A stretch of DNA of 64,000 nt from a phage, in the sequence record PZ452596.1. One strand, 5' to 3'. Every line of letters begins with the position of its first letter. Within the stretch, counting starts at the first letter, position 1. The notes under the pieces were generated by a model that was not told where the DNA came from, did no database searches, and saw only the letters and a program-made list of their open reading frames with translations. Below are positions 1-64,000 of the stretch, one piece after another. Made by a program: the position numbers and the translations under genes.

Positions 1-100
1 GTACCATCAGACTTTTCAAAAACTACGTTTGAAACACCCATGGACAATTTAGTTTTCAAAATTTCACGAATTGCTACTTTTTGTTCAGTCGTCAGTTTCA
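1..100 (-). CDS. hypothetical protein, N-terminal part only (runs off window start)
   Basis: ATG at 100..98 right after stop of upstream ORF; translation MKLTTEQKVAIREILKTKLSMGVSNVVFEKSDG... Confidence 0.35.
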
Positions 101-101
101 T

Positions 102-338
102 TTATTTACCTATCACAGTTTTAATATGAGTTGTTCCACGTTCTTTAAGAGTGGAAAGCAATTTTTGGCATTTTTCTAAATCAGATTTCCAACTATACGG
201 TCTATCAATACAAACCCAGTTTGACTTATAATACTGCTTCCATTTAGAGAAAAAATACTTCTTATACTCTACAGCAAATGAAATGTTCTCGTTGGAATAA
301 GAACTAATTGCAGTGAGTTGTACCAAACGAAATTTCAT
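102..338 (-). CDS. hypothetical small protein downstream of cd
   Basis: 78-aa ORF tightly packed (start overlaps cd stop); no motif recognised. Confidence 0.45.
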   Translation of the reverse strand: MKFRLVQLTAISSYSNENISFAVEYKKYFFSKWKQYYKSNWVCIDRPYSWKSDLEKCQKLLSTLKERGTTHIKTVIGK

Positions 339-919
339 TATTCACCACAGAATTCGTTGATATTTTCCCAGTTTAACTTATTTAAGTTTTTCTTAGGAAC
401 ATTAAACACTTCAATACCTGCATTTCGCAGAATATCATCCCAGCCAGGTTTATTTTTATCGTATGTTTCACAATAAACTAGCTTTTTAATACCAGATTGA
501 GCTATCGCTTTTGCGCAATCCGGACAAGGAGAAAGTGTTACATACATAGTAGCACCTTCAATAGAAGAACCATTTCGTGCAGCAAACAAAATTGCATTTA
601 GTTCAGCATGAATTTCATTTTTAGATGACCATTCCGAGTGAGCACTACGATGTTCTTTCGCCAAGACAAAACGATCAGTTGAACCAAATGATACGCATTC
701 AGGCTTATGGCCTTGAATGATAGTATGTTTAGGCTTATTCAACAACCATCCTTGCTCAGCAGCATAATCACAACAGTTCACACCCCCTGCGGGTGAACCA
801 TTATACCCAGTAGAAATAATACGTCCATTCTTTTCAATTACTGCTCCTACCTTCCAGGAGCAACATTTTGATTCTTGTGATACTAAATATGCAATTTGAA
901 GTACTGTACTCGCTTTCAT
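338..919 (-). CDS. cd: dCMP deaminase
   Basis: 193 aa; zinc-deaminase motifs (HAELNAI, SPCPDCAKAI); matches T4 Cd by recall. Confidence 0.93.
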   Translation of the reverse strand: MKASTVLQIAYLVSQESKCCSWKVGAVIEKNGRIISTGYNGSPAGGVNCCDYAAEQGWLLNKPKHTIIQGHKPECVSFGSTDRFVLAKEHRSAHSEWSSKNEIHAELNAILFAARNGSSIEGATMYVTLSPCPDCAKAIAQSGIKKLVYCETYDKNKPGWDDILRNAGIEVFNVPKKNLNKLNWENINEFCGE

Positions 920-1254
920 TTCATAATCACCAGATAAGCAGATTTAGCAGTTTCAACACGATAAATTTCGTGACGAAGTTTAGTTATACTTTTAATAACA
1001 GAACTAATTATATTCTGCCCATCTTTAAAGCGGTTTTTCTTATCAATAAAAACTGCGCCAACCATCTTTTTGTGAAGCTCAACTGGATACTTCGTCACAA
1101 TAATAGCATCATACACAGAAGGATGAATACTATTCACCAGAGTATCATTCATTAAAGTTATTCTAATGAACTGTGCTGTTTCAGAATCAAGCGCTCTATG
1201 ATCGCCAGTATCATTTTCAAGACAATTATCAATTATATCAGTTAAATTCATCAT
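916..1254 (-). CDS. hypothetical protein (cd-pseT cluster)
   Basis: 112-aa ORF, stop/start overlap with neighbours. Confidence 0.5.
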   Translation of the reverse strand: MMNLTDIIDNCLENDTGDHRALDSETAQFIRITLMNDTLVNSIHPSVYDAIIVTKYPVELHKKMVGAVFIDKKNRFKDGQNIISSVIKSITKLRHEIYRVETAKSAYLVIMK

Positions 1255-1490
1255 AGTACGCCATACACCCTTTGTGCTTCAACTAATCCATCAAAATCCA
1301 GTTTAAGATGCGATATTTGATCGCCATCACCTGGATTCACAATTACTAATACTGAACGAGGAGTTTCGGTAATAACACGAACCGATGTTTCAGGAAATCG
1401 TTCAGAAACCTTATTTACTAATTCCTGTGCAAATAGTTTAACTTTTTCTTGGAATTCTTTAACAGTAATTGGTTTTTCACTTAGTAGCAT
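1251..1490 (-). CDS. hypothetical protein (cd-pseT cluster)
   Basis: 79-aa ORF, overlapping stop/start. Confidence 0.5.
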   Translation of the reverse strand: MLLSEKPITVKEFQEKVKLFAQELVNKVSERFPETSVRVITETPRSVLVIVNPGDGDQISHLKLDFDGLVEAQRVYGVL

Positions 1491-2011
1491 GTTGATCCCA
1501 GCTCCTTACTTTCAACGTTTTTAACTAATTTGACAGAAACTAATTCAGCATCTTGGGTAATCATTACCGGACCTTCTTCATACTCTTCAAGATATTCTAG
1601 AGCTTTCTTTTTAGCTTCTTCCTTCGTATCAGTTTGAGCATAGATATAGAACATACAACCAGTAATACCTACTACTTTCCACTTAATTTCTTTATCAGTT
1701 TTAATTTCAAATTTACTTACAGAATCATCTTTTTGAACTTCTTCGAAAAAAGAATATTCTAACATATAAGCAATTGAAAATAACGGGCTAACTTTATAGG
1801 ATTCACCCATTACATCAACAGCTTTATACCAACAATCATCAATTTCGCGTTTAATGCTAATAACATTTTTCGCAGGATCTATTTTTACTTTAAATGAATT
1901 TTCCCCAATAAACTGGGCAATTCGTTTATTAGCCCCGCAAGTTTCATTAAAAATATCTTTATATCCAGCTTTAAAGCGATAAACCTTATCTTCTTCAAAC
2001 CATTCGCTCAT
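1481..2011 (-). CDS. hypothetical protein (cd-pseT cluster)
   Basis: 176-aa ORF preceded by early-promoter-like element. Confidence 0.55.
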   Translation of the reverse strand: MSEWFEEDKVYRFKAGYKDIFNETCGANKRIAQFIGENSFKVKIDPAKNVISIKREIDDCWYKAVDVMGESYKVSPLFSIAYMLEYSFFEEVQKDDSVSKFEIKTDKEIKWKVVGITGCMFYIYAQTDTKEEAKKKALEYLEEYEEGPVMITQDAELVSVKLVKNVESKELGSTCY

Positions 2012-2034
2012 TTCAATTTCCTCATTTGTTTTGG

Positions 2035-2075
2035 TAGAGCTATAATATCACAACTCTACCGTAAAGTAAACCATT
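2035..2075 (-). promoter_or_regulatory. early (sigma-70 type) promoter candidate
   Basis: minus strand GTTTAC -17- ATATTAT; flanked by inverted repeat GGTAGAG/CTCTACC. Confidence 0.4.
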
Positions 2076-2349
2076 AAATCGCTTTGAATTCCGCAGTTTG
2101 AGATTCAAAACGAATGTCGCCTTTGATAACTAGCTCAGCATCAAGACCAAATACGACAATGATATGCGCGGAACCTGGATACAACGTGATGGCAACAGAA
2201 TCCACCTGGTCTGGAAGCAAAGTATTCAATACATGAGTCACTTGAGCGTGGATTCGAAGCTCAGCTGCATTATCAAGTTTTTCAAACATATTATTAGCGA
2301 TAATTTGGCTAAACACTACTTCTACGATTTTAGAGTAAGTCGGAAACAT
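2074..2349 (-). CDS. hypothetical protein (cd-pseT cluster)
   Basis: 91-aa ORF. Confidence 0.5.
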   Translation of the reverse strand: MFPTYSKIVEVVFSQIIANNMFEKLDNAAELRIHAQVTHVLNTLLPDQVDSVAITLYPGSAHIIVVFGLDAELVIKGDIRFESQTAEFKAI

Positions 2350-2413
2350 ATTTACCTCACATAATTTTCTTCAAGCCAATTAATAATATCCCAAGTTTCA
2401 TGGTGCAAAGCCA

Positions 2414-3614
<1,201 letters not shown>

Positions 3615-3618
<4 letters not shown>

Positions 3619-3851
3619 TTATTTTTCTCAACCAATGATTGAATATAATCATGCAGGTCTTTAGATGCTTTACCCCACTTATTTTGATATTCATTTTTGA
3701 GATTAGCACGTGATTGAGCTAATAAAACATCATTAGTTGGAGGTAAAGATTCTAATCGTTGAATCTGGCGACCATAAATCATTGCAGCCATCTCGGATTC
3801 ATAAATCAATTCTTTGAGATGTTCAAATTGATGCCATGAAATCATTTGCAT
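3615..3851 (-). CDS. hypothetical protein (pseT-alc cluster)
   Basis: 78-aa ORF. Confidence 0.5.
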
Positions 3852-4141
3852 TTATCCTCTTTTAGCTCTTGACGATAATAACATATCATAGTTTTCTGGT
3901 CATGTACATATCGTTTTACATCATTAAGCCAAATACGAAATTCCTGGGAATCTTCAAATGGCATACCGACCCAAGCTTTACCATCAATAACTTTAACTTG
4001 CCAAGATAGTTTAGCTTCGTCATATGACTTTATCTGTACAGGCCAATTAGGATGAACTGTTTCTTTCTTTACTTCTAGAGGCTTTGTCGAACAACCAACT
4101 AGAAGACCAATAGATAATATTACTGCTGATAGTTTAATCAT
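3842..4141 (-). CDS. predicted lipoprotein
   Basis: N-terminus MIKLSAVILSIGLLVGCS: signal peptide with lipobox L-V-G-C. Confidence 0.5.
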   Translation of the reverse strand: MIKLSAVILSIGLLVGCSTKPLEVKKETVHPNWPVQIKSYDEAKLSWQVKVIDGKAWVGMPFEDSQEFRIWLNDVKRYVHDQKTMICYYRQELKEDKCK

Positions 4142-4491
4142 TTAGAAAGGTCCTGGATGTCTTCTGCGAACTTGTTGAAGGAGTTGTTGATTTGTTTTTC
4201 AACCAATCCTGGCTTATGAGCCACCACATCCGCCTTCTTTGCGTCTTTGCGCAGTTTTTCATTTTCACGCTCAATAGCAGCAATTGCCTCACGATTTTTA
4301 TTATTCATCGCATCAATATAATTATACTGAATTCGCAAATTATTTAATGCTAAGGCGTTTTCATTGGCCGTTTTTGTAATTTCAGTAACTGATGTTTCTA
4401 ATCTTTCTACCTTATTTTTTAAAATAATAGATGTTCCGCCAAATGCTATTACAAGTAATAGCAATCCAGCTGTAAAATTACTTACATGCAT
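4138..4491 (-). CDS. hypothetical membrane-anchored protein
   Basis: 117 aa; N-terminal hydrophobic helix then charged, coiled-coil-like region. Confidence 0.5.
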   Translation of the reverse strand: MHVSNFTAGLLLLVIAFGGTSIILKNKVERLETSVTEITKTANENALALNNLRIQYNYIDAMNNKNREAIAAIERENEKLRKDAKKADVVAHKPGLVEKQINNSFNKFAEDIQDLSK

Positions 4492-4988
4492 AAAGTTTTA
4501 ATAACCTCTATAATATCGTCTTGAGAAAGACCGTTAATTAAAATATGATGTTCAGCTGGAGATTTAGAAATTTTAAAGCATGCCTCAACATCTTCTGCCA
4601 TATCCGATGCACTACGATTTGGATTACTAATTCCAAGGCGGTGTTTTCCCGTCAAAGGATTAACGATGATATAGCATTTGCAGCTATTGATATGAACATT
4701 AGGCTGAGTCTGATTAATGAACACTTCACAATCATACTTAGCGAGTTGATTTTCTAAAAAGACTTTCATTTCCTCAACCGCATCAGGAAGCATATCACGG
4801 GCTTGCTCAAGACGACGATTTCGATATTCTTTAATGGTCGTTTTCCGCTTGACTTGCTTTGCTAAATCTTTCTTAAGATCGGTGATATATCCAACTCGAC
4901 GATTTCCTTTGAATACAGAAATCCCATCTGTAGTATCACCGTATGCTTCAACGACCATTTCAGTAGTAATAAGCTGTAAATCCATCAT
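4482..4988 (-). CDS. alc: Alc, inhibitor of host transcription
   Basis: 168-aa ORF between pseT and rnlA, matches T4 Alc size and position. Confidence 0.85.
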   Translation of the reverse strand: MMDLQLITTEMVVEAYGDTTDGISVFKGNRRVGYITDLKKDLAKQVKRKTTIKEYRNRRLEQARDMLPDAVEEMKVFLENQLAKYDCEVFINQTQPNVHINSCKCYIIVNPLTGKHRLGISNPNRSASDMAEDVEACFKISKSPAEHHILINGLSQDDIIEVIKTLCM

Positions 4989-4994
4989 AAAGTC

Positions 4995-5049
4995 CTCATG
5001 TTATGTCAGTAAGTCTACTATAACACAACACGAGGGACTTGTAAACAGC

Positions 5050-5050
<1 letters not shown>
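4995..5050 (-). promoter_or_regulatory. early promoter candidate upstream of alc
   Basis: minus strand GTTTAC -18- TATAGT. Confidence 0.4.
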
Positions 5051-6637
<1,587 letters not shown>

Positions 6638-6664
6638 AATAAAATGGGCCTTGCGGCCCACTCC

Positions 6665-7843
6665 TTAAAAGTATTTTTTAAAACTCATCATAACTTTATC
6701 ATCAACATCATTATCAATCTGTGCAACAAGATAAGATGACAGTTCTACTTCTTGTGGCGCGGATTGAACATTATCAGAATTAAGATATTCACGAATCCAA
6801 GGATATGGATGTTTAACCGGAGCATCGGTAATTGGGCATGGAAGACCGCACTGTTTCATACGAGATACAGTTAAGTAATCAATAAAGCTCCACATGCTAT
6901 TTGTATTTAATCCAGGAACATCGCCATCTTTAAATAAATGAACTGCCCAATCTTTTTCTTGGCGGTTAACTTCCATGAAAATATCAACTGCTTCTTGTTC
7001 ACACTCTTGAGCAATTTTAACCCATTGATCGCCATCAGTACCAGATTGAAGTTGACGAATAATATATTGGGTGCCTTTAAGGTGAAGCTGTTCATCGCGT
7101 GCAATGAACTTCATAATCTTGGCATTACCTTCCATGATTTCCATGTTCTTATGGAAGTTAAAGGTACATGCGAAAGATACATAAAAACGAATAGCTTCCA
7201 ATGCGTTGATTACATGCAAACAGAGGTAAAGAGATTTCATTAGCTCACGCTTCCAATATGTCTCATGCTCAATAGCATCTTCAATAACGTCTTCGTCTGC
7301 ATTAATTTCTTTTTGGTATTCGATATCAGCTTTAGCGTTTTCCCAATAACGAGTTTTAATCAGAACATCATCATAATAACGTCCAATGGATTCAGCACGT
7401 TTCATAATAGCTTCATCTAATACAATTTCATCAAATACCTTCGATGGATCAGTATAAAGATTTCGCATGATATGTGTATATGAACGGCTGTGAATAGTTT
7501 CACTAAAAGTCCATGTAGCAACCCATGTATCAAGGCTTGGGTCTGAAATTAATGACATAAGTACAGCAGACGGTGCACGTCCCTGAATGCTATCTAGAAG
7601 TGATTGATACTTCAAGTTATTAGTAAAAATATCTTGCTGATACTGAGGAAGCTTGTTAAATTGTGCAGCATCCATCATTAAGTTTACTTCTTCAGGCCGC
7701 CAGAAAAATGACAATTGCTTTTCGGTTAAATCTTCAAAAACTTTATGACGTTGAATATCATAACGCGCAATACCAAGACCTGAACCGAAGAACATAGGTT
7801 CTTTTAAAACATCAACTGGATTTGTATTAAAAACTGTGCTCAT
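6665..7843 (-). CDS. nrdB: ribonucleotide reductase small subunit
   Basis: 392 aa, uninterrupted (no group I intron, unlike T4 nrdB). Confidence 0.93.
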   Translation of the reverse strand: MSTVFNTNPVDVLKEPMFFGSGLGIARYDIQRHKVFEDLTEKQLSFFWRPEEVNLMMDAAQFNKLPQYQQDIFTNNLKYQSLLDSIQGRAPSAVLMSLISDPSLDTWVATWTFSETIHSRSYTHIMRNLYTDPSKVFDEIVLDEAIMKRAESIGRYYDDVLIKTRYWENAKADIEYQKEINADEDVIEDAIEHETYWKRELMKSLYLCLHVINALEAIRFYVSFACTFNFHKNMEIMEGNAKIMKFIARDEQLHLKGTQYIIRQLQSGTDGDQWVKIAQECEQEAVDIFMEVNRQEKDWAVHLFKDGDVPGLNTNSMWSFIDYLTVSRMKQCGLPCPITDAPVKHPYPWIREYLNSDNVQSAPQEVELSSYLVAQIDNDVDDKVMMSFKKYF

Positions 7844-7894
7844 AAATTTTCCACTTAGTTAATAGATAGTGACTCGTCCGTGAGTCAAATTATA

Positions 7895-10159
7895 TCATAA
7901 TTTACAGGATGAACAATCTTCAGCTTTTGGAGTTTCTATTTCATAATCATCAGTACCAGAACCATCACGGGTATTATGATAATAGAAATTTTTTCCGCCA
8001 AAATACCAAAAATACAAAAGGTCATCAATCATTATTGACATTGGAACCTTGCCTTTAGGGAAGATTTGGGGGTCATAATATGTATTCGCTGAAGCTGATT
8101 GACATACCCATTTCAGCATAATAGCTACCTGCGTAAGATAAGGTTTATTACCTTTCTTAGCTAATTTCCATGTATAATCATAGAGGTCTATGTTATGCTC
8201 AATATTGGGCACGACTTGATTAAAGGAGCCCTCTTTTGATTCTTTAACAGAGACTGGTCCACGTGGAGGCTCGATACCGTTTGTACTGTTAGAAACTTGG
8301 GAAGATGACTCACATGGCATAAGTGCTGATAATGTGCTATTACGGATGCCAAAGAGCTTAAGGTCTTCCCGCAGCGACGACCAGTCACAAACGTATTTTG
8401 GAGCTGCGATTTGGTCAATCTTTTTATTGTACCAGTCGATAGGTAATTCGCCTCGAGACCAACGAGTGTCTGAATAATATTCACAAGGTCCTTTTTCTTT
8501 GGCGAGCTTAATGGATGCTTTAATGAGTCCATACTGTAATCTCTCAAATAGTTCATGCGTTAAATCGTTAGCATCTTCATAAGAAGCAAAGTTACTTGCC
8601 AGCCAAGCTGCATAGTTAGTAACACCTACACCGAGGTTACGACGCTTTTTAGCTTTTTCTGCTTCAGGAACTGGATATCCTTGGTAATCCAAAAGATTAT
8701 CAAGAGCACGAACTTGGACTTCTGCCAATTCATTAATTTTATCTTGGTCTTGCCAGTCAAAATTATCTAGTACGAATGCAGATAACGTGCACAAGCCAAT
8801 TTCAGCATCAGGACTATTCACATCATTTGTTGGAATAGCAATTTCACAGCACAAGTTACTCTGACGAATAGGTGCCTTTTCACGAATAAACGGAGTATAG
8901 TTATTCGTATTATCAATGAACTGTACATAAATCCTTGCTGTTCCTGAACGTTCAGTCATGAGCAATTCAAATAGTTCACGGGCTTTAATACGCTTTTTAC
9001 GAATATTAGGGTCTTTTTCTGCTGCTTCATATAATTCACGGAAACGGTCTTGGTCTTTAAAATAAGAATAATAAAGCTCGCCACCCATTTCATGCGGACT
9101 GAACAAAGTAATGTAATCGTTCTTTCCGAATCGTTCCATCATCAAATCATTCAGTTGAACACCATAATCCATATGACGAATGCGGTTTTCTTCTACGCCT
9201 TTGTTATTTTTCAAAACGAGAAGATTTTCAACTTCCAAATGCCAAATAGGATAATAAGCAGTAGCAGCGCCGCCACGAATTCCACCCTGTGAACATGATT
9301 TAACTGCAGTCTGAAAATGTTTCCAAAAAGGAATAACACCAGTATGGCGTACTTCACCCATGCCAATCTTAGAACCTTCGGCACGAATCATACCAACGTT
9401 AATACCAATTCCAGCGCGTTTAGAGATATATTCTACAATCGAAGCGGAAGCCTTATTGATAGACTTTAATGAATCACCTGCCTCAATAACAACACATGAA
9501 CTAAACTGTCGAGTCGGAGTACGGCAACCAGCCATAATAGGAGTTGGCAATGAAATCTGTCGAGTAGATACTGCTTCATAAAAACGGATAACATGTTTTA
9601 ATCTATCAACAGGTTCATCTTGATGCAATGCCATTCCAATAGTCATAAATGCAAACTGCGGAGTTTCATAAATTTGACCAGTGGTTTTATCTTTAACTAG
9701 ATATTTTTCTTTTAATTGCATCGCTCCGGAATAAGTAAATTCCATATCCCTCTCGTGCTTAATTTTTGATTCTAAAAATGTAATTTCTTCTGCTGAATAT
9801 TTTGACAATAATTCAGGGTCGTATTTACCTTCATTTACGCAGTAAGAAATATGGTCAATAAATGAACGTGGTTCATATTGTCCGTAAACATGCTTACGAA
9901 GAGCAAACATTAAACAGCGTGCAGCTACGTATTGATAATCAGGCTCTTCAACTGAAATAGAATTCGCAGCAGCCTTAATTACAATGGTTTGAATGTCATC
10001 AGTGGTCATTCCATCACGGAGATATGATTTAATATTTTCATATAATTCATAAGGATCTACAGATGTTCCTTCAGCTGCCCAAGATAAAACTTTAATAATT
10101 TTTTGCGGGTCAAAGCTCTGAGAAACACCACTACTTTTGATAACATTAATTAATTGCAT
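7895..10159 (-). CDS. nrdA: ribonucleotide reductase large subunit
   Basis: 754 aa, same length as T4 NrdA. Confidence 0.95.
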   Translation of the reverse strand: MQLINVIKSSGVSQSFDPQKIIKVLSWAAEGTSVDPYELYENIKSYLRDGMTTDDIQTIVIKAAANSISVEEPDYQYVAARCLMFALRKHVYGQYEPRSFIDHISYCVNEGKYDPELLSKYSAEEITFLESKIKHERDMEFTYSGAMQLKEKYLVKDKTTGQIYETPQFAFMTIGMALHQDEPVDRLKHVIRFYEAVSTRQISLPTPIMAGCRTPTRQFSSCVVIEAGDSLKSINKASASIVEYISKRAGIGINVGMIRAEGSKIGMGEVRHTGVIPFWKHFQTAVKSCSQGGIRGGAATAYYPIWHLEVENLLVLKNNKGVEENRIRHMDYGVQLNDLMMERFGKNDYITLFSPHEMGGELYYSYFKDQDRFRELYEAAEKDPNIRKKRIKARELFELLMTERSGTARIYVQFIDNTNNYTPFIREKAPIRQSNLCCEIAIPTNDVNSPDAEIGLCTLSAFVLDNFDWQDQDKINELAEVQVRALDNLLDYQGYPVPEAEKAKKRRNLGVGVTNYAAWLASNFASYEDANDLTHELFERLQYGLIKASIKLAKEKGPCEYYSDTRWSRGELPIDWYNKKIDQIAAPKYVCDWSSLREDLKLFGIRNSTLSALMPCESSSQVSNSTNGIEPPRGPVSVKESKEGSFNQVVPNIEHNIDLYDYTWKLAKKGNKPYLTQVAIMLKWVCQSASANTYYDPQIFPKGKVPMSIMIDDLLYFWYFGGKNFYYHNTRDGSGTDDYEIETPKAEDCSSCKL

Positions 10160-10476
10160 AAGTCCTCAACTTGAAAATCGTCTTTAAACAATCGGTTAAC
10201 TATATGAGCTATTATATCACCATGACACGGCTTTGGTTTACATGTGCATCCTAGCCTCATTCCACGTAAAGGCTCTAAATGTGCTTTAGTTATTTCTCCG
10301 GATTTAATTCGACGTATAAAATCTTTTTTGAATAATTCAATGGCAGCCTCCCGGCTGCCAGCATCTTTACCGACGTAATTTCCCCAAAATGTACCGCGGT
10401 GAATATTAACATCAAAGTCGGATTTATATTTATTCACTACCTGGCATAGACGGCCCGCGCGGTGATAATTCGTCAT
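10150..10476 (-). CDS. hypothetical protein (nrdA.1 position)
   Basis: 108-aa ORF immediately downstream of nrdA. Confidence 0.55.
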
Positions 10477-10705
10477 ATTGTTTTTCCGTTAAAACAGTAA
10501 TATCATAGTAACAATCTGAAGAAGTTTTAACTGTAGAAATTTTATTATCAAAATACTCACGAGTCATTTTATGAGTATAATATTTTTTGCCATAAATGAT
10601 AATAGGCTGATTTGGTCCTGGAACTTCTAACTCGCTTGGATTAGGAAGTGTAAAAAGAACGACACCAGAAGTATCTTTAAATCGTAAAATCATATATCCT
10701 CGCAA
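10430..10705 (-). CDS. hypothetical protein (nrdA.2 position)
   Basis: 91-aa ORF; start uncertain, overlaps previous ORF. Confidence 0.45.
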
Positions 10706-10716
10706 TTAAATTAAAA

Positions 10717-11577
10717 TTATACCGCCATTTTTCCTTTCAAGACACCGTGGGACTGATAATCTTTGAGAACGAAATCTTTAGGCCTGAGTTTAAGAATGTA
10801 TTCCAATTGTTCTTTAGTAGAAAGATAGCGGAATTTATAAGGCAATCCGCCTATTACCAGTTCACAAAGCTCTTTAGGTTCACGACGTAAAATTTCTTTA
10901 CATTGTTCTACGTGATTCATATAGATATGAGTATTACCGCCAGAAAATATCAAATCTCCAGGAATAAGATTACACATCTTAGCTACAATATGAACTAACG
11001 CAGCATATGATGCAATATTAAATGGAAGGCCGAGAAAAACATCTACTGATCGTTGATACCACTGCAAATCTAAATAGCCATTACGCACATTAAACTGATA
11101 GAACACATGACAAGGCGGTAATGCCATATATTTAAGTTCAGCTGGATTCCACGCAGAAACAATTTGACGCCTATCATTTGGCAGTTTTTTAATACGATCA
11201 ACAACTTCTATAATTTGGTCTACACCGCCAAAATCACGCCACTGTTTTCCATAAATTGGACCAAGTTCACCGCTATGGTATCCTAAATCTTTTGCTTGAT
11301 TTTCGTAATTTTCATCCCAGACTGTTTTGCCTTGAATTAATGAATCATGTTGAATTAATCGTAAATCATTGACATTTGTGCTTCCTGATAAAAACCAAAG
11401 CAGCTCAGCAATGCAAGCTTTCCAGGCGAGCTTCTTAGTTGTTACCGCAGGAAAACCTTTAGTTAAATCCCAGCGCAATTTAGTACCGAACAAAGCAATT
11501 GTTCCTGTGCCTGTTCGGTCATCGGTTTCATAGCCATTTTCAAAAATGTCTTTAATTAAATCTTGGTATTGTTTCAT
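10717..11577 (-). CDS. td: thymidylate synthase
   Basis: 286 aa, ThyA active-site region ALPPCH; uninterrupted (no td intron or I-TevI). Confidence 0.95.
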   Translation of the reverse strand: MKQYQDLIKDIFENGYETDDRTGTGTIALFGTKLRWDLTKGFPAVTTKKLAWKACIAELLWFLSGSTNVNDLRLIQHDSLIQGKTVWDENYENQAKDLGYHSGELGPIYGKQWRDFGGVDQIIEVVDRIKKLPNDRRQIVSAWNPAELKYMALPPCHVFYQFNVRNGYLDLQWYQRSVDVFLGLPFNIASYAALVHIVAKMCNLIPGDLIFSGGNTHIYMNHVEQCKEILRREPKELCELVIGGLPYKFRYLSTKEQLEYILKLRPKDFVLKDYQSHGVLKGKMAV

Positions 11578-11622
11578 TTAGTACCTTATATAAATTATAA
11601 TACATTTTATGGAGCTAAATAA

Positions 11623-11982
11623 TCAATACGGTTTAGCATCAAATTTTCTTTCGATTTCAGGAGTGAAATATAATTCTTTACCGCGTTTAGAAAAGCGACC
11701 AATAATATGATAATTATTCTCATCAAACGTAATATTGCCAATATCCATGGCTTTCAACCAAATATCGATATTTCTATCCAGTTTTATATCAAAATTCCAA
11801 TACGGAGAACTATTACCGAAAATACTGCAAGCGGATTCAGTGAAACAACTACTATAAATCTTGTCTTTAGGAACTACTAATTGATAGACGCCTTTAATAA
11901 ACTGAGGACCCTGCCATTTTGGTTGTTTCGCGTCTTTTTCTAATAGAATAGGGTAATAATTAAAGTTCATATTTTCCGCCAC
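11623..11982 (-). CDS. hypothetical protein inserted between frd and td
   Basis: 119-aa ORF (MAENMNFNYYPILLEKD...) with its own spacing; no motif recognised. Confidence 0.5.
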   Translation of the reverse strand: MAENMNFNYYPILLEKDAKQPKWQGPQFIKGVYQLVVPKDKIYSSCFTESACSIFGNSSPYWNFDIKLDRNIDIWLKAMDIGNITFDENNYHIIGRFSKRGKELYFTPEIERKFDAKPY

Positions 11983-11990
11983 GCGTTATT

Positions 11991-12813
<823 letters not shown>

Positions 12814-12829
<16 letters not shown>

Positions 12830-13173
12830 TGAAAGGGGCCAGAAGCAAATCCGCTATCTTTAATCATTTTAACTAAAGTTACCATTCCTCTGTTAACTGC
12901 TTGTGAGATTTCATCAAAAACTTCATCACTATCACCATAAAGATCGCTAAAAAGTTCTAACACGTTCTTCTGAACTTTTAATTTACAGCCAACAAATTCG
13001 CCTACAGTAAATTCGTTTCCGCCAACTCCAGCGTAAAACGTAATTACACCAGTTAATGGTCTTTCACTAGAACATAGGTCGTGTGATAAATTAATATAAG
13101 CCGTCCCGGGTGCAGTTTTAAGTTGGCAACGAATACTTACTCGAGCAATTCCAGCTACACGAATGTCAGACAT
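12814..13173 (-). CDS. hypothetical protein (frd-32 cluster)
   Basis: 119-aa ORF. Confidence 0.5.
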
Positions 13174-13183
13174 ATTATTTTCC

Positions 13184-13426
13184 TCAAATAGACTTTTTCA
13201 CAATTTTCCAATCAGCTTTAAACTGCTCGACGTCAGAATGGTAAATCCAAAATCCTGCGCTTTCTCCATCCTCATAAAGAGGGCATCCATCACATTCATC
13301 TTCCCACCCCATATCGCGTAAAAGGTGTTCAGCTTTTTCAACAAGTTCAGAATCTTTACCGATGATATTAAAATACCATTTACCTCTAACTTCTGAATCT
13401 TTGATACTCTGACGTTGTAATCTCAT
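13184..13426 (-). CDS. hypothetical protein (frd-32 cluster)
   Basis: 80-aa ORF with CDGC motif. Confidence 0.5.
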   Translation of the reverse strand: MRLQRQSIKDSEVRGKWYFNIIGKDSELVEKAEHLLRDMGWEDECDGCPLYEDGESAGFWIYHSDVEQFKADWKIVKKSI

Positions 13427-13514
13427 TTTATTCTCCTTAGCAAGCTTTAATCAAAAGATATAAACAGACCAACATAACTGCTGCCATAATATAAGGTGCG
13501 AACATTTTCTTTTC

Positions 13515-13570
13515 TCCATTAGTTTTGATAGGGTAATAGTATCACACTACTACCCTGTTGTAAACAATTA
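13515..13570 (-). promoter_or_regulatory. early promoter candidate
   Basis: minus strand TGTTTAC followed by -10-like element; member of dispersed repeat family. Confidence 0.4.
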
Positions 13571-13861
13571 TTTTTGAATTTTATCGAGCCACTTACCAAG
13601 CTTAATCATTTCTTTAGTAGCCTTTTCCATACTTCTGAACTTAACCAATAGAGGATAGGTATCGACACCCATAACTAAACTGGTTACAAGACTGTGTTCA
13701 CCCACAAGCCATAATGAATACGTTTGAATATCGAGCCCGTAATTTCTGTCTTTATGGACCCGTACACCCATCACTTCAAATTTCTCACTAGCTTTTTCTA
13801 CCGCATCCAGGAAATCATCTTTAGTCATATTAGGCCTTAAAAGTTTTTCGCAAAAGTTCAA
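13568..13861 (-). CDS. hypothetical protein (frd-32 cluster)
   Basis: 97-aa ORF. Confidence 0.5.
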   Translation of the reverse strand: MNFCEKLLRPNMTKDDFLDAVEKASEKFEVMGVRVHKDRNYGLDIQTYSLWLVGEHSLVTSLVMGVDTYPLLVKFRSMEKATKEMIKLGKWLDKIQK

Positions 13862-14216
13862 TGATTTCGTCTACATTGTTTTCGTCAACAATGCAGTGAA
13901 TTTTTGTTACGCCAGAAACCTTGTCTTCGATTTCATCTTCTTCAGAAGTCGGTTCTTTATATTCGCGGAAACAATAAAACTCTTCTTCACGAAGTTCAAA
14001 ATAATCATCATCCATACCATCATCATTATAGATTTCACCATTAGCACAAATGATTTCGGTTACATAATCAAAGCCATCTAAACTTAATATTGATTTAACT
14101 TCAAACCAACCACCATTTTCTTGAATGATGCCGACCATACTAGCATTTGATGAACTAATATCAATGAAAGATTTAATATGACGTGGATTTAACTCGTATT
14201 TTTTGCCGATTTCCAT
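13830..14216 (-). CDS. hypothetical acidic protein (frd-32 cluster)
   Basis: start taken at second ATG (14216), which has SD GAGGAAAA; 128 aa. Confidence 0.5.
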   Translation of the reverse strand: MEIGKKYELNPRHIKSFIDISSSNASMVGIIQENGGWFEVKSILSLDGFDYVTEIICANGEIYNDDGMDDDYFELREEEFYCFREYKEPTSEEDEIEDKVSGVTKIHCIVDENNVDEIIELLRKTFKA

Positions 14217-14238
14217 TTTGATTTTCCTCATTTTAATA

Positions 14239-14272
14239 GGGGCTTGATAGCCCCTTGATAACCCCTTGATAA
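14239..14272. repeat. short tandem repeat with hairpin potential
   Basis: GGGG CTTGATAG CCCC TTGATAA CCCC TTGATAA: about 2.5 copies of an 11-nt unit, intergenic. Confidence 0.6.
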
Positions 14273-14503
14273 TTATTGTTCAATCAGTCCCATGTAAAAT
14301 TCTGCGTCTTCAGAATCCATGCCATCACAATATTCATTAGCCATAAAGCGGGTGAGGTCTTCAAGAGGACCTTCAATGACAATAGAAAAATTGCAATAAT
14401 TGGGATCATCGTGAATACTTGTGATACTAAGTTCAGGATAACGATTACGAATAATTTCTTCGATATATTCAAAATCAACGATGTCAATATCAACTTTAGC
14501 CAT
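14273..14503 (-). CDS. hypothetical acidic protein (frd-32 cluster)
   Basis: start at MAKVDIDIV with SD AAAGAGGAAAA; 76 aa. Confidence 0.5.
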
Positions 14504-14529
14504 ATTATTTTCCTCTTTAATCATCAGCA

Positions 14530-14590
14530 GTATTGCCGATAGTTGTATAGTACCATGGAAGAACAGGGATGTAAACAGTTTTGCGAAAAA
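14530..14590 (-). promoter_or_regulatory. T4-type early promoter (repeat family copy)
   Basis: minus strand GTTTACA -spacer- GGTACTATACAACTATC...; shares ~45 bp with copies at 31205, 34836, 62068. Confidence 0.5.
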
Positions 14591-14607
14591 ATTTTTGAAA
14601 TAAAAAA

Positions 14608-14626
14608 GGGGACCCTAGAGGTCCCC
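14608..14626 (-). terminator. rho-independent terminator after gene 32
   Basis: GGGGACC-CTAGA-GGTCCCC hairpin followed on minus strand by TTTTTTATTT. Confidence 0.8.
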
Positions 14627-14649
14627 CAATTAATTAGTAATATAATCTA

Positions 14650-15558
14650 TTAAAGGTCATTCAAAAGGTCATCCAGGTCCGTGTCATCAGCACTAGATGA
14701 ACTGCCAGAGCTTGAGCTCATAAAATCATCTTCAGTTTTTGTATTGAAGTCATCAACATTGAATGCATCCAAATCATCAGCAACTTTATCAGCTTTCTTA
14801 GCAGCAGTTGCAGCGGCACCGCCCATCACAGCAGTTCCCATAACTTGACCGAATTTAGTATTCAGTTCTTCAAACGATTTGAATTTATCTTTAGAAGTCA
14901 TTTCAGAAAGGTCAACCATTTGTTCGAACAGTTCTTTCTGGAAAGATTCATCATCAATGTTTGGAATCGCAGATTGATTCAGGAATTTAGATTCATCGTA
15001 GTTACTAAATCCAGAAACTTGTTTAACTTTCAGTACAAAGTTAGCACCTTCCCACGGACAAGTTACATCAACCGGAGTTTCACCCATTTCGACATCAACT
15101 GCAATCATCGCGTTGATTTTATCCCAGATTTTCTTACCGAAACGGTATTTAAATACTTTACCTTCGTTTTCTGGAGCAGCTGGGTCTTTTACTACAAGAA
15201 TGTTAGCCCAGTAAGAAGTTTTGCGTTTAATAAGACTGTACTCTTTATTGTCAGTGTTGTATAGATCATTTTTACTAATGTACTGACATACTGGACAAGA
15301 ATCGTAATCACCGTGGGTAGATGAGCAATTTTCGATATACCATTTACCGTTTTTCTTGAAACCGTGATTTACAAGAATTGCGAATGGTGCTTGTTCATCA
15401 TTTTTAGACGGAAGAAAACGAATTACTGCTTGACCGTTACCCGCATTATCGAGTTTCAGTTTCCACTCGCCTTTATCTTCAGAAGAAAAACCACCTTTAT
15501 TTCCAGCCAGTTTAGCCATTTGTGCAGCGAGTTCAGCAGTAGATTTACGTTTAAACAT
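14650..15558 (-). CDS. 32: single-stranded DNA-binding protein gp32
   Basis: 302 aa, acidic Ser/Asp-rich C-terminal tail; matches T4 gp32. Confidence 0.95.
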
Positions 15559-15640
15559 TTTTATTTCCTTTTTAATTTAATTAACAGTTGGTGCTATGAC
15601 GATGTATGACCTCATAGCTGGTCAGTGAGATAATTATAAT
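15559..15640 (-). promoter_or_regulatory. gene 32 leader / autoregulatory translational operator region
   Basis: AU-rich unstructured leader UUAAAUUAAAAAGGAAAUAAAA before AUG; operator role known from T4. Confidence 0.5.
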
Positions 15641-15641
15641 C

Positions 15642-15649
15642 TATTTATA
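15642..15649 (-). promoter_or_regulatory. late promoter core TATAAATA upstream of gene 32
   Basis: exact TATAAATA on minus strand. Confidence 0.4.
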
Positions 15650-15657
15650 ATAAGCAA

Positions 15658-16311
15658 TTAATACTTGCAGGATTTCACAGTTTCAATGAAAACACTTTTA
15701 GCTTTCTGTGAATCAATATTTAAAATTTTTCTATAAGCTTTTAACTTTATAGAAAAATTATTCCAAACTAAATTATCAGTCTGTTCATCATGTTTATCAA
15801 TTATATTTAAAAACGAATCAAGTAAGATAAACGTCTCAAACGAAATTATATTCGATTGAAGCAGTTTAAAAATATAACTTGACTGAACTTTTGGATTATA
15901 TTCAAAGATTTCTTTAAAAGCAGAAACTTCAACTTTCTTACTAAAATAATAAATGTTGCGAATATCTTCTTCAAACTTAAATTTAATTTGCTTTAAGCGT
16001 CCGATATATTCACGATAAAACACAAGTGCATCAGCGTCAGAGATGTCACCAATCCAAGCATCTTGGTTAGCAACAAGATTGCTTATAAAGATTAAAGCAA
16101 GTTCCTTTAATTTATATTTTTCTGATAACTTCTGGAAAAAATACTTATCCCTTCGCTTTTGATAAGCGGCATCAGACACCCGCATGCACCAATTATACTT
16201 AATTACATCATACTTTCCATTCATATGCTGTTTTATCATTAAGTATAATTTATAAACTGATTTACCATCAATGTATCTTTCACCACCAGCAGGCATGCGG
16301 AGTTTAATCAT
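15658..16311 (-). CDS. 59: helicase loader gp59
   Basis: 217 aa, same length and position as T4 gp59. Confidence 0.9.
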   Translation of the reverse strand: MIKLRMPAGGERYIDGKSVYKLYLMIKQHMNGKYDVIKYNWCMRVSDAAYQKRRDKYFFQKLSEKYKLKELALIFISNLVANQDAWIGDISDADALVFYREYIGRLKQIKFKFEEDIRNIYYFSKKVEVSAFKEIFEYNPKVQSSYIFKLLQSNIISFETFILLDSFLNIIDKHDEQTDNLVWNNFSIKLKAYRKILNIDSQKAKSVFIETVKSCKY

Positions 16312-16646
16312 AGCAGAAAATCTAATGTATTAGTTTTTTCACAACGAACAACAGAAGGACGTAAAAGATTTTCGTCAATGGCTTCTGACTGAATTTTTTC
16401 AATTATACCCGAAGGAATAAATTTAGCAAATTGAGTTTCAGGAATAGAATTTTCTTCTAAGAATGCTGTTGTAGCTTCAAGATAACTCATTCCAAACTCT
16501 TCTACCATTTTTTCAATAATAAATCCATTTTCTTGACGATCAAGAAGCTTTGCGATTTCATCTTTTTCCTTTTTAAGGGAAAGTTCTTTTTCTGAAAGCC
16601 CGGCCTCATCGACCGGGCGAATATCATTTAGAGAAAACTGTGTCAT
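16308..16646 (-). CDS. 33: late transcription co-activator gp33
   Basis: 112 aa from MTQFSLNDIRP...; position 59-33-dsbA. Confidence 0.85.
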   Translation of the reverse strand: MTQFSLNDIRPVDEAGLSEKELSLKKEKDEIAKLLDRQENGFIIEKMVEEFGMSYLEATTAFLEENSIPETQFAKFIPSGIIEKIQSEAIDENLLRPSVVRCEKTNTLDFLL

Positions 16647-16893
16647 AAAGTTCAACTACCTCTTCAGTTTCAGCTTCAAACACATCACGGTTATCTTTAT
16701 GATACAAAGCTAATAGACGATTAAACATCTTACCATCAACGCCAAGTTCATCTTTGGCACGAATTCGAATGTCTTTAATCAATTCATTATAACCGGAAAT
16801 TTTCAGTTTATGATCAGATGCTTCTTTAATAAATTTAGCCAAGTCTTCGCCATGGATAGCTTCATCAAATTCAACCATTTCTTTTTTAGCCAT
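16624..16893 (-). CDS. dsbA: dsDNA-binding protein DsbA
   Basis: 89 aa, position between rnh and 33. Confidence 0.85.
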   Translation of the reverse strand: MAKKEMVEFDEAIHGEDLAKFIKEASDHKLKISGYNELIKDIRIRAKDELGVDGKMFNRLLALYHKDNRDVFEAETEEVVELYDTVFSK

Positions 16894-16901
16894 TATTCAC
16901 C

Positions 16902-17819
16902 TCAAAATTCATTAATGCTATTAGTTAATTTAGAAAGACCCGCTTTTACAAAATATGAATAAATTTTGCCACGCGGTGGTAATTTATATGAATTATAGTA
17001 ATTCACAATGTTTGAAGCAATATTATCAGGAATATAATCAAAATCAATTAGAACTAAATTTTCTTTATAACGATTATATTCAGATTCTGTGAGAAGCACC
17101 TTAGCTTGCTCACGGTCATTAGCAATAGCTTCAACGATTGAAGTTTTCATTGAAGGAGTTCGTTCACCTTCAACTTTGGTAAACCAAAAGTCAGATCGTA
17201 CTTTAACTGAAGCAACGTTATCCTTTTTGTCGCCTTTAAGGATTTTAGTCATACAGTCAATTTCAGCAGAACCGCTTTTAATTTTAACCCATTTCTTATG
17301 CATCGGTGACCATTGCTTAACATTTGGGTATTTGTGAAGTTGAGTAAAGTCACCATCCGATGAAATGATTAAAATCTTGTGTCCTTCTAAAGAGAACTTT
17401 TTAACAAGAACAGCAATGTGGTCATCTGCTTCATACTTATCAATATCCATAACAATGTATGGCATATAAGCTTTTAATTCATCTATAACTTTGTGGCTGG
17501 ATTCAAAATAACCTTCCCAGTCCCAAGTCGATTCTTCTCGTGCTTTTCCACGGTTTTTCTTGTAATAATACGCGAAATCACGACGCCAGTATCCAGATTT
17601 CGCGTTATCAATACACAGTACAATTTTAGTGTATCCAAGCGTTTTTGCTTTTTTGACATTAAACTTAATTGAGTTCAATATCAAATGACGAACCATTGAT
17701 AAATTAATTTTTTCTTTATCTGGGAAGTTTACCAGAGCAGTTGAAAGCGCAATTTGACTAAAGTCAATAAAGCAAATTCCTTCTTTGTAATCTTCATCCA
17801 GCATCATTTCTAAATCCAT
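16902..17819 (-). CDS. rnh: RNase H (5'-3' exonuclease, FEN family)
   Basis: 305 aa from MDLEMMLDEDYKEG...; matches T4 Rnh. Confidence 0.9.
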   Translation of the reverse strand: MDLEMMLDEDYKEGICFIDFSQIALSTALVNFPDKEKINLSMVRHLILNSIKFNVKKAKTLGYTKIVLCIDNAKSGYWRRDFAYYYKKNRGKAREESTWDWEGYFESSHKVIDELKAYMPYIVMDIDKYEADDHIAVLVKKFSLEGHKILIISSDGDFTQLHKYPNVKQWSPMHKKWVKIKSGSAEIDCMTKILKGDKKDNVASVKVRSDFWFTKVEGERTPSMKTSIVEAIANDREQAKVLLTESEYNRYKENLVLIDFDYIPDNIASNIVNYYNSYKLPPRGKIYSYFVKAGLSKLTNSINEF

Positions 17820-17881
17820 ATGAACCTCGTTCAATTAGTGAGATTTCTATTATATACCATCCAAATCTTAAAGTAAACAAG

Positions 17882-17889
17882 TATAAATA
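17882..17889 (+). promoter_or_regulatory. late promoter core (gene 34)
   Basis: exact TATAAATA about 35 nt upstream of gene 34 ATG. Confidence 0.7.
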
Positions 17890-17923
17890 CTTATTATTGA
17901 AAACACAATAGGAGCCCGGGAGA

Positions 17924-20900
17924 ATGGCCGAGATTAAAAGAAAGTTCAGAGCAGAAGATGGTCTGGACGCAGGTGGCGATAAAATAATCAACGTAGCTTT
18001 AGCTGATCGTGCCGTAGGAACTGACGGTGTTAACGTTGATTACTTAATTCAAGAAAACACAGTTCAACAATACGATCCAACTCGTGGATATTTAAAAGAT
18101 TTTGTAATCATTTATGATAACCGCTTTTGGGCTGCTATAAATGATATTCCAAAACCAGCAGGAGCTTTTAATAGCGTACGCTGGAGAGCGTTACGTACTG
18201 ATGCAAACTGGACAACTGTTTCATCAGGACCTTATCAATTAAAATCGGGTGAATCAATTTCAGTTGATACTGCAGCTGGTAATGACATTACATTTACTTT
18301 ACCATCTACCCCAATTGACGGTGATACTATCGTTCTCCAAGATATTGGAGGAAAACCTGGAGTTAATCAAGTTTTAATTACAGCTCCGGTACAAAGCATT
18401 GTAAATTTTAGAGGTCAGCAAGTACGTTCAGTACTAATGACTCATCCAAAATCACAGATAGTTTTAATTTTTAGTAATCGTCTGTGGCAAATGTATGTCG
18501 CTGATTATAGTAGAGAAGCTGTAGTTGTAACGCCTGCGAGTCTCTATCAGGCGCAATCAAACGATTTTATCGTACGTAGATTTACTTCTGCTTCAGCAAT
18601 TAATATTAAACTTCCAAGATTTGCCAATCATGGCGATATTATTAATTTCGTTGATTTGGATAAATTAAATCCTCTTTATCACACAATTGTTACTACATAT
18701 GATGAAACAACTTCAGTACAAGAAGTTGGAACTCATTCCATTGAAGGTCGTACATCGATTGACGGTTTCTTGATGTTTGATGATAATGAGAAATTGTGGA
18801 GATTGTTTGATGGGGATAGTAAAGCACGTTTACGCATTATAACAACTAATTCTAATATTCGTCCAAATGAAGAAGTCATGGTATTTGGCGCGAATAATGG
18901 AACAACCCAAACAATTGAACTTCAGCTTCCGACTGATATTTCTGTTGGTGATACTGTCAAAATTTCCATGAATTACATGAGAAAAGGACAAACGGTTAAA
19001 ATCAAAGCTGCAGGTGAAGATAAAATTGCTTCTTCAGTTCAATTGCTGCAATTCCCAAAACGCTCAGAATATCCACCTGAAGCTGAGTGGGTTACAGTTC
19101 AAGAATTAGTTTTTAACGGTGAAACTAATTATGTTCCAGTTTTGGAGCTTGCTTATATTGAAGATTCTGATGGAAAATATTGGGTTGTACAGCAAAACGT
19201 TCCAACTGTAGAAAGAGTAGATTCTTTAAATGATTCTACTAGAGCAAGATTAGGGGTAATTGCTTTAGCTACACAAGCTCAAGCTAATGCTGATTTAGAA
19301 AATTCTCCACAAAAAGAATTGGCAATTACTCCAGAAACGTTAGCTAATCGTACTGCTACAGAAACTCGTAGAGGTATTGCAAGAATAGCAACTACTGCTC
19401 AAGTTAACCAGGATACTACATTCTCTTTTGCTGATGATATTATCATCACTCCTAAAAAGCTGAATGAAAGAACAGCTACTGAAACTCGCAGAGGTGTTGC
19501 TGAAATTGCTACACAGCAAGAAACTAATACAGGAACCGATGATACTACAATCATCACTCCTAAAAAGCTTCAAGCTCGACAAGGTTCTGAATCATTATCT
19601 GGTATTGTAACTTTTGTATCTACTGCAGGTGCTACTCCAGCTTCTAGCCGTGAATTAAATGGTACGAATGTTTATAATAAAAACACTAATAATTTAGTTG
19701 TTTCACCTAAAGCTTTGGATCAGTATAAAGCTACTCCAACACAGCAAGGTGCAGTAATTTTAGCAGTTGAAAGTGAAGTAATTGCTGGACAAAGTCAGGA
19801 AGGATGGGCAAATGCGGTTGTAACACCAGAAACGTTACATAAAAAGACATCAACTGATGGAAGAATTGGTTTAATTGAAATTGCTACGCAAAGTGAAGTT
19901 AACACAGGAACTGATTATACTCGTGCAGTCACTCCTAAAACTTTAAATGACCGTAGAGCAACTGAAAGTTTAAGTGGTATAGCTGAAATTGCTACGCAAG
20001 TTGAATTCGACGCAGGCGTCGACGATACTCGTATCTCTACACCATTAAAAATTAAAACCAGATTTAATAGTACTGATCGTACTTCTGTTGTTGCTCTATC
20101 TGGATTAGTTGAATCAGGAACTCTCTGGGACCATTATACCCTCAATATTCTTGAAGCAAATGAGACACAACGTGGTACACTTCGTGTAGCTACACAAGTT
20201 GAAGCTGCTGCAGGAACATTAGATAATGTTTTAATAACTCCTAAAAAGCTTTTAGGTACTAAATCTACTGAAGCGCAAGAAGGTGTTATTAAAGTTGCAA
20301 CTCAGTCTGAAACTGTGACTGGAACATCAGCAAATACTGCTGTATCTCCAAAAAATTTAAAATGGATCGTGCAGAGCGAACCTACTTGGGCAGCAACTAC
20401 TGCAGTAAGAGGCTTTGTTAAAACTTCATCTGGTTCAATTACATTCGTTGGTAATGATACGGTAGGTTCAACACAGCCATTAGAATCATATGAGAAAAAT
20501 AGCTATGCAGTATCACCATATGAATTAAACCGTGTATTAGCAAATTATCTGCCGTTAAAAGCAAAAGCTGTAGATAGTAATTTATTGGATGGTCTAGATT
20601 CATCTCAGTTCATTCGTAGGGATATTGCGCAGACGGTTAATGGTTCACTAACCTTAACCCAACAAACGAATCTGAGTGCCCCTCTTGTATCATCTAGTAC
20701 TGCTACGTTTGGTGGTTCAGTTACGGCAAATAGTGTACTAACTATTTCTAATACTGGAACAGAAACTCATCTGATTTTTGAGAAAGGACCTCAAACTGGA
20801 ACTAACCAAGCACAGACGGTGACTATTAGAGTGTGGGGTAATCAATTTAGTGGGGAATCAGATACAACACGTTCTACTGTATTTGAAGTTGGTGATGAAA

Positions 20901-21793
20901 CGTCTAATCACTTTTATTCTCAGCGCAATAAAGCTGGAAATATAACATTTAATATCAACGGTACAGTAACACCTATAAATGTTAATGCTTCAGGAACATT
21001 GAATGCAAATGGTGTAGCAACATTTGGTAATTCAGTCACTGCAACTGGTGAAATTATTTCTCGAAGCGCAAATGCTTTCCGTGCTATTAACGGAAATTAT
21101 GGTTTCATTGTTCGCAATGATGGATCAGTAACGAATTTTATGCTTACTGCATCGGGTGATCAGACTGGCGGATTTAATGGATTGCGTCCTTTAGCTATCA
21201 ATAATGCATCTGGTCAAGTAACGATTGGTGAAAGCTTAATCATTGTCAAAGGTGCTACTATAACTTCAGGTGGTTTAACTGTTAACTCGAGAATTCGTTC
21301 TCAGGGTACTAAAACATCTGACTTATATACCCGTGCGCCAACATCTGATACTGTAGGATTCTGGTCAATCGATATTAACGATTCAGCCACTTATAACCAG
21401 TTCCCGGGTTATTTTAAAATGGTTGAAAAAACTAATGAAGTGACTGGACTTCCATACTTAGAACGTGGCGAAGAAGTTAAATCTCCTGGTACATTGACTC
21501 AGTTTGGTAATACACTTGATTCGCTTTACCAAGATTGGATTACTTATCCAACTACCCCAGAAGCACGCACCACTCGCTGGACACGTACATGGCAGAAAAC
21601 CAAAAACTCTTGGTCAAGTTTTGTTCAGGTATTTGACGGAGGTAACCCTCCTCAGCCATCTGATATTGGTGCTTTACCATCTGATAATGCTATAATGGGT
21701 AATCTTACTATTCGTGATTTCTTACGAATTGGTAATGTTCGCATTATTCCTGACCCAGTGAATAAAACTGTTAAATTTGAATGGGTTGAATAA
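17924..21793 (+). CDS. 34: long tail fibre proximal subunit gp34
   Basis: 1289 aa, same length as T4 gp34; SD AGGAG; late promoter TATAAATA upstream; internal fibre repeats. Confidence 0.95.
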   Translation: MAEIKRKFRAEDGLDAGGDKIINVALADRAVGTDGVNVDYLIQENTVQQYDPTRGYLKDFVIIYDNRFWAAINDIPKPAGAFNSVRWRALRTDANWTTVSSGPYQLKSGESISVDTAAGNDITFTLPSTPIDGDTIVLQDIGGKPGVNQVLITAPVQSIVNFRGQQVRSVLMTHPKSQIVLIFSNRLWQMYVADYSREAVVVTPASLYQAQSNDFIVRRFTSASAINIKLPRFANHGDIINFVDLDKLNPLYHTIVTTYDETTSVQEVGTHSIEGRTSIDGFLMFDDNEKLWRLFDGDSKARLRIITTNSNIRPNEEVMVFGANNGTTQTIELQLPTDISVGDTVKISMNYMRKGQTVKIKAAGEDKIASSVQLLQFPKRSEYPPEAEWVTVQELVFNGETNYVPVLELAYIEDSDGKYWVVQQNVPTVERVDSLNDSTRARLGVIALATQAQANADLENSPQKELAITPETLANRTATETRRGIARIATTAQVNQDTTFSFADDIIITPKKLNERTATETRRGVAEIATQQETNTGTDDTTIITPKKLQARQGSESLSGIVTFVSTAGATPASSRELNGTNVYNKNTNNLVVSPKALDQYKATPTQQGAVILAVESEVIAGQSQEGWANAVVTPETLHKKTSTDGRIGLIEIATQSEVNTGTDYTRAVTPKTLNDRRATESLSGIAEIATQVEFDAGVDDTRISTPLKIKTRFNSTDRTSVVALSGLVESGTLWDHYTLNILEANETQRGTLRVATQVEAAAGTLDNVLITPKKLLGTKSTEAQEGVIKVATQSETVTGTSANTAVSPKNLKWIVQSEPTWAATTAVRGFVKTSSGSITFVGNDTVGSTQPLESYEKNSYAVSPYELNRVLANYLPLKAKAVDSNLLDGLDSSQFIRRDIAQTVNGSLTLTQQTNLSAPLVSSSTATFGGSVTANSVLTISNTGTETHLIFEKGPQTGTNQAQTVTIRVWGNQFSGESDTTRSTVFEVGDETSNHFYSQRNKAGNITFNINGTVTPINVNASGTLNANGVATFGNSVTATGEIISRSANAFRAINGNYGFIVRNDGSVTNFMLTASGDQTGGFNGLRPLAINNASGQVTIGESLIIVKGATITSGGLTVNSRIRSQGTKTSDLYTRAPTSDTVGFWSIDINDSATYNQFPGYFKMVEKTNEVTGLPYLERGEEVKSPGTLTQFGNTLDSLYQDWITYPTTPEARTTRWTRTWQKTKNSWSSFVQVFDGGNPPQPSDIGALPSDNAIMGNLTIRDFLRIGNVRIIPDPVNKTVKFEWVE

Positions 21794-21801
21794 GAGGTAT
21801 T

Positions 21802-22917
21802 ATGGAAAAATTTATGGCAGAGTTTGGACAAGGATATGTCCAAACGCCATTTTTATCGGAAAGTAATTCAGTAAGATACAAAATAAGTATAGCGGGTTCT
21901 TGCCCGCTTTCTACTGCAGGACCATACGTTAAATTTCAGGATAATCCTGTAGGAAGTCAAACATTTAGCGCAGGCCTTCATTTAAGAGTTTTTGACCCTT
22001 CCACCGGAGCATTAGTTGATAGTAAGTCATATGCTTTTTCGACTTCAAATGATACTACATCAGCTGCCTTTGTTAGTTTCATGAATTCTTTTTCAAGTAA
22101 TAGACTTGTTGCTATATTAACTAGCGGAAAGGTTAATTTTCCTCCTGAGGTAGTATCTTGGCTAAGAGCCGCGGGAACGTCTGCTTTTCCATCTGATTCT
22201 ATATTGTCAAGATTTGACGTATCATATGCTGCCTTTTATACTTCTTCTAAAAGAGCTATTGCATTAGAACATGTTAAACTAAGTAATAGAAAAAGCACAG
22301 ATGACTATCAAACTATTTTAGATGTTGTATTTGACAGTTTAGAAGACGTTGGAGCTACGGGATTTCCTAAAAGAACATATGAAAGCGTTGAGCAATTTAT
22401 GTCAGCGGTTGGTGGAACTAATAACGAAATTGCACGTTTACCAACTTCATCCGCGATAAGTAAATTATCTGATTATAATTTAATTCCTGGCGATGTTCTT
22501 TATCTTAAAGCGCAGCTATATGCTGATGCCGATTTACTTGCGCTTGGAACTACAAATATATCTATCCGTTTTTATGATGAATCGAATGGATATATTTCTT
22601 CAACACATGCTGAGTTTACTGGACAAGCTGAGACATGGGAATTAAAGGAAGATTATGTAGTTATTCCAGAAAATGCAGTAGGATTTACAATATATGCACA
22701 AAGAACTGCACAAGCAGGTCAAGGTGGCATGAGGAATTTAAGTTTTTCTGAAGTATCAAGAAATGGCGGAATTTCAAAACCTGCAGAATTTGGCGTCAAT
22801 GGTATTCGAGTTAATTATGTCTGTGAATCTGCTTCACCTCCAGATATAATGGTACTTCCTACACAAGCATCGTCTAAAACTGGTAAAGTGTTTGGACAAG
22901 AATTTAGAGAAGTTTAA
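21802..22917 (+). CDS. 35: long tail fibre hinge (knee) protein gp35
   Basis: 371 aa, follows gene 34 by 8 nt. Confidence 0.9.
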   Translation: MEKFMAEFGQGYVQTPFLSESNSVRYKISIAGSCPLSTAGPYVKFQDNPVGSQTFSAGLHLRVFDPSTGALVDSKSYAFSTSNDTTSAAFVSFMNSFSSNRLVAILTSGKVNFPPEVVSWLRAAGTSAFPSDSILSRFDVSYAAFYTSSKRAIALEHVKLSNRKSTDDYQTILDVVFDSLEDVGATGFPKRTYESVEQFMSAVGGTNNEIARLPTSSAISKLSDYNLIPGDVLYLKAQLYADADLLALGTTNISIRFYDESNGYISSTHAEFTGQAETWELKEDYVVIPENAVGFTIYAQRTAQAGQGGMRNLSFSEVSRNGGISKPAEFGVNGIRVNYVCESASPPDIMVLPTQASSKTGKVFGQEFREV

Positions 22918-22922
22918 ATTGA

Positions 22923-22949
22923 GGGAGCCTTCGGGTTCCCTTTTTCTTT
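22923..22949 (+). terminator. rho-independent terminator after gene 35
   Basis: GGGAGCC-UUCG-GGUUCCC hairpin followed by TTTTTCTTT. Confidence 0.7.
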
Positions 22950-22961
22950 ATAAATACTATT
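22949..22961 (+). promoter_or_regulatory. late promoter (gene 36)
   Basis: exact TATAAATACTATT 19 nt upstream of gene 36 ATG. Confidence 0.75.
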
Positions 22962-22979
22962 AAAATAAAGGGGCATACA

Positions 22980-23636
22980 ATGGCTGATTTAAAAGTAGGT
23001 TCAACAACCGGAGGCTCTGTCATTTGGCATCAAGGAAATTTTCCATTGAATCCAGCCGGTGACGATGTACTCTATAAATCATTTAAAATATATTCAGAAT
23101 ATAACAAACCGCAGGCTGCTGATAACGATTTTGTTTCTAAAGCTAATGGTGGTACTTATTTAAATAAAGTAATTTTTAATAAAGGAATGACTGTTCCTGG
23201 CGCAGGGTCAGGCGATAATGGTATTTTTGCTGGTCCTGGTGATAGTGCCACGTATGATACTACAAATATGGATATTGTTTCGTGGTATGGTATTGGTTTT
23301 AAATCATCACAAGGAACAGCAGGTAGAACTGTAGTAATTAACACACGAAATGGAGATATTAGCTCAAAGGGCGTAATTGAAGCATCACAAATCCGTGTAA
23401 CTTCGTTATCACCAGTAAATAATTATGACCTTACGCGGAAAGATTATGTTGATGGAGCAATAAATATTGTTACAGCAAACGCAAACTCTAGGGTATTACG
23501 CTCTGGAGACACTATGACAGGAAATTTAACTGCGCCAAACCTTTTTTCACAGAATCCTGCATCTCAACCCTCACATGTTCCACGATTTGATCAAATTGTT
23601 ATTAAGGATTCTGTTCAAGATTTCGGCTATTATTAA
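22980..23636 (+). CDS. 36: long tail fibre distal connector gp36
   Basis: 218 aa; late promoter TATAAATACTATT immediately upstream. Confidence 0.9.
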   Translation: MADLKVGSTTGGSVIWHQGNFPLNPAGDDVLYKSFKIYSEYNKPQAADNDFVSKANGGTYLNKVIFNKGMTVPGAGSGDNGIFAGPGDSATYDTTNMDIVSWYGIGFKSSQGTAGRTVVINTRNGDISSKGVIEASQIRVTSLSPVNNYDLTRKDYVDGAINIVTANANSRVLRSGDTMTGNLTAPNLFSQNPASQPSHVPRFDQIVIKDSVQDFGYY

Positions 23637-23644
23637 GAGGACTT

Positions 23645-26600
23645 ATGGCTACTTTAAAACAAATACAATTTAAAAGAAGCAAAACTGCAGGAGCACGTCC
23701 TGCCGCTTCAGTATTAGCCGAAGGTGAATTGGCTATAAACTTAAAAGACCGTGTACTTTTTACTAAAGATGACCAAGGAAATATCATTGATCTTGGTTTT
23801 GCTAAGGGCGGTAGTATTGACGGGAATGTTATTCATATAGGAAACTATAATCAAACTGGTGATTATACTTTAAATGGCGTCTTCACTCAGACTGGTAATT
23901 TTAATTTAACTGGTATTGCTCGAGTAACTCGCGATATTATTGCTGCTGGGCAGATTATGACTGAAGGCGGAGAACTTATTACAAAAAGTTCAGGTACAGC
24001 GCATGTTCGTTTTTTCGATGGCAATAGTCGCGAACGTGGAATCATTTATGCCCCGGCTAATGATGGTTTAACTACACAAGTACTTAATATCAGGGTTCAA
24101 GACTACGCCGCTGGTAGCGAAAGCACTTATGCATTTTCAGGCAGTGGCCTATTTACTTCACCTGAAGTATCAGCATGGAAATCTATTTCGTCTCCACAAA
24201 TTCTGACCGACAAAGTTATTACAAACGGGAAGAAGGCAGGAGATTATGATATCTATTCATTAGCAAATAACACCCCATTATCTGAAAGCACTACTGCTAT
24301 TAATCATCTTCGTGTCATGCGTAATGCCGTTGGTTCTGGTATTTTCCATGAAGTTAAAGATAATGATGGGATAACCTGGTATGCCGGTGACGGGTTGGAG
24401 GCTTATCTTTGGTCGTTTACGTGGTCCGGTGGGTTGAAAGCGGGTCATTCTATTTCTATAGGTACCCCAGGCGGTCCAAAAGGATATTCTGAATTAGGAA
24501 CGGCCTCAATTGTTCTTGGGGATAATGATACCGGATTTAAATGGCATCAGGACGGATATTATTTCAGCGTCAATAATGGAACAAAAACGTTTTTATTTAG
24601 TCCCAGAGAAACAACTAGCCTAAGAAAATTTGTAGCTGGATATTCTACTAACGGAACCGATTTAACTACTCCTCCAACTGAAAATTATGCTCTTGCTACT
24701 GTAGTAACATACCACGATAATAACGCGTTTGGAGATGGTCAGACTCTTTTAGGATATTATCAAGGCGGTAACTATCATCATTATTTCCGCGGCAAGGGTA
24801 CTACAAACATTAATACTCATGGCGGTTTGTTAGTTACTCCAGGTAATATTGATGTTATTGGCGGTTCTGTTAATATTGATGGTATAAATAATTCTTCTAC
24901 CCTGCTATTTAGAGGCAACACAACTGGTAGTAGTTCAGTTGATAATATGACAATTTCCGTTTGGGGCAATACGTTTACTAATCCTAGTGTAGGTAATCGT
25001 AAAAACGTCATGGAAATTTCTGATGCAACTAGTTGGATGAGCTATATTCAAAGACTTACAACAGGTGAAGTAGAAATGAACGTTAACGGTTCATTTGAAT
25101 CATCTGGTGTTACTGCTGGAAATAGAGGAGTTCACACAACAGGCGAAATTTCATCTGGAGCAGTGAATGCGCTTCGCATTTGGAACGCAGATTATGGAGC
25201 TATTTTTAGACGTTCAGAAGGTAGTCTTCATATTATTCCAACTGCTTACGGTGAAGGTAAACACGGCGATATCGGTCCACTTCGCCCGTTTAGTATGGCT
25301 TTAGATACTGGTAAAGTTACTATTCCAGATTTACAATCAAGTTACAATACGTTCGCTGCTAACGGTTATATTAAATTTGTTGGTCATGGAGCGGGTGCCG
25401 GCGGTTATGACATTCAATATGTTCAAGCGGCTCCTATTTTCCAGGAAATCGATGATGATGCTGTAAGCAAATATTATCCTATTGTTAAACAGAAGTTTTT
25501 AAACGGTAAATCCGTTTGGTCTTTAGGTACTGAAATTAATTCAGGTACATTTGTTTTACATCATTTAAAAGAAGACGGAACTCAAGGACATACGTCTCGT
25601 TTTAATCAAGACGGTACTGTTAACTTCCCAGATAACGTTCAGGTCGGCGGCGGTGAAGCTACTATTGCTCGCAATGGTAATATCTTCTCCGATATTTGGA
25701 AACCGTTTACTTCTGCAGGTGATACTACAAATATTCGCGATGCTATTGCGACTCGTGTTTCGAAAGAAGGCGACACGATGACCGGTAAGTTGATTATTAG
25801 AAGAGATTCTGACGCTATTAACTTAGCTGCGCCTTCGACAACTGATGCAAGTTACCTTCTTTCTACAGGCGCTGGTGAAAATCTATGGTATATTGGTAAA
25901 GGCGGCGCTGATAATACTGTATCATTTTACAACTATAAAACCAATGGGGCTGTGCAAATTAACTCTATTGGTGAAATCGCGCTGATTCCACAAGGTGCTG
26001 CAACATTTAACTTCAACCGTGATCGTCTCTATATAAATGGGTCTCAATGGACTGCACATCAAGCTGGTGACTGGGTTAACCAATGGCGTCAAGAAGCTCC
26101 TATATTTGTGGATTTTGGTAGTGTCGGCAATGACTGCTATTATCCTATTATTAAAGGAAAATCTGTTATTACGAATGAAGGATACGTATCTGGTGTTGAT
26201 TTCGGTATGCGCCGTATCACTAACCAATGGGCTCAGGCTATTATCCGTGTTGGTAACCAGGAAAATGCTAGCGATCCGCAAGCTATCTTCGAATTCCACC
26301 ATAATGGAAACATGTACGTTCCTGACATGGTTAAAGCTGGAGTAAGATTATCAGCTGGTGGAGGTGACCCTGTATGGACAGGCGCATGTGTTGTTATTGG
26401 TGATAATGACACTGGGTTAGTTCATGGCGGTGACGGTCGTATTAACATGGTTGCAAATGGAGTGCATATTGCTTCATGGTCGTCCGCTTACCATCTCCAT
26501 GAAGGTCTTTGGGATACCACCGGTGCTTTGTGGACTGAACACGGAAGAGCTATTATTTCTTTTGGTCATTTAGTTCAAGAAAGTGATGCCTATTCCACAT

Positions 26601-26959
26601 TTGTCCGCGATGTTTATGTCCGTTCTGATATTCGTGTTAAAAAAGACCTTGTTAAATTTGAAAATGCTTCTGAGAAGCTTTCTAAAATTAACGGTTACAC
26701 TTATATGCAGAAGCGAGGCCTAGATGAAGAAGGCAATCAGAAATGGGAACCTAACGCCGGTTTGATAGCTCAAGAAGTTCAAGCTATTTTGCCTGAATTA
26801 GTTGAAGGTGACCCTGATGGCGAAGCTTTACTTCGTTTGAACTATAACGGTGTAATTGGTTTAAATACAGCTGCAATCAATGAGCATACTGCAGAAATTG
26901 CGGAACTTAAATCAGAAATTGAAGAACTTAAAGCATTAGTTAAATCATTGTTAAAATAA
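23645..26959 (+). CDS. 37: long tail fibre distal subunit gp37 with C-terminal intramolecular chaperone domain
   Basis: 1104 aa; C-terminal ~120 aa ([10 protein letters not shown]...[15 protein letters not shown]...coiled coil) resembles auto-cleaving chaperone domains of phage fibres. Confidence 0.9.
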
Positions 26960-26990
26960 TAAGAGGGGCTTCGGCCCCTTGGAGGTTTAT

Positions 26991-27767
26991 ATGGCAGTAA
27001 CAGGACCGTGGGTAGGATCGTCTGCAGTAGTTAATACAGGACAAAATTGGATGTCCAGCGCGGCCCAACGATTAAGAATGGGTACTCCATTTTGGATGAG
27101 TAATATGATAGGTCGATCTGTTGAAGTAATTCATACACTTGGAGCAGATCATAACTTCAATGGTCAATGGTTCCGAGATAGATGTTTTGAGGCAGGTAGT
27201 GCACCTATAGTGTTTAATATCACTGGAGATTTAGTATCATATTCTAAAGATGTTCCTTTATTCTTCATGTATGGAGATACACCGAATGAATATGTTCAGT
27301 TGAATATACACGGCGTAACGATGTATGGACGTGGCGGTAATGGCGGTAGCAATAGTCCTGGTTCAGCTGGAGGTCATTGTATTCAAAACGATATTGGTGG
27401 GAGACTAAGAATTAATAATGGTGGAGCTATTGCTGGAGGTGGCGGCGGTGGCGGCGGCGGATATTATTCTCCTTTTTCACAAATGAGATTGACTTTTGGA
27501 GGTGGCGGCGGGCGTCCGTTTGGCGCACCGGGCGGATCTATTGATATGCAATCAGGAGCAACTGCTGGTACTATTTCTGCGCCTGGCGCAGGGTCTGTGA
27601 ACGGTATCTATAGCGGCGGTGGCGGTGGCGAAGTTGGCTCCGCAGGAGGTAGATGTAATATTCGTGGTCAAGGATCTGAATACGATGGCGGAGCTGCTGG
27701 TTATGCCGTCATAGGGTCTACACCGACATGGCAAAACGTTGGAGCAATATATGGTCCAAGAGTATAA
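26991..27767 (+). CDS. 38: tail fibre tip adhesin gp38 (T2-type, glycine-rich)
   Basis: start at MAVTGPW with SD GGAGG; poly-Gly tracts (GGGGGGGGG, GGGGG) separating variable segments. Confidence 0.85.
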
Positions 27768-27797
27768 TTTGAATAAATATCCTTAAAAGGAGGGTCT

Positions 27798-28454
27798 ATG
27801 GCAGCACCTAGAATATCATTTTCGCCCTCTGATATTCTGTTGGGTGTTCTAGATCGCTTGTTCAAAGATAACGCTACCGGGAAGGTTCTTGCTTCCCGAG
27901 TAGCTGTCGTAATTCTTTTATTTATGATGGCGATTGTTTGGTATAGGGGAGATAGTTTCTTTGAGTACTATAAGCAATCAAAGTATGAAACATACAGTGA
28001 AATTATTGAAAAGGAAAGAAATGCACGCTTTGAATCTGTCGCCCTGGAACAACTCCAGATAGTTCATATATCATCTGAGGCAGACTTTAGTGCGGTGTAT
28101 TCTTTCCGCCCTAAAAACTTAAACTATTTTGTTGATATTATAGCATACGAAGGAAAATTACCTTCAACAATAAGTGAAAAATCACTTGGAGGATATCCTG
28201 TTGATAAAACTATGGATGAATATACAGTTCATTTAAATGGACGTCATTATTATTCCAACTCAAAATTTGCTTTTTTACCAACTAAAAAGCCTACTCCCGA
28301 AATAAACTACATGTACAGTTGTCCATATTTCAATTTGGATAATATCTATGCTGGAACAATAACCATGTACTGGTATAGAAATGATCATATAAGTAATGAC
28401 CGCCTTGAATCAATATGTTCTCAGGCGGCCAGAATATTAGGAAGGGCTAAATAA
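27798..28454 (+). CDS. t: holin
   Basis: 218 aa, one N-terminal TM helix plus large periplasmic domain; matches T4 T. Confidence 0.93.
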   Translation: MAAPRISFSPSDILLGVLDRLFKDNATGKVLASRVAVVILLFMMAIVWYRGDSFFEYYKQSKYETYSEIIEKERNARFESVALEQLQIVHISSEADFSAVYSFRPKNLNYFVDIIAYEGKLPSTISEKSLGGYPVDKTMDEYTVHLNGRHYYSNSKFAFLPTKKPTPEINYMYSCPYFNLDNIYAGTITMYWYRNDHISNDRLESICSQAARILGRAK

Positions 28455-28727
28455 TTATTTGTTCGTATACATCTCTAGATATCGATATACACCCTCAAAA
28501 CCCTCGTTGAATTCGTCGATGAGGGTTTTCTTATCTTCTTGAGTTAATTCAGAAACAATTTTACGGAATGAATTCTGATTTAATTTTCTACCTTCATGCG
28601 TTACTCCAATCTCATTCAGAAATGCAATAAAATTAGCACGATTCTCAACAATATCTTCTCTGGAAAATTTAATCAAAATAGACGCAACAGTAATAATTTC
28701 ACGAACTGTATCAATGTTTTTATTCAT
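28455..28727 (-). CDS. asiA: anti-sigma-70 factor AsiA
   Basis: 90 aa, matches T4 AsiA; convergent with t, stop codons abut. Confidence 0.9.
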   Translation of the reverse strand: MNKNIDTVREIITVASILIKFSREDIVENRANFIAFLNEIGVTHEGRKLNQNSFRKIVSELTQEDKKTLIDEFNEGFEGVYRYLEMYTNK

Positions 28728-28739
28728 TAACTATACCAC

Positions 28740-28892
28740 TCAATTAGTTGACTTTGTTATAATATCATCAGACGCTTGATTTGTAAACTGGTCTGTGTTA
28801 TTTTCTTCAAAAATTTTTTCTACGAATTCCTTGAACGACTCGCGTTCCTGAGCTGCATTATGCTCGATTACCTTTTCAAGATTATGACTCAT
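28740..28892 (-). CDS. hypothetical small acidic protein
   Basis: 50-aa ORF (MSHNLEKVIEHNAAQ...) found by hand; ATGA overlap with arn stop. Confidence 0.35.
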   Translation of the reverse strand: MSHNLEKVIEHNAAQERESFKEFVEKIFEENNTDQFTNQASDDIITKSTN

Positions 28893-29167
28893 TCGAAATA
28901 ATCTTCAATTTCGTAATCATGGACGTAAATCATTATAGTTTTTAATATATCATCAATACTTTTTCCTGGAGCTGGAATTACGTAAAAATATCCTGCTTTT
29001 GAGAGGTTTTTATAAGTTCCAACCAAGAAATCATTATTCTCGAGATGTAATTCTTCAACTAATTCATTAACAATTGAATGGTATAAATTTGGTAGAAACT
29101 TATATAGCTTTTCTAGAATATCAATTTTGATTGTATATTGAACCACAGATTGAGAATCAATAATCAT
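28889..29167 (-). CDS. arn: Arn, anti-restriction protein (McrBC inhibitor)
   Basis: 92 aa, acidic; matches T4 Arn by recall and position. Confidence 0.8.
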   Translation of the reverse strand: MIIDSQSVVQYTIKIDILEKLYKFLPNLYHSIVNELVEELHLENNDFLVGTYKNLSKAGYFYVIPAPGKSIDDILKTIMIYVHDYEIEDYFE

Positions 29168-29250
29168 AGACCTTCCCCTTATGTTTCTGTTTGCGATTAG
29201 ATTCTTTAAACGCTTTCTTCTTATCTTTATGGACAGAAGCTTTATTAAAA

Positions 29251-29469
29251 TTATGTTTTGCGACTAAATTGTTCATAATTCTGAATTACCTCTCTTAAAC
29301 ATTTGCATGTGAATGAAAACTTTTTAGCTACACCACATTCAAATATATGTTCTCTTAAATCACGTGTGTCAGTATATCCCATCTCAACGATAAAATGCCG
29401 TATTAGATTTTTATCTTTATCATTGAGAGAATTAAAATAGTCAGATTTTGAATTAATTTCCCTGGCCAA
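29251..29469 (-). CDS. hypothetical protein (arn-motA cluster)
   Basis: 72-aa ORF with Cys pairs. Confidence 0.45.
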   Translation of the reverse strand: MAREINSKSDYFNSLNDKDKNLIRHFIVEMGYTDTRDLREHIFECGVAKKFSFTCKCLREVIQNYEQFSRKT

Positions 29470-29749
29470 ATTGAATCACCTTCAGTTGACGTTTTAGCTC
29501 TTTTATCATTTCTTCGTTCATCGCAATATAAAGATCGCGTAAAGCAGGTTTTAGCATGTCATTTATTATAGAACTAAATGGGCATACATAATCTTTTCCT
29601 ACAAGCTTTTTGGTGAATTCCATATCACAGAACTTAAATCCCGGCTCATTGGTATAAATTCCCCAATTAGTTGACATCATTTTATTAGCATATTCCAGTG
29701 CCTGGATTTGATTCATAATTCCATCAATTTGAAACTTTTTAATATTCAT
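29453..29749 (-). CDS. hypothetical protein (arn-motA cluster)
   Basis: 98-aa ORF. Confidence 0.45.
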   Translation of the reverse strand: MNIKKFQIDGIMNQIQALEYANKMMSTNWGIYTNEPGFKFCDMEFTKKLVGKDYVCPFSSIINDMLKPALRDLYIAMNEEMIKELKRQLKVIQFGQGN

Positions 29750-30210
29750 TAGTAAAGGTCCTCAGAGTAAAGTTCTTTTTCACTACCACCACGTTCAATA
29801 CGTACTTGTCCAGCGTAAGTTGCAATAATCATTGCTTCTTCACGTGTCCAATAATTACTATATTGGTCAATAAACCCCTGGTCATCATCACAAACTTGCT
29901 GAGTCACTAATTGAGGTTTAACTATATCTAAAACTGCTGCCATATCTTTAGAATAATGACGAGCACCTGGAATAATAAGAGTTCGTCCATCTTTTAATTT
30001 AAAACGGTTGGCTGCGCAAACAATCCGTCGTTGATACTTTTGGTTTTCATCCCAGTATGCAGACTGCCAACAGATTTCAGGAACTTCTTTTAGAATATCT
30101 TCTTCTGTGCATTTATAACCATGCGCTTTAAATTTTTCAGCAAGACTTTCTGGAGTTTCACGAGATAAAGGAACATTCAGCATTTTTAAACGATTGATAA
30201 ATGGGTTCAT
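29749..30210 (-). CDS. hypothetical protein (arn-motA cluster)
   Basis: 153-aa ORF. Confidence 0.5.
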
Positions 30211-30536
30211 TTAAACCATCCTTTAATACGTTGCCACAAAGTTTTCTGTTGAGCTTTGTTAACACCAATTGAGCGAATAACTGGTTGAGATTCCTGGAAT
30301 TCTTTATAATCAGCAAGGTAAATTTCGTAAGCTGCATTTGTAAATGAACTTATCGCTGCCATAAAATTATTGCGAATACCTACTGGAGCATCTTTACTTT
30401 CACGAATAATCATGTATTTACCAGTCTTAATCTTTACGATAGTTCCAAGATAAGCTCCATGATACCAGATGTCCCAACCCTCTTGAGTAGGTTCTGCACA
30501 ACGACGAAGTTCATTAACAATTTCTAACTTGTTCAT
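30207..30536 (-). CDS. hypothetical protein (motA.1 position)
   Basis: 109-aa ORF immediately upstream of motA. Confidence 0.5.
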
Positions 30537-30546
30537 TATTTATTCC

Positions 30547-31182
30547 TCACAGTTCAGATGCTACAGCGATTACTGCTTCAATGTTTTCTGCCGAGCGTTT
30601 AATGTCAAGATACACATTACCGTTTTTAGCGATTTTACATGACATTCCGATGTCAGTAAATTTCTGAATATGATGTTCCATCATTTTGTATCCAAAAATT
30701 CGCATATTTCCATTGTTGTTAATTTCAAAATTGCGAATTCCGTGAGTGCGTTTTTCTAAAATAGCGAGATAATTACTACGATAAGTTTCAACCTTTTTAA
30801 GAACAAATCCATTTTCATCTAAAAGTTTTAACATGAAGTCTTTATCTTCTTCCATATCAGAAGTAATCTCGCGAGCTTTACGAGTTGCTCGTTTTTTCAG
30901 CAGTTCCGGAGCATTTTCCTGTGCATATAAAGTTGCTGCATTTGAAATAATATCCTGAGCTTCACCAGTAATGATTAATCCATCACCAGATTTCTCCACC
31001 AGGCCTTTTTTAATCAATACCCCAATATTACTATTAACTACTGCGTTACCTAAATCTGGATGCACCTCACGAACTTCTGCAGCTGTAATGAAATCTTTCT
31101 TAGCAATAGTAATTAAAATCGCAGCAGTTTTTTCATTCAGAACATCGTTAGAAGCTTTGATGATGTAAGTTACTTTAGACAT
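30547..31182 (-). CDS. motA: middle-transcription activator MotA
   Basis: 211 aa, same length as T4 MotA. Confidence 0.9.
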   Translation of the reverse strand: MSKVTYIIKASNDVLNEKTAAILITIAKKDFITAAEVREVHPDLGNAVVNSNIGVLIKKGLVEKSGDGLIITGEAQDIISNAATLYAQENAPELLKKRATRKAREITSDMEEDKDFMLKLLDENGFVLKKVETYRSNYLAILEKRTHGIRNFEINNNGNMRIFGYKMMEHHIQKFTDIGMSCKIAKNGNVYLDIKRSAENIEAVIAVASEL

Positions 31183-31204
31183 TTTCTAATCTCCGTAATT
31201 CTGT

Positions 31205-31265
31205 ATCAGTAGTTGATAGTTGTATAGTACCACAGTATGCTTTGGTTGTAAACCGTTTTGTGAAA
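31205..31265 (-). promoter_or_regulatory. T4-type early promoter upstream of motA (repeat family copy)
   Basis: minus strand GTTTACA... GGTACTATACAACTATCAACTAC. Confidence 0.5.
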
Positions 31266-31284
31266 AAAATTTTTAAATAAAAAA

Positions 31285-31304
31285 GGGAGAGCCGAGGCTC
31301 TCCC
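31285..31304 (-). terminator. rho-independent terminator between motA promoter region and gene 52 operon end
   Basis: GGGAGAGCC..GGCTCTCCC hairpin followed on minus strand by TTTTTTATTT. Confidence 0.7.
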
Positions 31305-31309
31305 TAAAA

Positions 31310-31459
31310 TTACTGCATGACTGTGATAACTGTCATGATAACACGTTGAATTCCGAACGCAAGAAGACCTCCTGCTACAGCTGGAACAACGCCTAACCCC
31401 GCCAGTAAAATGCTACCAGATACTAATGCAGCGCTTGTAATACCAATGAATGGACTCAT
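31310..31459 (-). CDS. small hydrophobic membrane protein
   Basis: 49 aa (MSPFIGITSAALVSGSILLAGLGVVPAVAGG...); ATGA overlap with gene 52 stop; below ORF-track cutoff. Confidence 0.4.
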   Translation of the reverse strand: MSPFIGITSAALVSGSILLAGLGVVPAVAGGLLAFGIQRVIMTVITVMQ

Positions 31460-32784
31460 TTGATTTCCTCTAAATCTTTGGTGTATTCTGTAACTACATC
31501 AGTAGTTTTCCAATATTCGTTTTCTTCTTTTTTAGCTTTAGCTTCTTCAGCAAGTTTCTTCGCTTCATCGGAAGTCATATGAAAAATATTCATTCCAACT
31601 AGTTTATCAACATAAGAAGAATACATATCAATTTTCGAAAGTTCTTCGGTCAGTTCTTTACGAGTTTTACCCTGTACAACAATTTCACCTGAAATTACTT
31701 TCTTAATGAAATGCGCCTTGGCAAAGGCTAAACGAAAAGCTGATTCAGTTTCTTTGATTTTGTTATCAATTCGTTTTTGGACATAAGTTTTACGAACTTC
31801 AACAAAGTCTTTAATTAAATCAACTACGTTATCGTAAACTTGCAGTTTTCCTTTCTCATTAATAACCGTAATATTCTGAGAACGACGCTCAATCAACCCA
31901 AAGTCTTTCATAATTTTTGCATGGCGTTCTTCTTCATTATCGCTCAAAGAATATTCTTTACGGAATTTAACTTTGAACCCAAAACCATGCTCACCACAAG
32001 CATCATCCCATGTAATGAAGCCTTTATCTTCAAGTGGGTCTAAGATTTTACTCACATAAGTTTCACGATCATACTTATACGGAATCTCAGTGATATGCAT
32101 TTGAGTTCGTGAAGTAAACTTATATGTTCCACGAATTTCATATTGGCCATCAATCTCAACGACTTCACCACGAAATTCTGGGAATTCTACCTTCGGTTTA
32201 GTTACTTTCTTTCCTTGAAGAGCTTGTAATACAGCTTTCTTGACAGAAGAAACACTATGAGGAAGAATGTAAGTTGCATAACCAGTTGCAATACCGGAAA
32301 CGCCATTAAGAAGAACAGTAGGAATAATAGGCAAATAGAAAGCAGGCGGAATATGTTCTTTATCTTGATGTACCGGAGCATATTCAGTATCTTTATATAC
32401 GTTATAGAAATTTTTACTTACACGAGCAAAAATATAACGACTTGCCGCTGCCTTTTGGACAGTACGAGAACCAAAGTTTCCTTGACCGTCTAACAAAGGA
32501 AAGTTATTATTCCAAGTATTAGCCATCAAAGCCCCCGCATCTTGTGCAGAGTTTTCACCATGATGATATCCAAGGTCAGCTACACCACCTGCAATAGAAG
32601 CAAGTTTGTGAAACTTATCTTTATTTCCTCGCGCCAAATCAAGAGCTCGAGCAATAACAAATCGTTGAACTGGCTTAAATCCATCAATCATATTTGGAAT
32701 AGCACGATTTTCAACCGTGTACATAGCATAAGCCAATGCTTCATTATCAATGATACTTTTTAAATCGCGATTATTCAGTTGCAT
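31456..32784 (-). CDS. 52: DNA topoisomerase II medium subunit gp52
   Basis: 442 aa, GyrA-like region; matches T4 gp52. Confidence 0.95.
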   Translation of the reverse strand: MQLNNRDLKSIIDNEALAYAMYTVENRAIPNMIDGFKPVQRFVIARALDLARGNKDKFHKLASIAGGVADLGYHHGENSAQDAGALMANTWNNNFPLLDGQGNFGSRTVQKAAASRYIFARVSKNFYNVYKDTEYAPVHQDKEHIPPAFYLPIIPTVLLNGVSGIATGYATYILPHSVSSVKKAVLQALQGKKVTKPKVEFPEFRGEVVEIDGQYEIRGTYKFTSRTQMHITEIPYKYDRETYVSKILDPLEDKGFITWDDACGEHGFGFKVKFRKEYSLSDNEEERHAKIMKDFGLIERRSQNITVINEKGKLQVYDNVVDLIKDFVEVRKTYVQKRIDNKIKETESAFRLAFAKAHFIKKVISGEIVVQGKTRKELTEELSKIDMYSSYVDKLVGMNIFHMTSDEAKKLAEEAKAKKEENEYWKTTDVVTEYTKDLEEIK

Positions 32785-32788
32785 AAAT

Positions 32789-32929
32789 TTACCATACTAG
32801 TGAATGTAGTGCCATAATAACATCAGAAATGAAAAGCACGACTTGAATTAATCCGAACATTACTCCATAATATAGTGCTACTAATAAAGTAGCAAGGGCT
32901 AATGAATAGCCCAAGATTTTCTTAATCAT
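32789..32929 (-). CDS. small hydrophobic membrane protein (ac / 52.1-like position)
   Basis: 46-aa ORF MIKKILGYSLALATLLVALYYGV... found by hand. Confidence 0.35.
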   Translation of the reverse strand: MIKKILGYSLALATLLVALYYGVMFGLIQVVLFISDVIMALHSLVW

Positions 32930-33080
32930 TAGTAGATAACAACACAAATGTTAAATATGCACACATACCCTGAGCTAAAGCTTGCGAAAACACACTGCTG
33001 GCATCAATACAGATAGTTAAAACACATGCTACTATCCAACAAATAAATGAAATAACTCCTAATAATTTTGCAATATTCAT
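32922..33080 (-). CDS. small hydrophobic membrane protein (ac-like position)
   Basis: 52-aa ORF MNIAKLLGVISFICWIVACVLTIC... found by hand. Confidence 0.35.
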   Translation of the reverse strand: MNIAKLLGVISFICWIVACVLTICIDASSVFSQALAQGMCAYLTFVLLSTND

Positions 33081-33087
33081 ATTTTCC

Positions 33088-33168
33088 TCACTGGCGTCCG
33101 AAGACGCCTTTAGTTTTAAGATTATTACGATAGAACTGCATCACGTGTTCGTTGTGGAAATTACTCAT
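33088..33168 (-). CDS. stp: Stp peptide (activator of host PrrC anticodon nuclease)
   Basis: 26-codon ORF translating to [26 protein letters not shown]; start overlaps ndd stop by 1 nt; not in ORF track. Confidence 0.8.
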
Positions 33169-33626
33169 TAATATGCCTGCAAAACGAATTTAAAATTATC
33201 AGCCAACATACGGTTCATTTCTTCAAGTGTTTGATACTCAGAATGATGATTACGAGTAAACGCTAAAGCTAACTGTCCTTTTCCAAATCCCGTCGTCAGA
33301 GGTTTCATCTTAGAAGCAGGCAGATAAAATACTGTGTATGGAACATTGTTATTTGCAATAGTACGTGCAAGCTGAGACCGACGTTGACGAATATGACTTA
33401 GAACTGCACTGAATCCTTGCTTAGAACGCTGATTACCTACATAAAATCGTGCTGACACACATGGATTACTAAATGGACGACCATCTAATTTACTTACTAA
33501 AAAGTAAAATCCAGGTTTAGATAAAATATCTTTATGCGGAGTTCCCAAAAACCACTCACCGCCCTTGATTGTACCAATAACAGTAGCGCCTGCATTATTC
33601 AGATCAGTAACAGTCATGTATTTCAT
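33168..33626 (-). CDS. ndd: nucleoid disruption protein Ndd
   Basis: 152 aa from [18 protein letters not shown]...; track ORF is N-terminally over-extended. Confidence 0.9.
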
Positions 33627-33684
33627 ATTAATTTCCTCTAAATTATTTTCTACTCCAAGGCCGCATGAATACGCGGCCATTAAA

Positions 33685-33900
33685 TTAATCGTCGCAGTCG
33701 ACGCTCAATTCCCAAAACTCTTCTACAGTATAAGTTTCAGTATCATTTTCAATACAGAAACGTTCATTACTATTATTTGCTAAAGTAGCATTAACTGTCG
33801 GTTTCTCGCCAGTGCTCTTAAGAGGTGAAATACGAATTAACTGATCACCATTATCTAAACAAAAAATTTCACCAACTTTTACATCTTTAAAGATTTTCAT
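33685..33900 (-). CDS. hypothetical protein (ndd-denB cluster)
   Basis: 71-aa ORF. Confidence 0.45.
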
Positions 33901-34015
33901 AATTCACCTCAAGGAGTATAAAATCCAAATGCAGTTGTTGACCATCCCATCCAATACGGGAAATTTGCGCCAATGTAAAACATGAGAATATAAAACCAAC
34001 CACTCAGCAAATTCA

Positions 34016-34234
34016 TCATTTTACATCATTCCAAATTGTTTCAACTACAGATTTTAAGCCATTTTGATGAATGTCCATTCCGACAACTGCCATCAAATAG
34101 ATTCCAACTACAACTGAACCCAAGGCGAAAATCAGCATGAAAATGAATAAAGCCGGAAAAATATTATCGAAAAACCATTCAATAAATGTAAAAGCACTAC
34201 GTTTACGCTTCATATTTTCCTCACATAAATCCAA
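34016..34234 (-). CDS. small membrane protein (ndd-denB cluster)
   Basis: 72-aa ORF with hydrophobic helix. Confidence 0.4.
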   Translation of the reverse strand: MDLCEENMKRKRSAFTFIEWFFDNIFPALFIFMLIFALGSVVVGIYLMAVVGMDIHQNGLKSVVETIWNDVK

Positions 34235-34334
34235 AATAAGCGTTTAATACATCAATCATTAAAACGATTGGGAATATACTCAAAACTATTAGTATTATAA
34301 CTACATTCCATATAGCTTTAACAATCTTTTTCAT
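34221..34334 (-). CDS. small membrane protein (ndd-denB cluster)
   Basis: 37 aa from MKKIVKAIWNVVIILIVLSIFPIV...; early promoter just upstream. Confidence 0.35.
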   Translation of the reverse strand: MKKIVKAIWNVVIILIVLSIFPIVLMIDVLNAYFGFM

Positions 34335-34344
34335 TTTCTGTTCC

Positions 34345-34405
34345 TCCGTAGTTGATAGGGTAATAATACCACAGAGGAACAGTCTTGTAAACAACTTTTT
34401 AAAAA
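34345..34405 (-). promoter_or_regulatory. T4-type early promoter (repeat family copy)
   Basis: minus strand GTTTACAAGACTGTTCC... ; variant -10. Confidence 0.45.
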
Positions 34406-34608
34406 TATTCGTAATAAATGTGAATACCAATCACCACTGCCGAAACTTGTGCAACCCACCACGCACAAGCAATAAGTACAGAATTAAAAATTTTCATAAT
34501 AACCTCATCACAAAAGTAAATGTTAAACAAATTAATGGAATACTAATTAACCAAACAAAACACCACCATAATGAACTCATAGTTCAATCTCAACGATTTT
34601 CATTTTAC

Positions 34609-34827
34609 TCAATAATCCGCTAAAAGATCGACGATTGCATCACGAAGACACTTATTCGCAATACGTTTAAGAGCAATTTCAGTTTCTGGAGCATTTTGAA
34701 TAATCATTGAATTCAATTCAGCCTCAGCAAACTGAAGTTCTTTAACTAATTCAGCTTTATATTTTCCTTGCCCTTTCTTAGCTTTTGCTCGTTTTAATTC
34801 AGCTGTAGTAAACATTTTATTCTCCAA
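34609..34827 (-). CDS. hypothetical protein (ndd-denB cluster)
   Basis: 72-aa ORF preceded by early-promoter repeat. Confidence 0.45.
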   Translation of the reverse strand: MENKMFTTAELKRAKAKKGQGKYKAELVKELQFAEAELNSMIIQNAPETEIALKRIANKCLRDAIVDLLADY

Positions 34828-34831
34828 ATCC

Positions 34832-34895
34832 GTATCAGTTGATAGTTGTATATTACCACAGTCCTTGTGGTATGTAAACAGTTTTGTGAAAAAAT
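34832..34895 (-). promoter_or_regulatory. T4-type early promoter (repeat family copy)
   Basis: minus strand CTGTTTACATACCACAAGG...GGTAATATACAACTATCAAC. Confidence 0.45.
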
Positions 34896-34899
34896 TTTT

Positions 34900-35457
34900 T
34901 TAAATGGAAAGATACCATCCATTGTAGTTGCTTTTTCTTACAACCTTACGAAGGTCTTCTCTATCACCGATGAATTTCGGAGTGTACTGGATGACACCTG
35001 GATGAATTTCTTTAGTGTTGAATATAATTATACAGTCAGCGACTTGGTGATTCAGAATGGGCCCTAGATTTATTCCAGAACCGTATGGATACTCTCCGCT
35101 GCATCCGGTTGTTACCGAAATCCATCGTGAGTCAGTTTGATGTGTTTTGACTTCTACACGAAGCCCACAGTATTTTGGATGCGCCAATACATCCCATGCA
35201 TATGTATATGGGTCATTAACATCCTCTTGGCCTTTGTTAACATACCCGCTTAGCCAATCTGCTACAAAAAATTCTGCGTACACAGCGATACGGCATCTTT
35301 CGATAACTTCTGCCTTATCCTGATTTGGGTTTTGTTTTAAAGAGTATCTTGCAGTATCAGCAATTTTGACCTTCATTTCATTGGTTAAATCGCTGTTCGA
35401 TAGAGTAAATGTCGGAATCTGAAATAGTCTCTGTAGCCCCGGATTCGTTTTCTGCAT
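34900..35457 (-). CDS. denB: endonuclease IV (dC-specific)
   Basis: 185 aa, same length and position as T4 DenB. Confidence 0.88.
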   Translation of the reverse strand: MQKTNPGLQRLFQIPTFTLSNSDLTNEMKVKIADTARYSLKQNPNQDKAEVIERCRIAVYAEFFVADWLSGYVNKGQEDVNDPYTYAWDVLAHPKYCGLRVEVKTHQTDSRWISVTTGCSGEYPYGSGINLGPILNHQVADCIIIFNTKEIHPGVIQYTPKFIGDREDLRKVVRKSNYNGWYLSI

Positions 35458-35525
35458 TTAAACTTTCCTTTATGTCGGAATCACTGATATTCATATAATA
35501 AATCATAATTTCTCTTAAAACAAAA

Positions 35526-35537
35526 GGGCCGAAGCCC
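35526..35537 (-). other. UUCG-tetraloop hairpin immediately 3' of stop codon
   Basis: minus strand GGGC-UUCG-GCCC directly after TAA of the 64-aa ORF; identical copy at 35752. Confidence 0.5.
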
Positions 35538-35540
35538 TTA

Positions 35541-35735
35541 TTATTTGAATTGTGCAATTCTTTTCTCTAGACATTCAGCATAAGATTTCATTGAAATGAA
35601 CTGTGAAAGCAGCAGTTCTTGCTCAACTGCACTAACCGTTAGAAACTTTGCGCTTTCTAAAAATTTACTAAGCGCATTAATTTTGAGCATTAATTGATCG
35701 TATTCTTCTTTTACTCGTGCTTGATAACCTAACAT
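35541..35735 (-). CDS. hypothetical small protein between rIIB and denB
   Basis: 64-aa ORF flanked by two identical UUCG-loop hairpins. Confidence 0.45.
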   Translation of the reverse strand: MLGYQARVKEEYDQLMLKINALSKFLESAKFLTVSAVEQELLLSQFISMKSYAECLEKRIAQFK

Positions 35736-35751
35736 AATTTTCCTTAGTTAA

Positions 35752-35763
35752 GGGCCGAAGCCC
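35752..35763 (-). other. UUCG-tetraloop hairpin immediately 3' of rIIB stop codon
   Basis: identical 19-nt element TAAGGGCUUCGGCCCUU as at 35526. Confidence 0.5.
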
Positions 35764-36702
35764 TTATTTAAATTGTTCAGTAACGTCTTCAACTACTTCG
35801 TATTGGCAGGTACGCATTTTAGCGTCGTTGTAATCAATCGGAATTGATACTACATCGCGAGGATGTACTTTAACTTTTACAACTCGGCTGGTTGAACTGC
35901 CAAAGTGACGAATATAAGATTTAGAACACACATGCAGACCGCGAGAACAAGTTTGTGTATCATCGTCATTCACACGAGTACGTGGCATTTTAACTACTTT
36001 ACCCGGACTGTTATCAAATGTGTTTGAGTGACAGTCAAAGTAATTGCTGCGAACTACTTTCCAAGCATAGAAGTAACCATCTTCTGTAATTTCAATATCG
36101 TTTGCTACCAAGAAATCAAAGAGTCGAGATACCGCTTTTTGGCTTGGGTTTTCCAGCAGATTTTCCAAGAACGGAAAATAAAATTCAAAGTTTTCGCCTT
36201 TTTCCATCGAGTCAAGAATACGATCAACTAAACCGGACCGCAATTCGATATTTTGATAGAACAAGCTTCCACCTTCAATTCGAACATCGCCGGAAATATA
36301 TTTTTCAACAGCGCGACGAACATTAATTTTTTGCACAGCTTCTTCCAGCTTATCCGCTACAAGCAGATTAAGAATTTCCTGGAAGTTTGAATGAGTATTA
36401 GGAGTTGCGTTATAAGTTACGCCATCAACAGTAATTGAAATGAATTTTTTAGATGCATTCCAAATAATGTCAGATTTAGCAACTGGAGCAATAACTGCAT
36501 CGCTATTAACTTTAACTGTAATATCACCGCTAATAGTAACTTTAGGGTGTTTAGCTTCTTCAGCATTTTTCAAAACACGACGGATTGTGTCAACCGATAC
36601 ACCTTGCCAATCAGCCAATTCCTGTTGGGTGTAATTACCACTTGAATACAGTTTAACAATTTCAGCTTGTTCATTTTTGGTCAGGCATTTAATATTGTAC
36701 AT
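35764..36702 (-). CDS. rIIB: rIIB protein
   Basis: 312 aa, matches T4 rIIB. Confidence 0.95.
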   Translation of the reverse strand: MYNIKCLTKNEQAEIVKLYSSGNYTQQELADWQGVSVDTIRRVLKNAEEAKHPKVTISGDITVKVNSDAVIAPVAKSDIIWNASKKFISITVDGVTYNATPNTHSNFQEILNLLVADKLEEAVQKINVRRAVEKYISGDVRIEGGSLFYQNIELRSGLVDRILDSMEKGENFEFYFPFLENLLENPSQKAVSRLFDFLVANDIEITEDGYFYAWKVVRSNYFDCHSNTFDNSPGKVVKMPRTRVNDDDTQTCSRGLHVCSKSYIRHFGSSTSRVVKVKVHPRDVVSIPIDYNDAKMRTCQYEVVEDVTEQFK

Positions 36703-36713
36703 AATTTTCCTTA

Positions 36714-38891
36714 TTAGGCCGCAAGGGCCTTCATAGTTTTAGCGATTTGGGAAACTTCATCATCACTTAAAGAGTTGCGATAACCGATGAAGTCGGAAAC
36801 AATACGGAATTTCTTGGTAAACTCAGCAACCATTTTATCACTGTTTTTTGAAGCATTATTTGATAATACATCAAAAAGATTAGTTACTGTCCAGATGTCA
36901 TGACCGATAGTATCTTTTCCACCATTAAAATATACACCCTGTAATGAACTAACCATATTAGCGAGTCGTGTATATTCTTCAGAAACTTCATCTACACTGA
37001 AGTACTTCATCATAAAATCTAGCTCAGGATACTTGATAATTTTATCAATATATCGTTTAGCTGAACTTGAATAACCTACATACTTATCATAATCTACATC
37101 ATCAAAAGCATCTACATATAAATCACGCAAAGCTTCAAAAATACATTGGCACTGACCGAGTTCTTTTACCTTTTTCTGTAAAAGCGGACGAATAACATAA
37201 AATTCATTAATGCCAATAAGATTAGCCATACGAATCAAAATATTCATAGATGGATGACAAAGAGATGTAGTACCATCCATAGAAAAAATATCAGAACGAT
37301 GCATATACGCTACATAACCAGTAATTTCATCTGCTTCTGACGTGAGCGTAAATAATTCCTCTTTTTCCCAGCGCCCGTCTTTAATTTCAAACTTAAATGC
37401 TGTAGCAGCTTTAGGACGAGGAGCTTTACTTTTAACTACCTTTGGAATATAGCTTTTAACTAAAGCTTCAATTTCTGACAAATAATGAATGTTAACTTCA
37501 TCACTTTCAAACATTGCCATAATATCAGGAAGCAAATCAATCTGCGATTCTACTTCTGGGTTAATAAACAGAAGACGCTCATTGTGATGAATATTCAAAG
37601 TGTTATTAAATTCACTATCATCTAACGCACGTGCTAATCCACGAACAATATTAACACGATTTTTAATATTATCAATAACGATATTAATTTTTGTTGTATT
37701 AATACCAAACAGACGATAACTTGATGCAACGGCTGAAGTTTCATGGCTTTGCTTAATACGTTTCAGCCGAGGGTCAAGATTTACTTCATACACAACCCCT
37801 GCATTACATAACTTACTATCAGGTTCAAACATGCTCTGCATCTTCTTATATGACAGATTTTTAGTCGTGAATTTGACTGAATTACTAATCATATAATCTC
37901 GAGCAGAATACCCCATCTTCATTAATTCGCGATATGTATGACGAGGAGATGTAGATTCTTTAAATCGTTTTACATCTTCATTAAATGCTTTCTCACTGAG
38001 TTCTTTAACTCGTTCAATAATATTTTTACGAGTACGATCATCCAGTGAAAGAGCCTCACGAGATGGAGCAATATCAAGTGAACCCATTGGGAACTTAATG
38101 TAATTCACTTCATTGCGAATGCTTAGCCAGTTACGGTCTCTAATAACACCATCGATAGGATAAACAATACCGCCATAGATAGCATATAATCCACCGCGAT
38201 CAGGCCAGTATCTTTCTGGATTTACGCCATAATAATCATCAAAATCCGGAAAATAATCAATTTCGCGGTCAAGACCATTAATGATAGCCAAATCTTTGAA
38301 CGGTCGCATGATATAAGAAACTTCATAAGCAAAGTTTCTAAAGTCTTTTTCTTCAACTGGAACTACGATTTCAATACCAGTTTTATCATCTGGACCCATT
38401 TCTTTTACGAATGTAGGTTTAATCTGTGGGCCATCACCATCCATATAAGCTACATAACCACGAATTTCACCTTTATGATACGAAGTAATACTAAACGTAT
38501 CAGTATAACTAAACGGAGATTTAGAACCTAAACCAAATCCGCCAATGAAATCGTTAGATTCAGCCTTAGATGAACTGAAGTATGAATTATACAGACCAGG
38601 AGAATTATCATCACCCTGAATATCAAAATCACTCATACCTGGACCAAAATCTCGGCAAACAAATCGTGGATCTAAACGTCCAGGAACTTGAATGATAAAT
38701 TTTTCAGGATTTCCATTGAGAGCATGGGCATCAATCATGTTGGTAATCAATTCACGGACTACTGCGCGAATTTTGTTTGTATACAAATCAGATGACAGAA
38801 TTTTAAATACTTTAGGAGATGCTGTGATGCTAAATGCTTTTGATTTAGAACCATTACCAAGAATTGTTTCTTTTTCAGTGGTGATAATCAT
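36714..38891 (-). CDS. rIIA: rIIA protein
   Basis: 725 aa, N-terminal GHKL-like ATPase region; matches T4 rIIA. Confidence 0.95.
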
Positions 38892-38901
38892 AATTTCCTC
38901 A

Positions 38902-39105
38902 TTAATTCATATTACGCTTAATAACTTCAGCAACTTCTAGTAGTTCATCTTTAGTTGCGGTGTCGGATTGAATTTTATCTCTAATATCTTTAAAGCGGTT
39001 TTTAAATTCTTCGGCTTCTCCCATATCGAAAAAGCGTTGAATGATTCTATATTCTCGATAAACTGCTTTATCAAAAAGTTCTAAATTTACTCTATATGAT
39101 TTCAT
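38902..39105 (-). CDS. hypothetical protein (rIIA.1 position)
   Basis: 67-aa ORF. Confidence 0.5.
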
Positions 39106-39124
39106 TTCAATATCCTCATTTGCC

Positions 39125-39165
39125 CAATTAATTATACCACATCCTTGTGGTAAAGTAAACTACTG
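39125..39165 (-). promoter_or_regulatory. early promoter upstream of rIIA.1/rIIA
   Basis: minus strand GTTTAC -16- GGTATAAT. Confidence 0.5.
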
Positions 39166-40980
39166 GCTCATCCATTCTTTACGAAGGTCAGCATTATCTC
39201 CCATGAGCATTTCAAAAAGCTCTTTCCAGTTCTCAGGAAGTTTAACAACATCATATACTGGATTTTGAATCATCTCACGATATTCAGATTTTTCCAAAGA
39301 GCCAAGTCCCTTAATATAACGGATACTATGTTTAGGTAGAGCATCTTTAGCACTCTCATATTCAGCGACTGTATAAAACCATTCTTGTTTTTTACCGACC
39401 TGAGCGATGATTACAGGAGTTTTGACAAAGCGAATTCGTCCTTGCTCAAACAATTCTGGCCAATTACTAAAAAATCCGAGCAGAGAAGGATAAATGCTTC
39501 CTAAACCATCATGGTCAGCATCAGTCATAATAGCAATATTATGATAATTCAAGTTTTCAGCTTTTTCACCTAGAACTAAACCCGTGATTGCGCAAATATC
39601 AAACAGTTCTTTGTTTTTAAGCATATCAGCATATGACATACCCCAACTGTTGAGAACTTTACCACGCAATGGATAACCACCATGAAGTTCTTTATCACGA
39701 ACATCAATAAGATATCCGATAGCAGAATCACCCTCAGTCAAGAAAAGAGTAGTGTCAGCATCTTTACCACAAAGATTCGCTTTAATATGTTTATGAACCT
39801 TAGCTTTAGAAGCCTTTTTAGCTGCTTTAGTTTCTGCTGCTTTTTCTGCTGCCAATTTACGAGCTAATGCTGCTTCAATAATTGGCATCAAAATTGCTTC
39901 ATTATTTAGAATAGCGCGTGAAATCTTTTTAGCATCAAGTTGAATATGACTACGGATTTCACCAAATGGAGAAGTCAAACGCTCTTTAGTTTGAGAATCA
40001 AATCGCATGTTTTTCATATCACGAACAAACATAACGATAGTCAAACATTCTTTGACACGTGCTTTAGTTACATCAATTTTGAACTTACGTTTGATTTGTG
40101 GAATAAGGTCTTCACAAATATCATCCATAACACAGTCAATGTGATGGCCACCATTCTTAGTGTGAATGTTATTCACATAAGTTAATTGACGAAATCCATC
40201 CGGTGAACGACCAACCGCAATAGAACAATTTTCTTGTTCTTGAACAATAGCATGTTCATCATACTGTCGTGCATATTTCTTAAAATTGCCCTGAACCTTT
40301 TTACCATTAAAGGTAAATTGAATATCAGGATAAACAACAGCAAGTGTCTGGAGACGATCCAGTGTAATGTCAAGATAAACTTGGGACAGCTCATTAGTTT
40401 CAAATGACATAAAATCAGGAATGAAAGTAACACGAGTTCCTTTCCATTTTCCAGGAATATCTTCCCATGATTTATTTTCCATGCCATTTGAACAACGAAC
40501 TACAATATTATTTTGACCATCACCAGTTTCACCGACAAACATCACAGAAAAAATGTTTGTCAAACTAGAACCAACACCATTCATACCACCGGTGACGCGT
40601 TCTTTATCATCACCGAAGTTACCACCTGCTTTTGGAATAGTCCACGCAGCAACAGGACCAGGAATTTCTTCACCTGTAGGTGTTTTAACCATCGCCTGTG
40701 GAATACCGCGACCGTTATCTTCAACTGTTACCTGATTATTTTTAATAGTAACATTAATTTTATTTGCGAATTTAAACTTAGTACGAATACCTTCATCTAC
40801 TGAGTTATCAATAATTTCATCAATAAGCTTAACAAGACCAGGTACATACTGAACACTTTCCCATTTACCAAACAGAAAGCGCTCATGCATTTCATTAGCA
40901 GAAGAGCCAATATACATGCCGCTACGCTTTTTGATATGTTCAATATCGCTCAGAATTTTAATTTCATTCTTAATCATCAC
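39160..40980 (-). CDS. 39: DNA topoisomerase II large (ATPase) subunit, unsplit gene 39
   Basis: 606-aa GyrB-like ORF in one frame; in T4 this protein is split into genes 39 and 60. Confidence 0.9.
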   Translation of the reverse strand: MMIKNEIKILSDIEHIKKRSGMYIGSSANEMHERFLFGKWESVQYVPGLVKLIDEIIDNSVDEGIRTKFKFANKINVTIKNNQVTVEDNGRGIPQAMVKTPTGEEIPGPVAAWTIPKAGGNFGDDKERVTGGMNGVGSSLTNIFSVMFVGETGDGQNNIVVRCSNGMENKSWEDIPGKWKGTRVTFIPDFMSFETNELSQVYLDITLDRLQTLAVVYPDIQFTFNGKKVQGNFKKYARQYDEHAIVQEQENCSIAVGRSPDGFRQLTYVNNIHTKNGGHHIDCVMDDICEDLIPQIKRKFKIDVTKARVKECLTIVMFVRDMKNMRFDSQTKERLTSPFGEIRSHIQLDAKKISRAILNNEAILMPIIEAALARKLAAEKAAETKAAKKASKAKVHKHIKANLCGKDADTTLFLTEGDSAIGYLIDVRDKELHGGYPLRGKVLNSWGMSYADMLKNKELFDICAITGLVLGEKAENLNYHNIAIMTDADHDGLGSIYPSLLGFFSNWPELFEQGRIRFVKTPVIIAQVGKKQEWFYTVAEYESAKDALPKHSIRYIKGLGSLEKSEYREMIQNPVYDVVKLPENWKELFEMLMGDNADLRKEWMSQ

Positions 40981-41046
40981 TTATCCTCGTTTGGTTTCGG
41001 GAATATTATACTCCGGTAATCATAAAGCTAAAGGCCCGAAGGCCTT

Positions 41047-41307
41047 TTATTTAAAACGAATAGTTGAATCCTTAAAGAACAGCCCAGAACATACTGTTCC
41101 TTCTACTTTCTGCCCGGTAGGTCCAATAGCACGAAATCCAGTATGCTGGAAATCATTTTCAGAGCAACCGAACCAATTATATCCAGTGATTTCAATATTA
41201 GTAAAACCACTTGAAGACAAAACTTTGGTTGCATTATCAGCATCAGTACATCCTACTAAAGACACTACTAATACTAATGCTGCGATAGAACGATTAATAT
41301 ATTTCAT
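41047..41307 (-). CDS. predicted lipoprotein
   Basis: start at MKYINRSIAALVLVVSLVGCTD: signal peptide plus lipobox L-V-G-C; about 86 aa. Confidence 0.5.
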   Translation of the reverse strand: MKYINRSIAALVLVVSLVGCTDADNATKVLSSSGFTNIEITGYNWFGCSENDFQHTGFRAIGPTGQKVEGTVCSGLFFKDSTIRFK

Positions 41308-41311
41308 AATT

Positions 41312-41683
41312 TCACTTAAATTTAATGGCTTGAAGAAGACTAATAACTCCCAAGCGACTTCTTTCATCTTTAACTGTAAAAGAAAGAGGGTCACCAGACT
41401 TCATAGTAATAGTGCATTCAAAATCAAAACCTTCGGGAACTTCTTCGAATAGGTCAAATTCTTCATCATAAATTAGAACACTACTTTGCAGACTGTGAAG
41501 AGTTTTTCCAGCATTTCCAGATGCTGTACCAATCATTGTAACATTATGACCTTTCATATCTTCAACGATAAATTCACTAGTCAATATTACAGCATTAATA
41601 GAACTATTCCTATTACTAGCAGAAAGTAGAAATTTCTGTTCTTCACCTTCGCGAATACGATATTTCTTACCCATTTTAAACAT
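41312..41683 (-). CDS. hypothetical protein (gene 39 upstream cluster)
   Basis: 123-aa ORF. Confidence 0.5.
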   Translation of the reverse strand: MFKMGKKYRIREGEEQKFLLSASNRNSSINAVILTSEFIVEDMKGHNVTMIGTASGNAGKTLHSLQSSVLIYDEEFDLFEEVPEGFDFECTITMKSGDPLSFTVKDERSRLGVISLLQAIKFK

Positions 41684-41694
41684 AATTATCCCTT

Positions 41695-41862
41695 AAGTAA
41701 GTCGTAAAATCCGCCATTCACATGCTTAGGAGCAGAAGCCCGACGAGTAGACAAACGATGACATTTAGGGCAAACATCATTTTCTCGTTCAGAAATCTTT
41801 TTAATTTTTTCATATTCATGCCCGCAATCTTCAGATTGGCATTTATAATCATACATTGGCAT
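41695..41862 (-). CDS. small zinc-ribbon protein
   Basis: 55 aa MPMYDYKCQSEDCGHEYE...CPKCHRL: CxxC-x17-CxxC; found by hand. Confidence 0.45.
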
Positions 41863-41864
41863 AA

Positions 41865-42284
41865 TTATTCCTTAAAATGTGCTTTCAACATCTGATACAA
41901 GGACCATGCCTGTTCATTATTTTCAATAGTAACTTTCATTACCGGGAATTCTGTGAAATCTTCTATTTGTTCTTGCTCTTCCTGCTCTTGTTCTTTAGCA
42001 TCCTGATATGGATTTTCAACTTCATCAAAGAACCCAGCTTCGTTAGTAGAAAGCCAGATAAAGTTTTCGTCAAGGATATCACCATGTGTTGCATATCCAA
42101 CTGTGCCAGTAGATGTCACAATTTTAGTAGGACGACCAAGATGGTCAACATCTAAAATTTTAAAAGGATGCATACCTAAACGGCGTGCATAGATTCCGTT
42201 ATCAGTATGGTCTTTAATAAAATTTTCTTGAGCCTGTTTATTTTTAAATTGATACCATTTATTAACTTCAAATTTAATAGCCAT
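41865..42284 (-). CDS. hypothetical acidic protein (goF position in T4)
   Basis: 139-aa ORF; name by position only. Confidence 0.4.
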
Positions 42285-42499
42285 TAATAAATTTCCTTCC
42301 AGTAAGTTGTGCCATCTTCAGTAATTTCACGAAATACACCGTAAATTGGTTGTTTATCACCAACCTTTTCATACACATAAACCGAAGTCAAGTGAGTAAA
42401 CTTGATGGTGTGTTCCTTTTGAACTACTACCAAATCTGGATCGAATAATACATCTTCAAATTCGTCATTAGTGCAGTTCTGAACAATTTTACGTTTCAT
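42284..42499 (-). CDS. hypothetical protein (cef position in T4)
   Basis: 71-aa ORF; T4 Cef is 71 aa by recall. Confidence 0.4.
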
Positions 42500-42512
42500 T
42501 ACAATTTCCTCA

Positions 42513-42782
42513 TTAATTGAACAGTGGAGCGATACGTTTCAGAAGAGTAGCAGCACCTTTGGCAAATTTTACATCATGAAAAACAGTTTCTTCTTCCGTT
42601 ACAACACGAGCTTTAATGTTTTCACAATCCCAATTTTTGCGAACAATCTTCAAAAGCTGCAGTAAATCTTTACATTCAGCAATATCGATAACACATCCAC
42701 GAGAATCTTCCATTATCGCACGATAACCGTAAGCCATACCATAATCATTGAAAGATTGCTCGATGATAATTAAATTTTCCAT
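42513..42782 (-). CDS. hypothetical protein
   Basis: start at MENLIIIEQ; track ORF start overlaps the upstream early promoter. Confidence 0.45.
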   Translation of the reverse strand: MENLIIIEQSFNDYGMAYGYRAIMEDSRGCVIDIAECKDLLQLLKIVRKNWDCENIKARVVTEEETVFHDVKFAKGAATLLKRIAPLFN

Positions 42783-42804
42783 TTTATTCTCCAAGTTTTT
42801 CTGT

Positions 42805-42870
42805 ATCAGTAGTTGATATTGATATAGTACCATAATCAACTACTGATGTATATAGTTTTATGAAAAAAAT
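42805..42870 (-). promoter_or_regulatory. T4-type early promoter (repeat family copy, diverged)
   Basis: shares CAGTAGTTGATA...TAGTACC core with other copies. Confidence 0.4.
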
Positions 42871-42888
42871 TTTAAACTTTATGCAAAT

Positions 42889-43308
42889 TTATGCTAAAGC
42901 TGCTTCGCACCATTTTTTAATTTGGAATTCAGGAACTACCATGAACTGGCCTGCAAAAACAATATTGTAGAGCTTGACACCATCTTCTACCCAACGGTCC
43001 GAAATAAAACCAGCGACTTGATTCGTTGTCCATGGAGTTCCATCTGTTGCCGCCGCAATTGTGAATTTATGGTCTTTTACAACTAAAACTGAAGAACAAA
43101 GTTTCCATTTAAATGCGCTTTCTTCTGGCTCAATGAACTGACTTGAGACATAACCAATGTTACCATCAGCGTCACGAACTTTAACCTCGTTACGACCAAA
43201 AACTGGATCACTTACAGAAAGAACTTCAACCAGCTTTCCTGCAACTTTAGAACGAGAAGCAACGGATACATATACGTAATCACCAGTAGAGAGATTTACA
43301 ATATTCAT
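42889..43308 (-). CDS. MotB-region paralog 1
   Basis: 139 aa; shares SRSKVAGKLVEV N-terminal motif and GFISDRWVEDGVKLYNIVF C-terminal motif with next ORF. Confidence 0.5.
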   Translation of the reverse strand: MNIVNLSTGDYVYVSVASRSKVAGKLVEVLSVSDPVFGRNEVKVRDADGNIGYVSSQFIEPEESAFKWKLCSSVLVVKDHKFTIAAATDGTPWTTNQVAGFISDRWVEDGVKLYNIVFAGQFMVVPEFQIKKWCEAALA

Positions 43309-43317
43309 AATAATTCC

Positions 43318-43836
43318 TTAAGCTTTACGAGGAGAAGCATAACGAGTGATTTCAGATTCTTCAACAACCCGGAAGTCACCTAAGAATACGATATTGTAGA
43401 GCTTTTCACCATCTTCAACCCATTGGTCTGTGATGAAGCCACACATCCTATCAGTTTTACTTGGACCAGCGAAATCATCAATATAATCGAATTCTTCATC
43501 AGTTACAAATTCAACGCCTTTACACAACGCCCATTTAAATTGTGCATTAGACTCAGTGGATTCAACTTCTTCAACAGAAGCAAAATGAGAGCTAACACGA
43601 GTTTCCAGAAATTTAGGACTTACGTAAGCGTACTGAGTTTCAGTTTTTCCAGAACTAGGAATGATTCGAACTTTAACTTCTTTAACACGACCAGTACCAT
43701 TAGTACGAAGTCCTACCACTTCAACTAGACGACCTGCAGCTTTAGAACGAGATGCAGACGATACACGCTTAATTTCACCGATAGTAATCATAATTTTTCT
43801 CTCTTTGTTGTTAAGATTTATACTCCGCAGGACCAT
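43318..43836 (-). CDS. MotB-region paralog 2 (MotB-like by position and size)
   Basis: 172 aa; SRSKAAGRLVEV and GFITDQWVEDGEKLYNIVF motifs. Confidence 0.5.
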   Translation of the reverse strand: MVLRSINLNNKERKIMITIGEIKRVSSASRSKAAGRLVEVVGLRTNGTGRVKEVKVRIIPSSGKTETQYAYVSPKFLETRVSSHFASVEEVESTESNAQFKWALCKGVEFVTDEEFDYIDDFAGPSKTDRMCGFITDQWVEDGEKLYNIVFLGDFRVVEESEITRYASPRKA

Positions 43837-43863
43837 TATACTCTGGTCCCAAGAGTTTGTAAA

Positions 43864-44301
43864 TTAGCTTACACGAACATTAATCACTGCGCTGCGAGGA
43901 ACTACAGAGTACTCTCCAGCATGAACTACGTTCAGAAGTTCAACACCATCTTCAATCCACTGATCAGTCACCCATCCACCCACAGGATTCGCGAATGGAC
44001 GACGAATATAAACTGCCTTACACAGCAGATCAGTTGGATCTTCAGGTTTTTCAATTTCTGTCAATAGACTAAAATCTTTTTCATAAATAATAAGCGATGA
44101 TACCATTCCATAATAGTTTCTAATTTCAATATACATCATACCGATAAGAATTCCGCTATTAACACTAATAACAGTAAAAGGATATCCGCCAGTTAAACCA
44201 AGAAGTTCACAAAACTTATTATGAGCTGTATTAGACAGTACCGAAAAATTCTTAATTTCATCAAATTTTTTCAATTGATAAACAGCATTATTTTTAATCA
44301 T
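43864..44301 (-). CDS. MotB-region paralog 3 (C-terminal domain only)
   Basis: 145 aa; C-terminal GGWVTDQWIEDGVELLNVVHAGEYSVVP homologous to the two preceding ORFs. Confidence 0.5.
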   Translation of the reverse strand: MIKNNAVYQLKKFDEIKNFSVLSNTAHNKFCELLGLTGGYPFTVISVNSGILIGMMYIEIRNYYGMVSSLIIYEKDFSLLTEIEKPEDPTDLLCKAVYIRRPFANPVGGWVTDQWIEDGVELLNVVHAGEYSVVPRSAVINVRVS

Positions 44302-44311
44302 GATTTTCTCT

Positions 44312-44815
44312 TTAATCTAAAGTAATAAAGCCTTTTAATTCGGCATGTGATTTGCGGAACATTACTTGGTGCCCGCCAATGATAACTTGATCATCTGGAA
44401 CTTCGTATACAGCGAGATAAAATCCTTTAGAAGATAATTCTTCACGCTCTTCTCGTGTGAACCATCTCATCATATCATATTCGCTAGCGAAAGCAAAATG
44501 ATAAAGAGCTATAAACCATCCTGGAATATAGTGATCTACGCCTACATATTCTTCTTTCTCAAAATTAGTATTAATTGCTATATTAGCATTTTTAACTAAT
44601 AATTTGTCTTCGTGTGGAAGAGGAATTCTTTTATTATCATTACTATGATGCATAAAATTAGGTCTGTCATAACCTACGTGTAATAACCACTCTTCGCTCC
44701 ATGAATCTATTATACTCCTGTATGGCGTTATTTGAACACAAAGATTTCGACGTATTGTTATAGCATCTTCATTATTAAGAATACTAAAAGATGATTCAAC
44801 ACGATAAATTTTCAT
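44312..44815 (-). CDS. hypothetical protein (dexA.1 position)
   Basis: 167-aa ORF downstream of dexA with early promoter upstream. Confidence 0.5.
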   Translation of the reverse strand: MKIYRVESSFSILNNEDAITIRRNLCVQITPYRSIIDSWSEEWLLHVGYDRPNFMHHSNDNKRIPLPHEDKLLVKNANIAINTNFEKEEYVGVDHYIPGWFIALYHFAFASEYDMMRWFTREEREELSSKGFYLAVYEVPDDQVIIGGHQVMFRKSHAELKGFITLD

Positions 44816-44829
44816 TTTATTATCCTCAG

Positions 44830-44880
44830 TAGCTATAGTGTTATAATACCATAACTAACCGAGGAAGTAAACAACTTTTT
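44830..44880 (-). promoter_or_regulatory. early promoter candidate downstream of dexA
   Basis: minus strand GTTTAC with GGTATTATAAC -10 region. Confidence 0.4.
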
Positions 44881-45562
44881 ATCGTTTTGTTGGAAGAGAC
44901 AGAGGATCGCACTCTTCCTCTGACGGAGCATCTTCAAGACCCATAGCGTATCGCAAAGCATACTTCATCATCAGGATGTCTTTCGCGCAGTCATGAATAG
45001 AATCATGTGCAACGAATCCATCTAAAGTTCCTTTTGGAAGAGGACACGTGGTCATATCACGAACAAGCAGAAGTGCTTCAATTCTGGTACGAATATCACG
45101 CTGATTCCAGAATTTACAAGGTTCTAACTTAAATGTATCAAGCTCATTCTCGGAAACGCCGTTAAGACGTTGAATATCGCGAATGAGATCGACTAAAATT
45201 GGAAAATCAAACGACATTCCACGGCACCAACCTTGAGATTTCCAAGGATCGATGTTATGTGCATTGATGTAATCATTAAATTTTGCAATACCATCGATAG
45301 TGCTTACATCTTCATCGGATGGTGCAATATTTTTTCGAGCTTCAGGAGACTGGTTTTTCCACCATTCGATAGTGCTTTTAGTAAAAAGACGATGTCCTTT
45401 TTGGCTTTTTAAATCAAATTTGATTTTAATGCCACGTGAAACTAATTCATCAAATGTTTCAACAACTTCTGGGTTAGGGTCAAAGGCAATAACAGCCAAA
45501 TCAATAACAGCTGCTTTTTCACCACTTCCCATTGTTTCAAAATCTATAATAAAATCAAACAT
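44879..45562 (-). CDS. dexA: exonuclease A (DnaQ-like 3'-5' exonuclease)
   Basis: 227 aa, DFETMG exonuclease motif at N-terminus; matches T4 DexA. Confidence 0.9.
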   Translation of the reverse strand: MFDFIIDFETMGSGEKAAVIDLAVIAFDPNPEVVETFDELVSRGIKIKFDLKSQKGHRLFTKSTIEWWKNQSPEARKNIAPSDEDVSTIDGIAKFNDYINAHNIDPWKSQGWCRGMSFDFPILVDLIRDIQRLNGVSENELDTFKLEPCKFWNQRDIRTRIEALLLVRDMTTCPLPKGTLDGFVAHDSIHDCAKDILMMKYALRYAMGLEDAPSEEECDPLSLPTKR

Positions 45563-45819
45563 TAAACTTTCCTCGCTAAATCGCGAATTTGGCCTACAGT
45601 ATAGTCTTGAATATAAACTTTATTAATAGGCTCATCAATAAATTTTGCCATAGATTCAATATCTTTTTGTATCTTTTCAAGACTGTATACTATCTTTGAA
45701 GCTTTTTCACGAATAGTAATATTTTCAGGACCTGGATTTTCTTCAATGACAGCTTTAACATTTGTCATAAGAGATTTAAACTGGTACCAACTCAACTCAA
45801 TCATTAATAATCGCCTCAT
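45562..45819 (-). CDS. hypothetical protein, paralog A (dexA-dda spacer)
   Basis: 85 aa; similar to adjacent 86-aa ORF. Confidence 0.45.
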   Translation of the reverse strand: MRRLLMIELSWYQFKSLMTNVKAVIEENPGPENITIREKASKIVYSLEKIQKDIESMAKFIDEPINKVYIQDYTVGQIRDLARKV

Positions 45820-46057
45820 AAAGATAGCTAATTTCGCCTAAAACGTAATCATTGATTGTAACAGTTTTCACTTCACCACAAAAGAATTCTAACGCAATTA
45901 AATCTCGTTCAATTTCTTCTAATTGAAGCATCAACTTACTAGATTCAATTTTTACAGTTTCACGATTTTTACCATGAGCAATTTCATAAATTTCGCTAAC
46001 TTTATCCTGAAGAAGATAAAACTGATCTTTAGTTATTTCCACGAATAGCTTCCTCAA
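45797..46057 (-). CDS. hypothetical protein, paralog B (dexA-dda spacer)
   Basis: 86 aa; aligns with paralog A (MRxL..E..QF..L...V..I.E...NDY..G.I). Confidence 0.45.
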   Translation of the reverse strand: MRKLFVEITKDQFYLLQDKVSEIYEIAHGKNRETVKIESSKLMLQLEEIERDLIALEFFCGEVKTVTINDYVLGEISYLYEAIIND

Positions 46058-46289
46058 ATTTAATTAGTAATTTACAGACACTTTCATCTAGTGTAATTAC
46101 CGTATCTGTATTACTGTGATATGATTGTTTTTCAATTCGTTTAATTGCTAATATAGTATCACTTATAAGATAAAGCTTATGAAGGAGCTCAGCTCCTGTT
46201 ATCATAACATTAAGATTATCTTGCTTATTAGTATGCTTCCTTATACCATCTATTAGACGATTTAAATATTTTGAATTGATGTTAATCAT
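46029..46289 (-). CDS. hypothetical protein (dexA-dda spacer)
   Basis: 86-aa ORF. Confidence 0.45.
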   Translation of the reverse strand: MININSKYLNRLIDGIRKHTNKQDNLNVMITGAELLHKLYLISDTILAIKRIEKQSYHSNTDTVITLDESVCKLLIKFEEAIRGNN

Positions 46290-46295
46290 ATATCC

Positions 46296-47615
46296 TCACA
46301 CATAAAATACGTCATAACGACCACGGGTAACACCAACATAAAGAAGTTGTTGAGCCAATTCAGCATCTGCATAATGAATACAAGGTGTATAAATGAAAGC
46401 ACGGTCTACAGACATACCCTGAGCTTTATGGAATGTTGATGCAGGAAGTGCTTTCACTTTACTAAACTGTGATTTAGCATCCCAAAAATCACTCCACGGA
46501 GCTTTTCCGCCTTTGTTCCAATTTTTATAAGTTTCTGCCGTTTTACCTAAAAATAGGTTAAACTTATATAGCTCTTCATCAGATGAAATTATTTTAATCT
46601 TTTCACGATAATATTCATCATCGCCGTAAGTTTCTACTGTTAAATCCCAATGACGAATTAAGTATTCTCCATGAACACCACGGGCTTTAACAAACGTTGA
46701 TGTATACTCTGCTTCTATAATACGAACTAATTGTCCGTTATTAAAAATAATTTCTGACACAGGCTTTCCATCAATTTTATATGTTTTAATTAATGGTTCC
46801 TGCATTACAATAATTTCACCAACAATAAAATCTTTATCAGTTTCAAAAATCTTTTTACGAATAATGCTATTTAACTTGTCAACGGATTTATTCGTAAATG
46901 CCATTACGCGATTTTCAAACAAATCATCTAGTGATTTGACAATTGAAAAATAATTTACCATAAAATCGCGTAAAGCGGTATCACCAGTAAATCCACGTAC
47001 TCCATGACCGTCAACAACTTTATCATAAATCCACTTACCGTTGCGAACATCAGTAGCTACATCAATAATAGGAGCATTACTGCGTTTAACTTCAGTAAGT
47101 TCACACTGATAAAAATCTTTGTGTGTAAAGAATGGACTGATATAAGCAGTATTTTCTCCTGGATCAACAGGTCTAATTTGCTTATTATCACCTATTCCAA
47201 TTATAGTACACCAAGGTGGAATAGTTGAAAGCAGAATTTTAAATAGCTTTCTATCATACATTGACACTTCGTCGCAGATTAATACCCTGCATTTAGCTAA
47301 ATCTGGTACTTCCTTCTGTTCAAAAAGAACGTTTTCTTCATACGTAACTGGGTTAATTTTAAGAATACTATGAATAGTACTCGCTTCTTTCCCCGACAGT
47401 TTTGAAAGAATCTTTTTAGCTGCATGTGTAGGAGCTGCTAAAATAATACCAGTTTCACCCGTAGATATTAAAGCTTCAATGATGAATTTAGTAAGAGTAG
47501 TCTTACCGGTACCAGCAGGTCCATTAATAGTTACATGATGTTTCTTTTCTTTAATAGCCCTCATAACGATGTTAAAGGCATTTTTCTGGCCTTCTGTCAA
47601 ATCATCAAATGTCAT
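46296..47615 (-). CDS. dda: Dda DNA helicase (SF1B)
   Basis: 439 aa, Walker A GPAGTGKTT; matches T4 Dda. Confidence 0.95.
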   Translation of the reverse strand: MTFDDLTEGQKNAFNIVMRAIKEKKHHVTINGPAGTGKTTLTKFIIEALISTGETGIILAAPTHAAKKILSKLSGKEASTIHSILKINPVTYEENVLFEQKEVPDLAKCRVLICDEVSMYDRKLFKILLSTIPPWCTIIGIGDNKQIRPVDPGENTAYISPFFTHKDFYQCELTEVKRSNAPIIDVATDVRNGKWIYDKVVDGHGVRGFTGDTALRDFMVNYFSIVKSLDDLFENRVMAFTNKSVDKLNSIIRKKIFETDKDFIVGEIIVMQEPLIKTYKIDGKPVSEIIFNNGQLVRIIEAEYTSTFVKARGVHGEYLIRHWDLTVETYGDDEYYREKIKIISSDEELYKFNLFLGKTAETYKNWNKGGKAPWSDFWDAKSQFSKVKALPASTFHKAQGMSVDRAFIYTPCIHYADAELAQQLLYVGVTRGRYDVFYV

Positions 47616-47923
47616 CGGAAAGTCCCTGCAATTGGAATACTAACAATACGCCCAGTATCTAAAATTCGCTGATATAATCTTTGTGTGTCTACGTCAGGCT
47701 TAACATGTTTAACTTCTATTTTATTAAACCAAAATTTACGTGGAGTCTCAACTAATCTTGGAATTCCCTTACCTAAAGCTAGTTGATACTGCTCTTTAAG
47801 AGTGGTAAATACTTTATCAGCAATCTTCCATTCAAAAAATACAGCAGGACGATGTTCATCGAGCGGAACTGGCGCCGTAAATCCGTCTTTGTCTCGGTAA
47901 ACTATCGCATATACATAAACCAT
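47612..47923 (-). CDS. hypothetical protein (dda.1 position)
   Basis: 103-aa ORF overlapping dda start. Confidence 0.5.
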   Translation of the reverse strand: MVYVYAIVYRDKDGFTAPVPLDEHRPAVFFEWKIADKVFTTLKEQYQLALGKGIPRLVETPRKFWFNKIEVKHVKPDVDTQRLYQRILDTGRIVSIPIAGTFR

Positions 47924-47924
47924 A

Positions 47925-48671
47925 TTATCCTCGGATAAGTTTAAAAATTGAACAATTTAGCGGGTATCCTCTTTTTAATTTGAGTTTATCAATAAATGAT
48001 AAGTTTTGAAACCGCTCTACACCTTGAATAATTTTATCACACATATCATATTGCATTTCTGCTTCTGACAACTTTTTCACAATTTTCCAATCCGAGCCTT
48101 TAAGAAGAACGTTCAGTTTAACAACTTCAGCGCCTTCTGCTATACGAGAACCATCAATACGAGCTTTAAGTGCTATAATTCTTAGCTTAATGTCAGAGGT
48201 CTGTTTTGACTTAGAAAGCTGAGAAATGTGTTCAATTCGGTTTTCACGTTTTTTCTGTATAGCTTTAATTTGATTATAAGTCTTTTTGATTTTAGCCCAT
48301 TTCTTTTCATCTAAATTTAGTTTATGAACTTTTTTCGCAGATGAACGACCAATTCGCAAAGCAAACAAATCACGTTTTTCAATCAACTCCTCTAAAGTAT
48401 AATCAGAACGAAATGTATTATACTTTTTCTTTACTGCAATAACATTCCCTTTAATGTATCCAACGTTATTATCAAAACGTTCTAATGATAATTTCTCTCC
48501 TTCAATACGATTATCAAAAGGTTCTCCCGAGTAAGCACAAACTTTTTGATCTAAAATGTTCTTAATGTAATTGAAGTCTAAGTTAAAATCTTTAGAACGT
48601 CTTTTTGCAGATGCCTGAGTGTGCTCTAAACGACGTTTAATTTTACGAATTTGATTATTAGACAGTTTCAT
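47925..48671 (-). CDS. srd: Srd-like protein (position-based)
   Basis: 248-aa basic ORF between dda.1 and modA; contains CAYSGEPF...SLERFDNNVGYIKGNV motif. Confidence 0.45.
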   Translation of the reverse strand: MKLSNNQIRKIKRRLEHTQASAKRRSKDFNLDFNYIKNILDQKVCAYSGEPFDNRIEGEKLSLERFDNNVGYIKGNVIAVKKKYNTFRSDYTLEELIEKRDLFALRIGRSSAKKVHKLNLDEKKWAKIKKTYNQIKAIQKKRENRIEHISQLSKSKQTSDIKLRIIALKARIDGSRIAEGAEVVKLNVLLKGSDWKIVKKLSEAEMQYDMCDKIIQGVERFQNLSFIDKLKLKRGYPLNCSIFKLIRG

Positions 48672-48796
48672 ATTTTTCTCACATCTTACAGACGATTTAA
48701 TACTTTATTACTATAACATTTTTACCTTAACTTGTAAACAACTTTATGTAAAAATGCTTTAAAAATTTCATGGTATAATGAATCTAAGTCCTTCCA

Positions 48797-49399
48797 TTAT
48801 AGATTAAATCCTTCAAAATCAAGAGTATAGATAGTGTATGTTGAATACTTTTTATACTCATATCTATCTGCAATTCTAAATACACTTCCAGCTGGTATCA
48901 TTACTTCTTGTTCATCTGAAACTAATTCCATATTACGATAACGATGGCTATCCGGAAACTTAAAGTTTGGATTGTATTCTTTACAGCGTAGAGCTTTTAT
49001 AGCATACTCCTGGAAATTGAATACCATAGGAGCTTTGAATTCAAAAATAACTTGTGTGTTATACTCTAAACCGGAAGCAAAATGTAGAGCTATATTTTTA
49101 TCATATGAAGCTGATACGACTTTATCAAATGTAATAATATCAATTCCTTGATTTAATACTTGCTTAGTCTCAGCTGGAACACCTCTCCAAAGAGGTTTAT
49201 CGTTTGGAACCAAACGAGATTTGATTATTTCATTTAACCAAGAATGATCGTCTGGTTTATTAGTAATACAATGAATTAAAAGTTCAATTTCAGATAAATT
49301 AAACCCTTCAGAAAGTAATTCTTCACGAATAGAAGCACGCACCGATGCATCCATTGATTTTATTTTAAAATCTTTTAGTTGCATTACTGAGTATTTCAT
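48797..49399 (-). CDS. modA: ADP-ribosyltransferase ModA
   Basis: 200 aa, same length and position as T4 ModA. Confidence 0.85.
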   Translation of the reverse strand: MKYSVMQLKDFKIKSMDASVRASIREELLSEGFNLSEIELLIHCITNKPDDHSWLNEIIKSRLVPNDKPLWRGVPAETKQVLNQGIDIITFDKVVSASYDKNIALHFASGLEYNTQVIFEFKAPMVFNFQEYAIKALRCKEYNPNFKFPDSHRYRNMELVSDEQEVMIPAGSVFRIADRYEYKKYSTYTIYTLDFEGFNL

Positions 49400-50019
49400 T
49401 CAACTACCTCAATATCATAAACTTTAAATGTTCCAAATGAATCGTGTAATTTTTCTTTTGAAATAGAAGTTATTCTATACTTTCCAATTGGAATCATCCA
49501 TTCTTGTTCACGCACAATCATCATTAAGTTGTCAGTACGCTCTGAATCTAGCCCATCAGTATCTTCATACGTGTACTTAAACTCAGTATTAGGAGAAGAA
49601 AGTATAATATCGCTGATATGGTCAGAATAATTAAAAGCTTTATCAGTTTTTAAGCGAAATATTATTTCAGTGAAATACTCAACATAAGAAAAACCACATG
49701 CTGTGTGCAAACTAGTAGTAAATGAATCTACCCTGTTCGTTGAAAACACTTCTCCAACTTGTAAATCTTTAATGAGTTCTTTTGTCGATTTTGATATACC
49801 ACGATATAACTGATAAGGTGATTTAGTTAAATGCTTTTTAATGATTTTATTCAACTGCCTATGAAGAGCTTCATTCTTTTTGGCTTCCATACATTGCCAA
49901 AGAACGGATTGTTCAAAGTCAGTAAATTTTTCACAGACTTTTTTATACATATCATATTGAAAATCAACGCTTTCAGCTTTTATAGATAACTGTTCAACAT
50001 CTTCAAGATTAATAATCAT
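49396..50019 (-). CDS. modB: ADP-ribosyltransferase ModB
   Basis: 207 aa, paralogous to ModA; early promoter upstream. Confidence 0.85.
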   Translation of the reverse strand: MIINLEDVEQLSIKAESVDFQYDMYKKVCEKFTDFEQSVLWQCMEAKKNEALHRQLNKIIKKHLTKSPYQLYRGISKSTKELIKDLQVGEVFSTNRVDSFTTSLHTACGFSYVEYFTEIIFRLKTDKAFNYSDHISDIILSSPNTEFKYTYEDTDGLDSERTDNLMMIVREQEWMIPIGKYRITSISKEKLHDSFGTFKVYDIEVVE

Positions 50020-50034
50020 GATAGCCTCCGTATA

Positions 50035-50085
50035 CTTCAGAAGCTATCATATCATTGTTAGAAAGGAAAGTAAACAACTTTTTGA
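50035..50085 (-). promoter_or_regulatory. early promoter candidate upstream of modB
   Basis: minus strand AAGTTGTTTAC then -10-like ATGATATGATA. Confidence 0.4.
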
Positions 50086-50086
50086 A

Positions 50087-50269
50087 TTATTTTGCCCAGG
50101 GAGCCCAGGGCGGAGGGTCAAGATGGTATGAAGCTAGTTCTTCTAGAAGAGCATCTGGGGCTTCAATTCCATAATTCTGTAATACTATACGGTACTCTTT
50201 CTTATAATCACTAGAATCATTCTGGATATTCGTAGAATGATTATCTTCTAACATCTCAAATAAATCCAT
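50087..50269 (-). CDS. hypothetical small acidic protein
   Basis: 60-aa ORF. Confidence 0.4.
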   Translation of the reverse strand: MDLFEMLEDNHSTNIQNDSSDYKKEYRIVLQNYGIEAPDALLEELASYHLDPPPWAPWAK

Positions 50270-50277
50270 ATTAATTC

Positions 50278-50559
50278 CTAGCGATAAAAACCAAAATAAC
50301 GATTAGCTTCAATAATCTTTCTTTCTTCTTCGGACATTCTCCAGCGTAGTCCAACGTCAAAATGAGCCCAGACCATCTTAACAAATGCATTTATATCTTT
50401 AATATCTTCAATAATGAATGTTTTACTTTTCGAAGGTTGACTCGCTAATTTAACTTTATCATCTTCAAACAGGTCAAAAAGACCATATTCGTGAGCTCTT
50501 TTATAGCCTTTAATAGTTAAAGCTTCAGAAGAAGAAAATGGTGAATCTGTATTCTGCAA
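50278..50559 (-). CDS. hypothetical protein, possibly 3' part of a frame-disrupted gene
   Basis: 93-aa ORF begins at TTG; same frame stays open to 50673 with no ATG; upstream 28-codon ORF ends in another frame. Confidence 0.35.
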   Translation of the reverse strand: MQNTDSPFSSSEALTIKGYKRAHEYGLFDLFEDDKVKLASQPSKSKTFIIEDIKDINAFVKMVWAHFDVGLRWRMSEEERKIIEANRYFGFYR

Positions 50560-50900
50560 AATATCTTCAGTATGCTTTATAATTAGAATAACATTTTCTG
50601 GATATTTTCTTTCTTTTATATCTTTAATTAAAAAATCCGGATTTTCTGCTAAAGGAATAATTAATGAGCATTTTTATCAAGCGTATTTACTGATTTACCT
50701 TCTTTAGACATAAATTCTATTGAATATAGTTTTGCTACTTCAATCATGTGATTTCCTTTTGCCTACTAATGGACCGTCAGGAATTTTGTTTTCCTGAATG
50801 TATTTCTCATTTTCTTCCATCATTTTACTGCCAATTTTAAGAAGCAAATCCATTGCTTCATTTGCTTTTGCTTTAGCCTCTTCCAATGTCATATCTTTGT

Positions 50901-51104
50901 TCATGATTTATCACCATAGATGTCTCTCATCAATTTAAGCGCTGAGCGCTCTAATTTCTTTTCTTTCTCAGCACTAATCATTGATTTCATCCATTCTTCC
51001 GATTCGTTCTGCATTTCTTTATTTGCTTGTTCAACCCAACCATCATCAATATACATTGAGTTTGGTCTATTGAACCATTCAAGAATCTTCTTGAAAGCTT
51101 TCAT
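50901..51104 (-). CDS. hypothetical protein
   Basis: 67-aa ORF. Confidence 0.4.
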
Positions 51105-51564
51105 TTATTTTACCTAAAATAATAGTAGGAGCATCGTCAAATTTATGAATTTTTAGCAAATTTGGATTTAAATTATTCCATAAAGAGGTAATAAAATATG
51201 ATAGCGCACTTTCGTCCGTAATTATAAATTTATTTCCCTTATCTATTTTCCAGTCATATATTGAATCATATGAATAGAAGGACAATGGTTTATTATTATA
51301 ATATGCTTCACTAACATCAATATAGTTAGATTTAGTAAATGCTTGAATTGCCATAAATGGAGAATTTTGTACAGTTTCAATAATTCCGATCTTTTTAAGT
51401 TTTATTTCAACATCTTCTGGAATTGGCATTGAAATAAAATCTTCTACTAGATACATATTATTGTCATATCTTTTATCAATCATTACTGCTACGGTAATTG
51501 GAACATCCTTGACAAACGCCATACTAATACTATTGATAGACATTTCAAACAAAATTGCTTCCAT
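51079..51564 (-). CDS. hypothetical protein (mrh position in T4)
   Basis: 161 aa from MEAILFEMS; name by position only. Confidence 0.4.
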
Positions 51565-51572
51565 AATTTTCC

Positions 51573-51917
51573 TCAATCACAAGATGTAGATGAACAACTA
51601 GAATCACAAGAACTTCCGCATGAATCGCCCGTCCATACATGAACAGGAACATTAGTATCATATGAATCAGAACTAGATTGTGTATTCTGTGTGTTAGATG
51701 ATGTAGTAGGTACTGACCATCGCCAAGGATTTTTATAATATTCTTGGGCTTCTTCATAAGTCATAGTAACTGCTTCTACTGTTCCATCTCCCATATAAAC
51801 ATACTCAACTACAGTTAAAGGAAGGTAGTCATTTGAAATAGGAACTACACCTTCCCCAGGAGTCGTAGAGAAAAAATCCGTAAAGAAACTTTTAAACCAA
51901 TTAAAGATAAACATCAC
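51573..51917 (-). CDS. hypothetical protein with Cys/Ser-rich C-terminal tail
   Basis: 114 aa; hydrophobic N-terminus; C-terminus [18 protein letters not shown]. Confidence 0.45.
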
Positions 51918-52126
51918 AAAAATCCTCTTTGAAATTCGACTCTTTGAAATCCACCCCAGTCAGTATATCGCATTTCAGCATTGAACTCGACTGAACCATC
52001 TGCATGCATCATGAATGAATGCGTGACGACATCACAATCCCAGCTTTTCATACCCCATTTATCAGCGATAGCTTTATCAAGAACCTTCTGGAGGTCTTCA
52101 TTTGGTTTAATCCAACGATTTAACAT
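51914..52126 (-). CDS. hypothetical protein
   Basis: 70-aa ORF. Confidence 0.45.
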   Translation of the reverse strand: MLNRWIKPNEDLQKVLDKAIADKWGMKSWDCDVVTHSFMMHADGSVEFNAEMRYTDWGGFQRVEFQRGFL

Positions 52127-52204
52127 AGTGTTCTCCTCTATAAGATATTTTTATTATACCACACTCATTTTGACATGTAAACCATAAAATGAAAAAAGGA
52201 ATCC

Positions 52205-52226
52205 CGGAGGATTCCTTAAAATATTT
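52205..52226 (-). terminator. rho-independent terminator after soc
   Basis: AAGGAATCC-CGGA-GGATTCCTT hairpin followed on minus strand by TTTTTTTCATTTT. Confidence 0.75.
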
Positions 52227-52482
52227 AACCACCGACACCTGGTGTCGGTGTAACAGTCCAAAGACCTTCATTAGCAGTGATCCATTCAGTACGCTGATTT
52301 TCTTCATATACTGTAGAATATGCTGCTTTTTCAGAAGGGAATGTCTGATAATGAGCACCAGAAATTTTGTGAACATCAGAATAAAGAGGGAAAGCTACAG
52401 AAATTTCTTTACCCTGAATTGTACCACCATCAACTGCTTGGTCAAATGTTTTGATATTAACATAACCGCGAGTACTAGCCAT
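52225..52482 (-). CDS. soc: small outer capsid protein Soc
   Basis: 85 aa MASTRGYVNIKTFDQ...; late promoter TATAAATA upstream, terminator downstream. Confidence 0.88.
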   Translation of the reverse strand: MASTRGYVNIKTFDQAVDGGTIQGKEISVAFPLYSDVHKISGAHYQTFPSEKAAYSTVYEENQRTEWITANEGLWTVTPTPGVGG

Positions 52483-52512
52483 GTAATTCTCCTTTTATTT
52501 AAATTACATGAT

Positions 52513-52520
52513 TATTTATA
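52513..52520 (-). promoter_or_regulatory. late promoter core (soc)
   Basis: exact TATAAATA on minus strand about 30 nt upstream of soc ATG. Confidence 0.65.
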
Positions 52521-52550
52521 ATAAATTCTCGCGGCTTTTAAGACGAGCTG

Positions 52551-53069
52551 TTAATAACCTCGGTCTTGACGAGCAAAGTTTTCAGCATTTTTCAGATAAT
52601 AAAGTTTAAAGATTTCTTCTGCTGTAAGACCAAGACCTTGGAACATGTTCAGAACGAAATGGAGAATATCAATCATTTCAAATTTAATTTCCAATTGGTC
52701 TTGTGGAGACAAATCAGTAATCAAAGTTTCACGGCGTTCACCATGCTGCGACTTCCAAGGTTTCCATACAGCAGATGCATCTTTTTCACCATTGCTCATA
52801 CCACCAAGAGAAGTCAGAAGTTCGCGGAATTCATCATCAATATAATCTTTCTGATTGCGTAGCCAATCAACAACTTCACCTGCAGTAGCCAAATCATCAG
52901 GATGACGGTTATATTCAGGTTTATCTTTAGCTAAACGAACCTGTAGAGATTTCTGCATATCAAGCATAACCTGCAGCGGGTCTTTTTCGTCACCGAGAAT
53001 ATCCCAATATTCATTTTGAGCTTTATCAGCGCCTTCAATCAGTTGTGAGCATTCATTAAAGTAAGCCAT
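52551..53069 (-). CDS. 56: dCTP pyrophosphatase (dCTPase/dUTPase, MazG-like) gp56
   Basis: 172 aa from MAYFNECSQLIEGADKA...; track ORF start is a GTG over-extension. Confidence 0.88.
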   Translation of the reverse strand: MAYFNECSQLIEGADKAQNEYWDILGDEKDPLQVMLDMQKSLQVRLAKDKPEYNRHPDDLATAGEVVDWLRNQKDYIDDEFRELLTSLGGMSNGEKDASAVWKPWKSQHGERRETLITDLSPQDQLEIKFEMIDILHFVLNMFQGLGLTAEEIFKLYYLKNAENFARQDRGY

Positions 53070-53140
53070 TATTTTTCCTTTCAATTCGTGGGTTAGTAGA
53101 TCAATTATACAATAAATATATAAAGCAATAAGGAGGACAT

Positions 53141-53341
53141 ATGGTACAAAAATTAATGGCACTTGTTAATGCCATCAAAGGTAATAAAAAGCGTATAGCT
53201 TTTACTATTTCTGCTATGGTAGGAATTTTACTCTGGAACTTTATTTTATCACCAATTGCAATTGCGCATGGTGTTAATATTCCAGTAGTTACTCTTGATA
53301 CATTTGTAGATTTAGCATTTGCTTTAGTTGGGTTAATTTAA
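53141..53341 (+). CDS. putative small membrane protein, antisense to the early transcription unit
   Basis: 66-aa ORF with strong SD (TAAGGAGG, 6 nt spacer); two hydrophobic segments. Confidence 0.3.
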   Translation: MVQKLMALVNAIKGNKKRIAFTISAMVGILLWNFILSPIAIAHGVNIPVVTLDTFVDLAFALVGLI

Positions 53342-54366
53342 ATCTTAGCATATTTAGATAACCGCATTTTAGCCATTAACCCCTGGGCAATATTATTTTT
53401 CATATATTCCATAATTTGTTCAGGGGTTGCACCTTCCTTTCTAATCATATCATTAACATCTTTTGATTTCCAGGGAGATTTATCCCAAAACATAACCCTT
53501 TCTCCTGCATCAACTAATTTAGTCATTCGTTTAATAGTGTCAGGGTGACGAGGTTCATTATCTAAAACCCACACACGTCTATCTTTAAATGGAACAACTT
53601 CTAGGTCTAATTGACCACCTGTAATAGCTATACCATTTTCAATAAAAAGTGAATCTATAGGTCCTTCTAGAACATATACATCACCATCTTTAACTCGTTC
53701 GACTCCATAGATTTTTGTTGCTTCAGGATAAGCTTTGATAGTGATATATTTTTGGGGAGCATCTTTCTTTAATGCACGTCCTTGAAAAGACTCGGCTTTT
53801 CCATTAGCATTATAAATTGGAATAACAAGACGAGGCTCAGGTATTTCCTTTTTATATGTTCCCGGTGCTATGCTATTAACTAATTTAGGCCATTCAGTTG
53901 TAAACCAAAGATATTTCCATTTATCCTTTGGAATACAACGAGCTTTTACATATTTTATAATTGCATGGTCTTCCTCCAGTTTATCTAATCGAACACATGA
54001 CGGAAGAGATTTAATTATTTTCTTCTCAGGTTGTTTAGGAAGTTCTTTAGGTTTTTCTACTGGACGACTTTTACCTTTTTCTTTTCTTATTTCAAAGATA
54101 TACTCACGATATAAATCAGGTTCAAACTCCTTTAAATATATTCCGATTGGTGCATGATAGTTACAGTTATAACAATGAATATTTCCTTCATTATTATCAC
54201 CATAATACCATCCACGAGCTTTATTCTGGTCGGTTTTTGAATCTCCACAAACAGGGCATCTAAACCGCAATTTAAAAGTTGAACTATTATTTACTTGTGT
54301 GAATTTAGGTAAATGAGCCAATGCACGATACGCAAACTCATTATCAATCCAAGGTATTGATGACAT
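53338..54366 (-). CDS. 61: DNA primase gp61
   Basis: 342 aa, zinc-binding CPVCGDS...CYNCNYH; matches T4 gp61. Confidence 0.95.
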   Translation of the reverse strand: MSSIPWIDNEFAYRALAHLPKFTQVNNSSTFKLRFRCPVCGDSKTDQNKARGWYYGDNNEGNIHCYNCNYHAPIGIYLKEFEPDLYREYIFEIRKEKGKSRPVEKPKELPKQPEKKIIKSLPSCVRLDKLEEDHAIIKYVKARCIPKDKWKYLWFTTEWPKLVNSIAPGTYKKEIPEPRLVIPIYNANGKAESFQGRALKKDAPQKYITIKAYPEATKIYGVERVKDGDVYVLEGPIDSLFIENGIAITGGQLDLEVVPFKDRRVWVLDNEPRHPDTIKRMTKLVDAGERVMFWDKSPWKSKDVNDMIRKEGATPEQIMEYMKNNIAQGLMAKMRLSKYAKI

Positions 54367-54368
54367 TT

Positions 54369-54533
54369 TTACTCTTCTTTTTCTTTAGATTCCTCTTTTT
54401 TCTTTTTAGGAATCTGTTCAGGACCTTTATTTACTACAGCACCTGATGTTGTTCCAGTAGAGATATTTTCAGGATTACCACCTGAATCTCCAGCAACCAT
54501 ATCTTCTTTAATAAATTCTTTATATGTTTTCAT
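54369..54533 (-). CDS. hypothetical small protein
   Basis: 54-aa ORF MKTYKEFIKEDMVAG... found by hand; ATG lies inside the 49-bp repeat. Confidence 0.35.
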   Translation of the reverse strand: MKTYKEFIKEDMVAGDSGGNPENISTGTTSGAVVNKGPEQIPKKKKEESKEKEE

Positions 54534-54579
54534 ATTAACCTCTATTCATAAAAGCATTAAAAATTTGGTCATCAATAGA
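54531..54579. repeat. 49-bp direct repeat, copy 1
   Basis: catattaa[c]ctctattcataaaagcattaaaaatttggtcatcaataga; 48/49 identical to copy 2. Confidence 0.9.
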
Positions 54580-54891
54580 TGGAATAGCAACCTTTTCGGC
54601 ATCATTTAGCAAATCATTAATTTCATCAGATAGCATAACACATGTGCCTTTATTTCCTGTAATTGTTACTGCACAATTACGAACGTTTTCTTTATCAAAT
54701 TTTAGGTTAATATTTTCGTAGTGAAAATCCTTTAATGCCGAGTATATCTTTAAAATGAAATTGTCTTTTACTACAATAAACCCAACTTCACTATTAAAAC
54801 GTGGTTCATGGAAACTGTAATAAACCTTTTCATCTATGAAATCGTATGAAATTTTTTCCATTTTTAAATATGAAAATTCAGAACTATACAT
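54535..54891 (-). CDS. 61.x-family paralog (short)
   Basis: 118 aa; C-terminal SIDDQIFNAFMNR identical to next ORF; one copy of GFIVVKDN domain. Confidence 0.5.
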   Translation of the reverse strand: MYSSEFSYLKMEKISYDFIDEKVYYSFHEPRFNSEVGFIVVKDNFILKIYSALKDFHYENINLKFDKENVRNCAVTITGNKGTCVMLSDEINDLLNDAEKVAIPSIDDQIFNAFMNRG

Positions 54892-54937
54892 ATTAATCTC
54901 TATTCATAAAAGCATTAAAAATTTGGTCATCAATAGA
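54889..54937. repeat. 49-bp direct repeat, copy 2
   Basis: same sequence 358 bp away; spans C-terminal 13 codons, stop and next ATG of the paralog. Confidence 0.9.
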
Positions 54938-55534
54938 AATATTTACTTTAGACTGTTTTTCAGATGGCAATTCATATCCACATATTACAATTTTATGATC
55001 AATATCAAAATACACAGAAGCAATATGATTAATGATATTTTCAGTGAAGTCTAAATCAACATCAATATCTTTTTGACCACAGCCCAAAGGATAAATAATG
55101 CGAGTAATTCGATTATCTTTAACAAATATTCCACCGACATACTCTGTACTGCGTTTAAAGTCTACACGCCGACGAAATGAAAAATATTCAGGCTCTCTAT
55201 GAGCTCGGCTCATAGGACACAACGAGTAACTAGAATAAGAGATGTCAAATCCTACACCTTCAATATGAGCCAACGTGTCATGATTAAACCAATTATAATC
55301 GTACGCCAAATCCATTATATTGTAATATGTGAAAGGCACCGGATTAACATCATGTGTTGTACCTTTAAAATCTGCCCAGGCAACGATTTCGTTATCTTTA
55401 ACAATTACAAAAATTGTGCCAATAAGATATCCACGGTTATTTTCATCAGGCGTTATATTATAACATTGTGCATCAGGAAATTTACCGTATTTAAACGGTG
55501 GATTTTTGTGCATATAATAAATCATATTATTCAC
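54893..55534 (-). CDS. 61.x-family paralog (long; 61.2 position)
   Basis: 213 aa; two copies of the G.I.V.KDN domain; same C-terminal 13 aa as the short paralog. Confidence 0.5.
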   Translation of the reverse strand: MNNMIYYMHKNPPFKYGKFPDAQCYNITPDENNRGYLIGTIFVIVKDNEIVAWADFKGTTHDVNPVPFTYYNIMDLAYDYNWFNHDTLAHIEGVGFDISYSSYSLCPMSRAHREPEYFSFRRRVDFKRSTEYVGGIFVKDNRITRIIYPLGCGQKDIDVDLDFTENIINHIASVYFDIDHKIVICGYELPSEKQSKVNISIDDQIFNAFMNRD

Positions 55535-55820
55535 CTGTGATTTCGGTTACGATATTTTTGTTATTAAAGTTTTTATCGCAATACAGAACATAATTATACT
55601 GCATTACACCACCAGACTTAAGCTGTTTTTGTACTTCAGCTTTCATTTCAGGACGATCACGCTCAACGATATTCATAATATCTGCTTCAATCTGAGTTTC
55701 AACCTCAGTCTGATCTGCAGTCATAGACCATTCGCACAAATCTTTATCATAACCCGCCATAGCAGGCTGAGCAGCACAAGAAGCCAAAGCAAAAATTGCA
55801 GCAAAAATAAATTTTTTCAT
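55527..55820 (-). CDS. sp: Spackle periplasmic protein (lysozyme inhibitor / superinfection exclusion)
   Basis: 97 aa, signal peptide MKKFIFAAIFALASCAAQPAMA; matches T4 Sp. Confidence 0.85.
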   Translation of the reverse strand: MKKFIFAAIFALASCAAQPAMAGYDKDLCEWSMTADQTEVETQIEADIMNIVERDRPEMKAEVQKQLKSGGVMQYNYVLYCDKNFNNKNIVTEITGE

Positions 55821-55880
55821 GATAATCTCCTCAGTAGTTTATGTTTATATAGTATCTCAATTTCCAACAAAAGTAAATAG

Positions 55881-56183
55881 TTATTTTAAAACTTCTGCGT
55901 AATCACATGTTACAAACTGTTTCTCTAGCTTGACGATTTTACGAAAGTATCTTTTACATTGACGAATCTGCCGCTTCGTAGGGCGCACAGCAAACTTAAT
56001 AAATTCTACTCGACCAAATGGAGGGCTTTCTTCCGCTGGAATATCTAACACCAATTCCCACGTATCCGCAATAAGTGCCTTGAATTGAGTATTTTTCCTG
56101 ACATTATACGGAGTAGGTTTAAATAAAACCGTATGCATATTACCCTCGCCAATCAGATTCAAAAACTTTTTTATCATTAACAA
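55881..56183 (-). CDS. hypothetical protein (61.4 position)
   Basis: 100-aa ORF. Confidence 0.5.
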   Translation of the reverse strand: MLMIKKFLNLIGEGNMHTVLFKPTPYNVRKNTQFKALIADTWELVLDIPAEESPPFGRVEFIKFAVRPTKRQIRQCKRYFRKIVKLEKQFVTCDYAEVLK

Positions 56184-56331
56184 ATGCTTTAACTAAAGCT
56201 TTATTAACTTCAGCGAGTTGTGAAGTGACCCATAGAACTTGGTCTCTATCAGACACATCCATAGTGATTTCTTTGGTAAACATATTACCATTTTCAAACC
56301 AGCCAATAAAAACAACCTTTGCTAATTCCAT
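56140..56331 (-). CDS. dmd: Dmd-like antitoxin (inhibitor of RnlA/LsoA)
   Basis: 63-aa ORF immediately downstream of gene 41, the T4 dmd position; sequence identity not verified. Confidence 0.55.
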   Translation of the reverse strand: MELAKVVFIGWFENGNMFTKEITMDVSDRDQVLWVTSQLAEVNKALVKAFVNDKKVFESDWRG

Positions 56332-56349
56332 AACAATCTCCCCATTTAA

Positions 56350-56395
56350 CCAACAAGACTACTATACCATAGTCTTGTCAGCTTGTAAACTAAAA
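56350..56395 (-). promoter_or_regulatory. early promoter candidate upstream of dmd
   Basis: minus strand GTTTACA then ATGGTATAGT -10-like. Confidence 0.4.
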
Positions 56396-57817
56396 TTTTA
56401 ATTCATTTGCTAAAGCATCTAACTGAGCTCGAGTGGATTCATTTCTTTGATAGCGATTCTGTTCAGCCTGAATCTGTTGTGAACCTGCTACTTCACTCAC
56501 TTCAGTTGGAGTAGAATCTTGTTCAATTTCTACCCATTTTTGATTTCCTTTTTGAACACCCATCAAAAACTTATTCCACTTATTCTTATCACCATATCGT
56601 GATTTGATTTGCTTAATGAGTTGCTGTTCAGCAGCTGCTAGCTCCTCGGTTTCAATGACCGCAAGCATAAAATCAGCTGTCGCTGGAAGACCAGCAGATT
56701 CTGCGATATCACTCATGTTAACATCAGAAGAGTCCCAAGCTTGTTTACCGACCTGTGCTGCAGTCCAAAGAACAGTTTCGGTTTCAACAGCAAGAGCACG
56801 CAATTCCTCTGCAATAGCTTTAACAGTTGTGTAACTATTTTCTGAATAAACTCTAATGCGGCAAGATTTACAAATACCTAGATAGTCGACAATAATGATT
56901 GTTGGAACAAAATTCTTTTTGAGCTTCAATTCATTCAAGAGAGACCTGAATGTGTTAGCATCTGCCCCACCAGTAGGGTACTGTTTAACAATTAAACGAC
57001 CGAGAGTAGATTTCTCACGCCATTTTTCCATTTTTCCTTTATACTCAGCGTAAGAAATATGCCCATCATCAATGTCATCAAGAGAAACATCAAGCATATT
57101 AGCATCAATACGCTTAGCACAGACTTCTTCTGCCATTTCCATGGAAATGTAAAGAACATTATGTCCGAGCTGCAAATAATCTGCTGCCAATGAACACAGA
57201 CCTAATGACTTACCAACGTTAACGCCAGCCATTAAAACGTTCAGTGTTCCAGTCTCAGCTCCACCTTTAGTAATTTTGTTCAGAATTCTGAGTTTAAATG
57301 GAACCTTACGAGCTTTATTCATATAAGATAGCCAACGTGCTTCGTAGTCATCCATCCAATCATGACCAACGTAACTATCAAATGAAATTGATAATGCCTG
57401 GCGCATGATGTCAGGAATAGCACCAACATCCGGCATTTTCTTATTTCGTTTTTCCGGAGGAAGCTCAGCATTAGTTTGAATTTCGATTATTTTAGACGTA
57501 GCATTAAACATCGCCCTTTGCTGAACATATTTTTCTGTTTCTTTTACTAACCAGCTGTGGTCTTCCGGAGAATCAGCCAGTTTTGAAATAAGTGTTTTTA
57601 CACCAGAATATTCTGTTTCAGTAAATGAACTATTTTCTAATGCAACATTTAACGCATTAATAGATGGAACGCTATGATACTCATTAACATGAGATTTAAT
57701 TAATTTGAATGTATTTTTAGCTGGACCACTTTCAAAATATTCTGAATCCATATATGGCCAAACTTTTGAAAAATAAGCTTGATCAAATATGAGATGAGAA
57801 AGAATAATTTCTACCAC
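56390..57817 (-). CDS. 41: replicative DNA helicase gp41 (DnaB family)
   Basis: 475 aa, Walker A GVNVGKS; matches T4 gp41. Confidence 0.95.
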   Translation of the reverse strand: MVEIILSHLIFDQAYFSKVWPYMDSEYFESGPAKNTFKLIKSHVNEYHSVPSINALNVALENSSFTETEYSGVKTLISKLADSPEDHSWLVKETEKYVQQRAMFNATSKIIEIQTNAELPPEKRNKKMPDVGAIPDIMRQALSISFDSYVGHDWMDDYEARWLSYMNKARKVPFKLRILNKITKGGAETGTLNVLMAGVNVGKSLGLCSLAADYLQLGHNVLYISMEMAEEVCAKRIDANMLDVSLDDIDDGHISYAEYKGKMEKWREKSTLGRLIVKQYPTGGADANTFRSLLNELKLKKNFVPTIIIVDYLGICKSCRIRVYSENSYTTVKAIAEELRALAVETETVLWTAAQVGKQAWDSSDVNMSDIAESAGLPATADFMLAVIETEELAAAEQQLIKQIKSRYGDKNKWNKFLMGVQKGNQKWVEIEQDSTPTEVSEVAGSQQIQAEQNRYQRNESTRAQLDALANELKF

Positions 57818-57826
57818 ACTTACTCC

Positions 57827-58189
57827 TTAAAAGAATTTAAATTTTTTCTTTGACCTTTTATTAAATGCATCTTGCAGTTGCATTGTAATACATTTTTCTA
57901 CATGAGGAGCTAACTCAGCTTTTCTTTCTTGGTCAAGAACAGCAAAGTCCATTACAACCTTTCCATCAACCCAATCCAGTTTAGTTACATACACTATATG
58001 TGTAGAACCATCTTCTAGTTTAATGACAATCTCCTGGATAACATTTTCCATAGCGGATTTAATTATCTTAAGAGACTCATTAAAAAGACGTTCTTTTCTT
58101 TCTTCTTCCCCCTCCGAAGAGGGGGATTCATCGATAATTTCTAGATCTAAGTCTAAATCATCTTTATTCATTAAATTCTTCCATATCAC
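57827..58189 (-). CDS. 40: head vertex assembly chaperone gp40
   Basis: 120-aa ORF between 41 and uvsX. Confidence 0.8.
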   Translation of the reverse strand: MIWKNLMNKDDLDLDLEIIDESPSSEGEEERKERLFNESLKIIKSAMENVIQEIVIKLEDGSTHIVYVTKLDWVDGKVVMDFAVLDQERKAELAPHVEKCITMQLQDAFNKRSKKKFKFF

Positions 58190-59345
58190 TTAACTGCTCG
58201 AGGTCAGTTTCTAAATCAGCAGCTGATTTACTTTTACTTTCTGGAGATTTAAATTTTTCAACCTTTGAGTTAATCAATTCATCAACTTCAGCTTCAACAA
58301 TTTCATTACTATCAATAGCACCTAACTGATAAGCACGTTTAATAGCATCTCGGAATGGTTGATGCTTAAATAAAGGACCCCAGAATGTAGTGCAGTTGGT
58401 ATCTTTTGCACGCCAAGATTTTTCTTCGCGAATCATCTCGCCGGTTTCTTCATCAAGAAATTCACGAGCATACCAGCCATTTTTAGGTTTTACCACGAAT
58501 CCTAATTCTAGAGCCATATCTAACAATCCAGAATAAGGATCGATACCACCGTCAAATTTAACATCAATAAAGAATTTACTTTTTTCTTTAACGGTACGAG
58601 ATTTTTCTACATTTAGAACAAATTGATACCCCTGAAGATCAGAACCATCTTTAATTTGGCGTTTACCGATAATGAATACAGTATCAGCCGAATACATTAC
58701 GCCTGTACCACCTGTCATCACGGTTTTACTAAACATTTCAATTGTTTCAATTGTATGGTTAACCGCAACACATGGAATATTTTTAATGCTAAAATAAGGA
58801 GTAACAATACGGAATAATGACTTCAGTGATTTAGCACGAGTCATATCTGCCACAGATTTTTCATTCAAGGCATCTTCCGTTTCTTTCTTAGAAGCCATAT
58901 TACCGATTGAGTCGATGAATACAATAACCTTTTCACCACGCTCAATAGCTTCAAGCTGATTCACCATATCAATTTTCAGCTGTTCAACTGACTGAATTGG
59001 CGTATGAATTACTCGTTCCGGGTCAACTCCCATGGATCGCAAATAAGCTGGAGTAATACCAAATTCGCTATCATAGAATAGACAAACCGCGTCAGGATAT
59101 TTGTTCAAATATGCCGCAACCATAGTCAAAGACATATTTGATTTAAAGTGTTTAGAAGGCCCTGCGAAAATAGTTAAACCAGACTGCATACCGCCATCAA
59201 TCGCACCAGAAATAGCAATATTAAGCATTGGGATTTTTGTACGGATTACATCCTTTTCATTAAAGAATTTAGATGTAGTCAGTTCAGCAGTCATTTTAGA
59301 AGTGGAAGCTTTAATCAAACGGGATTTTAAATCTGCAATAGACAT
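58164..59345 (-). CDS. uvsX: UvsX recombinase (RecA-like)
   Basis: 393 aa, matches T4 UvsX. Confidence 0.95.
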   Translation of the reverse strand: MSIADLKSRLIKASTSKMTAELTTSKFFNEKDVIRTKIPMLNIAISGAIDGGMQSGLTIFAGPSKHFKSNMSLTMVAAYLNKYPDAVCLFYDSEFGITPAYLRSMGVDPERVIHTPIQSVEQLKIDMVNQLEAIERGEKVIVFIDSIGNMASKKETEDALNEKSVADMTRAKSLKSLFRIVTPYFSIKNIPCVAVNHTIETIEMFSKTVMTGGTGVMYSADTVFIIGKRQIKDGSDLQGYQFVLNVEKSRTVKEKSKFFIDVKFDGGIDPYSGLLDMALELGFVVKPKNGWYAREFLDEETGEMIREEKSWRAKDTNCTTFWGPLFKHQPFRDAIKRAYQLGAIDSNEIVEAEVDELINSKVEKFKSPESKSKSAADLETDLEQLSDMEEFNE

Positions 59346-59422
59346 TCATTTTTTCCATAGGCATCATTATATTTTCCTCACTGGTTAAAGATAGAGTAAT
59401 TATAACACAATAAATTTAGGCA

Positions 59423-60271
59423 TTAATCAACTGCTATTGGATGAATAGCATTAAACTTATGAAATGCTTCTGATTTTTCTTTACGCGAAACGCACATGCG
59501 AAGAACCTTTAATGGTTCGTCTTCTTCACCCAACGATTTTCGTTTTTCAATATTAGAAGTTTTCCAACGAGCTTGCTCTGGAAACTCTCTATTGATTTGC
59601 TCGAGCGCTCTATTATGTTTAGAATTACTGCGAATTGAACTGCACCCGCCGGGAGCTTGTGCTTTTCCGGATACAACTAGATATTTGAACAAGGCCAAAT
59701 GCGGATAACCTTGATTAATTAAATTGAGAAATGCATACATATCTTCGCACAAATCAATTTTTCCATACCCAATTTGTTCTGTCGTAAGTTTTCCAAGGTC
59801 ATACCATGTATTCGTGAATCCATATGAATTTTCACGATAATTACCCCAAGATGAAGTAATTTTAAAAATAGGTAGACGAGCATGACCGTGATAATATCCG
59901 CAATCCATAGCATCTTCAACGTATTGAATCAATTCGTAGAATTGTTCACGGGTTAATTGATTGACTTTATCTACACAGCGACGATCATCTCTTTTTCGCA
60001 TTGAGCTCATACGAATAGTAGTATCATCGTCAATCATCCAGATTCGTTGACCTGCATACATATCAGTAATTGCTTTACGAGTACCAGCAATTCCATTTAC
60101 GTCATCAGGAATAGTTATAATTTTAGCTCTAGACCCATAGGCATCATAATAAGCTTTTTCTTCATGTTCACGTACTACAATATGGGGTTCATAATCAGTC
60201 GGAAACATATCAAGGGCAGAAACTGCCCCGACACGCTGATAACTTGGAATTACGAATTGAATCATTTCCAC
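59423..60271 (-). CDS. putative GT-A-fold glycosyltransferase at the beta-gt locus
   Basis: 282 aa; FVIPSYQR N-terminus and IWMIDDDTT (DxD) motif; does not resemble T4 beta-glucosyltransferase. Confidence 0.6.
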   Translation of the reverse strand: MEMIQFVIPSYQRVGAVSALDMFPTDYEPHIVVREHEEKAYYDAYGSRAKIITIPDDVNGIAGTRKAITDMYAGQRIWMIDDDTTIRMSSMRKRDDRRCVDKVNQLTREQFYELIQYVEDAMDCGYYHGHARLPIFKITSSWGNYRENSYGFTNTWYDLGKLTTEQIGYGKIDLCEDMYAFLNLINQGYPHLALFKYLVVSGKAQAPGGCSSIRSNSKHNRALEQINREFPEQARWKTSNIEKRKSLGEEDEPLKVLRMCVSRKEKSEAFHKFNAIHPIAVD

Positions 60272-61002
60272 TCACCGTTATAATCTTTTTTCACAATATG
60301 AGTTTCGCCAGTATTCCACCAATGATCAACCAAGTAAAAATGACGAGAATATACATGAAGACTTCCAACATTCCATATAATAGAACCTGCTTTATACTGA
60401 CGAGTTGAATCGCCTGCATTCAAATCAGATACTAATTTATCTAATACGTATTTTTGCCATGCATAATCATTACGGAATCCGAAGACCACGTCATTTGAGC
60501 GCATGCTTACTACTGCATTGACTTTCTTATCACGAATCAGGTACTGTACTGTATTCGTACACATGAAATCTGACATACCATCTTTATTGTAGTCAAATTG
60601 CATGGATGGACGAGTATAAATCATGATACCACGTCGAGAATCAGGATTTTGACCAAGTTCAGCTAAACACATGTCATATTGAGCATAGTTATCTTCTGAC
60701 CAGATAGCCCAACCATAATTCGAGTTAATTTCACCTTTAGAAGATGCTACTTGTTGCCAAATCTTCGGTGTTTCACCCGGAATATCTTTAACGAACAAGC
60801 TCTTAGATTTATACCATTCAAGTTCACGCTGAATGTATTCATCATTAAGAGCGCCAAAAATAAACGGTTCATCTGCTACAAATGATGCGCCAATAATTTC
60901 AATAGTTTTAACACCAGTTTTATCAACTACGAAATCTTTTTCTTTTAATGCAAGCCCCAAATGAAGACGGATTTCTTCAACTGTCATAGAGTCACTAATC
61001 AT
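60262..61002 (-). CDS. 42: dCMP hydroxymethylase gp42
   Basis: 246 aa, ThyA-like fold; matches T4 gp42. Confidence 0.95.
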   Translation of the reverse strand: MISDSMTVEEIRLHLGLALKEKDFVVDKTGVKTIEIIGASFVADEPFIFGALNDEYIQRELEWYKSKSLFVKDIPGETPKIWQQVASSKGEINSNYGWAIWSEDNYAQYDMCLAELGQNPDSRRGIMIYTRPSMQFDYNKDGMSDFMCTNTVQYLIRDKKVNAVVSMRSNDVVFGFRNDYAWQKYVLDKLVSDLNAGDSTRQYKAGSIIWNVGSLHVYSRHFYLVDHWWNTGETHIVKKDYNGEWK

Positions 61003-61009
61003 TTAAACC

Positions 61010-61159
61010 TCAATTGATACATTCATATTTAACTTGTAACAGTAATAAACCCCAACCTAAAATAATAGTCGGAATCATAAGAGGAACCGTTACACTATAG
61101 TATATACTTATTATAATCATCAAGATTAAAAGCAACACTGCTATAATTTTGCTTTTCAT
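61010..61159 (-). CDS. small hydrophobic membrane protein (imm.1 position)
   Basis: 49 aa MKSKIIAVLLLILMIIISIYYSV... found by hand; ATGA overlap with imm. Confidence 0.35.
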   Translation of the reverse strand: MKSKIIAVLLLILMIIISIYYSVTVPLMIPTIILGWGLLLLQVKYECIN

Positions 61160-61407
61160 TCCTTCTCTCTGATGATAATTACTTGATTTGGCTGTGCAGA
61201 CTTTTTGGTTTCACCCGCAATTGACCAAATAAATGTAATAAACCAACCAATAATTGACCAGTTAAACAGCAAAGACGTGAAAAAGATTCCTACTGTCGAT
61301 TTTGACCCACGCATCAAGGCGATAAACCATGGAAGCATGTATATAATAATAGCCAACACACCTGAAACTAAAACCATAAAAATTGAACCTGCTACTAAAG
61401 TTTCCAT
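61156..61407 (-). CDS. imm: Imm, immunity to superinfection membrane protein
   Basis: 83 aa, two TM helices; matches T4 Imm. Confidence 0.9.
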   Translation of the reverse strand: METLVAGSIFMVLVSGVLAIIIYMLPWFIALMRGSKSTVGIFFTSLLFNWSIIGWFITFIWSIAGETKKSAQPNQVIIIREKE

Positions 61408-61414
61408 GTTTTCC

Positions 61415-61795
61415 TCACTTAGTCAAATTTTTTACACATGAATTATAAGAATTCACTACATACTCCATCGGAGCATTTTTACCAGTACGCCATTGGTAAT
61501 TATTAGCCCAATTAGCCCAAAGCTCGGCGCAGTAGTTTTCAATTTTTTCTTCGCGTGTAATTACATCCGAATTACGATATGCTTGAGCAGATTCATCTGG
61601 ACGAATAGCTTCGTCAAAATTCGCCTGCATTTGTTCTACTGTTTGCTTTGGAGCTTCTTTATAACACTTGACATTAGGATTATAAAATTTGCTTGAACAG
61701 TTTACAATTTTTCCTACATCAGACTGATTTACTACCGGTCCTTGAGCTACACAACCAGTAAGACCTAATGCAATAACCAAAATAGCGATTTTCAT
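61415..61795 (-). CDS. predicted lipoprotein
   Basis: 126 aa; MKIAILVIALGLTGCVAQG: signal peptide plus lipobox L-T-G-C. Confidence 0.5.
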   Translation of the reverse strand: MKIAILVIALGLTGCVAQGPVVNQSDVGKIVNCSSKFYNPNVKCYKEAPKQTVEQMQANFDEAIRPDESAQAYRNSDVITREEKIENYCAELWANWANNYQWRTGKNAPMEYVVNSYNSCVKNLTK

Positions 61796-61807
61796 AATAA
61801 TTTCCTC

Positions 61808-62059
61808 TTAAAACTTAACAAATAACTTTAAAGCATCTTCAGTTTTAATTCCTTTTCTTACACCCATAACAGAAATTGGCTGTGACTGAAATTTTCCTTT
61901 ACCATTATAAATTTCTAATCCAGTAACCATTCCATTTTGTTCTATAATACCGTAAGTGTTACCTTCATTTTCAAATTCTTTAACTTTAAAGAGTTTATTA
62001 GCTTTTTCTGCGTTAACAACTTTTAAATTTTGAATAAAATTAGTTTGAATATTTTTCAT
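61808..62059 (-). CDS. hypothetical protein
   Basis: 83-aa ORF directly downstream of an early promoter repeat. Confidence 0.45.
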   Translation of the reverse strand: MKNIQTNFIQNLKVVNAEKANKLFKVKEFENEGNTYGIIEQNGMVTGLEIYNGKGKFQSQPISVMGVRKGIKTEDALKLFVKF

Positions 62060-62067
62060 TTTGTGTT

Positions 62068-62128
62068 CCTCCGTAGTTGATAGTTGTATAGTACCATGGA
62101 AGAACAGTCTTGTAAACAGTTTTGTGAA
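62068..62128 (-). promoter_or_regulatory. T4-type early promoter downstream of gene 43 terminator (repeat family copy)
   Basis: near-identical to copies at 14535 and 31210. Confidence 0.5.
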
Positions 62129-62204
62129 AATTTTTTAGGGAATTCTAAAGGTCCAGAATCATCTGTTTTTCATAAGTATAGATTTATATTACTTGTATGA
62201 AAAA

Positions 62205-62220
62205 GGGACCCGGAGGTCCC
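62205..62220 (-). terminator. rho-independent terminator after gene 43
   Basis: GGGACC-CGGA-GGTCCC hairpin followed on minus strand by TTTTTCAT. Confidence 0.75.
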
Positions 62221-62233
62221 TAGATTTATTCTA

Positions 62234-64000
62234 TCAGCCAAACAGGAAGTCTAACGAAGCTTTTTCTTCATAGTCCATACCAGCCGATTCACACATGCCT
62301 GCAAGCGGTTTAACAAACGATTTTTGGAACAAAGTTGAGTAGTCAATCCAAGACAGTACGTCAGAACGAATTTCTTTTGGAAGTTCTGTGCCCGACGGCC
62401 AAGCAATGCACTTGTCACCAAATGGATTTCCTTCACGCAATGGAAGAACCATTACTTTATTTCCATCCAAAATTGGAGCTACACCCAGACCACTAACAGC
62501 TCGACGATAAGTTAGCACACCACGAATATGGAACGGGCATTTAAATCCTGGCCAACCTTTATCATCATATTTCGCTATATCGTTCGCAGTTTTTACTTCA
62601 GCAATAACTTTATAGTCAAGTTGACGATATTCTTTCTCGAAGTTCTTGTAATATTCTTGGACAGACTCTTCACCTTCCTGAAGAATACGACGAATACTTT
62701 CTTCAAGAGCTTCTTGCACTGCTTTAGGCGTTGAACTTTGCTGAGTTTCCATACCCATGATTTTTAGATGCGGTTCAGCAAATCGCTTATCTTCCATATC
62801 ATAAACGTTCAGAGCATAACGCTTTTTCGCTTTCCAAAATCCGCCAATGCCCTTTGAACCAAGTGGAGGGCAAGAAATAGCTTCACGGTCCATATGCATC
62901 AGATGCTCGCGGTTATTCATATAATCACATAACTCACGATATGCAACATCAATCATAGGTTCCATCTTTTTCTTACCAAACTGATTCATGAATTCAACTA
63001 AATCATTTTGTTCTTTAAAGCGGTCAAGACCTACTTTTTCAATTACTTTATCTACACAAACATATACCGAATCAGTATCACCTGCTGCAATGAAATCTTC
63101 GCCATTAGTTCCGCATACTTTATTCAGATATTCATTAATTTTACGAGCAATCCACTGAATACCAACTTGGCCGAAAATTGTGATAGCAGTAGCATTTCGC
63201 AAATCATAGTAACGAAAATGAATATTACCAAGAGCACCGTAAAGACTGTTAATAAGAATTTTACGGTTCAGCTGATTTGTGTTAGCAAGTGTAGCTGCTT
63301 TTTCACATTCTTCAATCAAACTATTGAGAACAGATTCGGTGTAATTCGATAGTTCATTTAAGAAATCATCACTGAACTTAACATATCGTTCAACTTCAGG
63401 TTTAGTTGAACAAGACCCTGCGCCTTTCATAATAATCTTTTTAATAGCTTCGGCATTCATTTCTTCAGCGAACATTTTCTTTTTCCAGTCTTTACGCTGG
63501 AAAAATACTTTAGCGATTTCCTTTGGAATGATACCTTCTTGATGCTTATCATACATCCATCCATTCGGAGAACAAGAATATTCATCACTCGGTTTAGGAG
63601 CTGTTCCTGCGATATATTCATGAATTGGATGAACTTTAAACTGCCCACGAATAGTCTCAGGACTAATGTTAACCTGACGAATAATGCTCGGATACAGAGA
63701 CGTCAAGTCAAAACTCATAATGTATCGACGAGCAATCGGTTTAGGTTCAAACACAAATGCACCCGGAAAACTTTGTTTAACGTGCGAACCTTGTTGAGGA
63801 ATAACCTTATGTTCACCTTTCAATGAGTTAAAAATAATAGCATCCCAAGTTTTAATAGGACTCATTACACCAGAAAAAGGCATTTTAGCATAATAAGACA
63901 TACTTAAAACTAGATCGATAAACCCGCGAATTTTATCAATTGCTTGAACTGATTCTACGTCAATGATGTTATAACTAATGTATCGTTGATGATTAGTCTC
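62234..64000 (-). CDS. 43: DNA polymerase gp43, C-terminal part (gene continues past window end)
   Basis: family B polymerase motifs (SLYPSI, YGDTDS); frame stays open from 63901 to window end. Confidence 0.95.
   Translation of the reverse strand, partial: ETNHQRYISYNIIDVESVQAIDKIRGFIDLVLSMSYYAKMPFSGVMSPIKTWDAIIFNSLKGEHKVIPQQGSHVKQSFPGAFVFEPKPIARRYIMSFDLTSLYPSIIRQVNISPETIRGQFKVHPIHEYIAGTAPKPSDEYSCSPNGWMYDKHQEGIIPKEIAKVFFQRKDWKKKMFAEEMNAEAIKKIIMKGAGSCSTKPEVERYVKFSDDFLNELSNYTESVLNSLIEECEKAATLANTNQLNRKILINSLYGALGNIHFRYYDLRNATAITIFGQVGIQWIARKINEYLNKVCGTNGEDFIAAGDTDSVYVCVDKVIEKVGLDRFKEQNDLVEFMNQFGKKKMEPMIDVAYRELCDYMNNREHLMHMDREAISCPPLGSKGIGGFWKAKKRYALNVYDMEDKRFAEPHLKIMGMETQQSSTPKAVQEALEESIRRILQEGEESVQEYYKNFEKEYRQLDYKVIAEVKTANDIAKYDDKGWPGFKCPFHIRGVLTYRRAVSGLGVAPILDGNKVMVLPLREGNPFGDKCIAWPSGTELPKEIRSDVLSWIDYSTLFQKSFVKPLAGMCESAGMDYEEKASLDFLFG

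Follow-up and report, generated by a model that had tools for sequence, protein, structure and literature searches.

Three unrelated lipoprotein genes of the T4-like phage RB27: a spanin, a conserved neighbour of imm and a widely distributed gene

The genes pseT.2, 39.1 and imm.1 of phage RB27 are genuine, mutually unrelated lipoprotein genes and are orthologues of their T4 namesakes. The original prediction had suggested superinfection exclusion or receptor masking as a shared role for the three products, and this role holds for at most one of them. It is probable that the three predicted lipoproteins comprise a spanin (PseT.2), a candidate partner of Imm (Imm.1) and a protein that may bind a component of the envelope (39.1). 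The finding is routine and mostly ordinary: all three genes are of T4 type and already annotated, and for one of them a function in lysis is established. The linkage between imm.1 and imm is a modest lead. To our knowledge no mechanism for the block of DNA entry by Imm has been settled on in the decades since Imm was discovered, and the strict conservation of the linkage in T4-like loci names a concrete, dispensable partner candidate for Imm. Few small lipoproteins of T4-like phages are as widely distributed as 39.1. The classical T4 reference, however, records it as a protein of 65 aa that has no signal peptide, and for this reason its place in the envelope has probably escaped notice.

Lipoprotein signals and predicted location

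The window, the whole 64,000-nucleotide stretch of DNA that was analysed, comes from Enterobacteria phage RB27 (Tequatrovirus, T4-like) and is 100% identical to NC_025448.1. The three ORFs had been placed at the right coordinates, and all are annotated RB27 coding sequences on the minus strand (Table 1).

Table 1. Features of the RB27 window considered in the text
Feature	Position	Strand	Description
pseT.2 (RB27_218)	3842..4141	-	o-spanin; annotated 'Rz-like spanin, pseT.2'; 99-aa prolipoprotein; Cys17 codon 4093-4091
pseT.3 (RB27_219)	4138..4491	-	i-spanin partner; phrog_739 'Rz-like spanin', E 9.7e-38
Promoter upstream of alc	5017..5045	-	Sigma-70/T4-early-like, TTTACA-17-TATAGT, TG-extended; consensus match only
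Hairpin	41031..41046	-	GC-rich, AAGGCC-TTCG-GGCCTT, directly after the 39.1 stop codon; read from sequence
39.1 (RB27_004)	41047..41307	-	86-aa prolipoprotein; phrog_902; Cys20 codon 41250-41248
42.1 (RB27_045)	61010..61159	-	49-aa hydrophobic ORF overlapping the imm stop codon; phrog_3610
imm	61156..61407	-	Superinfection-immunity inner-membrane protein; Pfam Imm_superinfect, E 7.7e-16; annotation
imm.1 (RB27_047)	61415..61795	-	126-aa prolipoprotein; Cys15 codon 61753-61751; mature form 112 residues
RB27_048	61808..62059	-	83-aa ORF between gene 43 and imm.1; phrog_18567
Early-type promoter	62088..62116	-	(G)TTTACA-17-TACTAT, TG extension; consensus match only
Hairpin downstream of gene 43	62204..62221	-	Intrinsic-terminator-like; sequence

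The lipoboxes are those that had been predicted. The N-terminus of PseT.2 reads MIKLSAVILSIGLLVG-C17-ST (lipobox LVGC), that of 39.1 reads MKYINRSIAALVLVVSLVG-C20-TD (LVGC) and that of Imm.1 reads MKIAILVIALGLTG-C15-VA (LTGC). Each has a Lys or Arg near its N-terminus and the other features of a lipoprotein signal peptide, namely an uncharged hydrophobic core and a lipobox of the form [LVI][ASTVI][GAS]C whose Cys lies at about position 15-35. A strict lipobox rule (K/R in the n-region, an uncharged hydrophobic core, the motif [LVIMFTA][ASTVIGLMC][GAS]C and the Cys at position 13-32) matched five proteins of the window, the three discussed here together with Sp and Ac. The same rule applied to 100 codon-block shuffles gave a mean of 0.39 matches (sd 0.66, maximum 3).

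It could be argued that the lipoboxes of 39.1 and Imm.1 are fortuitous and that the proteins are secreted through signal peptidase I or anchored in the membrane. Sp carries a lipobox-like ALASC, yet its reported mature form is 75 aa long after signal cleavage. The lipobox Cys is found in five of the seven DUF5481 sequences, the family of Imm.1; the other two, P0057 and P0061, resemble signal-peptidase-I substrates, which indicates that the lipid anchor is dispensable in this family. However, the Cys is kept in all sampled imm-linked homologues from other genera, even in highly diverged members of phrog_1754. In the alignment of 46 homologues of 39.1 the lipobox Cys20, Cys48 and Cys73 are each at least 90% conserved, the spacing between Cys20 and a short hydrophobic core is canonical, and the Pfam lipid attachment site model LPAM_1 matches 10 of the 46. 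Together with the low number of matches in the shuffles, these observations make a fortuitous origin very unlikely.

In the Lol sorting rule of E. coli, the membrane destination of a lipoprotein depends on whether Asp directly follows the lipidated Cys, at position +2. PseT.2, 39.1 and Imm.1 have another residue there, and by this rule all three should be destined for the inner leaflet of the outer membrane.

Transcription units

The three genes had also been placed among early genes. This is borne out for T4, where published omics data give early RNA for all three; for imm.1 the protein is early as well. The promoter upstream of alc, judged by its match to the consensus, probably drives the unit alc-pseT.3-pseT.2-pseT.1-...-pseT. 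Control of pseT.2 by a late promoter was ruled out, as the late-promoter motif TATAAATA does not occur nearby on the minus strand; it is likewise missing from the minus strand near 39.1 and imm.1.

The hairpin that follows 39.1 is itself followed by TAGCTTTA (41030-41023) and TATAAT (41010-41005), and the whole stretch is identical in T4. The hairpin is a putative terminator, and the two motifs resemble a MotA-box middle promoter that would serve gene 39. These assignments rest on the known T4 consensus, and the automated promoter scan flagged nothing at this place. With a terminator and a middle promoter here, the upstream transcription unit would end with 39.1.

For imm.1 a position directly downstream of an early promoter had been proposed. 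An early-type promoter is present, but RB27_048, which is not annotated in T4, is the first gene after it and imm.1 is the second.

PseT.2 and PseT.3

PseT.2 matches phrog_812 'Rz-like spanin' over residues 1-99 (E 3.5e-43). It has a signal peptide of residues 1-16, a predicted acylated Cys17 and two periplasmic cysteines, Cys87 and Cys98, at the same positions as the pair that T4 PseT.2 requires for its covalent linkage; the lipoprotein signal has been described for the T4 family (PMC6139136). The peptide WLNDVKRYVHDQKT, the antibody epitope of T4 PseT.2, is found at residues 71-84. The product of the neighbouring gene, PseT.3, has a hydrophobic N-terminus with a transmembrane segment, followed by a periplasmic domain that is helical; it has weak coiled-coil-type Pfam matches and contains no cysteine. 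Its epitope (residues 74-87) is identical to that of T4. The stop codon of pseT.3 and the start codon of pseT.2 overlap by 4 nt (ATGA).

Kongari et al. (2018, PMC6139136) showed that T4 pseT.3/pseT.2 complement lambda Rz/Rz1 amber mutants and that the substitutions C87S and C98S in T4 PseT.2 abolish lysis. In the HIDEN-SEQ study of T4, transposon insertions were found at 6 of 30 sites in pseT.2, scored as a strong fitness defect, and at 5 of 28 sites in pseT.3, scored as essential. CRISPRi-ART knock-down of either gene in T4 was scored 'Not Fit', which means no fitness effect; the conflict between the two methods may be due to incomplete knock-down.

The match to phrog_812, the adjacent pseT.3 and the complementation by the T4 genes did not bear out exclusion or masking for pseT.2, which is almost certainly an o-spanin acting in lysis. 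The role of the RB27 protein in disruption of the outer membrane is taken from the T4 orthologue, the homology being established here by sequence comparison. PseT.2 in the outer membrane and PseT.3 in the inner membrane would bridge the periplasm, and the complex would disrupt the outer membrane following the action of the holin and endolysin.

Receptor masking

If the original prediction applied in full, all three proteins would be exclusion or receptor-masking lipoproteins like T5 Llp and the Cor proteins of T1 and phi80, and would block adsorption by binding the outer-membrane receptor of the phage from within the periplasm. All three are small, early-expressed and predicted to be in the outer membrane, and imm.1 adjoins imm. 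T5 Llp is likewise a small outer-membrane lipoprotein that faces the periplasm and has an intramolecular disulfide (PMC9586334). Apart from the assignment of PseT.2 as an o-spanin, the gene neighbourhoods argue against this reading. The llp gene adjoins a receptor-binding gene (PMC9586334), whereas the neighbours are pseT.3 and pseT.1 for pseT.2, gene 39 and RB27_005 for 39.1, and imm and RB27_048 for imm.1. The Cor and Llp families in Pfam and PHROGs did not match any of the three proteins, and PADLOC likewise gave no relevant match. Profiles of 39.1 and Imm.1 searched against PDB sequences gave no relevant match at E <= 10, in a copy that perhaps lacked 8A60, under which the FhuA-Llp structure is deposited (PMC9586334).

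For 39.1 the host range also bears on the question. The phages that carry it infect Escherichia, Klebsiella, Enterobacter, Serratia, Stenotrophomonas and Pseudomonas. Phages of so many host genera would be unlikely to share one receptor, and this spread argues against receptor-specific masking. Exclusion or masking by 39.1 therefore found no support in family similarity, gene neighbours or host spread, and a masking role common to all three proteins is very improbable.

39.1: a conserved and widespread lipoprotein

The start of 39.1 is the ATG at 41307, the start used in the original prediction, and is backed by the annotation and by the alignment of homologues. The longest ORF at this locus starts from a GTG at 41394. 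The short T4 annotation raised the question of whether the gene is inactivated in T4; this was ruled out, as independent T4 records hold an intact gene of 86 aa. The mature protein has 67 residues, and its conserved Cys48 and Cys73 would form a disulfide.

The family comprises 53 homologue clusters and was found in 1068 phage records, which cover many genera and also include jumbo and temperate phages. The mature domain is about 50-98% identical across phages of many host genera. No conserved neighbour gene of 39.1 was found among the phage records compared, and no Pfam model besides LPAM_1 recurs in the 46 family members. In T4 the gene is non-essential, with insertions at 25 of 26 sites (HIDEN-SEQ). 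The literature yielded no functional study of gp39.1.

The structure model (pLDDT 75.8) has one helix on a four-stranded antiparallel sheet, a predicted fold that resembles cystatin and PepSY domains. A fold search in BFVD returned uncharacterised phage lipoproteins only. The fold suggests that 39.1 could be an inhibitor of a periplasmic hydrolase, a protease or a muramidase, that shields the envelope of the infected cell or blocks an enzyme of a competitor. This is improbable. 39.1 would be a small periplasmic lipoprotein whose mature domain is strongly conserved in phages with many different hosts. The mode of action favoured here, although with low confidence, is that such a protein would bind or inhibit a conserved component of the host envelope and not a specific phage receptor.

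Imm.1 and its linkage to imm

Imm.1 matches the Pfam family DUF5481 (PF17578) over model positions 1-103 of 103 with 239.2 bits (E 5.4e-72; gathering threshold 27 bits) and phrog_1754 with E 5e-44. In the family alignments Cys89 and Cys120 are invariant and Cys33 and Cys44 co-occur, a paired pattern that suggests periplasmic disulfides. The structure model is poor (pLDDT 66, confident for residues 81-125 only) and predicts a helical periplasmic protein. Foldseek found nothing in the PDB under E = 1 for this model. Like imm, imm.1 is non-essential in T4 (HIDEN-SEQ). Neither a functional study nor an exclusion phenotype was found in the literature for imm.1 or DUF5481.

The claim that imm.1 sits next to imm agrees with the annotation; imm begins 7 nt downstream in the same orientation. 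A DUF5481 gene lies directly upstream of the PF14373 Imm gene in every lineage examined. In Mosigvirus the pair has been relocated beside sp, in the order dmd-imm.1-imm-sp, and in locus L012 the linkage is kept despite a different upstream neighbour. In Klebsiella phage Mexia and Salmonella phage STP4-a the gene just upstream of imm encodes a lipobox protein; in JS98-like phages such a gene follows imm and a 42.1-like ORF. 42.1 also adjoins imm in Dhakavirus-like loci and in L012. When the DUF5481 alignment was compared with the imm-linked lipoproteins of other genera by hhalign, just the N-terminal 27-30 residues aligned. The upstream and downstream types of lipoprotein show full-length homology to each other (hhalign probability 98.2%). 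Homology across the arrangements is settled by the full-length matches to phrog_1754 of four representatives, from Mexia, STP4-a, JS98 and locus L048 (E 1.7e-15 to 9e-52).

A survey of 80 loci found a lipoprotein of the phrog_1754 type in the imm cluster of all T4-like loci (26/26), in three gene arrangements and at most two genes from imm. Outside the T4-like group a lipoprotein lies beside the imm homologue in 2 of 54 loci and is missing from that position in 52. The tblastn records by genus are nearly equal, 502 + 155 for imm.1 and 502 + 156 for Imm. Between Tequatrovirus and Mosigvirus, Imm is about 65% identical and Imm.1 about 34%, so that Imm.1 diverges far faster.

Why has this gene remained beside imm? 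The adjacency may simply be inherited synteny, with Imm.1 serving an unrelated periplasmic process, such as remodelling of the envelope, defence against a periplasmic factor of the host or the timing of lysis. Most Imm homologues of non-T4-like phages work with no neighbouring lipoprotein, imm.1 is dispensable, and the faster divergence of Imm.1 also fits this explanation. Synteny among related phages may indeed explain part of the linkage, and selection for it is supported by just about three independent arrangements. However, the linkage has outlasted the translocation of the pair in Mosigvirus, the inversion of gene order in Dhakavirus-like phages and the exchange of the upstream neighbour in L012, and it holds in every T4-like locus surveyed. 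Inherited synteny is a serious alternative but is held to be somewhat improbable as the whole explanation.

The persistence of the linkage across genera and rearrangements supports a superinfection-related role for imm.1, alone among the three genes. This part of the exclusion claim stands in qualified form, as guilt by association only, and the part concerning receptor masking, with no match to Llp or Cor, does not. Lu and Henning (1989) reportedly found T4 to be excluded when imm was the only one of its genes on a plasmid; in that case Imm.1 cannot be a strict requirement. A tentative reading, favoured here without being held to be established, is that imm.1 encodes an accessory envelope component of superinfection immunity. 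Its product would be a periplasm-facing lipoprotein of the DUF5481/phrog_1754 type, encoded in a conserved gene module with imm. Imm.1 and Imm might together halt the tail tube or DNA conduit that a second T-even phage brings in; alternatively, Imm.1 might stabilise or position Imm. A more specific proposal, possible although rather unlikely, is that T4-type immunity is a trans-envelope module in which Imm.1 in the outer membrane partners Imm in the inner membrane, possibly joined by the small membrane protein 42.1. The tail tube or DNA conduit of the second phage would then be intercepted in the periplasm, and an arms race with the tail-tip proteins that come in would account for the divergence of Imm.1 between genera.

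Comparison with known systems

The RB27 pair and the T4 PseT.3/PseT.2 spanin, a functional analogue of lambda Rz/Rz1, are orthologues that belong to common PHROGs and have equal lengths (99 aa for PseT.2 and 117 aa for PseT.3). They share the lipobox, Cys87 and Cys98, and separated genes with a 4-nt overlap, and there is no difference of substance between them. Lambda differs in that Rz1 is embedded in its partner gene, whereas RB27 pseT.2 is not embedded. RB27 pseT.2 is also distant from the genes for holin and endolysin, within an early transcription unit.

39.1 is a full-length, high-scoring member of phrog_902, and Imm.1 is the same for DUF5481 and phrog_1754; all three families are without functional annotation. 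DUF5481 as sampled contains only sequences of the Tequatrovirus and Mosigvirus types, and phrog_1754 adds homologues from Klebsiella, Salmonella and Dhakavirus phages.

Like T5 Llp and the Cor proteins of T1 and phi80, 39.1 and Imm.1 are small, early, dispensable and predicted to face the periplasm from the outer membrane, and they also have conserved Cys pairs outside the lipobox. However, no similarity in sequence or fold to Llp or Cor was detected for either protein, and the linkage of Imm.1 is to an inner-membrane protein that blocks DNA entry and not to a receptor.

The T4 immunity proteins Imm and Sp offer a further comparison. Sp and Imm.1 are unrelated in sequence, and Imm.1 is predicted to be lipid-anchored. 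For Imm.1 the prediction is a helical protein of the periplasm, like mature Sp, and its Cys pairs suggest disulfides. The genes imm.1, imm and sp are contiguous in Mosigvirus, and all three are early and non-essential.

Source sequence and gene identities

Three segments of the window are 100% identical to Enterobacteria phage RB27 (NC_025448.1 / KM607000.1; Tequatrovirus), and hundreds of other T4-like phages match at 90-99%. The RB27 record is circularly permuted relative to the window, with its start at window position 36713. All three genes in question had been annotated before; the function of pseT.2 is established, and 39.1 and imm.1 are known genes without known function.

Coordinates of the genes and neighbouring features (window positions unless a contig or record is named)
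Feature	Position	Strand	Description
pseT.2	3842-4141	-	RB27_218; annotated CDS, note 'pseT.2', product 'Rz-like spanin'
pseT.3	4138-4491		gene upstream of pseT.2
Early-type promoter match	5045-5017	-	similar to that at 62116-62088; precedes alc, then pseT.3, pseT.2
ac	32922-33080	-	52-aa acridine-resistance membrane protein
gene 39	39160-40980	-	topoisomerase II large subunit
Hairpin and putative middle promoter	41005-41046	-	hairpin GC-rich, UUCG loop, directly 3' of 39.1 stop; promoter-like sequence after it
39.1	41047-41307	-	RB27_004; annotated CDS, note '39.1', product hypothetical
Compared 39.1 region	41248-41307; AF158101.6 2552-2680; MT984581.1 341-470		
RB27_005	41312-41683	-	123-aa ORF between 39.1 and 39.2
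sp (61.3)	55527-55820	-	Spackle
42.1	61010-61159	-	49-aa hydrophobic ORF overlapping imm stop codon
imm.1	61415-61795	-	RB27_047; annotated CDS, note 'imm.1', product hypothetical
RB27_048	61808-62059	-	83 codons, between gene 43 and imm.1; phrog_18567; no T4 annotation
Early-type promoter match	62116-62088	-	T4-early-type consensus (G)TTTACA-17-TACTAT, TG-extended
Terminator hairpin	62221-62204	-	after gene 43, upstream of promoter at 62116-62088
Lipobox ORF, contig L066	2042-2440		beside Imm homologue; non-T4-like contig
Lipobox ORF, contig L092	2799-3224		beside Imm homologue; non-T4-like contig

Lipoprotein signals and expression

The three ORFs carry lipobox signal peptides, as originally predicted. 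The N-termini are MIKLSAVILSIGLLVG-C17-ST in PseT.2, MKYINRSIAALVLVVSLVG-C20-TD in gp39.1 and MKIAILVIALGLTG-C15-VA in Imm.1. A strict lipoprotein-signal rule gave five matches in the 64-kb window (pseT.2, 39.1, imm.1, sp and ac), and a mean of 0.39 (sd 0.66) in 100 codon-block shuffles. Conservation of the Cys is a stronger argument than this count. The lipobox column of the 39.1 family is at least 90% conserved among 46 homologues, and in DUF5481, the family of Imm.1, 5 of 7 members have the Cys, P0057 and P0061 having an Ala-X-Ala type signal instead. None of the three proteins has Asp at position +2, and by the Lol-avoidance rule of E. coli all of them are predicted to go to the outer membrane. 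The sp match is a lipobox-like ALASC inside the Spackle signal peptide (precursor MKKFIFAAIFALASC-AAQPAMA-G). Mature Spackle is described in the literature as a soluble periplasmic protein of 75 aa, which would put the cleavage after residue 22. The ac match (MNIAKLLGVISFICWIVAC...) is probably a false positive, since it resembles an ordinary transmembrane segment that contains several Cys.

The location among early genes, which had also been claimed, is supported for all three genes in T4, where time-resolved omics found early RNA and early protein for imm.1 and pseT.2, early RNA and late protein for 39.1, and early RNA and middle protein for pseT.3 (PMC9697503 supplementary tables). No late-promoter motif TATAAATA was found on the minus strand near pseT.2, 39.1 or imm.1. 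An early-type promoter match does lie upstream of imm.1, but imm.1 is not directly downstream of it as had been stated; RB27_048 is directly behind the promoter and thus is the first gene of the RB27 imm.1-imm transcription unit, and imm.1 the second.

PseT.2 is an o-spanin

PseT.2 matches phrog_812 'Rz-like spanin' (E 3.5e-43), the product of the gene upstream, pseT.3, matches phrog_739 'Rz-like spanin' (E 9.7e-38), and the two genes overlap by ATGA. T4 PseT.3/PseT.2 is a paradigm of the separated two-component spanin; the pair complements the lysis defect of lambda Rz/Rz1 ambers, and Cys87 and Cys98 of T4 PseT.2 are each essential (Kongari et al. 2018, PMC6139136). The Cys residues of RB27 PseT.2 are exactly at 17, 87 and 98, its mature form is 83 residues long, and its antibody epitope (residues 71-84) is identical to that of T4; RB27 PseT.3 has no Cys and has its epitope at residues 74-87. 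In the HIDEN-SEQ transposon screen of T4, insertions were recovered at 6/30 sites in pseT.2 ('strong fitness defect') and at 5/28 sites in pseT.3 ('essential') (bioRxiv 10.1101/2025.11.20.689424, supplementary file 7). Because of the spanin homology, the ATGA overlap, the matching Cys residues and epitopes, and the complementation and transposon data from T4, pseT.2 is an o-spanin gene acting in lysis, and the superinfection exclusion proposed for it was wrong.

The predicted lipoprotein 39.1

The 39.1 family is phrog_902, of unknown function, with 53 clusters of 56-100 aa each in the protein collection; no Pfam domain was found in 39.1. It occurs in 1068 phage records, including two jumbo phages, and the hosts include Escherichia, Klebsiella, Enterobacter, Citrobacter, Serratia, Cronobacter, Salmonella, Yersinia and Stenotrophomonas. 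The genes of distant members are placed differently, adjoining RNA ligase genes or, in a temperate element, close to int/xis, and no conserved partner gene was found across the contexts examined. The mature domain is strongly conserved (~50-98% identity). Besides the lipobox Cys, C48 and C73 are each at least 90% conserved in the 46 homologues, and in the model (pLDDT 75.8) a single helix packs against an antiparallel sheet of four strands. In T4 the gene is dispensable, with insertions at 25/26 sites (HIDEN-SEQ, bioRxiv 10.1101/2025.11.20.689424), and it was scored 'Not Fit' in CRISPRi-ART. One of the proposed roles, receptor masking as by Llp/Cor, is unlikely, since the phages that conserve the mature domain probably do not have a receptor in common. 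A more economical guess, though less likely than not to be right, is that gp39.1 binds a conserved envelope component.

In the classical T4 reference AF158101.6, the annotated gp39.1 is a 65-aa protein that lacks a signal peptide. Compared with RB27 and the resequenced T4 MT984581.1, this reference has a substitution cluster and a 1-nt insertion exactly at the lipobox region. RB27 and MT984581.1 encode an intact 86-aa prolipoprotein (MKYINRSIAALVLAVSLIGC-TDADN), and the intact gene is also found in T4 record OZ209023.1 and in the HIDEN-SEQ T4 annotation (261 nt). Either a sequencing error of long ago or strain variation probably accounts for the difference. Through the old coordinates, the truncated gene model was used in the omics (PMC9697503) and CRISPRi-ART studies.

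The surroundings of 39.1 show several other features. RB27_005, absent at that position in T4, is a phrog_622 match whose N-terminal 85 residues also have weak similarity to the goF family phrog_13003 (E 4e-8); because of this similarity and the location of goF two genes upstream, RB27_005 may be a partial duplication. The hairpin after 39.1 precedes TAGCTTTA-12 nt-TATAAT, a sequence similar to a MotA-dependent middle promoter that would serve gene 39, and the T4 copy of the stretch with hairpin and putative promoter is identical. Gene 39 is a single ORF of ~605 aa in RB27, whereas in T4 two genes encode the subunit, gene 39 (516 aa) and gene 60, separated by the mobA remnant.

The imm.1-imm linkage

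Imm.1 is a full-length DUF5481 member (E 5.4e-72) and also belongs to phrog_1754, neither family having an assigned function. The family is very narrow in sequence terms, with six representatives at 50% identity among 1.84 billion proteins, and with eight clusters at 90%. Of the 657 phage records in which tblastn found imm.1, 502 have ≥95% identity (99% for T4 imm.1) and 155 have <60%; a row-by-row sample suggests that these are Tequatrovirus-type and Mosigvirus-type, respectively. C89 and C120 are invariant in DUF5481, and C33 and C44 are present together or absent together, as would be expected of Cys residues joined by disulfides in the periplasm. Confidence in the AlphaFold model is limited to a C-terminal helical hairpin (residues 81-125) containing C89 and C120, and a structural-neighbour search with the model gave no informative match.

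As noted originally, imm.1 adjoins imm. In every lineage retrieved, the next gene downstream of imm.1, in the same orientation, is a PF14373 Imm_superinfect gene. In Mosigvirus the pair lies away from genes 43/42, in the order dmd-imm.1-imm-sp-61.2, and in one metagenomic contig the upstream neighbour of imm.1 is a Frd3-like gene. Imm homologues occur in 1002 phage records, and the bands at ≥90% (502) and 60-80% (156) mirror the imm.1 counts. For genera without imm.1 by tblastn the neighbours of imm were inspected. In Klebsiella phage Mexia and Salmonella phage STP4-a, the gene just upstream of imm encodes a lipobox protein of 147-163 aa; in JS98 (Dhakavirus) a lipobox protein gene comes after imm and a small ORF like 42.1. 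These proteins and that of a further T4-like locus, L048, are full-length phrog_1754 matches (E 1.7e-15 to 9e-52), and homology between the upstream and downstream groups extends over 139 columns (hhalign probability 98.2%, E 6e-14). Against DUF5481, only the signal peptide and the mature N-terminal motif QG-VV-x-AS-EVGK-R of the other-genera lipoproteins align.

Among 80 viral-contig loci with Imm homologues, such a lipoprotein is in the imm cluster in all 26 classed as T4-like from contig size and gene context (17 directly upstream, 9 after imm and a 42.1-like ORF), and a lipobox ORF is adjacent to the Imm homologue in only 2 of the 54 others. Over the same distance, identity is down to ~34% for the imm.1 protein and ~65% for Imm. 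Since the linkage is kept through three gene arrangements despite ~34% identity, gene order supports a putative functional imm.1-imm module, which is the useful lead of this analysis. It is possible, if somewhat doubtful, that Imm.1 contributes to superinfection immunity. A strict need for Imm.1 is argued against by the many Imm homologues outside T4-like phages with no lipoprotein neighbour, and by imm alone on a plasmid, which Lu and Henning in 1989 are said to have found to exclude T4. In T4 both imm.1 (31/31 sites) and imm (20/20 sites) tolerate insertions and are dispensable (HIDEN-SEQ, bioRxiv 10.1101/2025.11.20.689424), which fits a role in phage-phage competition. The exclusion reading is thus supported for imm.1 only, by its association with imm alone, and not for pseT.2 or 39.1.

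The T4 reference has no annotation for the 42.1 ORF; its imm-42 gap measures 153 nt. Similar ORFs (consensus ...PMIPTLILGW...ECFN) come after imm in contig L012 and in loci of the Dhakavirus type, and the imm cluster may have its third member in 42.1.

Comparison with known systems

PseT.2 belongs to the T4 o-spanin family and shows every testable feature that defines it. The likeness of gp39.1 and Imm.1 to Llp and Cor is limited to their being small, predicted periplasm-facing phage lipoproteins (PMC9586334); neither homology to Llp/Cor nor an Llp/Cor-type gene position was found for them. The best description of Imm.1 is as the lipoprotein member of the imm gene cluster. The other exclusion protein, Sp, inhibits gp5 lysozyme and is soluble in the periplasm (PMC7677548).

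Follow-up and report, generated by a model that had tools for sequence, protein, structure and literature searches.

Phage T4 has already been described in reviews as an outlier. The published counts of homing endonuclease genes are 15 in T4, 11 in T6 and 1 in T2, and several phages have none (PMC2993671). T2, which is poor in introns and endonuclease genes, is already the standard recipient in homing crosses (PMC2988022, PMC2330249). The homing site of the td intron endonuclease, I-TevI, carries a CNNNG cleavage motif about 23-25 nt upstream of where the intron inserts (PMC2988022), and the nick positions of MobE have been mapped to nucleotides 122-126 of nrdB (PMC2790892).

The stretch of DNA analysed here (the window, 64,000 nucleotides) comes from Enterobacteria phage RB27 (Tequatrovirus RB27; NC_025448/KM607000), to which it is 100% identical over 24 kb. 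When the record is joined end to start (128467-165179, then 1-27287), 63,999 of the 64,000 window positions agree with NC_025448, and the sole mismatch, at window position 40828, is synonymous. The RB27 backbone forms a colinear blastn chain of about 94% nucleotide identity with T4, T2 and T6 alike.

Seven sites in this arc carry insertions in annotated T4 and none in RB27, with clean and colinear flanks. The corresponding RB27 features are very probably unoccupied homing sites, that is, plain alleles of td, nrdB, gene 39 and the spacers, without an intron or a homing endonuclease gene:

6665..7843, minus strand: nrdB, a continuous 392-aa ORF, with the empty nrdB-intron (I-TevIII) site between 7167 and 7168 (coding nt 677/676)
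7844..7894, minus strand: nrdB-nrdA spacer, 51 bp, the empty mobE site
10717..11577, minus strand: td, a continuous 286-aa ORF, with the empty td-intron (I-TevI) site between 11028 and 11029 (coding nt 550/549)
15559..15657, minus strand: spacer between gene 32 and gene 59, 99 bp, the empty segG site
39160..40977, minus strand: gene 39, topoisomerase II large subunit, unsplit, 605 aa from the ATG at 40977
52225..53069, minus strand: soc (52225-52482), a 68-bp spacer and gene 56 (52551-53069), with the empty segF site
59346..59422, minus strand: uvsX-glucosyltransferase spacer, 77 bp, the empty segA site

Insertion sites were placed by the colinear blastn chain of the window against T4, T2 (AP018813) and T6 (AP018814). 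Where nrdB and td have diverged, a global aligner run with a very low gap-extension cost placed small blocks that were spurious, and only its large intron gaps were used.

Empty sites might in principle be an artefact of assembly or annotation, for instance if introns had been collapsed or trimmed in the RB27 assembly. This is exceedingly improbable. Nothing was found in its favour beyond the single-base difference between window and record, whereas the ORFs are intact and colinear with the independently sequenced T2, and the same junctions occur in hundreds of other genomes. The RB27 assembly has a coverage of 2,966x (PMC4293622), and an independent sequence of the RB27 nrd region (AY262128.2) was among those aligned in the 2009 mobE study (PMC2790892).

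Intronless td and nrdB

The preliminary description took td and nrdB to be continuous genes of 286 and 392 aa, and each is indeed a single ORF (10717-11577 and 6665-7843, both on the minus strand). Neither gene has a frame-interrupting insertion at the conserved intron sites when its ORF is aligned to T4. Outside the window, nrdD of RB27 is also one ORF, of 605 aa.

In td, the intron measures 1017 bp in T4 and 1016 bp in T6, and RB27 has a zero-length gap in its place. The T6 intron is 99.8% identical to that of T4, and its I-TevI ORF is 100% identical at the protein level. Upstream of the RB27 site the I-TevI cleavage motif CAACG is kept in the position that it has in T4, T2 and T6. The intact exon junction, together with this CNNNG motif, gives RB27 td the sequence features of an I-TevI homing site. 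Within the 45 nt that surround the insertion site, 7 positions differ from the intronless junction of T4; a comparison with T2 over 81 nt gave 2 differences, both beside the insertion site. I-TevI tolerates many substitutions.

These flanking polymorphisms group RB27 with the intronless T2, and T4 with T6. They bear on a different history, in which the empty sites are secondary and an ancestor of RB27 carried some of the elements and lost them, either through precise deletion or through gene conversion with an empty relative as donor. Such a cycle of gain, decay and loss is the accepted model for homing endonucleases (PMC2988022), and T4 itself holds decayed copies (the truncated I-TevIII, the mobA relic, and mobE split from nrdB.1). 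The T-even backbone is moreover a mosaic: RB27 resembles T2 at soc and over the 5' part of nrdB, resembles T6 in having no dam, and is unique at gene 56. Secondary loss is nevertheless unlikely: the td polymorphisms are explained at least as well by a gain with co-conversion in T4 and T6 as by a loss in RB27, no remnants were found, the junctions are clean with spacers of short regulatory DNA, and the majority of relatives are empty at every site tested.

In nrdB, the T4 intron of 598 bp again faces a zero-length gap in RB27, at window 7167/7168, and over the 76 nt surrounding the site RB27, T2, spliced T4 and T6 have almost the same sequence. The neighbouring spacer is occupied in two of the relatives. 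Window positions 7844-7898 are replaced in T4 by 700 bp holding nrdB.1 and mobE (645 bp net), and in T6 by 641 bp with a 213-aa mobE-type HNH ORF. T2 is colinear with RB27.

Gene 39 and the intergenic spacers

Gene 39 had been described as one ORF of 606 aa. It is unsplit, as claimed, and the length needs correction. The figure of 606 belongs to the mechanical ORF from a GTG (39160-40980, minus strand), whereas with the annotated ATG the first residue falls on residue 1 of T4 gp39, and from this alignment the protein is likely to have 605 aa.

The RB27 protein corresponds to residues 1-473 of T4 gp39 (98.5% identical), followed by residues 27-160 of gp60 (95.5%). Window positions 39509-39559 (51 bp) stand where T4 has 1104 bp, about 1053 bp net; this T4 segment comprises the 50-nt bypass gap, the gp60 N-terminus, 60.1, mobA and the gp39 C-terminus. 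The equivalent of the T4 bypass lies between window positions 39504 and 39505. There the codons GAT GGT TTA GGA run uninterrupted in RB27; T4 has GGA, then 50 nt, then TTA. By ORF and alignment, RB27 gene 39 does not have the T4-type split topoisomerase (39 and 60, bypass, mobA).

Between genes 32 and 59, the segG region of T4 takes up 623 bp and replaces window positions 15622-15656 (588 bp net), and T2 and T6 are colinear with RB27. Between uvsX and b-gt, T4 has segA; in RB27, T2 and T6, uvsX is followed directly by a different glucosyltransferase (280 aa).

The remaining site separates soc from gene 56. The preliminary description had soc abutting gene 56 without segF, within 6665-40980. 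The absence of segF is confirmed and the two genes are 68 bp apart, but they lie outside that interval, at 52225-53069. The RB27 spacer contains the late-promoter-like box TATAAATA and an AAGGAG ribosome-binding site. The segF insertion of T4 adds 629 bp net at window 52521-52550. T2 and T6 have about 350 bp there with two small ORFs (soc.1/soc.2 by position), which RB27 does not have; RB27 is therefore unlike both T2 and T6 at soc/56. Its gene 56 is a third allele, with about 75% nucleotide identity both to the T4 allele and to the T2/T6 allele.

Alignment to T4 was run as a check on the four loci first named. T4 has an insertion at td, nrdB, gene 39 and soc/56, and therefore does not itself lack these elements; that T4 is occupied and RB27 empty at every one of them is borne out. 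Three further T4 elements that the preliminary description did not name are also absent, namely mobE (with nrdB.1), segG and segA.

Only ordinary genes appear to be encoded at the empty sites. With nothing extra encoded there, td and nrdB would need no splicing, and the large topoisomerase subunit would be made as one polypeptide without a ribosomal bypass.

Endonuclease searches and the prevalence of empty sites

Evidence on the rest of the genome can be provided by direct searches. All 15 homing endonuclease proteins of T4 were compared by tblastn with 164,713 of the 165,179 bp of RB27 (99.7%), and no homologue was found, the best match having E = 0.014; T6, the positive control of the same run, gave E = 2e-167. 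Profile HMMs for seg-type GIY-YIG and mob-type HNH proteins, run with filters off, recovered all members in T4 and T6 at E <= 1e-15, including the mobA relic, which had not been used in building them. The best RB27 ORF with these profiles was denA, at E = 0.89, and denA scores alike in T4, T2 and T6 (E 0.65-0.89).

Endonuclease families unrelated to those of T4 (e.g. hef-like, AP2-HNH) were screened for with Pfam and PHROGs on a subset of the ORFs, and no endonuclease domain was found in the RB27-specific ORFs. The small ORFs screened lie at 1481-2011, 3316-3618, 11623-11970, 12572-13173, 13568-13828, 34609-34815, 41312-41683, 42513-43308, 46029-46289, 54535-54891 and 61808-62059. As candidates for a novel endonuclease they were set aside, with matches just to families of unknown function, a motB paralogue and an AdfA-like domain.

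An Rfam scan at gathering thresholds gave no family in the window, nor in the intron-bearing T4 and T6 loci (or the T2 loci) used as control. Because Rfam also missed the known introns of T4 and T6, its null result was discarded and the DNA alignment used instead. No evidence contradicting the absence of the elements was found.

The frequency of empty sites was taken from a phage database, as the records with a contiguous RB27-like junction among those with any match. The counts are 379 of 557 for td, 599 of 712 for the nrdB intron site, 465 of 509 for gene 39, 357 of 498 for the 32/59 spacer and 408 of 556 for nrdB/nrdA. At each of these sites the empty state prevails, with 68-91% of the records. 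The soc/56 site stands outside these figures, since its count at >=80% coverage joins pieces up to 870 bp apart and does not separate empty from occupied.

The element-free state is common among T4 relatives, T4 is the exception, and this has already been documented. The absence in RB27 is therefore correctly observed but ordinary. Its importance beyond bookkeeping is small, the stretch being that of a typical endonuclease-free T4 relative and T4 the unusual genome.

RB27 as a homing recipient and its relation to T2, T4 and T6

The elements are absent from RB27 and their sites are conserved. From crosses between T4 and T2 it may be expected that in a mixed infection the T4 endonucleases would cut or nick the RB27 alleles. 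The expected I-TevI cut lies 23/25 nt upstream of the place where the td intron inserts, and the expected MobE nick close to nucleotides 122-126 of nrdB. Through recombinational repair on the T4 template, RB27 would then acquire the element together with the markers beside it. RB27 is a plausible natural homing recipient, like T2.

The opposite might hold at some sites if the RB27 alleles were escape variants, with targets that have diverged beyond T4-type cutting, so that RB27 would be immune and a poor recipient there. The three alleles of gene 56 share only about 75% identity, against 95-97% for the backbone, the td site has two extra changes relative to T2 beside the insertion site, and the 5' end of nrdB near the MobE nick has strongly diverged between the phages with mobE (T4, T6) and those without it (T2, RB27).

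In that nick region, however (coding nt 90-160, 71 nt), RB27 nrdB is of the T2 type, with 2 differences, at nt 129 and 147, and T4 and T6 have strongly diverged alleles there. T2 has the sensitive haplotype, and RB27 is identical to it at nick positions 122-126 (PMC2790892). The I-TevI motif is intact in td, and genes 32, 39 and uvsX are 97-99% identical to those of T2. The gene 56 alleles of T4 and T2 are equally diverged, yet T2 is cut. Escape is on these grounds very unlikely, and unoccupied, plausibly receptive sites remain the preferred reading. At gene 56, the T2 allele is a target of SegF and the RB27 allele has just 75% identity to it, which speaks against a recipient role there.

A broader proposal is that RB27 is a T-even phage without any homing endonuclease gene or intron (none of the 15 endonucleases and 3 introns of T4), and that its third allele of gene 56, found also in RB32, RB33, RB51 and RB68, might reflect diversification of the target site under pressure from SegF-type endonucleases, not neutral mosaicism. 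The proposal as a whole is speculative and decidedly unlikely. If RB27 were wholly element-free, it would allow homing and marker exclusion to be mapped genome-wide in a cleaner recipient than T2.

The comparison provides exact coordinates for the empty sites. RB27 could join T2 as a recipient in homing crosses. Its target alleles are T2-like at nrdB, 32, 39 and uvsX, and not at gene 56.

The genome had been called T2/T6-like at every site where T4 carries such elements. For T2 this is right at nrdB, nrdA/nrdB, td, 32/59, gene 39 and uvsX/gt; it does not apply to T6 at td and nrdA/nrdB, nor to either phage at soc/56. A likely misconception is thereby corrected, as T6 is not element-free at these sites.

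T4 (NC_000866) has the same gene order as RB27, with a mean nucleotide identity of 94.3% over the aligned 54.9 kb, and its gp39 and gp60 together are colinear with RB27 gp39. In this arc T4, and not RB27, has the nrdB intron with a truncated I-TevIII, nrdB.1, mobE, the td intron with I-TevI, segG, the gene 60 bypass with 60.1 and mobA, segF, segA and dam.

T6 (AP018814) resembles RB27 in its intronless nrdB and unsplit gene 39, in having no segF, segG or segA in the arc, and in having no dam between 56 and 61. It differs in the td intron with I-TevI, in the 213-aa mobE-type HNH gene between nrdA and nrdB, and in about 350-360 bp between soc and 56.

The group of RB32, RB33, RB51, RB68 and Ac3 shares with RB27 the direct junction of soc and 56 and the same gene 56 allele, window positions 52400-53140 being matched there at 97-98% in one uninterrupted piece. 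Unlike RB27, in which none was found, RB32 and RB51 have four homing endonuclease genes each (PMC2993671).

T2 (AP018813) differs from RB27 in the 351 bp with two small ORFs at soc/56, in a gene 56 allele that is only 75% identical, and in having dam and a further ORF (1417 bp) between 56 and 61; it is without several of the small RB27 ORFs, e.g. window 1481-2011. Like RB27, it has an intronless td (286 aa) and nrdB (392 aa), no mobE, segG or segA, an unsplit 605-aa gene 39 with 99.8% protein identity, the same 5' haplotype of nrdB, and the same glucosyltransferase after uvsX.

Identity of the window and its empty sites

The window belongs to the genome of phage RB27. In a megablast of window 6000-30000 against a phage collection, Enterobacteria phage RB27 (KM607000.1 / NC_025448.1) matches with 100% identity over all 24 kb, and by the record annotation window 1-36713 equals RB27 128467-165179 and window 36714-64000 equals 1-27287. 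A position-by-position comparison with the RB27 records finds a single mismatch over the 64,000 bases, at window 40828, with C in the window and T in both NC_025448 and KM607000. The change is synonymous (gene 39 Lys50, AAG in the window, AAA in the records), and the C creates an AAGCTT (HindIII) site. RB27 comes from Rosina Berry's 1964 sewage isolates; its sequence, with a coverage of 2,966x, was published in 2015 (PMC4293622).

Equivalent arcs of T4 (NC_000866), T2 (AP018813), and T6 (AP018814) were compared with the window, together with their annotation, by chaining colinear blastn matches. Mean identity over the aligned DNA is 94.3% to T4, 94.9% to T2, and 94.2% to T6.

Points at which T4 differs from the window
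7167/7168: nrdB intron with truncated I-TevIII, 598 bp extra in T4
7844-7898: nrdB.1 and mobE, 645 bp net extra in T4
11028/11029: td intron with I-TevI, 1017 bp extra in T4
15622-15656: segG, 588 bp net extra in T4
39509-39559: gene 60 bypass gap, 60.1, and mobA, 1053 bp net extra in T4
52521-52550: segF, 629 bp net extra in T4
53088-53129: dam, 879 bp net extra in T4
59334-60279: segA and T4-type b-gt, with a different glucosyltransferase in RB27; 1941 bp in T4, 946 bp in RB27

The preliminary description named four sites as occupied in T4 and empty here (nrdB, td, gene 39, and soc/56). Since the whole-window alignment shows extra T4 DNA at each, all four are real. Three more T4 elements, mobE, segG, and segA, are also missing. 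The observation is thus right, if a little understated.

Genes at the four sites
6665-7843, minus strand: nrdB, 392 aa (ORF list and annotation)
10717-11577, minus strand: td, 286 aa (ORF list and annotation)
39160-40980, minus strand: gene 39, single ORF, 606 aa if counted from an upstream GTG
52225-52482: soc (ORF list and annotation)
52551-53069: gene 56, 68 bp from soc

The td and nrdB frames are uninterrupted at the T4 intron positions. Gene 39 is indeed unsplit, but its reported 606 aa depend on the GTG start; the annotated ATG at 40977, which matches the start of T4 gp39 residue for residue, gives 605 aa. Likewise, soc adjoins gene 56 without segF, but at 52225-53069, outside the range 6665-40980 first assigned. 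Ahead of soc, the soc/56 spacer has a TATAAATA box and an AAGGAG ribosome-binding site; it is thus ordinary regulatory DNA.

RB27 gp39 joins a part equivalent to T4 gp39 residues 1-473 (98.5% identical) straight to one equivalent to T4 gp60 residues 27-160 (95.5% identical). At the bypass position T4 has GAT GGA, 50 untranslated nucleotides, and TTA GGT; RB27 has an uninterrupted GAT GGT TTA GGA, and T2 has GAT GGT CTA GGA.

The interpretation, in which T4 is occupied and RB27 is T2/T6-like at every site, is right on T4, right on T2, and wrong on T6. T2 agrees at six of the seven sites in the window; the exception is soc/56, where a 351-bp segment of T2, with two small ORFs, is missing from RB27. 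In T6, td is split by a 1016-bp intron 99.8% identical to that of T4, with an I-TevI ORF 100% identical at the protein level. T6 also has a 213-aa mobE-type gene between nrdA and nrdB and about 360 bp between soc and 56. RB32, RB33, RB51, RB68, and others share the direct soc/56 junction of RB27 in one uninterrupted piece (97-98% identity). A published table counts 15 homing endonuclease genes in T4, 11 in T6, 1 in T2, and none in several relatives (PMC2993671).

The td introns of T6 (T6 arc, L008 15363-16378) and T4 (T4 arc, L003) are more alike than the exons around them, and a 100-nt part of exon 2 in T6 is highly diverged. This pattern fits a recent lateral transfer of the intron. The single T6 mobE-type ORF (L008 11585-12226) faces two genes in T4, mobE (141 aa) and then nrdB.1 (83 aa) (L003 11717-12417). 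The first 30 residues shown of the two mobE proteins are identical, and nrdB.1 gives the same chance tblastn match as the T6 ORF does in its C-terminal part, offset by 130 residues. This shared match suggests that the T4 pair is a split version of one gene.

Search for homing endonucleases

A tblastn search with all 15 T4 homing endonuclease proteins finds no homologue in 164,713 of the 165,179 bp of RB27 (best E = 0.014 over 29 residues) and no match in the T2 arc. The same run on the T6 arc finds I-TevI (E = 2e-167) and mob-type matches down to 4e-147.

Profile HMMs for the GIY-YIG domains of seg and I-Tev proteins and the HNH domains of mob proteins, run with filters off on all stop-to-stop ORFs, retrieve every T4 and T6 member, including a mobA relic left out of model building. 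In RB27 their best match is denA (E = 0.89), which scores alike in T4, T2, and T6 (E 0.65-0.89). Pfam and PHROGs scans find no nuclease domain in RB27 ORFs absent from T4. In the part of RB27 outside the window, nrdD is a single 605-aa ORF, and no homing endonuclease gene lies where T4 has mobB, mobC, mobD, segB, segC, segD, and segE. Rfam at gathering thresholds reports no group I intron in the T4/T6 loci where the td and nrdB introns lie; an Rfam scan without matches therefore cannot exclude ORF-bearing phage introns.

Also outside the window, gene 49 (endonuclease VII; record 42471-42943, or 14471-14943 of the RB27 stretch L009) is annotated as two adjacent CDSs, 49' and 49, unlike T4, where it is one gene with an internal start. 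Either a frameshift or a choice in annotation may account for the split.

Other variable genes

Ten small ORFs of the window are absent from T4 (1481-2011, 3316-3618, 11623-11970, 12572-13173, 13568-13828, 34609-34815, 41312-41683, 42513-43308, 46029-46289, and 61808-62059), several of which T2 and/or T6 share. They are all unknown-function PHROGs, DUF7247, or a motB paralogue, without any nuclease domain. The td and frd genes overlap in T4, whereas a 115-aa ORF separates them in RB27, T2, and T6. A further 118-aa ORF that T4 lacks (54535-54891), beside the 61.2 homologue, matches the C-terminal half of Pfam AdfA (anti-DarT factor A; E = 2e-8) and could have arisen by partial duplication of the gene next to it.

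Over 2-4 kb, genes 37 (distal tail fibre) and 38 (23800-27770) have no alignment to T4, T2, or T6. The product of gene 38 (26991-27767), annotated as a host-specificity tail-fibre protein, has 259 aa against 183 in T4. This is the usual tail-fibre mosaicism.

Gene 56 (dCTPase/dUTPase, 52551-53069) is hypervariable, with T4, T2/T6, and RB27 types in a backbone 95-97% identical; RB32, RB33, RB51, and RB68 share the RB27 type. In T2 this gene is the target of SegF, and the segF insertion site lies beside it. Between 56 and 61 (53070-53337) RB27 has no dam methyltransferase gene; the sole ORF is a 66-aa plus-strand one at 53141-53341 (dam.1 in the record's note). T4 has dam there, and T2 has it together with a further ORF of 546 bp; dam is likewise missing from the T6 record. 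The glucosyltransferase after uvsX (59423-60265) is of the T2/T6 type, not the T4 beta-glucosyltransferase; it is annotated as beta-glucosyl-HMC-alpha-glucosyltransferase (Pfam TAGT, E = 1e-9).

Homing targets and prevalence of empty sites

From these sequences we infer that RB27 could act as a homing recipient, as the preliminary description proposed, and its sites differ among themselves. I-TevI cleaves 23/25 nt upstream of the td insertion site (PMC2988022), and in RB27 the CAACG motif is retained where T4, T2, and T6 have it. In the 45 nt surrounding the site, RB27 td is unlike the T4 junction at 7 positions; against T2, 2 of the 81 nt compared are different.

Around the nrdB intron site, RB27, T4, T2, and T6 are nearly identical. 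MobE nicks map to nt 122-126 of T2 nrdB (PMC2790892); here RB27 has the T2 haplotype, differing at nt 129 and 147 only, from which the mobE-bearing T4 and T6 are strongly diverged. Genes 32, 39, and uvsX are 97-99% identical to T2. The exception among the targets is gene 56, where any two of the three alleles (RB27, T4, and T2/T6) have a nucleotide identity of about 75%. SegF excludes T2 gene 56 (PMC2330249), and cutting of the RB27 allele cannot be assumed.

Prevalence was estimated with short queries across each empty junction; a contiguous match is one without an interrupting insertion of more than about 600 bp.

Contiguous matches among matching records
td: 379/557 (68%)
nrdB intron site: 599/712 (84%)
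gene 39: 465/509 (91%)
32/59: 357/498 (72%)
nrdB/nrdA: 408/556 (73%)

The empty, RB27-like condition is the majority at all five junctions queried. The RB27 nrd region (AY262128.2) is already in the alignment of Wilson and Edgell 2009, where phages are grouped by the presence or absence of mobE (PMC2790892). RB27 is a published genome, and the field already takes the condition of its sites as normal for T-even phages.

Follow-up and report, generated by a model that had tools for sequence, protein, structure and literature searches.

A conserved small gene family between frd and td of T4-like phages that appears to be gained and lost as a single-gene cassette

The open reading frame (ORF) that separates frd from td in the DNA analysed here is an already known gene, annotated as a member of a hypothetical protein family (PHROG 1928 / RB32ORF229c). 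The DNA, a stretch of 64,000 nucleotides referred to as the window, corresponds to phage RB27, since an 801-bp query across the frd-td site matched the RB27 record (KM607000/NC_025448) at 100%. On the best explanation overall, the ORF is a genuine member of this family, which has its home in the frd-td interval, and the gene behaves as a cassette; in addition we tentatively propose that its product would be a non-enzymatic binder within the Frd/Td module.

An earlier note on this DNA had placed the end of frd at 11991 and the start of td at 11577, with a 119-aa ORF filling the gap. This arrangement was confirmed: the gap of 413 bp between the frd stop codon TGA (11993-11991, minus strand) and the td start contains a single long ORF on the same strand as both genes (11623..11982, 119 aa when counted from a GTG codon). 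As to the length of the product the earlier note needs a correction, because the likely start codon, judged from the sequence context, is the ATG at 11970, yielding a protein of 115 aa (MNFNYYPILL...), and not the GTG at 11982. The ATG is preferred since the motif GGCGGA is located five bases upstream, since the RB27 record (RB27_228, YP_009102433.1, hypothetical protein) uses the same start, and since the GTG region is missing in relatives. In phage NHEP36 and in a metagenomic contig the GTG-containing leader is absent and the frd stop codon overlaps the ATG of the ORF. The coordinates of all features are given in Table 1.

Table 1. Features at the frd-td junction of phage RB27 (positions in the window).
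Feature	Position	Strand	Basis
CDS of the 115-aa protein, stop codon included (RB27_228; RB32ORF229c family; PHROG 1928)	11623..11970	-	annotation, PHROG, dN/dS, AlphaFold (AF2) model
Extension up to GTG (119-aa version); probably 5′ leader with Shine-Dalgarno-like GGCGGA at 11980-11975	11971..11982	-	stretch absent in NHEP36 and in metagenomic contig L011
Left 9-bp direct repeat copy TAAATGAAA; spans the frd stop and the vestigial mini-ORF ATG AAA TAA	11989..11997	-	note in the RB51 record
Right 9-bp direct repeat copy TAAATGAAA; spans the td start codon	11572..11580	-	
Spacer of 45 nt, ORF stop to td start	11578..11622	-	
frd, dihydrofolate reductase, upstream neighbour in the operon	11991..12572	-	annotated CDS
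td, thymidylate synthase, intron-less in RB27, downstream neighbour	10717..11577	-	annotation

The ORF is located 20 nt from the frd stop codon and 45 nt from the td ATG, and approximately 30 nt of the latter spacer are missing in F2 and NHEP36. The spacer contains the hexamer TATAAT, yet the promoter scan remained at chance level there and thus does not point to an internal td promoter. Likewise, promoter-like and terminator-like sites across the locus occurred at or below the shuffle expectation, and the short plus-strand ORFs inside RB27_228 are without support. We also observed a mini-ORF of three codons, ATG AAA TAA, at 11986..11994 on the minus strand. This mini-ORF overlaps with the stop codon of frd and resembles a remnant copy of the td start, ATG AAA CAA. 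Further upstream, between frd.1 and frd, the window harbors two more ORFs that T4 does not contain, RB27_231 and RB27_230 (12572..13173, minus strand). The former encodes 119 aa and matches the Pfam family DUF7247 (E 1e-29), the latter encodes 81 aa without a family, and the pair is also present in RB51, in AugustSocin and in metagenomic contigs.

Judged from codon comparisons, the ORF is a genuine protein-coding gene under strong purifying selection. When substitutions were counted by the Nei-Gojobori procedure on codon alignments, the ORFs of RB27 and F2 differed by 34 synonymous and 10 non-synonymous changes (dS 0.92, dN 0.037, ratio 0.04), those of RB27 and RB51 by 16 and 2, and those of RB27 and AugustSocin by 14 and 0, respectively. 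Across Tequatrovirus pairs the dN/dS ratio of the ORF ranged from 0.02 to 0.07, as compared with 0.10-0.20 for frd; the ratio of td was comparable or higher. The absence of any conservation signal had been named beforehand as an argument against the gene; conservation is in fact evident both from these ratios and from homologues in 589 phage records. Moreover, the GC content at third codon positions (0.276) equals that of the flanking genes (0.25-0.27), so that composition gives no indication of a foreign origin.

The view that the ORF is non-functional, being either residual spacer DNA that is open by chance or an element with a regulatory or RNA role instead of a protein, could draw on the fact that no function is known and that T4 manages without the gene. 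Its probability is nevertheless negligible. The non-coding reading is already refuted by the substitution pattern in the comparisons with F2 and AugustSocin; in addition, protein homologues down to 28% identity keep common invariant residues, the structural model described below is confident, and the promoter and terminator scans gave no signal above chance. An RNA element was rejected, as Rfam returned only sub-threshold matches to eukaryotic families, i.e. noise.

A tblastn search identified the 589 records with a homologue, 363 of them at an amino-acid identity of at least 90% and 266 at at least 99%, whereas 226 fell below 60%. Carriers of the ORF between frd and td comprise T2, T6, RB3, RB5, RB6, RB7, RB9, RB14 and RB51, and about 64% of approximately 565 matched T-even-like records carry it, a set that probably includes some Mosigviruses. 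The exact RB27 protein sequence is encoded on 341 contigs, always under the name 'hypothetical protein', and is identical in many T2 and RB14 records. In RB14 and RB51 the ORF is named RB32ORF229c, and the RB51 record remarks that it is 'flanked by 9 bp repeat'. Consequently, the novelty that had been attributed to this genome does not hold: the same ORF is present and annotated in RB27, T2, T6, RB14, RB51 and hundreds more, and thus at this very position in reference T-even genomes, a finding which the earlier note itself had set against its proposal. The comparison of the junction with T4, T2, T6 and the RB series, as suggested there, showed the ORF in T2, T6 and the RB phages and its absence in T4. 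The statement that the frd stop and the td start overlap in T4 was likewise correct, since in NC_000866 frd occupies 145109..145690 and td starts at 145112, resulting in a 4-nt ATGA overlap with no ORF in between. The same empty ATGA junction is found in RB69, a Mosigvirus, and in most RB69-like records.

Two records of BASEL phages, AugustSocin (MZ501052) and AdolfPortmann (MZ501046), label the ORF 'putative homing endonuclease', and one record (PQ571308, SF2-1) labels it 'putative glucose-1-phosphate adenylyltransferase'. Neither label found support in any of the family or structure searches. Literature searches for RB32ORF229c/PHROG 1928, employing locus tags, the PHROG number and frd/td/T2, retrieved nothing on the ORF.

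The match to PHROG 1928, a family of unknown function, has an E-value of 9.5e-36 and aligns residues 8-115 of the 119-aa GTG-start version with positions 2-125 of the 126 in the profile; orf2-type and distant orf1-type members match this family as well. Among the 226 records with homologues below 60% identity, synteny was inspected in eight lineages, for which the gene context came from annotated records of phages and from two Logan contigs. In all of them a homologue directly follows frd, namely in Kanagawavirus ZX14, Mosugukvirus PM2, Jiaodavirus KP17, Gelderlandvirus Melville, Marfavirus VAC36, Winklervirus Kc304 and the two metagenomic contigs of T4-like phages, with copies that share 63-66% identity with the RB27 protein. 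The frd stop codon and the start codon of the homologue usually overlap. With the exception of KP17, all inspected lineages contain a second ORF of 113-125 aa before td, which is distantly paralogous to the first (BLAST E-values as low as 3e-14; hhalign probability 99.3%, E 3e-20). An alignment of 26 sequences revealed six residues invariant across both paralogue types (Q16, W19, G27, G91, K95 and G97 in RB27 numbering) and the near-invariant residues L9, Y29, R92 and F93.

Across the inspected lineages the first ORF is 28-63% identical to the RB27 protein, as compared with 43-52% for Frd and 74-77% for Td. The divergence of the first ORF is thus of the same order as that of Frd, which fits a long residence at the frd-td locus. 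Taken together, at least eight other lineages have homologues in the same place, mostly as two genes in tandem, and gene order thus shows that the frd-td interval is the old home of the family and not a fresh insertion site. The earlier view of an accessory insert therefore stands only in part: the gene is extra relative to T4 and forms an indel-polymorphic cassette, but it sits in the long-standing home of its family.

An exhaustive HMMER scan of 1.84 billion representative proteins gave 17 matches, 16 of which are real family clusters, all with a length of 99-116 aa. The remaining match, an 838-aa TPR protein, is spurious. The scan revealed neither cellular homologues nor domain fusions, and no further paralogue is present in the 64-kb window. 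In two of the distant loci we observed a third small ORF of 68-69 aa between the second paralogue and td (VAC36, 2148..2354 of locus L009; metagenomic contig L011, 4670..4879), which belongs to PHROG 9550 (function unknown). In VAC36 this ORF is labelled 'flagellar biosynthesis protein', although only PHROG 9550 matched, and a nearby ORF of 31 aa in the same region bears the label 'DNA-directed RNA polymerase'.

The earlier statement that the protein has no recognisable motif was borne out. Searches with the single protein against Pfam, NCBIfam, PADLOC and PDB sequences gave no match, nor did the 26-sequence alignment against Pfam and PDB sequences. The alignment contains no catalytic motif and no invariant His, Asp, Glu, Cys or Ser. 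The AF2 model comprises eight strands and one helix and is predicted with a pLDDT of 90.9 and a pTM of 0.84. It has no significant structural neighbour in the PDB, and its weak matches are enriched in nucleic-acid binders with an OB-fold. In the model, Gln16 and Trp19 are located in the loop after strand 1, Gly27 and Tyr29 on strand 2, and the motif Gly91-Arg92-Phe93-x-Lys95-x-Gly97 in the C-terminal hairpin. The family proteins are mildly basic (pI approximately 8-9) and contain about 17% aromatic residues.

The T4 junction equals the RB27 junction minus everything between the two copies of TAAATGAAA. On the basis of such comparisons the gene behaves as a gain and loss cassette at a short gene-junction repeat, TAAATGAA(A). 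As to the direction of the difference from T4, the outgroups and the arrangement in F2 and OLB35, where frd runs into the ORF as in distant genera, would favour a loss, whereas the ATG AAA TAA of RB27, resembling a duplicated td start, would favour an insertion into an empty site. We did not accept a target-site duplication as proof of insertion, because TAAATGAAA is a common T4 stop/start junction: it occurs in 8 copies in the window with 4.1 expected, a number reached by 9 of 100 shuffles. In F2 (994..1611 of locus L013) and OLB35 (894..1511 of locus L017) a difference of 2 nt in an A-run removes the frd stop of the T4/RB27 type. The Frd proteins of both phages are consequently 12 codons longer (...VYKNEIATGGKYEF), and frd overlaps the ORF by 11 nt, like the frd of more distant genera.

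A documented gain is provided by NHEP36, an RB69-like phage, which certainly acquired the ORF laterally, as judged from sequence identity along the locus. As far as the frd stop codon, NHEP36 shares 98-100% identity with RB69, and approximately 40 nt into td it becomes RB69-like again. Through most of the ORF it is 100% identical to F2 and OLB35, whereas the frd of these phages is only about 60% identical to that of NHEP36. The left joint lies within the microhomology ATGAA (5-7 nt). Correspondingly, RB27 and NHEP36 share 94% protein identity in the ORF, as compared with 58% in Frd and 82% in Td, with dS values of 0.70 for the ORF, 2.8 for frd and 1.9 for td. The region 1017..2824 of the NHEP36 locus (L014) can be described as a three-part mosaic of an RB69-like frd, an F2/OLB35-like ORF and an RB69-like td with breakpoints at the gene boundaries. 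Only four records cover at least 80% of the NHEP36 query, and NHEP29 is identical across it.

Given its presence or absence at one precise site, the 9-bp direct repeats in its flanks, the label in the AugustSocin and AdolfPortmann records and the lateral gain in NHEP36, the ORF might be regarded as a mobile element, that is, as a free-standing homing-endonuclease gene or its remnant with the 9-bp repeat as target-site duplication. We consider this very improbable. Apart from scattered single noise matches in Pfam, none of 26 members matched GIY-YIG, HNH, LAGLIDADG, His-Cys box, PD-(D/E)xK, EDxHD or any other nuclease family at E-values up to 1; no acidic or histidine residue is invariant, and the predicted, mostly beta-stranded fold matches no nuclease. 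Moreover, the flanks in NHEP36 were not co-converted and the left joint is a short microhomology, the 9-mer is ordinary T4 gene-junction sequence, and the deep syntenic homologues speak against recent mobility as the origin. The homing-endonuclease reading is thus largely rejected for want of a nuclease motif and of co-conversion in this one gain.

A genuine homing element is located nearby, since the T4 td intron inserts downstream of the frd/td junction, with the I-TevI cleavage site at a distance of approximately 550 bp. The td gene of RB27 contains neither the intron nor I-TevI. While frd and td exon 1 of RB27 and T4 are about 96% identical, td identity is 96.5% over the exon 1 equivalent and 86.9% from the intron insertion point onwards. 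The drop coincides exactly with the insertion point and thus marks the homing site as a boundary that is mosaic or due to recombination. In raw record counts, presence of the ORF is negatively associated with the T4-type td intron. Approximately 363 records contain the ORF, 205 the intron and 91 both; about 272 thus have the ORF without the intron, 114 have the intron without the ORF, and about 88 have neither of them. These are rough counts from chimeric queries, and the resulting odds ratio of about 0.26 is uncorrected for phylogeny, with probably some Mosigviruses in the denominator. Intron homing is accompanied by co-conversion of the flanks. Conceivably, when I-TevI homing starts from a donor without the ORF, for example T4, co-conversion of the flank could remove the ORF from the recipient. 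Melville contains both ORFs as well as the td intron.

How the pieces may fit together is outlined in the following. Phages of the RB27/T2/T6 type retain a single remaining copy of a small family restricted to T4-like phages; most relatives carry two tandem paralogues, which overlap with frd, with each other and with td at their start and stop codons. Owing to this overlap, the family proteins would be made from the same early/middle message as Frd and Td. Filled and empty sites interconvert via recombination at TAAATGAA(A), with T4 and RB69 representing the empty site, and the cassette can pass laterally between diverged phages. The product is envisaged as a small, mostly beta-stranded binding protein and not an enzyme, in which the invariant aromatic, basic and glycine residues may form one surface that binds either a ligand with a phosphate group (nucleotide or nucleic acid) or a partner protein. 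Its role would then be that of a dispensable auxiliary factor in the phage module for deoxynucleotide synthesis (Frd/Td) and not that of a stand-alone defence inhibitor.

At low confidence, we thus consider it possible that the protein is a non-enzymatic binder accessory to deoxynucleotide synthesis, with a ligand or with a partner such as Frd or Td. The ORF is co-oriented with frd and td and in most relatives overlaps with both in its codons. Its fixed position and the pair of paralogues kept in many genera, on hosts of many genera, favour this reading. Dispensability is indicated by the genomes themselves, as T4 and RB69 lack the ORF despite the high identity of frd and td exon 1 between RB27 and T4.

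The same locus can be read as host-interaction or anti-defence cargo, which the earlier note had proposed. Here, a small phage-only protein would neutralise a host factor, for instance a nucleotide-depleting or signalling component of a defence system, or serve as a nucleotide sponge, and the gene would be kept only where hosts carry the targeted factor. Several observations point in this direction. The ORF can be dispensed with, and very close relatives differ in its presence (T2/T6 versus T4, NHEP36 versus RB69); it was gained laterally as a cassette, no cellular homologues turned up among the representative proteins, and the small product combines the lack of a known fold neighbour with invariant aromatic and basic residues. 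Furthermore, of the small early T4 proteins that have been characterised, most bind proteins of the host. However, the protein resembles no solved anti-defence protein in the PDB and no PADLOC model, although the latter is a weak test, as PADLOC models defence proteins. The fixed position and the retained paralogue pair in at least eight lineages and many host genera look like those of a quasi-core gene and not of a sporadic one. Constraint is stronger than on Frd, without a hypervariable surface or an arms-race signature within Tequatrovirus, and the literature searches gave no experimental link. The anti-defence claim as such is therefore unsupported. Polymorphism among close relatives, lateral gain and the phage-only distribution nonetheless favour a host-factor or defence-inhibitor role, so that it is about as doubtful as the accessory-factor reading, to which we give preference.

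Bolder, and in our estimation improbable, is the idea that the family, with one copy in RB27, T2 and T6 and two paralogues in most other T4-like phages of Enterobacterales, represents an undescribed fold acting as a nucleotide- or nucleic-acid-binding module, either as a bridge or regulator of dihydrofolate reductase and thymidylate synthase (DHFR-TS) or as a sponge or inhibitor that protects the nucleotide supply against host defence. By analogy, a bridge could couple Frd and Td non-covalently and so be the phage equivalent of what the junction is in DHFR-TS enzymes of the bifunctional type. If this were true, its absence from the best-studied phages T4 and RB69 would explain why the family went unstudied.

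The finding as such adds little, since the gene is annotated in RB27, T2, T6 and the RB series and the repeat was noted in GenBank years ago. Its remaining value lies in a strongly constrained phage-only family that has a confident predicted structure without a known structural neighbour. This family is wedged inside a textbook enzyme operon, yet is missing from the reference phages T4 and RB69 and appears to have been overlooked on that account. In addition, T-even phages offer with this ORF a clean natural case in which one gene is gained and lost at a gene-junction microrepeat.

With regard to known systems, PHROG 1928/RB32ORF229c, as found in T2, T6, RB14, RB32, RB51 and RB3-9 and in T4-like phages of Klebsiella, Enterobacter, Salmonella and others, is the same family as RB27_228, with the frd-td position and the 9-bp flanking repeat in common and nothing that differs. 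The seg and mob homing-endonuclease cassettes of T-even phages are alike in that a small ORF is present or absent between conserved genes in nearly identical phages, and the site of RB27_228 is close to where a true homing element, the I-TevI-bearing td intron, is inserted in T4. Unlike these cassettes, RB27_228 lacks a nuclease domain and catalytic residues, the one documented gain proceeded without co-conversion of the flanks, and homologues are fixed at the same site across genera. T4-type phages also shuffle small ORFs in a modular fashion via short conserved boundary motifs, as described for PeSL cassettes (Arbiol et al. 2010, PMC2839356; Comeau et al. 2014, PMC4122927). What the two have in common is that one small gene is gained or lost, that the breakpoints coincide exactly with gene boundaries and that short repeated sequence mediates the event. 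However, the repeat in RB27 is an 8-9 bp stop/start junction, TAAATGAA(A), whereas PeSL comprises a promoter and a stem-loop within 50-70 bp, and a PeSL cassette was rejected since neither element exceeded chance here. With respect to the protein, the predicted order of strands, one helix and a C-terminal hairpin is reminiscent of OB-fold and small beta-barrel domains (SSB, RPA, S1, HIN, RuvA domain I). The possible likeness extends to the conserved aromatic and basic residues of RB27_228, which lie in the loop after strand 1, on strand 2 and in the C-terminal hairpin, and to the OB proteins that dominate its weak structural matches.

Follow-up and report, generated by a model that had tools for sequence, protein, structure and literature searches.

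Hairpin and tandem 11-nt repeat between the early genes frd.3 and frd.2 of the T4-like phage RB27

Background

Does a short tandem repeat between two phage genes mark the binding site of a regulator, or does it reflect the way in which the local sequence mutates? This question was raised by positions 14239-14272 of a 64,000-nt stretch of phage DNA, which we call the window. An earlier note had described this segment as a tandem 11-nt repeat with hairpin potential in a 5' UTR, and had suggested that it could be a binding site for a translational regulator or an RNA structural element. The sequence given there and its distance of 23-56 nt to the ATG of the downstream gene were found to be exact.

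The window matched Enterobacteria phage RB27 (KM607000.1), a Tequatrovirus and relative of T4, at 100% identity. It runs across the end of the linear RB27 GenBank record at window positions 36713/36714 (record 128467-165179, then 1-27287), from which it follows that the copy has been circularised or permuted. The genes on either side of the repeat correspond to frd.3 and frd.2 of the T4 annotation. In a literature search, we found no paper naming frd.2 together with frd.3 and no T4 Term-seq data, and the frd.3-frd.2 junction is undiscussed in the two T4 reviews consulted.

Results and discussion

Gene context of the element

All genes around the element are oriented on the - strand. The following features, given in window coordinates and ordered along the transcript, were recognised:

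15558-14650, - strand: gene 32, further upstream of frd.3
14627-14607, - strand: canonical gene 32 terminator, detected by a terminator scan
14547..14575, - strand: T4-type early promoter (TTTACA-17-TACTAT with TG), located immediately past the gene 32 terminator, driving the frd.3-frd.2 operon
14273..14503, - strand: frd.3 coding sequence, 76 aa (Pfam Phage_FRD3, E = 6e-38; T4 annotation)
14262..14272, - strand: 11-nt unit UUAUCAAGGGG, copy 1 (exact match and Tandem Repeats Finder), predicted single-stranded
14251..14261, - strand: 11-nt unit UUAUCAAGGGG, copy 2, whose AGGGG makes up most of the hairpin 5' arm
14239..14250, - strand: variant third unit CUAUCAAGCCCC, comprising CU (the end of the 5' arm), the AUCA loop and the AGCCCC 3' arm
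14238..14255, - strand: intercistronic RNA hairpin AGGGGCU-AUCA-AGCCCCU, 7 bp with a 4-nt loop (fold prediction and conservation)
14226..14229, - strand: Shine-Dalgarno (SD) sequence GAGG of frd.2, 8 nt past the 7-bp hairpin and 9 nt past CCCC
13830..14216, - strand: frd.2 coding sequence, 128 aa (Pfam FRD2, E = 1e-37; T4 annotation)

From the frd.3 stop codon to the frd.2 start, the - strand reads UAA / UUAUCAAGGGG / UUAUCAAGGGG / CUAUCAAGCCCC / UAUUAAAAU / GAGG / AAAAUCAAA / AUG, with no gap between the stop codon (14275-14273) and the repeat. In the T4 annotation, frd.2 starts at the ATG at 14216; another in-frame ATG, at 14231 upstream of it, is shut off by a stop codon in T2-type relatives. 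Early promoter and terminator labels are present at the homologous sites in the records of phages SA20RB and Lutter.

Between the frd.3 stop and the ribosome-binding site of frd.2, no convincing promoter was detected. The element therefore lies in an intercistronic spacer, and the 5' UTR location that had been assumed for it is not demonstrated. In T4, both frd.3 and frd.2 are classed as early RNA and early protein (PMC9697503 supplements). As frd.2 has no promoter of its own and is nevertheless early in T4, read-through from frd.3 has to occur, and any termination between the two genes would be leaky.

As for neighbouring genes, RB27 contains an extra ORF between frd.2 and frd.1 (13568-13861, - strand, up to 97 aa). 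This ORF has no Pfam match and is missing in T4; its AR1 homologue, AR1_247, is annotated as best matching a protein of phage JS98. With a TTG start, its upper end overlaps the frd.2 stop by ~30 nt. The segG homing-endonuclease gene between genes 32 and 59 (15558-15658) is missing in RB27 and AR1, unlike in T4. The thymidylate synthase gene td (10717-11577) is one uninterrupted ORF of 286 aa in RB27, the group I intron being absent; AR1 is alike in this respect and T4 is not.

A hairpin conserved at frd.3-frd.2 junctions

The hairpin potential was borne out by RNA fold prediction: AGGGGCU-AUCA-AGCCCCU is both the minimum-free-energy and the centroid structure in RB27, and the same 7-bp hairpin is obtained for T4 and KMB40. 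Its 16-nt core alone folds at -10.3 kcal/mol, and the stability of the hairpin, which includes five G-C pairs, is about -10 to -13 kcal/mol. For the deletion form represented by phage RPN226 (see below), the hairpin is gone and the predicted energy is -1.0 kcal/mol. The SD of frd.2 was unpaired in every variant that was folded.

The hairpin was found in most of the ~500 Tequatrovirus records, and within the RB27 genome the GGGGCU...AGCCCC hairpin is unique. Its occurrence is confined to junctions where frd.3 precedes frd.2; at loci where frd.2 directly follows a promoter (L011 and L015), it is absent. RPN226, P8 and BMB16 have lost it by deletion, only a degraded form is left in sutha, and a more distant locus (L014), with frd.3 still next to frd.2, lacks it. 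Its lack in several phages indicates that the hairpin is dispensable and that any function must be minor.

To the phage records, exact-flank pattern scans added 3 loci from IMG/VR and 9 from metagenomes, including one chance match (L024). Across the ~30 junctions thus compared, the GGGGCU/AGCCCC arms are near-invariant, and the loop takes at least eight forms (AUCA, AUUA, AUAA, AUUAC, AUUAU, AUUACA, GUAAU and CUAUCA). The flanking coding sequence diverges to ~60-80% identity. There are only two stem substitutions, a G-U pair in L008 and a U-G pair in L026; both pair in sense RNA only, and would break pairing in antisense RNA or in a DNA cruciform. For the pair count, loops were swapped for a fixed GAAA placeholder, as MAFFT misaligned the 3' arm of the raw junctions owing to their differing loop lengths. 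None of the seven stem pairs was changed on both sides and two were changed on one side (wobble-compatible; p ~0.25 by chance), and with the loops normalised in this manner by hand, pairing was retained in 96.6% of cells, with shuffles giving an equal value. The IMG/VR and metagenome loci contributed loop and stem variants, and no compensatory changes were seen among them. A search of positions 13000-16000 on both strands gave no Rfam match at E <= 1.

Intercistronic hairpins elsewhere in the window

Very stable hairpins between cistrons are a long-known habit of T4, and Tuerk et al. 1988 (PNAS 85:1364) reportedly described stable C(UUCG)G hairpins in intercistronic positions of T4 mRNAs. In the window, GC-rich perfect hairpins were represented by 35 nested matches versus 4.3 in shuffles (~8-fold), corresponding to ~22 distinct structures. 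The arrangement of stop codon, hairpin, SD and ATG recurs at window positions 6645, 26964, 33093 and 35750. Like the intercistronic hairpins of T4, the one between frd.3 and frd.2 consists of a short GC-rich stem and a 4-nt loop, located between a stop codon and the next SD on a polycistronic mRNA; unlike the C(UUCG)G type, its AUCA loop is closed by a U-A pair and varies among relatives. It is one of the abundant stable intercistronic hairpins of the T4 type.

Several individual hairpins of the window can be recorded here. The one at 26964 has a UUCG loop and lies between the homologues of genes 37 and 38. Just before it, at 26892-26955, two tandem repeats are adjacent to each other (period 21 with 2.0 copies, and period 12 with 2.4 copies); they form the extreme 3' end of the homologue of the long tail-fibre gene 37 (23645-26959). 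Further GC-rich hairpins occur at 41031, 58107, 31285 and 62204, among other positions; of the ~22 structures as a whole, the majority lie between genes, and a UUCG loop is found in several. Those at 31285, 62204 and 14608 are terminator-like, with a U-tract, and others lie directly before an SD. Two identical 16-nt hairpins with a UUCG tetraloop, AAGGGCUUCGGCCCUU, are located on the - strand at 35524-35539 and 35750-35765. They flank an ORF of 64 aa (35541-35735): its stop codon is followed after 1 nt by one of them, and 14 nt separate the other from its start.

The 11-nt repeat

The + strand of 14239-14272 reads GGGGCTTGATAGCCCCTTGATAACCCCTTGATAA. On the - strand, two exact copies of TTATCAAGGGG (14272-14262 and 14261-14251) precede CTATCAAGCCCC (14250-14239). 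Tandem Repeats Finder described the site as 2.7 copies of period 11 with 94% matches. However, the third unit has CCCC where the others have GGGG. It consists of the loop and the 3' arm of the hairpin, and there are therefore only two true copies. The description as a tandem 11-nt repeat thus stands for two exact copies, which are beyond chance, and has to be given up for the third unit.

Chance alone would yield 0.03-0.04 occurrences of the 11-mer per strand of the RB27 genome (165 kb). The site is the sole exact tandem of two 11-nt units in the whole genome, and exceeds chance. The earlier note had proposed a search for further copies: beyond the two at the site, the complete 165,179-bp genome contains no exact copy, and a single match with one mismatch elsewhere is at chance level.

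Copy number of the 11-nt unit in related phages

Among ~499 phage records matching the junction, two copies of UUAUCAAGGGG are present in RB27 and AR1 only, aligned with no 11-nt gap; each of these two phages is additionally represented by a RefSeq copy in the record set. One UUAUCAAGGGG occurs in T4, T2, T6, RB32 and ~470 other records. In T4, Lutter, SA20RB and G4498, for example, a single UUAUCAAGGGG is followed by the hairpin, so that the RB27 repeat appears as an 11-nt insertion in comparison with T4. RB27 and AR1 share 98.7% identity across 6.1 kb at the site, and one event in their common ancestor suffices to account for both. No copy of UUAUCAAGGGG remains in RPN226, P8 and BMB16, where the hairpin has been lost as well: RPN226 equals T4 minus exactly one UUAUCAAGGGG, and P8 and BMB16 have the same deletion. 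In KMB40 alone, the neighbouring 3' unit UAUCAAGCCCC is doubled. Conservation in related phages, on which the earlier note had made its reading depend, is thus divided: the repeat is limited to RB27 and AR1, and the hairpin extends over most Tequatrovirus records. The suggested RNA structural element is supported as regards the hairpin (stable, with conserved arms, a free loop and G-U-compatible stem changes).

At least three independent gains or losses of exactly one 11-nt period have occurred in related phages. All changes of +/-11 nt were found on a T4-type background, in which TATCAAG stands twice at 11-nt spacing. The T2-type variants (loop AUUAC) lack this direct repeat while keeping the inverted repeat, and the sampled ones showed no +/-11 event. 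The recurrence of period-11 length changes in separate lineages marks the site, judging from the aligned sequences, as a hot spot of slippage or unequal exchange.

To examine the junctions, window positions 14239-14275 were compared with the T4T, KMB40, P8 and RPN226 loci (L001, L017, L029 and L043, respectively). The duplication (RB27, AR1) exactly mirrors the deletion (RPN226, P8, BMB16), with two versus zero copies of UUAUCAAGGGG. In both cases, the junction is found one base beyond the 7-nt TATCAAG direct repeat. At this base, simple slippage predicts C for the duplication and U for the deletion, whereas U and C, respectively, were observed. With junctions offset by 1 nt from the 7-nt homology, the events call for an imperfect heteroduplex of 8 nt or for a follow-up substitution. 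Length changes at short direct repeats, of the kind attributed to Streisinger-type slippage, were classically studied in T4 rII. The polymorphism described here resembles them in the change by a whole period (11 nt) at a place where 7-nt direct repeats sit in phase, and differs from them in that its junctions fall one base beyond the perfect 7-nt homology.

Alternative explanations

Could the hairpin and the repeat be without function altogether, i.e. a GC-rich quasi-palindromic remnant that is kept by descent and mutates by slippage? The phages in which the hairpin was lost or degraded (RPN226, P8, BMB16 and sutha) are viable and L014 lacks it, compensatory covariation was not found, and the sampled phages with the hairpin all belong to one genus, so that conservation may reflect short divergence time. 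On the other hand, the arms are near-invariant as against eight variants, including length changes, in a loop of only 4-6 nt, and this while the flanking coding sequence falls to ~60-80% identity. Both stem substitutions keep the pairing in sense RNA, and GC-rich intercistronic hairpins exceed shuffles ~8-fold in an AT-rich genome. Taken together, we consider absence of any function unlikely.

A second alternative is that the frd.3 transcript stops at the hairpin, which would be a rho-independent terminator with the repeat as part of its upstream context. A GC-rich stem of 6-7 bp, with about -10 to -13 kcal/mol, placed just past a stop codon resembles an intrinsic terminator, and the homologous hairpin of SA20RB is annotated as such by WebGeSTer, the sole label of this kind. 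What is missing for an intrinsic terminator is a U-tract: the stem is followed by UAUUAAAAU in T4-type phages, with 3 U in the first 8 nt, and by GUUAAAAU in T2-type phages. The scan that detected the gene 32 terminator made no call here on either strand, and the annotations of G4498 and Lutter (ARNOLD-based and other) mark the gene 32 terminator only. Moreover, the ribosome-binding site of frd.2 begins 8 nt past the hairpin, and this gene, promoterless here, is expressed as early RNA and protein together with frd.3 in T4 (PMC9697503 supplements). A terminator is thus an improbable reading of the hairpin.

The regulator site suggested in the earlier note would be a multi-site operator, formed by the repeated UUAUCAAGGGG or by TTGATA at a DNA spacing of one helical turn, through which a phage or host regulator that binds RNA or DNA controls frd.2. 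Direct repeats of 7+4 nt with an 11-nt period are typical of tandem protein sites, and a position just upstream of the ribosome-binding site would fit a translational operator. T4 indeed encodes translational repressors, namely RegA, gp32 and gp43 (PMC3014915), and their operators (RegA sites, the gene 43 hairpin and the gene 32 pseudoknot; PMC3014915) are likewise RNA elements upstream of or at the ribosome-binding sites of early genes. Those operators are, however, conserved and overlap or abut the SD or AUG, where repressors of the RegA type act; the repeat discussed here is not conserved, is clear of both SD and AUG, and exists at a single locus of the genome. Its copy number varies from 0 through 1 to 2 among near-identical phages, two copies being found in just 2 phages within ~499 records, and the 11-mer is missing from the rest of the RB27 genome. 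The T2-type phages have retained the inverted repeat and not the direct one, and the region has no Rfam match. Given these observations, the tandem repeat is very unlikely to be a regulator site.

One may also imagine that the copy number of 0, 1 or 2 units acts as a contingency switch (hairpin off, on, or on with a spacer) that tunes the Frd.3:Frd.2 ratio or message stability across hosts, a scenario to which we attach very little probability.

Finally, the element might be a true 5' leader after all, if a weak promoter in the end of frd.3 started RNA at ~14262, so that the transcript in T4 began with a protective hairpin. Hairpins at the 5' terminus are known stabilisers of mRNA, the sequence TTTACA-18-AATTAT (14298-14269, - strand) matches 9 of 12 promoter positions, and its predicted start coincides with the GGGG of the 5' arm in single-copy phages; yet 9/12 is near chance (18 sites in 3 kb versus 11.3 +/- 3.6 expected), the spacer is 18 nt long, the -35 element lies inside conserved coding sequence (Phe-Tyr), and neither SA20RB nor Lutter, the two records annotating early promoters here, marks any such site, all of which renders this scenario scarcely credible.

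Other candidates were rejected directly. A MotA-box middle promoter was dismissed as a TGCTT-type box is absent in gene orientation. Antisense transcription from a late promoter, ended by the hairpin, was dismissed as there is no TATAAATA on the + strand of 11000-16000. A new start codon using the SD-like AAGGGG of the extra copy was dismissed as AUG, GUG and UUG are all absent within range downstream. On the + strand of 14244-14273, a sigma-70-like sequence, TTGATA-18-GATAAT (10/12), shared the best score in a 3-kb scan. It was created by the 11-nt duplication (the T4 spacing would be 7), is specific to RB27/AR1, and points antisense into frd.3; it is probably meaningless.

A model for the frd.3-frd.2 junction

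The explanation that we favour, and hold to be on balance probable, combines a conserved intercistronic hairpin, with a presumed role at the RNA level, and a neutral or near-neutral duplication by slippage. The genes frd.3 and frd.2 lie in an early operon transcribed from the promoter at ~14575-14547, with the hairpin situated between the frd.3 stop and the frd.2 SD. In T4-type phages, the hairpin region doubles as a period-11 direct repeat, (U/C)UAUCAAG-GGGG / CUAUCAAG-CCCC, which predisposes it to slippage during replication or to unequal exchange. According to this model, one of these processes added one UUAUCAAGGGG unit in the ancestor that RB27 and AR1 share. The extra unit would stay single-stranded upstream of the hairpin and leave the hairpin, its spacing to the SD and the open ribosome-binding site unaltered.

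The predicted structures are consistent with this. In the RB27 fold, the extra UUAUCAAGGGG is unpaired, and both the hairpin and the open SD are the same as in T4. The hairpin begins 17 nt after the frd.3 stop in RB27 versus 6 nt in T4, with the same distance between hairpin and SD. The duplication thus appears to be a neutral or nearly neutral length polymorphism. In designed operons, addition of 3-40 nt of single-stranded spacer RNA changed mRNA less than 2-fold (bioRxiv 10.1101/2020.07.22.216051), which suggests that the extra 11 nt would have a small effect at most.

As to the hairpin itself, a role in mRNA decay or processing would be the most likely one. It would act either as a barrier that stops 3'->5' exonucleases, shielding the frd.3 part of the message upstream once endonucleases have cut the AU-rich spacer, or as a processing landmark through which the two cistrons meet different fates on the mRNA. 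In addition, it may weakly and leakily attenuate read-through into frd.2. The -71 site of T4 gene 32 is a processing site of RNase E. Sites of this enzyme with a downstream stem-loop are comparable to the frd.3-frd.2 junction, where AAUUA, fitting the RNase E motif RAUUW (bioRxiv 10.1101/2020.07.22.216051), spans the frd.3 stop within an AU-rich single strand and the hairpin lies just downstream. They differ in that AAUUA at frd.3 is a sequence match only, to a motif that is short and common in AT-rich sequence. The stretch in which cleavage by RNase E would be expected is AAUUAUCAA.

Conclusions

With the repeat, a candidate regulatory site drops out, and the sole conserved feature of the junction is an ordinary intercistronic hairpin. 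At the same time, RPN226/P8/BMB16, T4, RB27/AR1 and KMB40 constitute a near-isogenic natural allelic series. This series could be used to measure the effects of a hairpin on segmental mRNA stability or translational coupling in T4 early operons.
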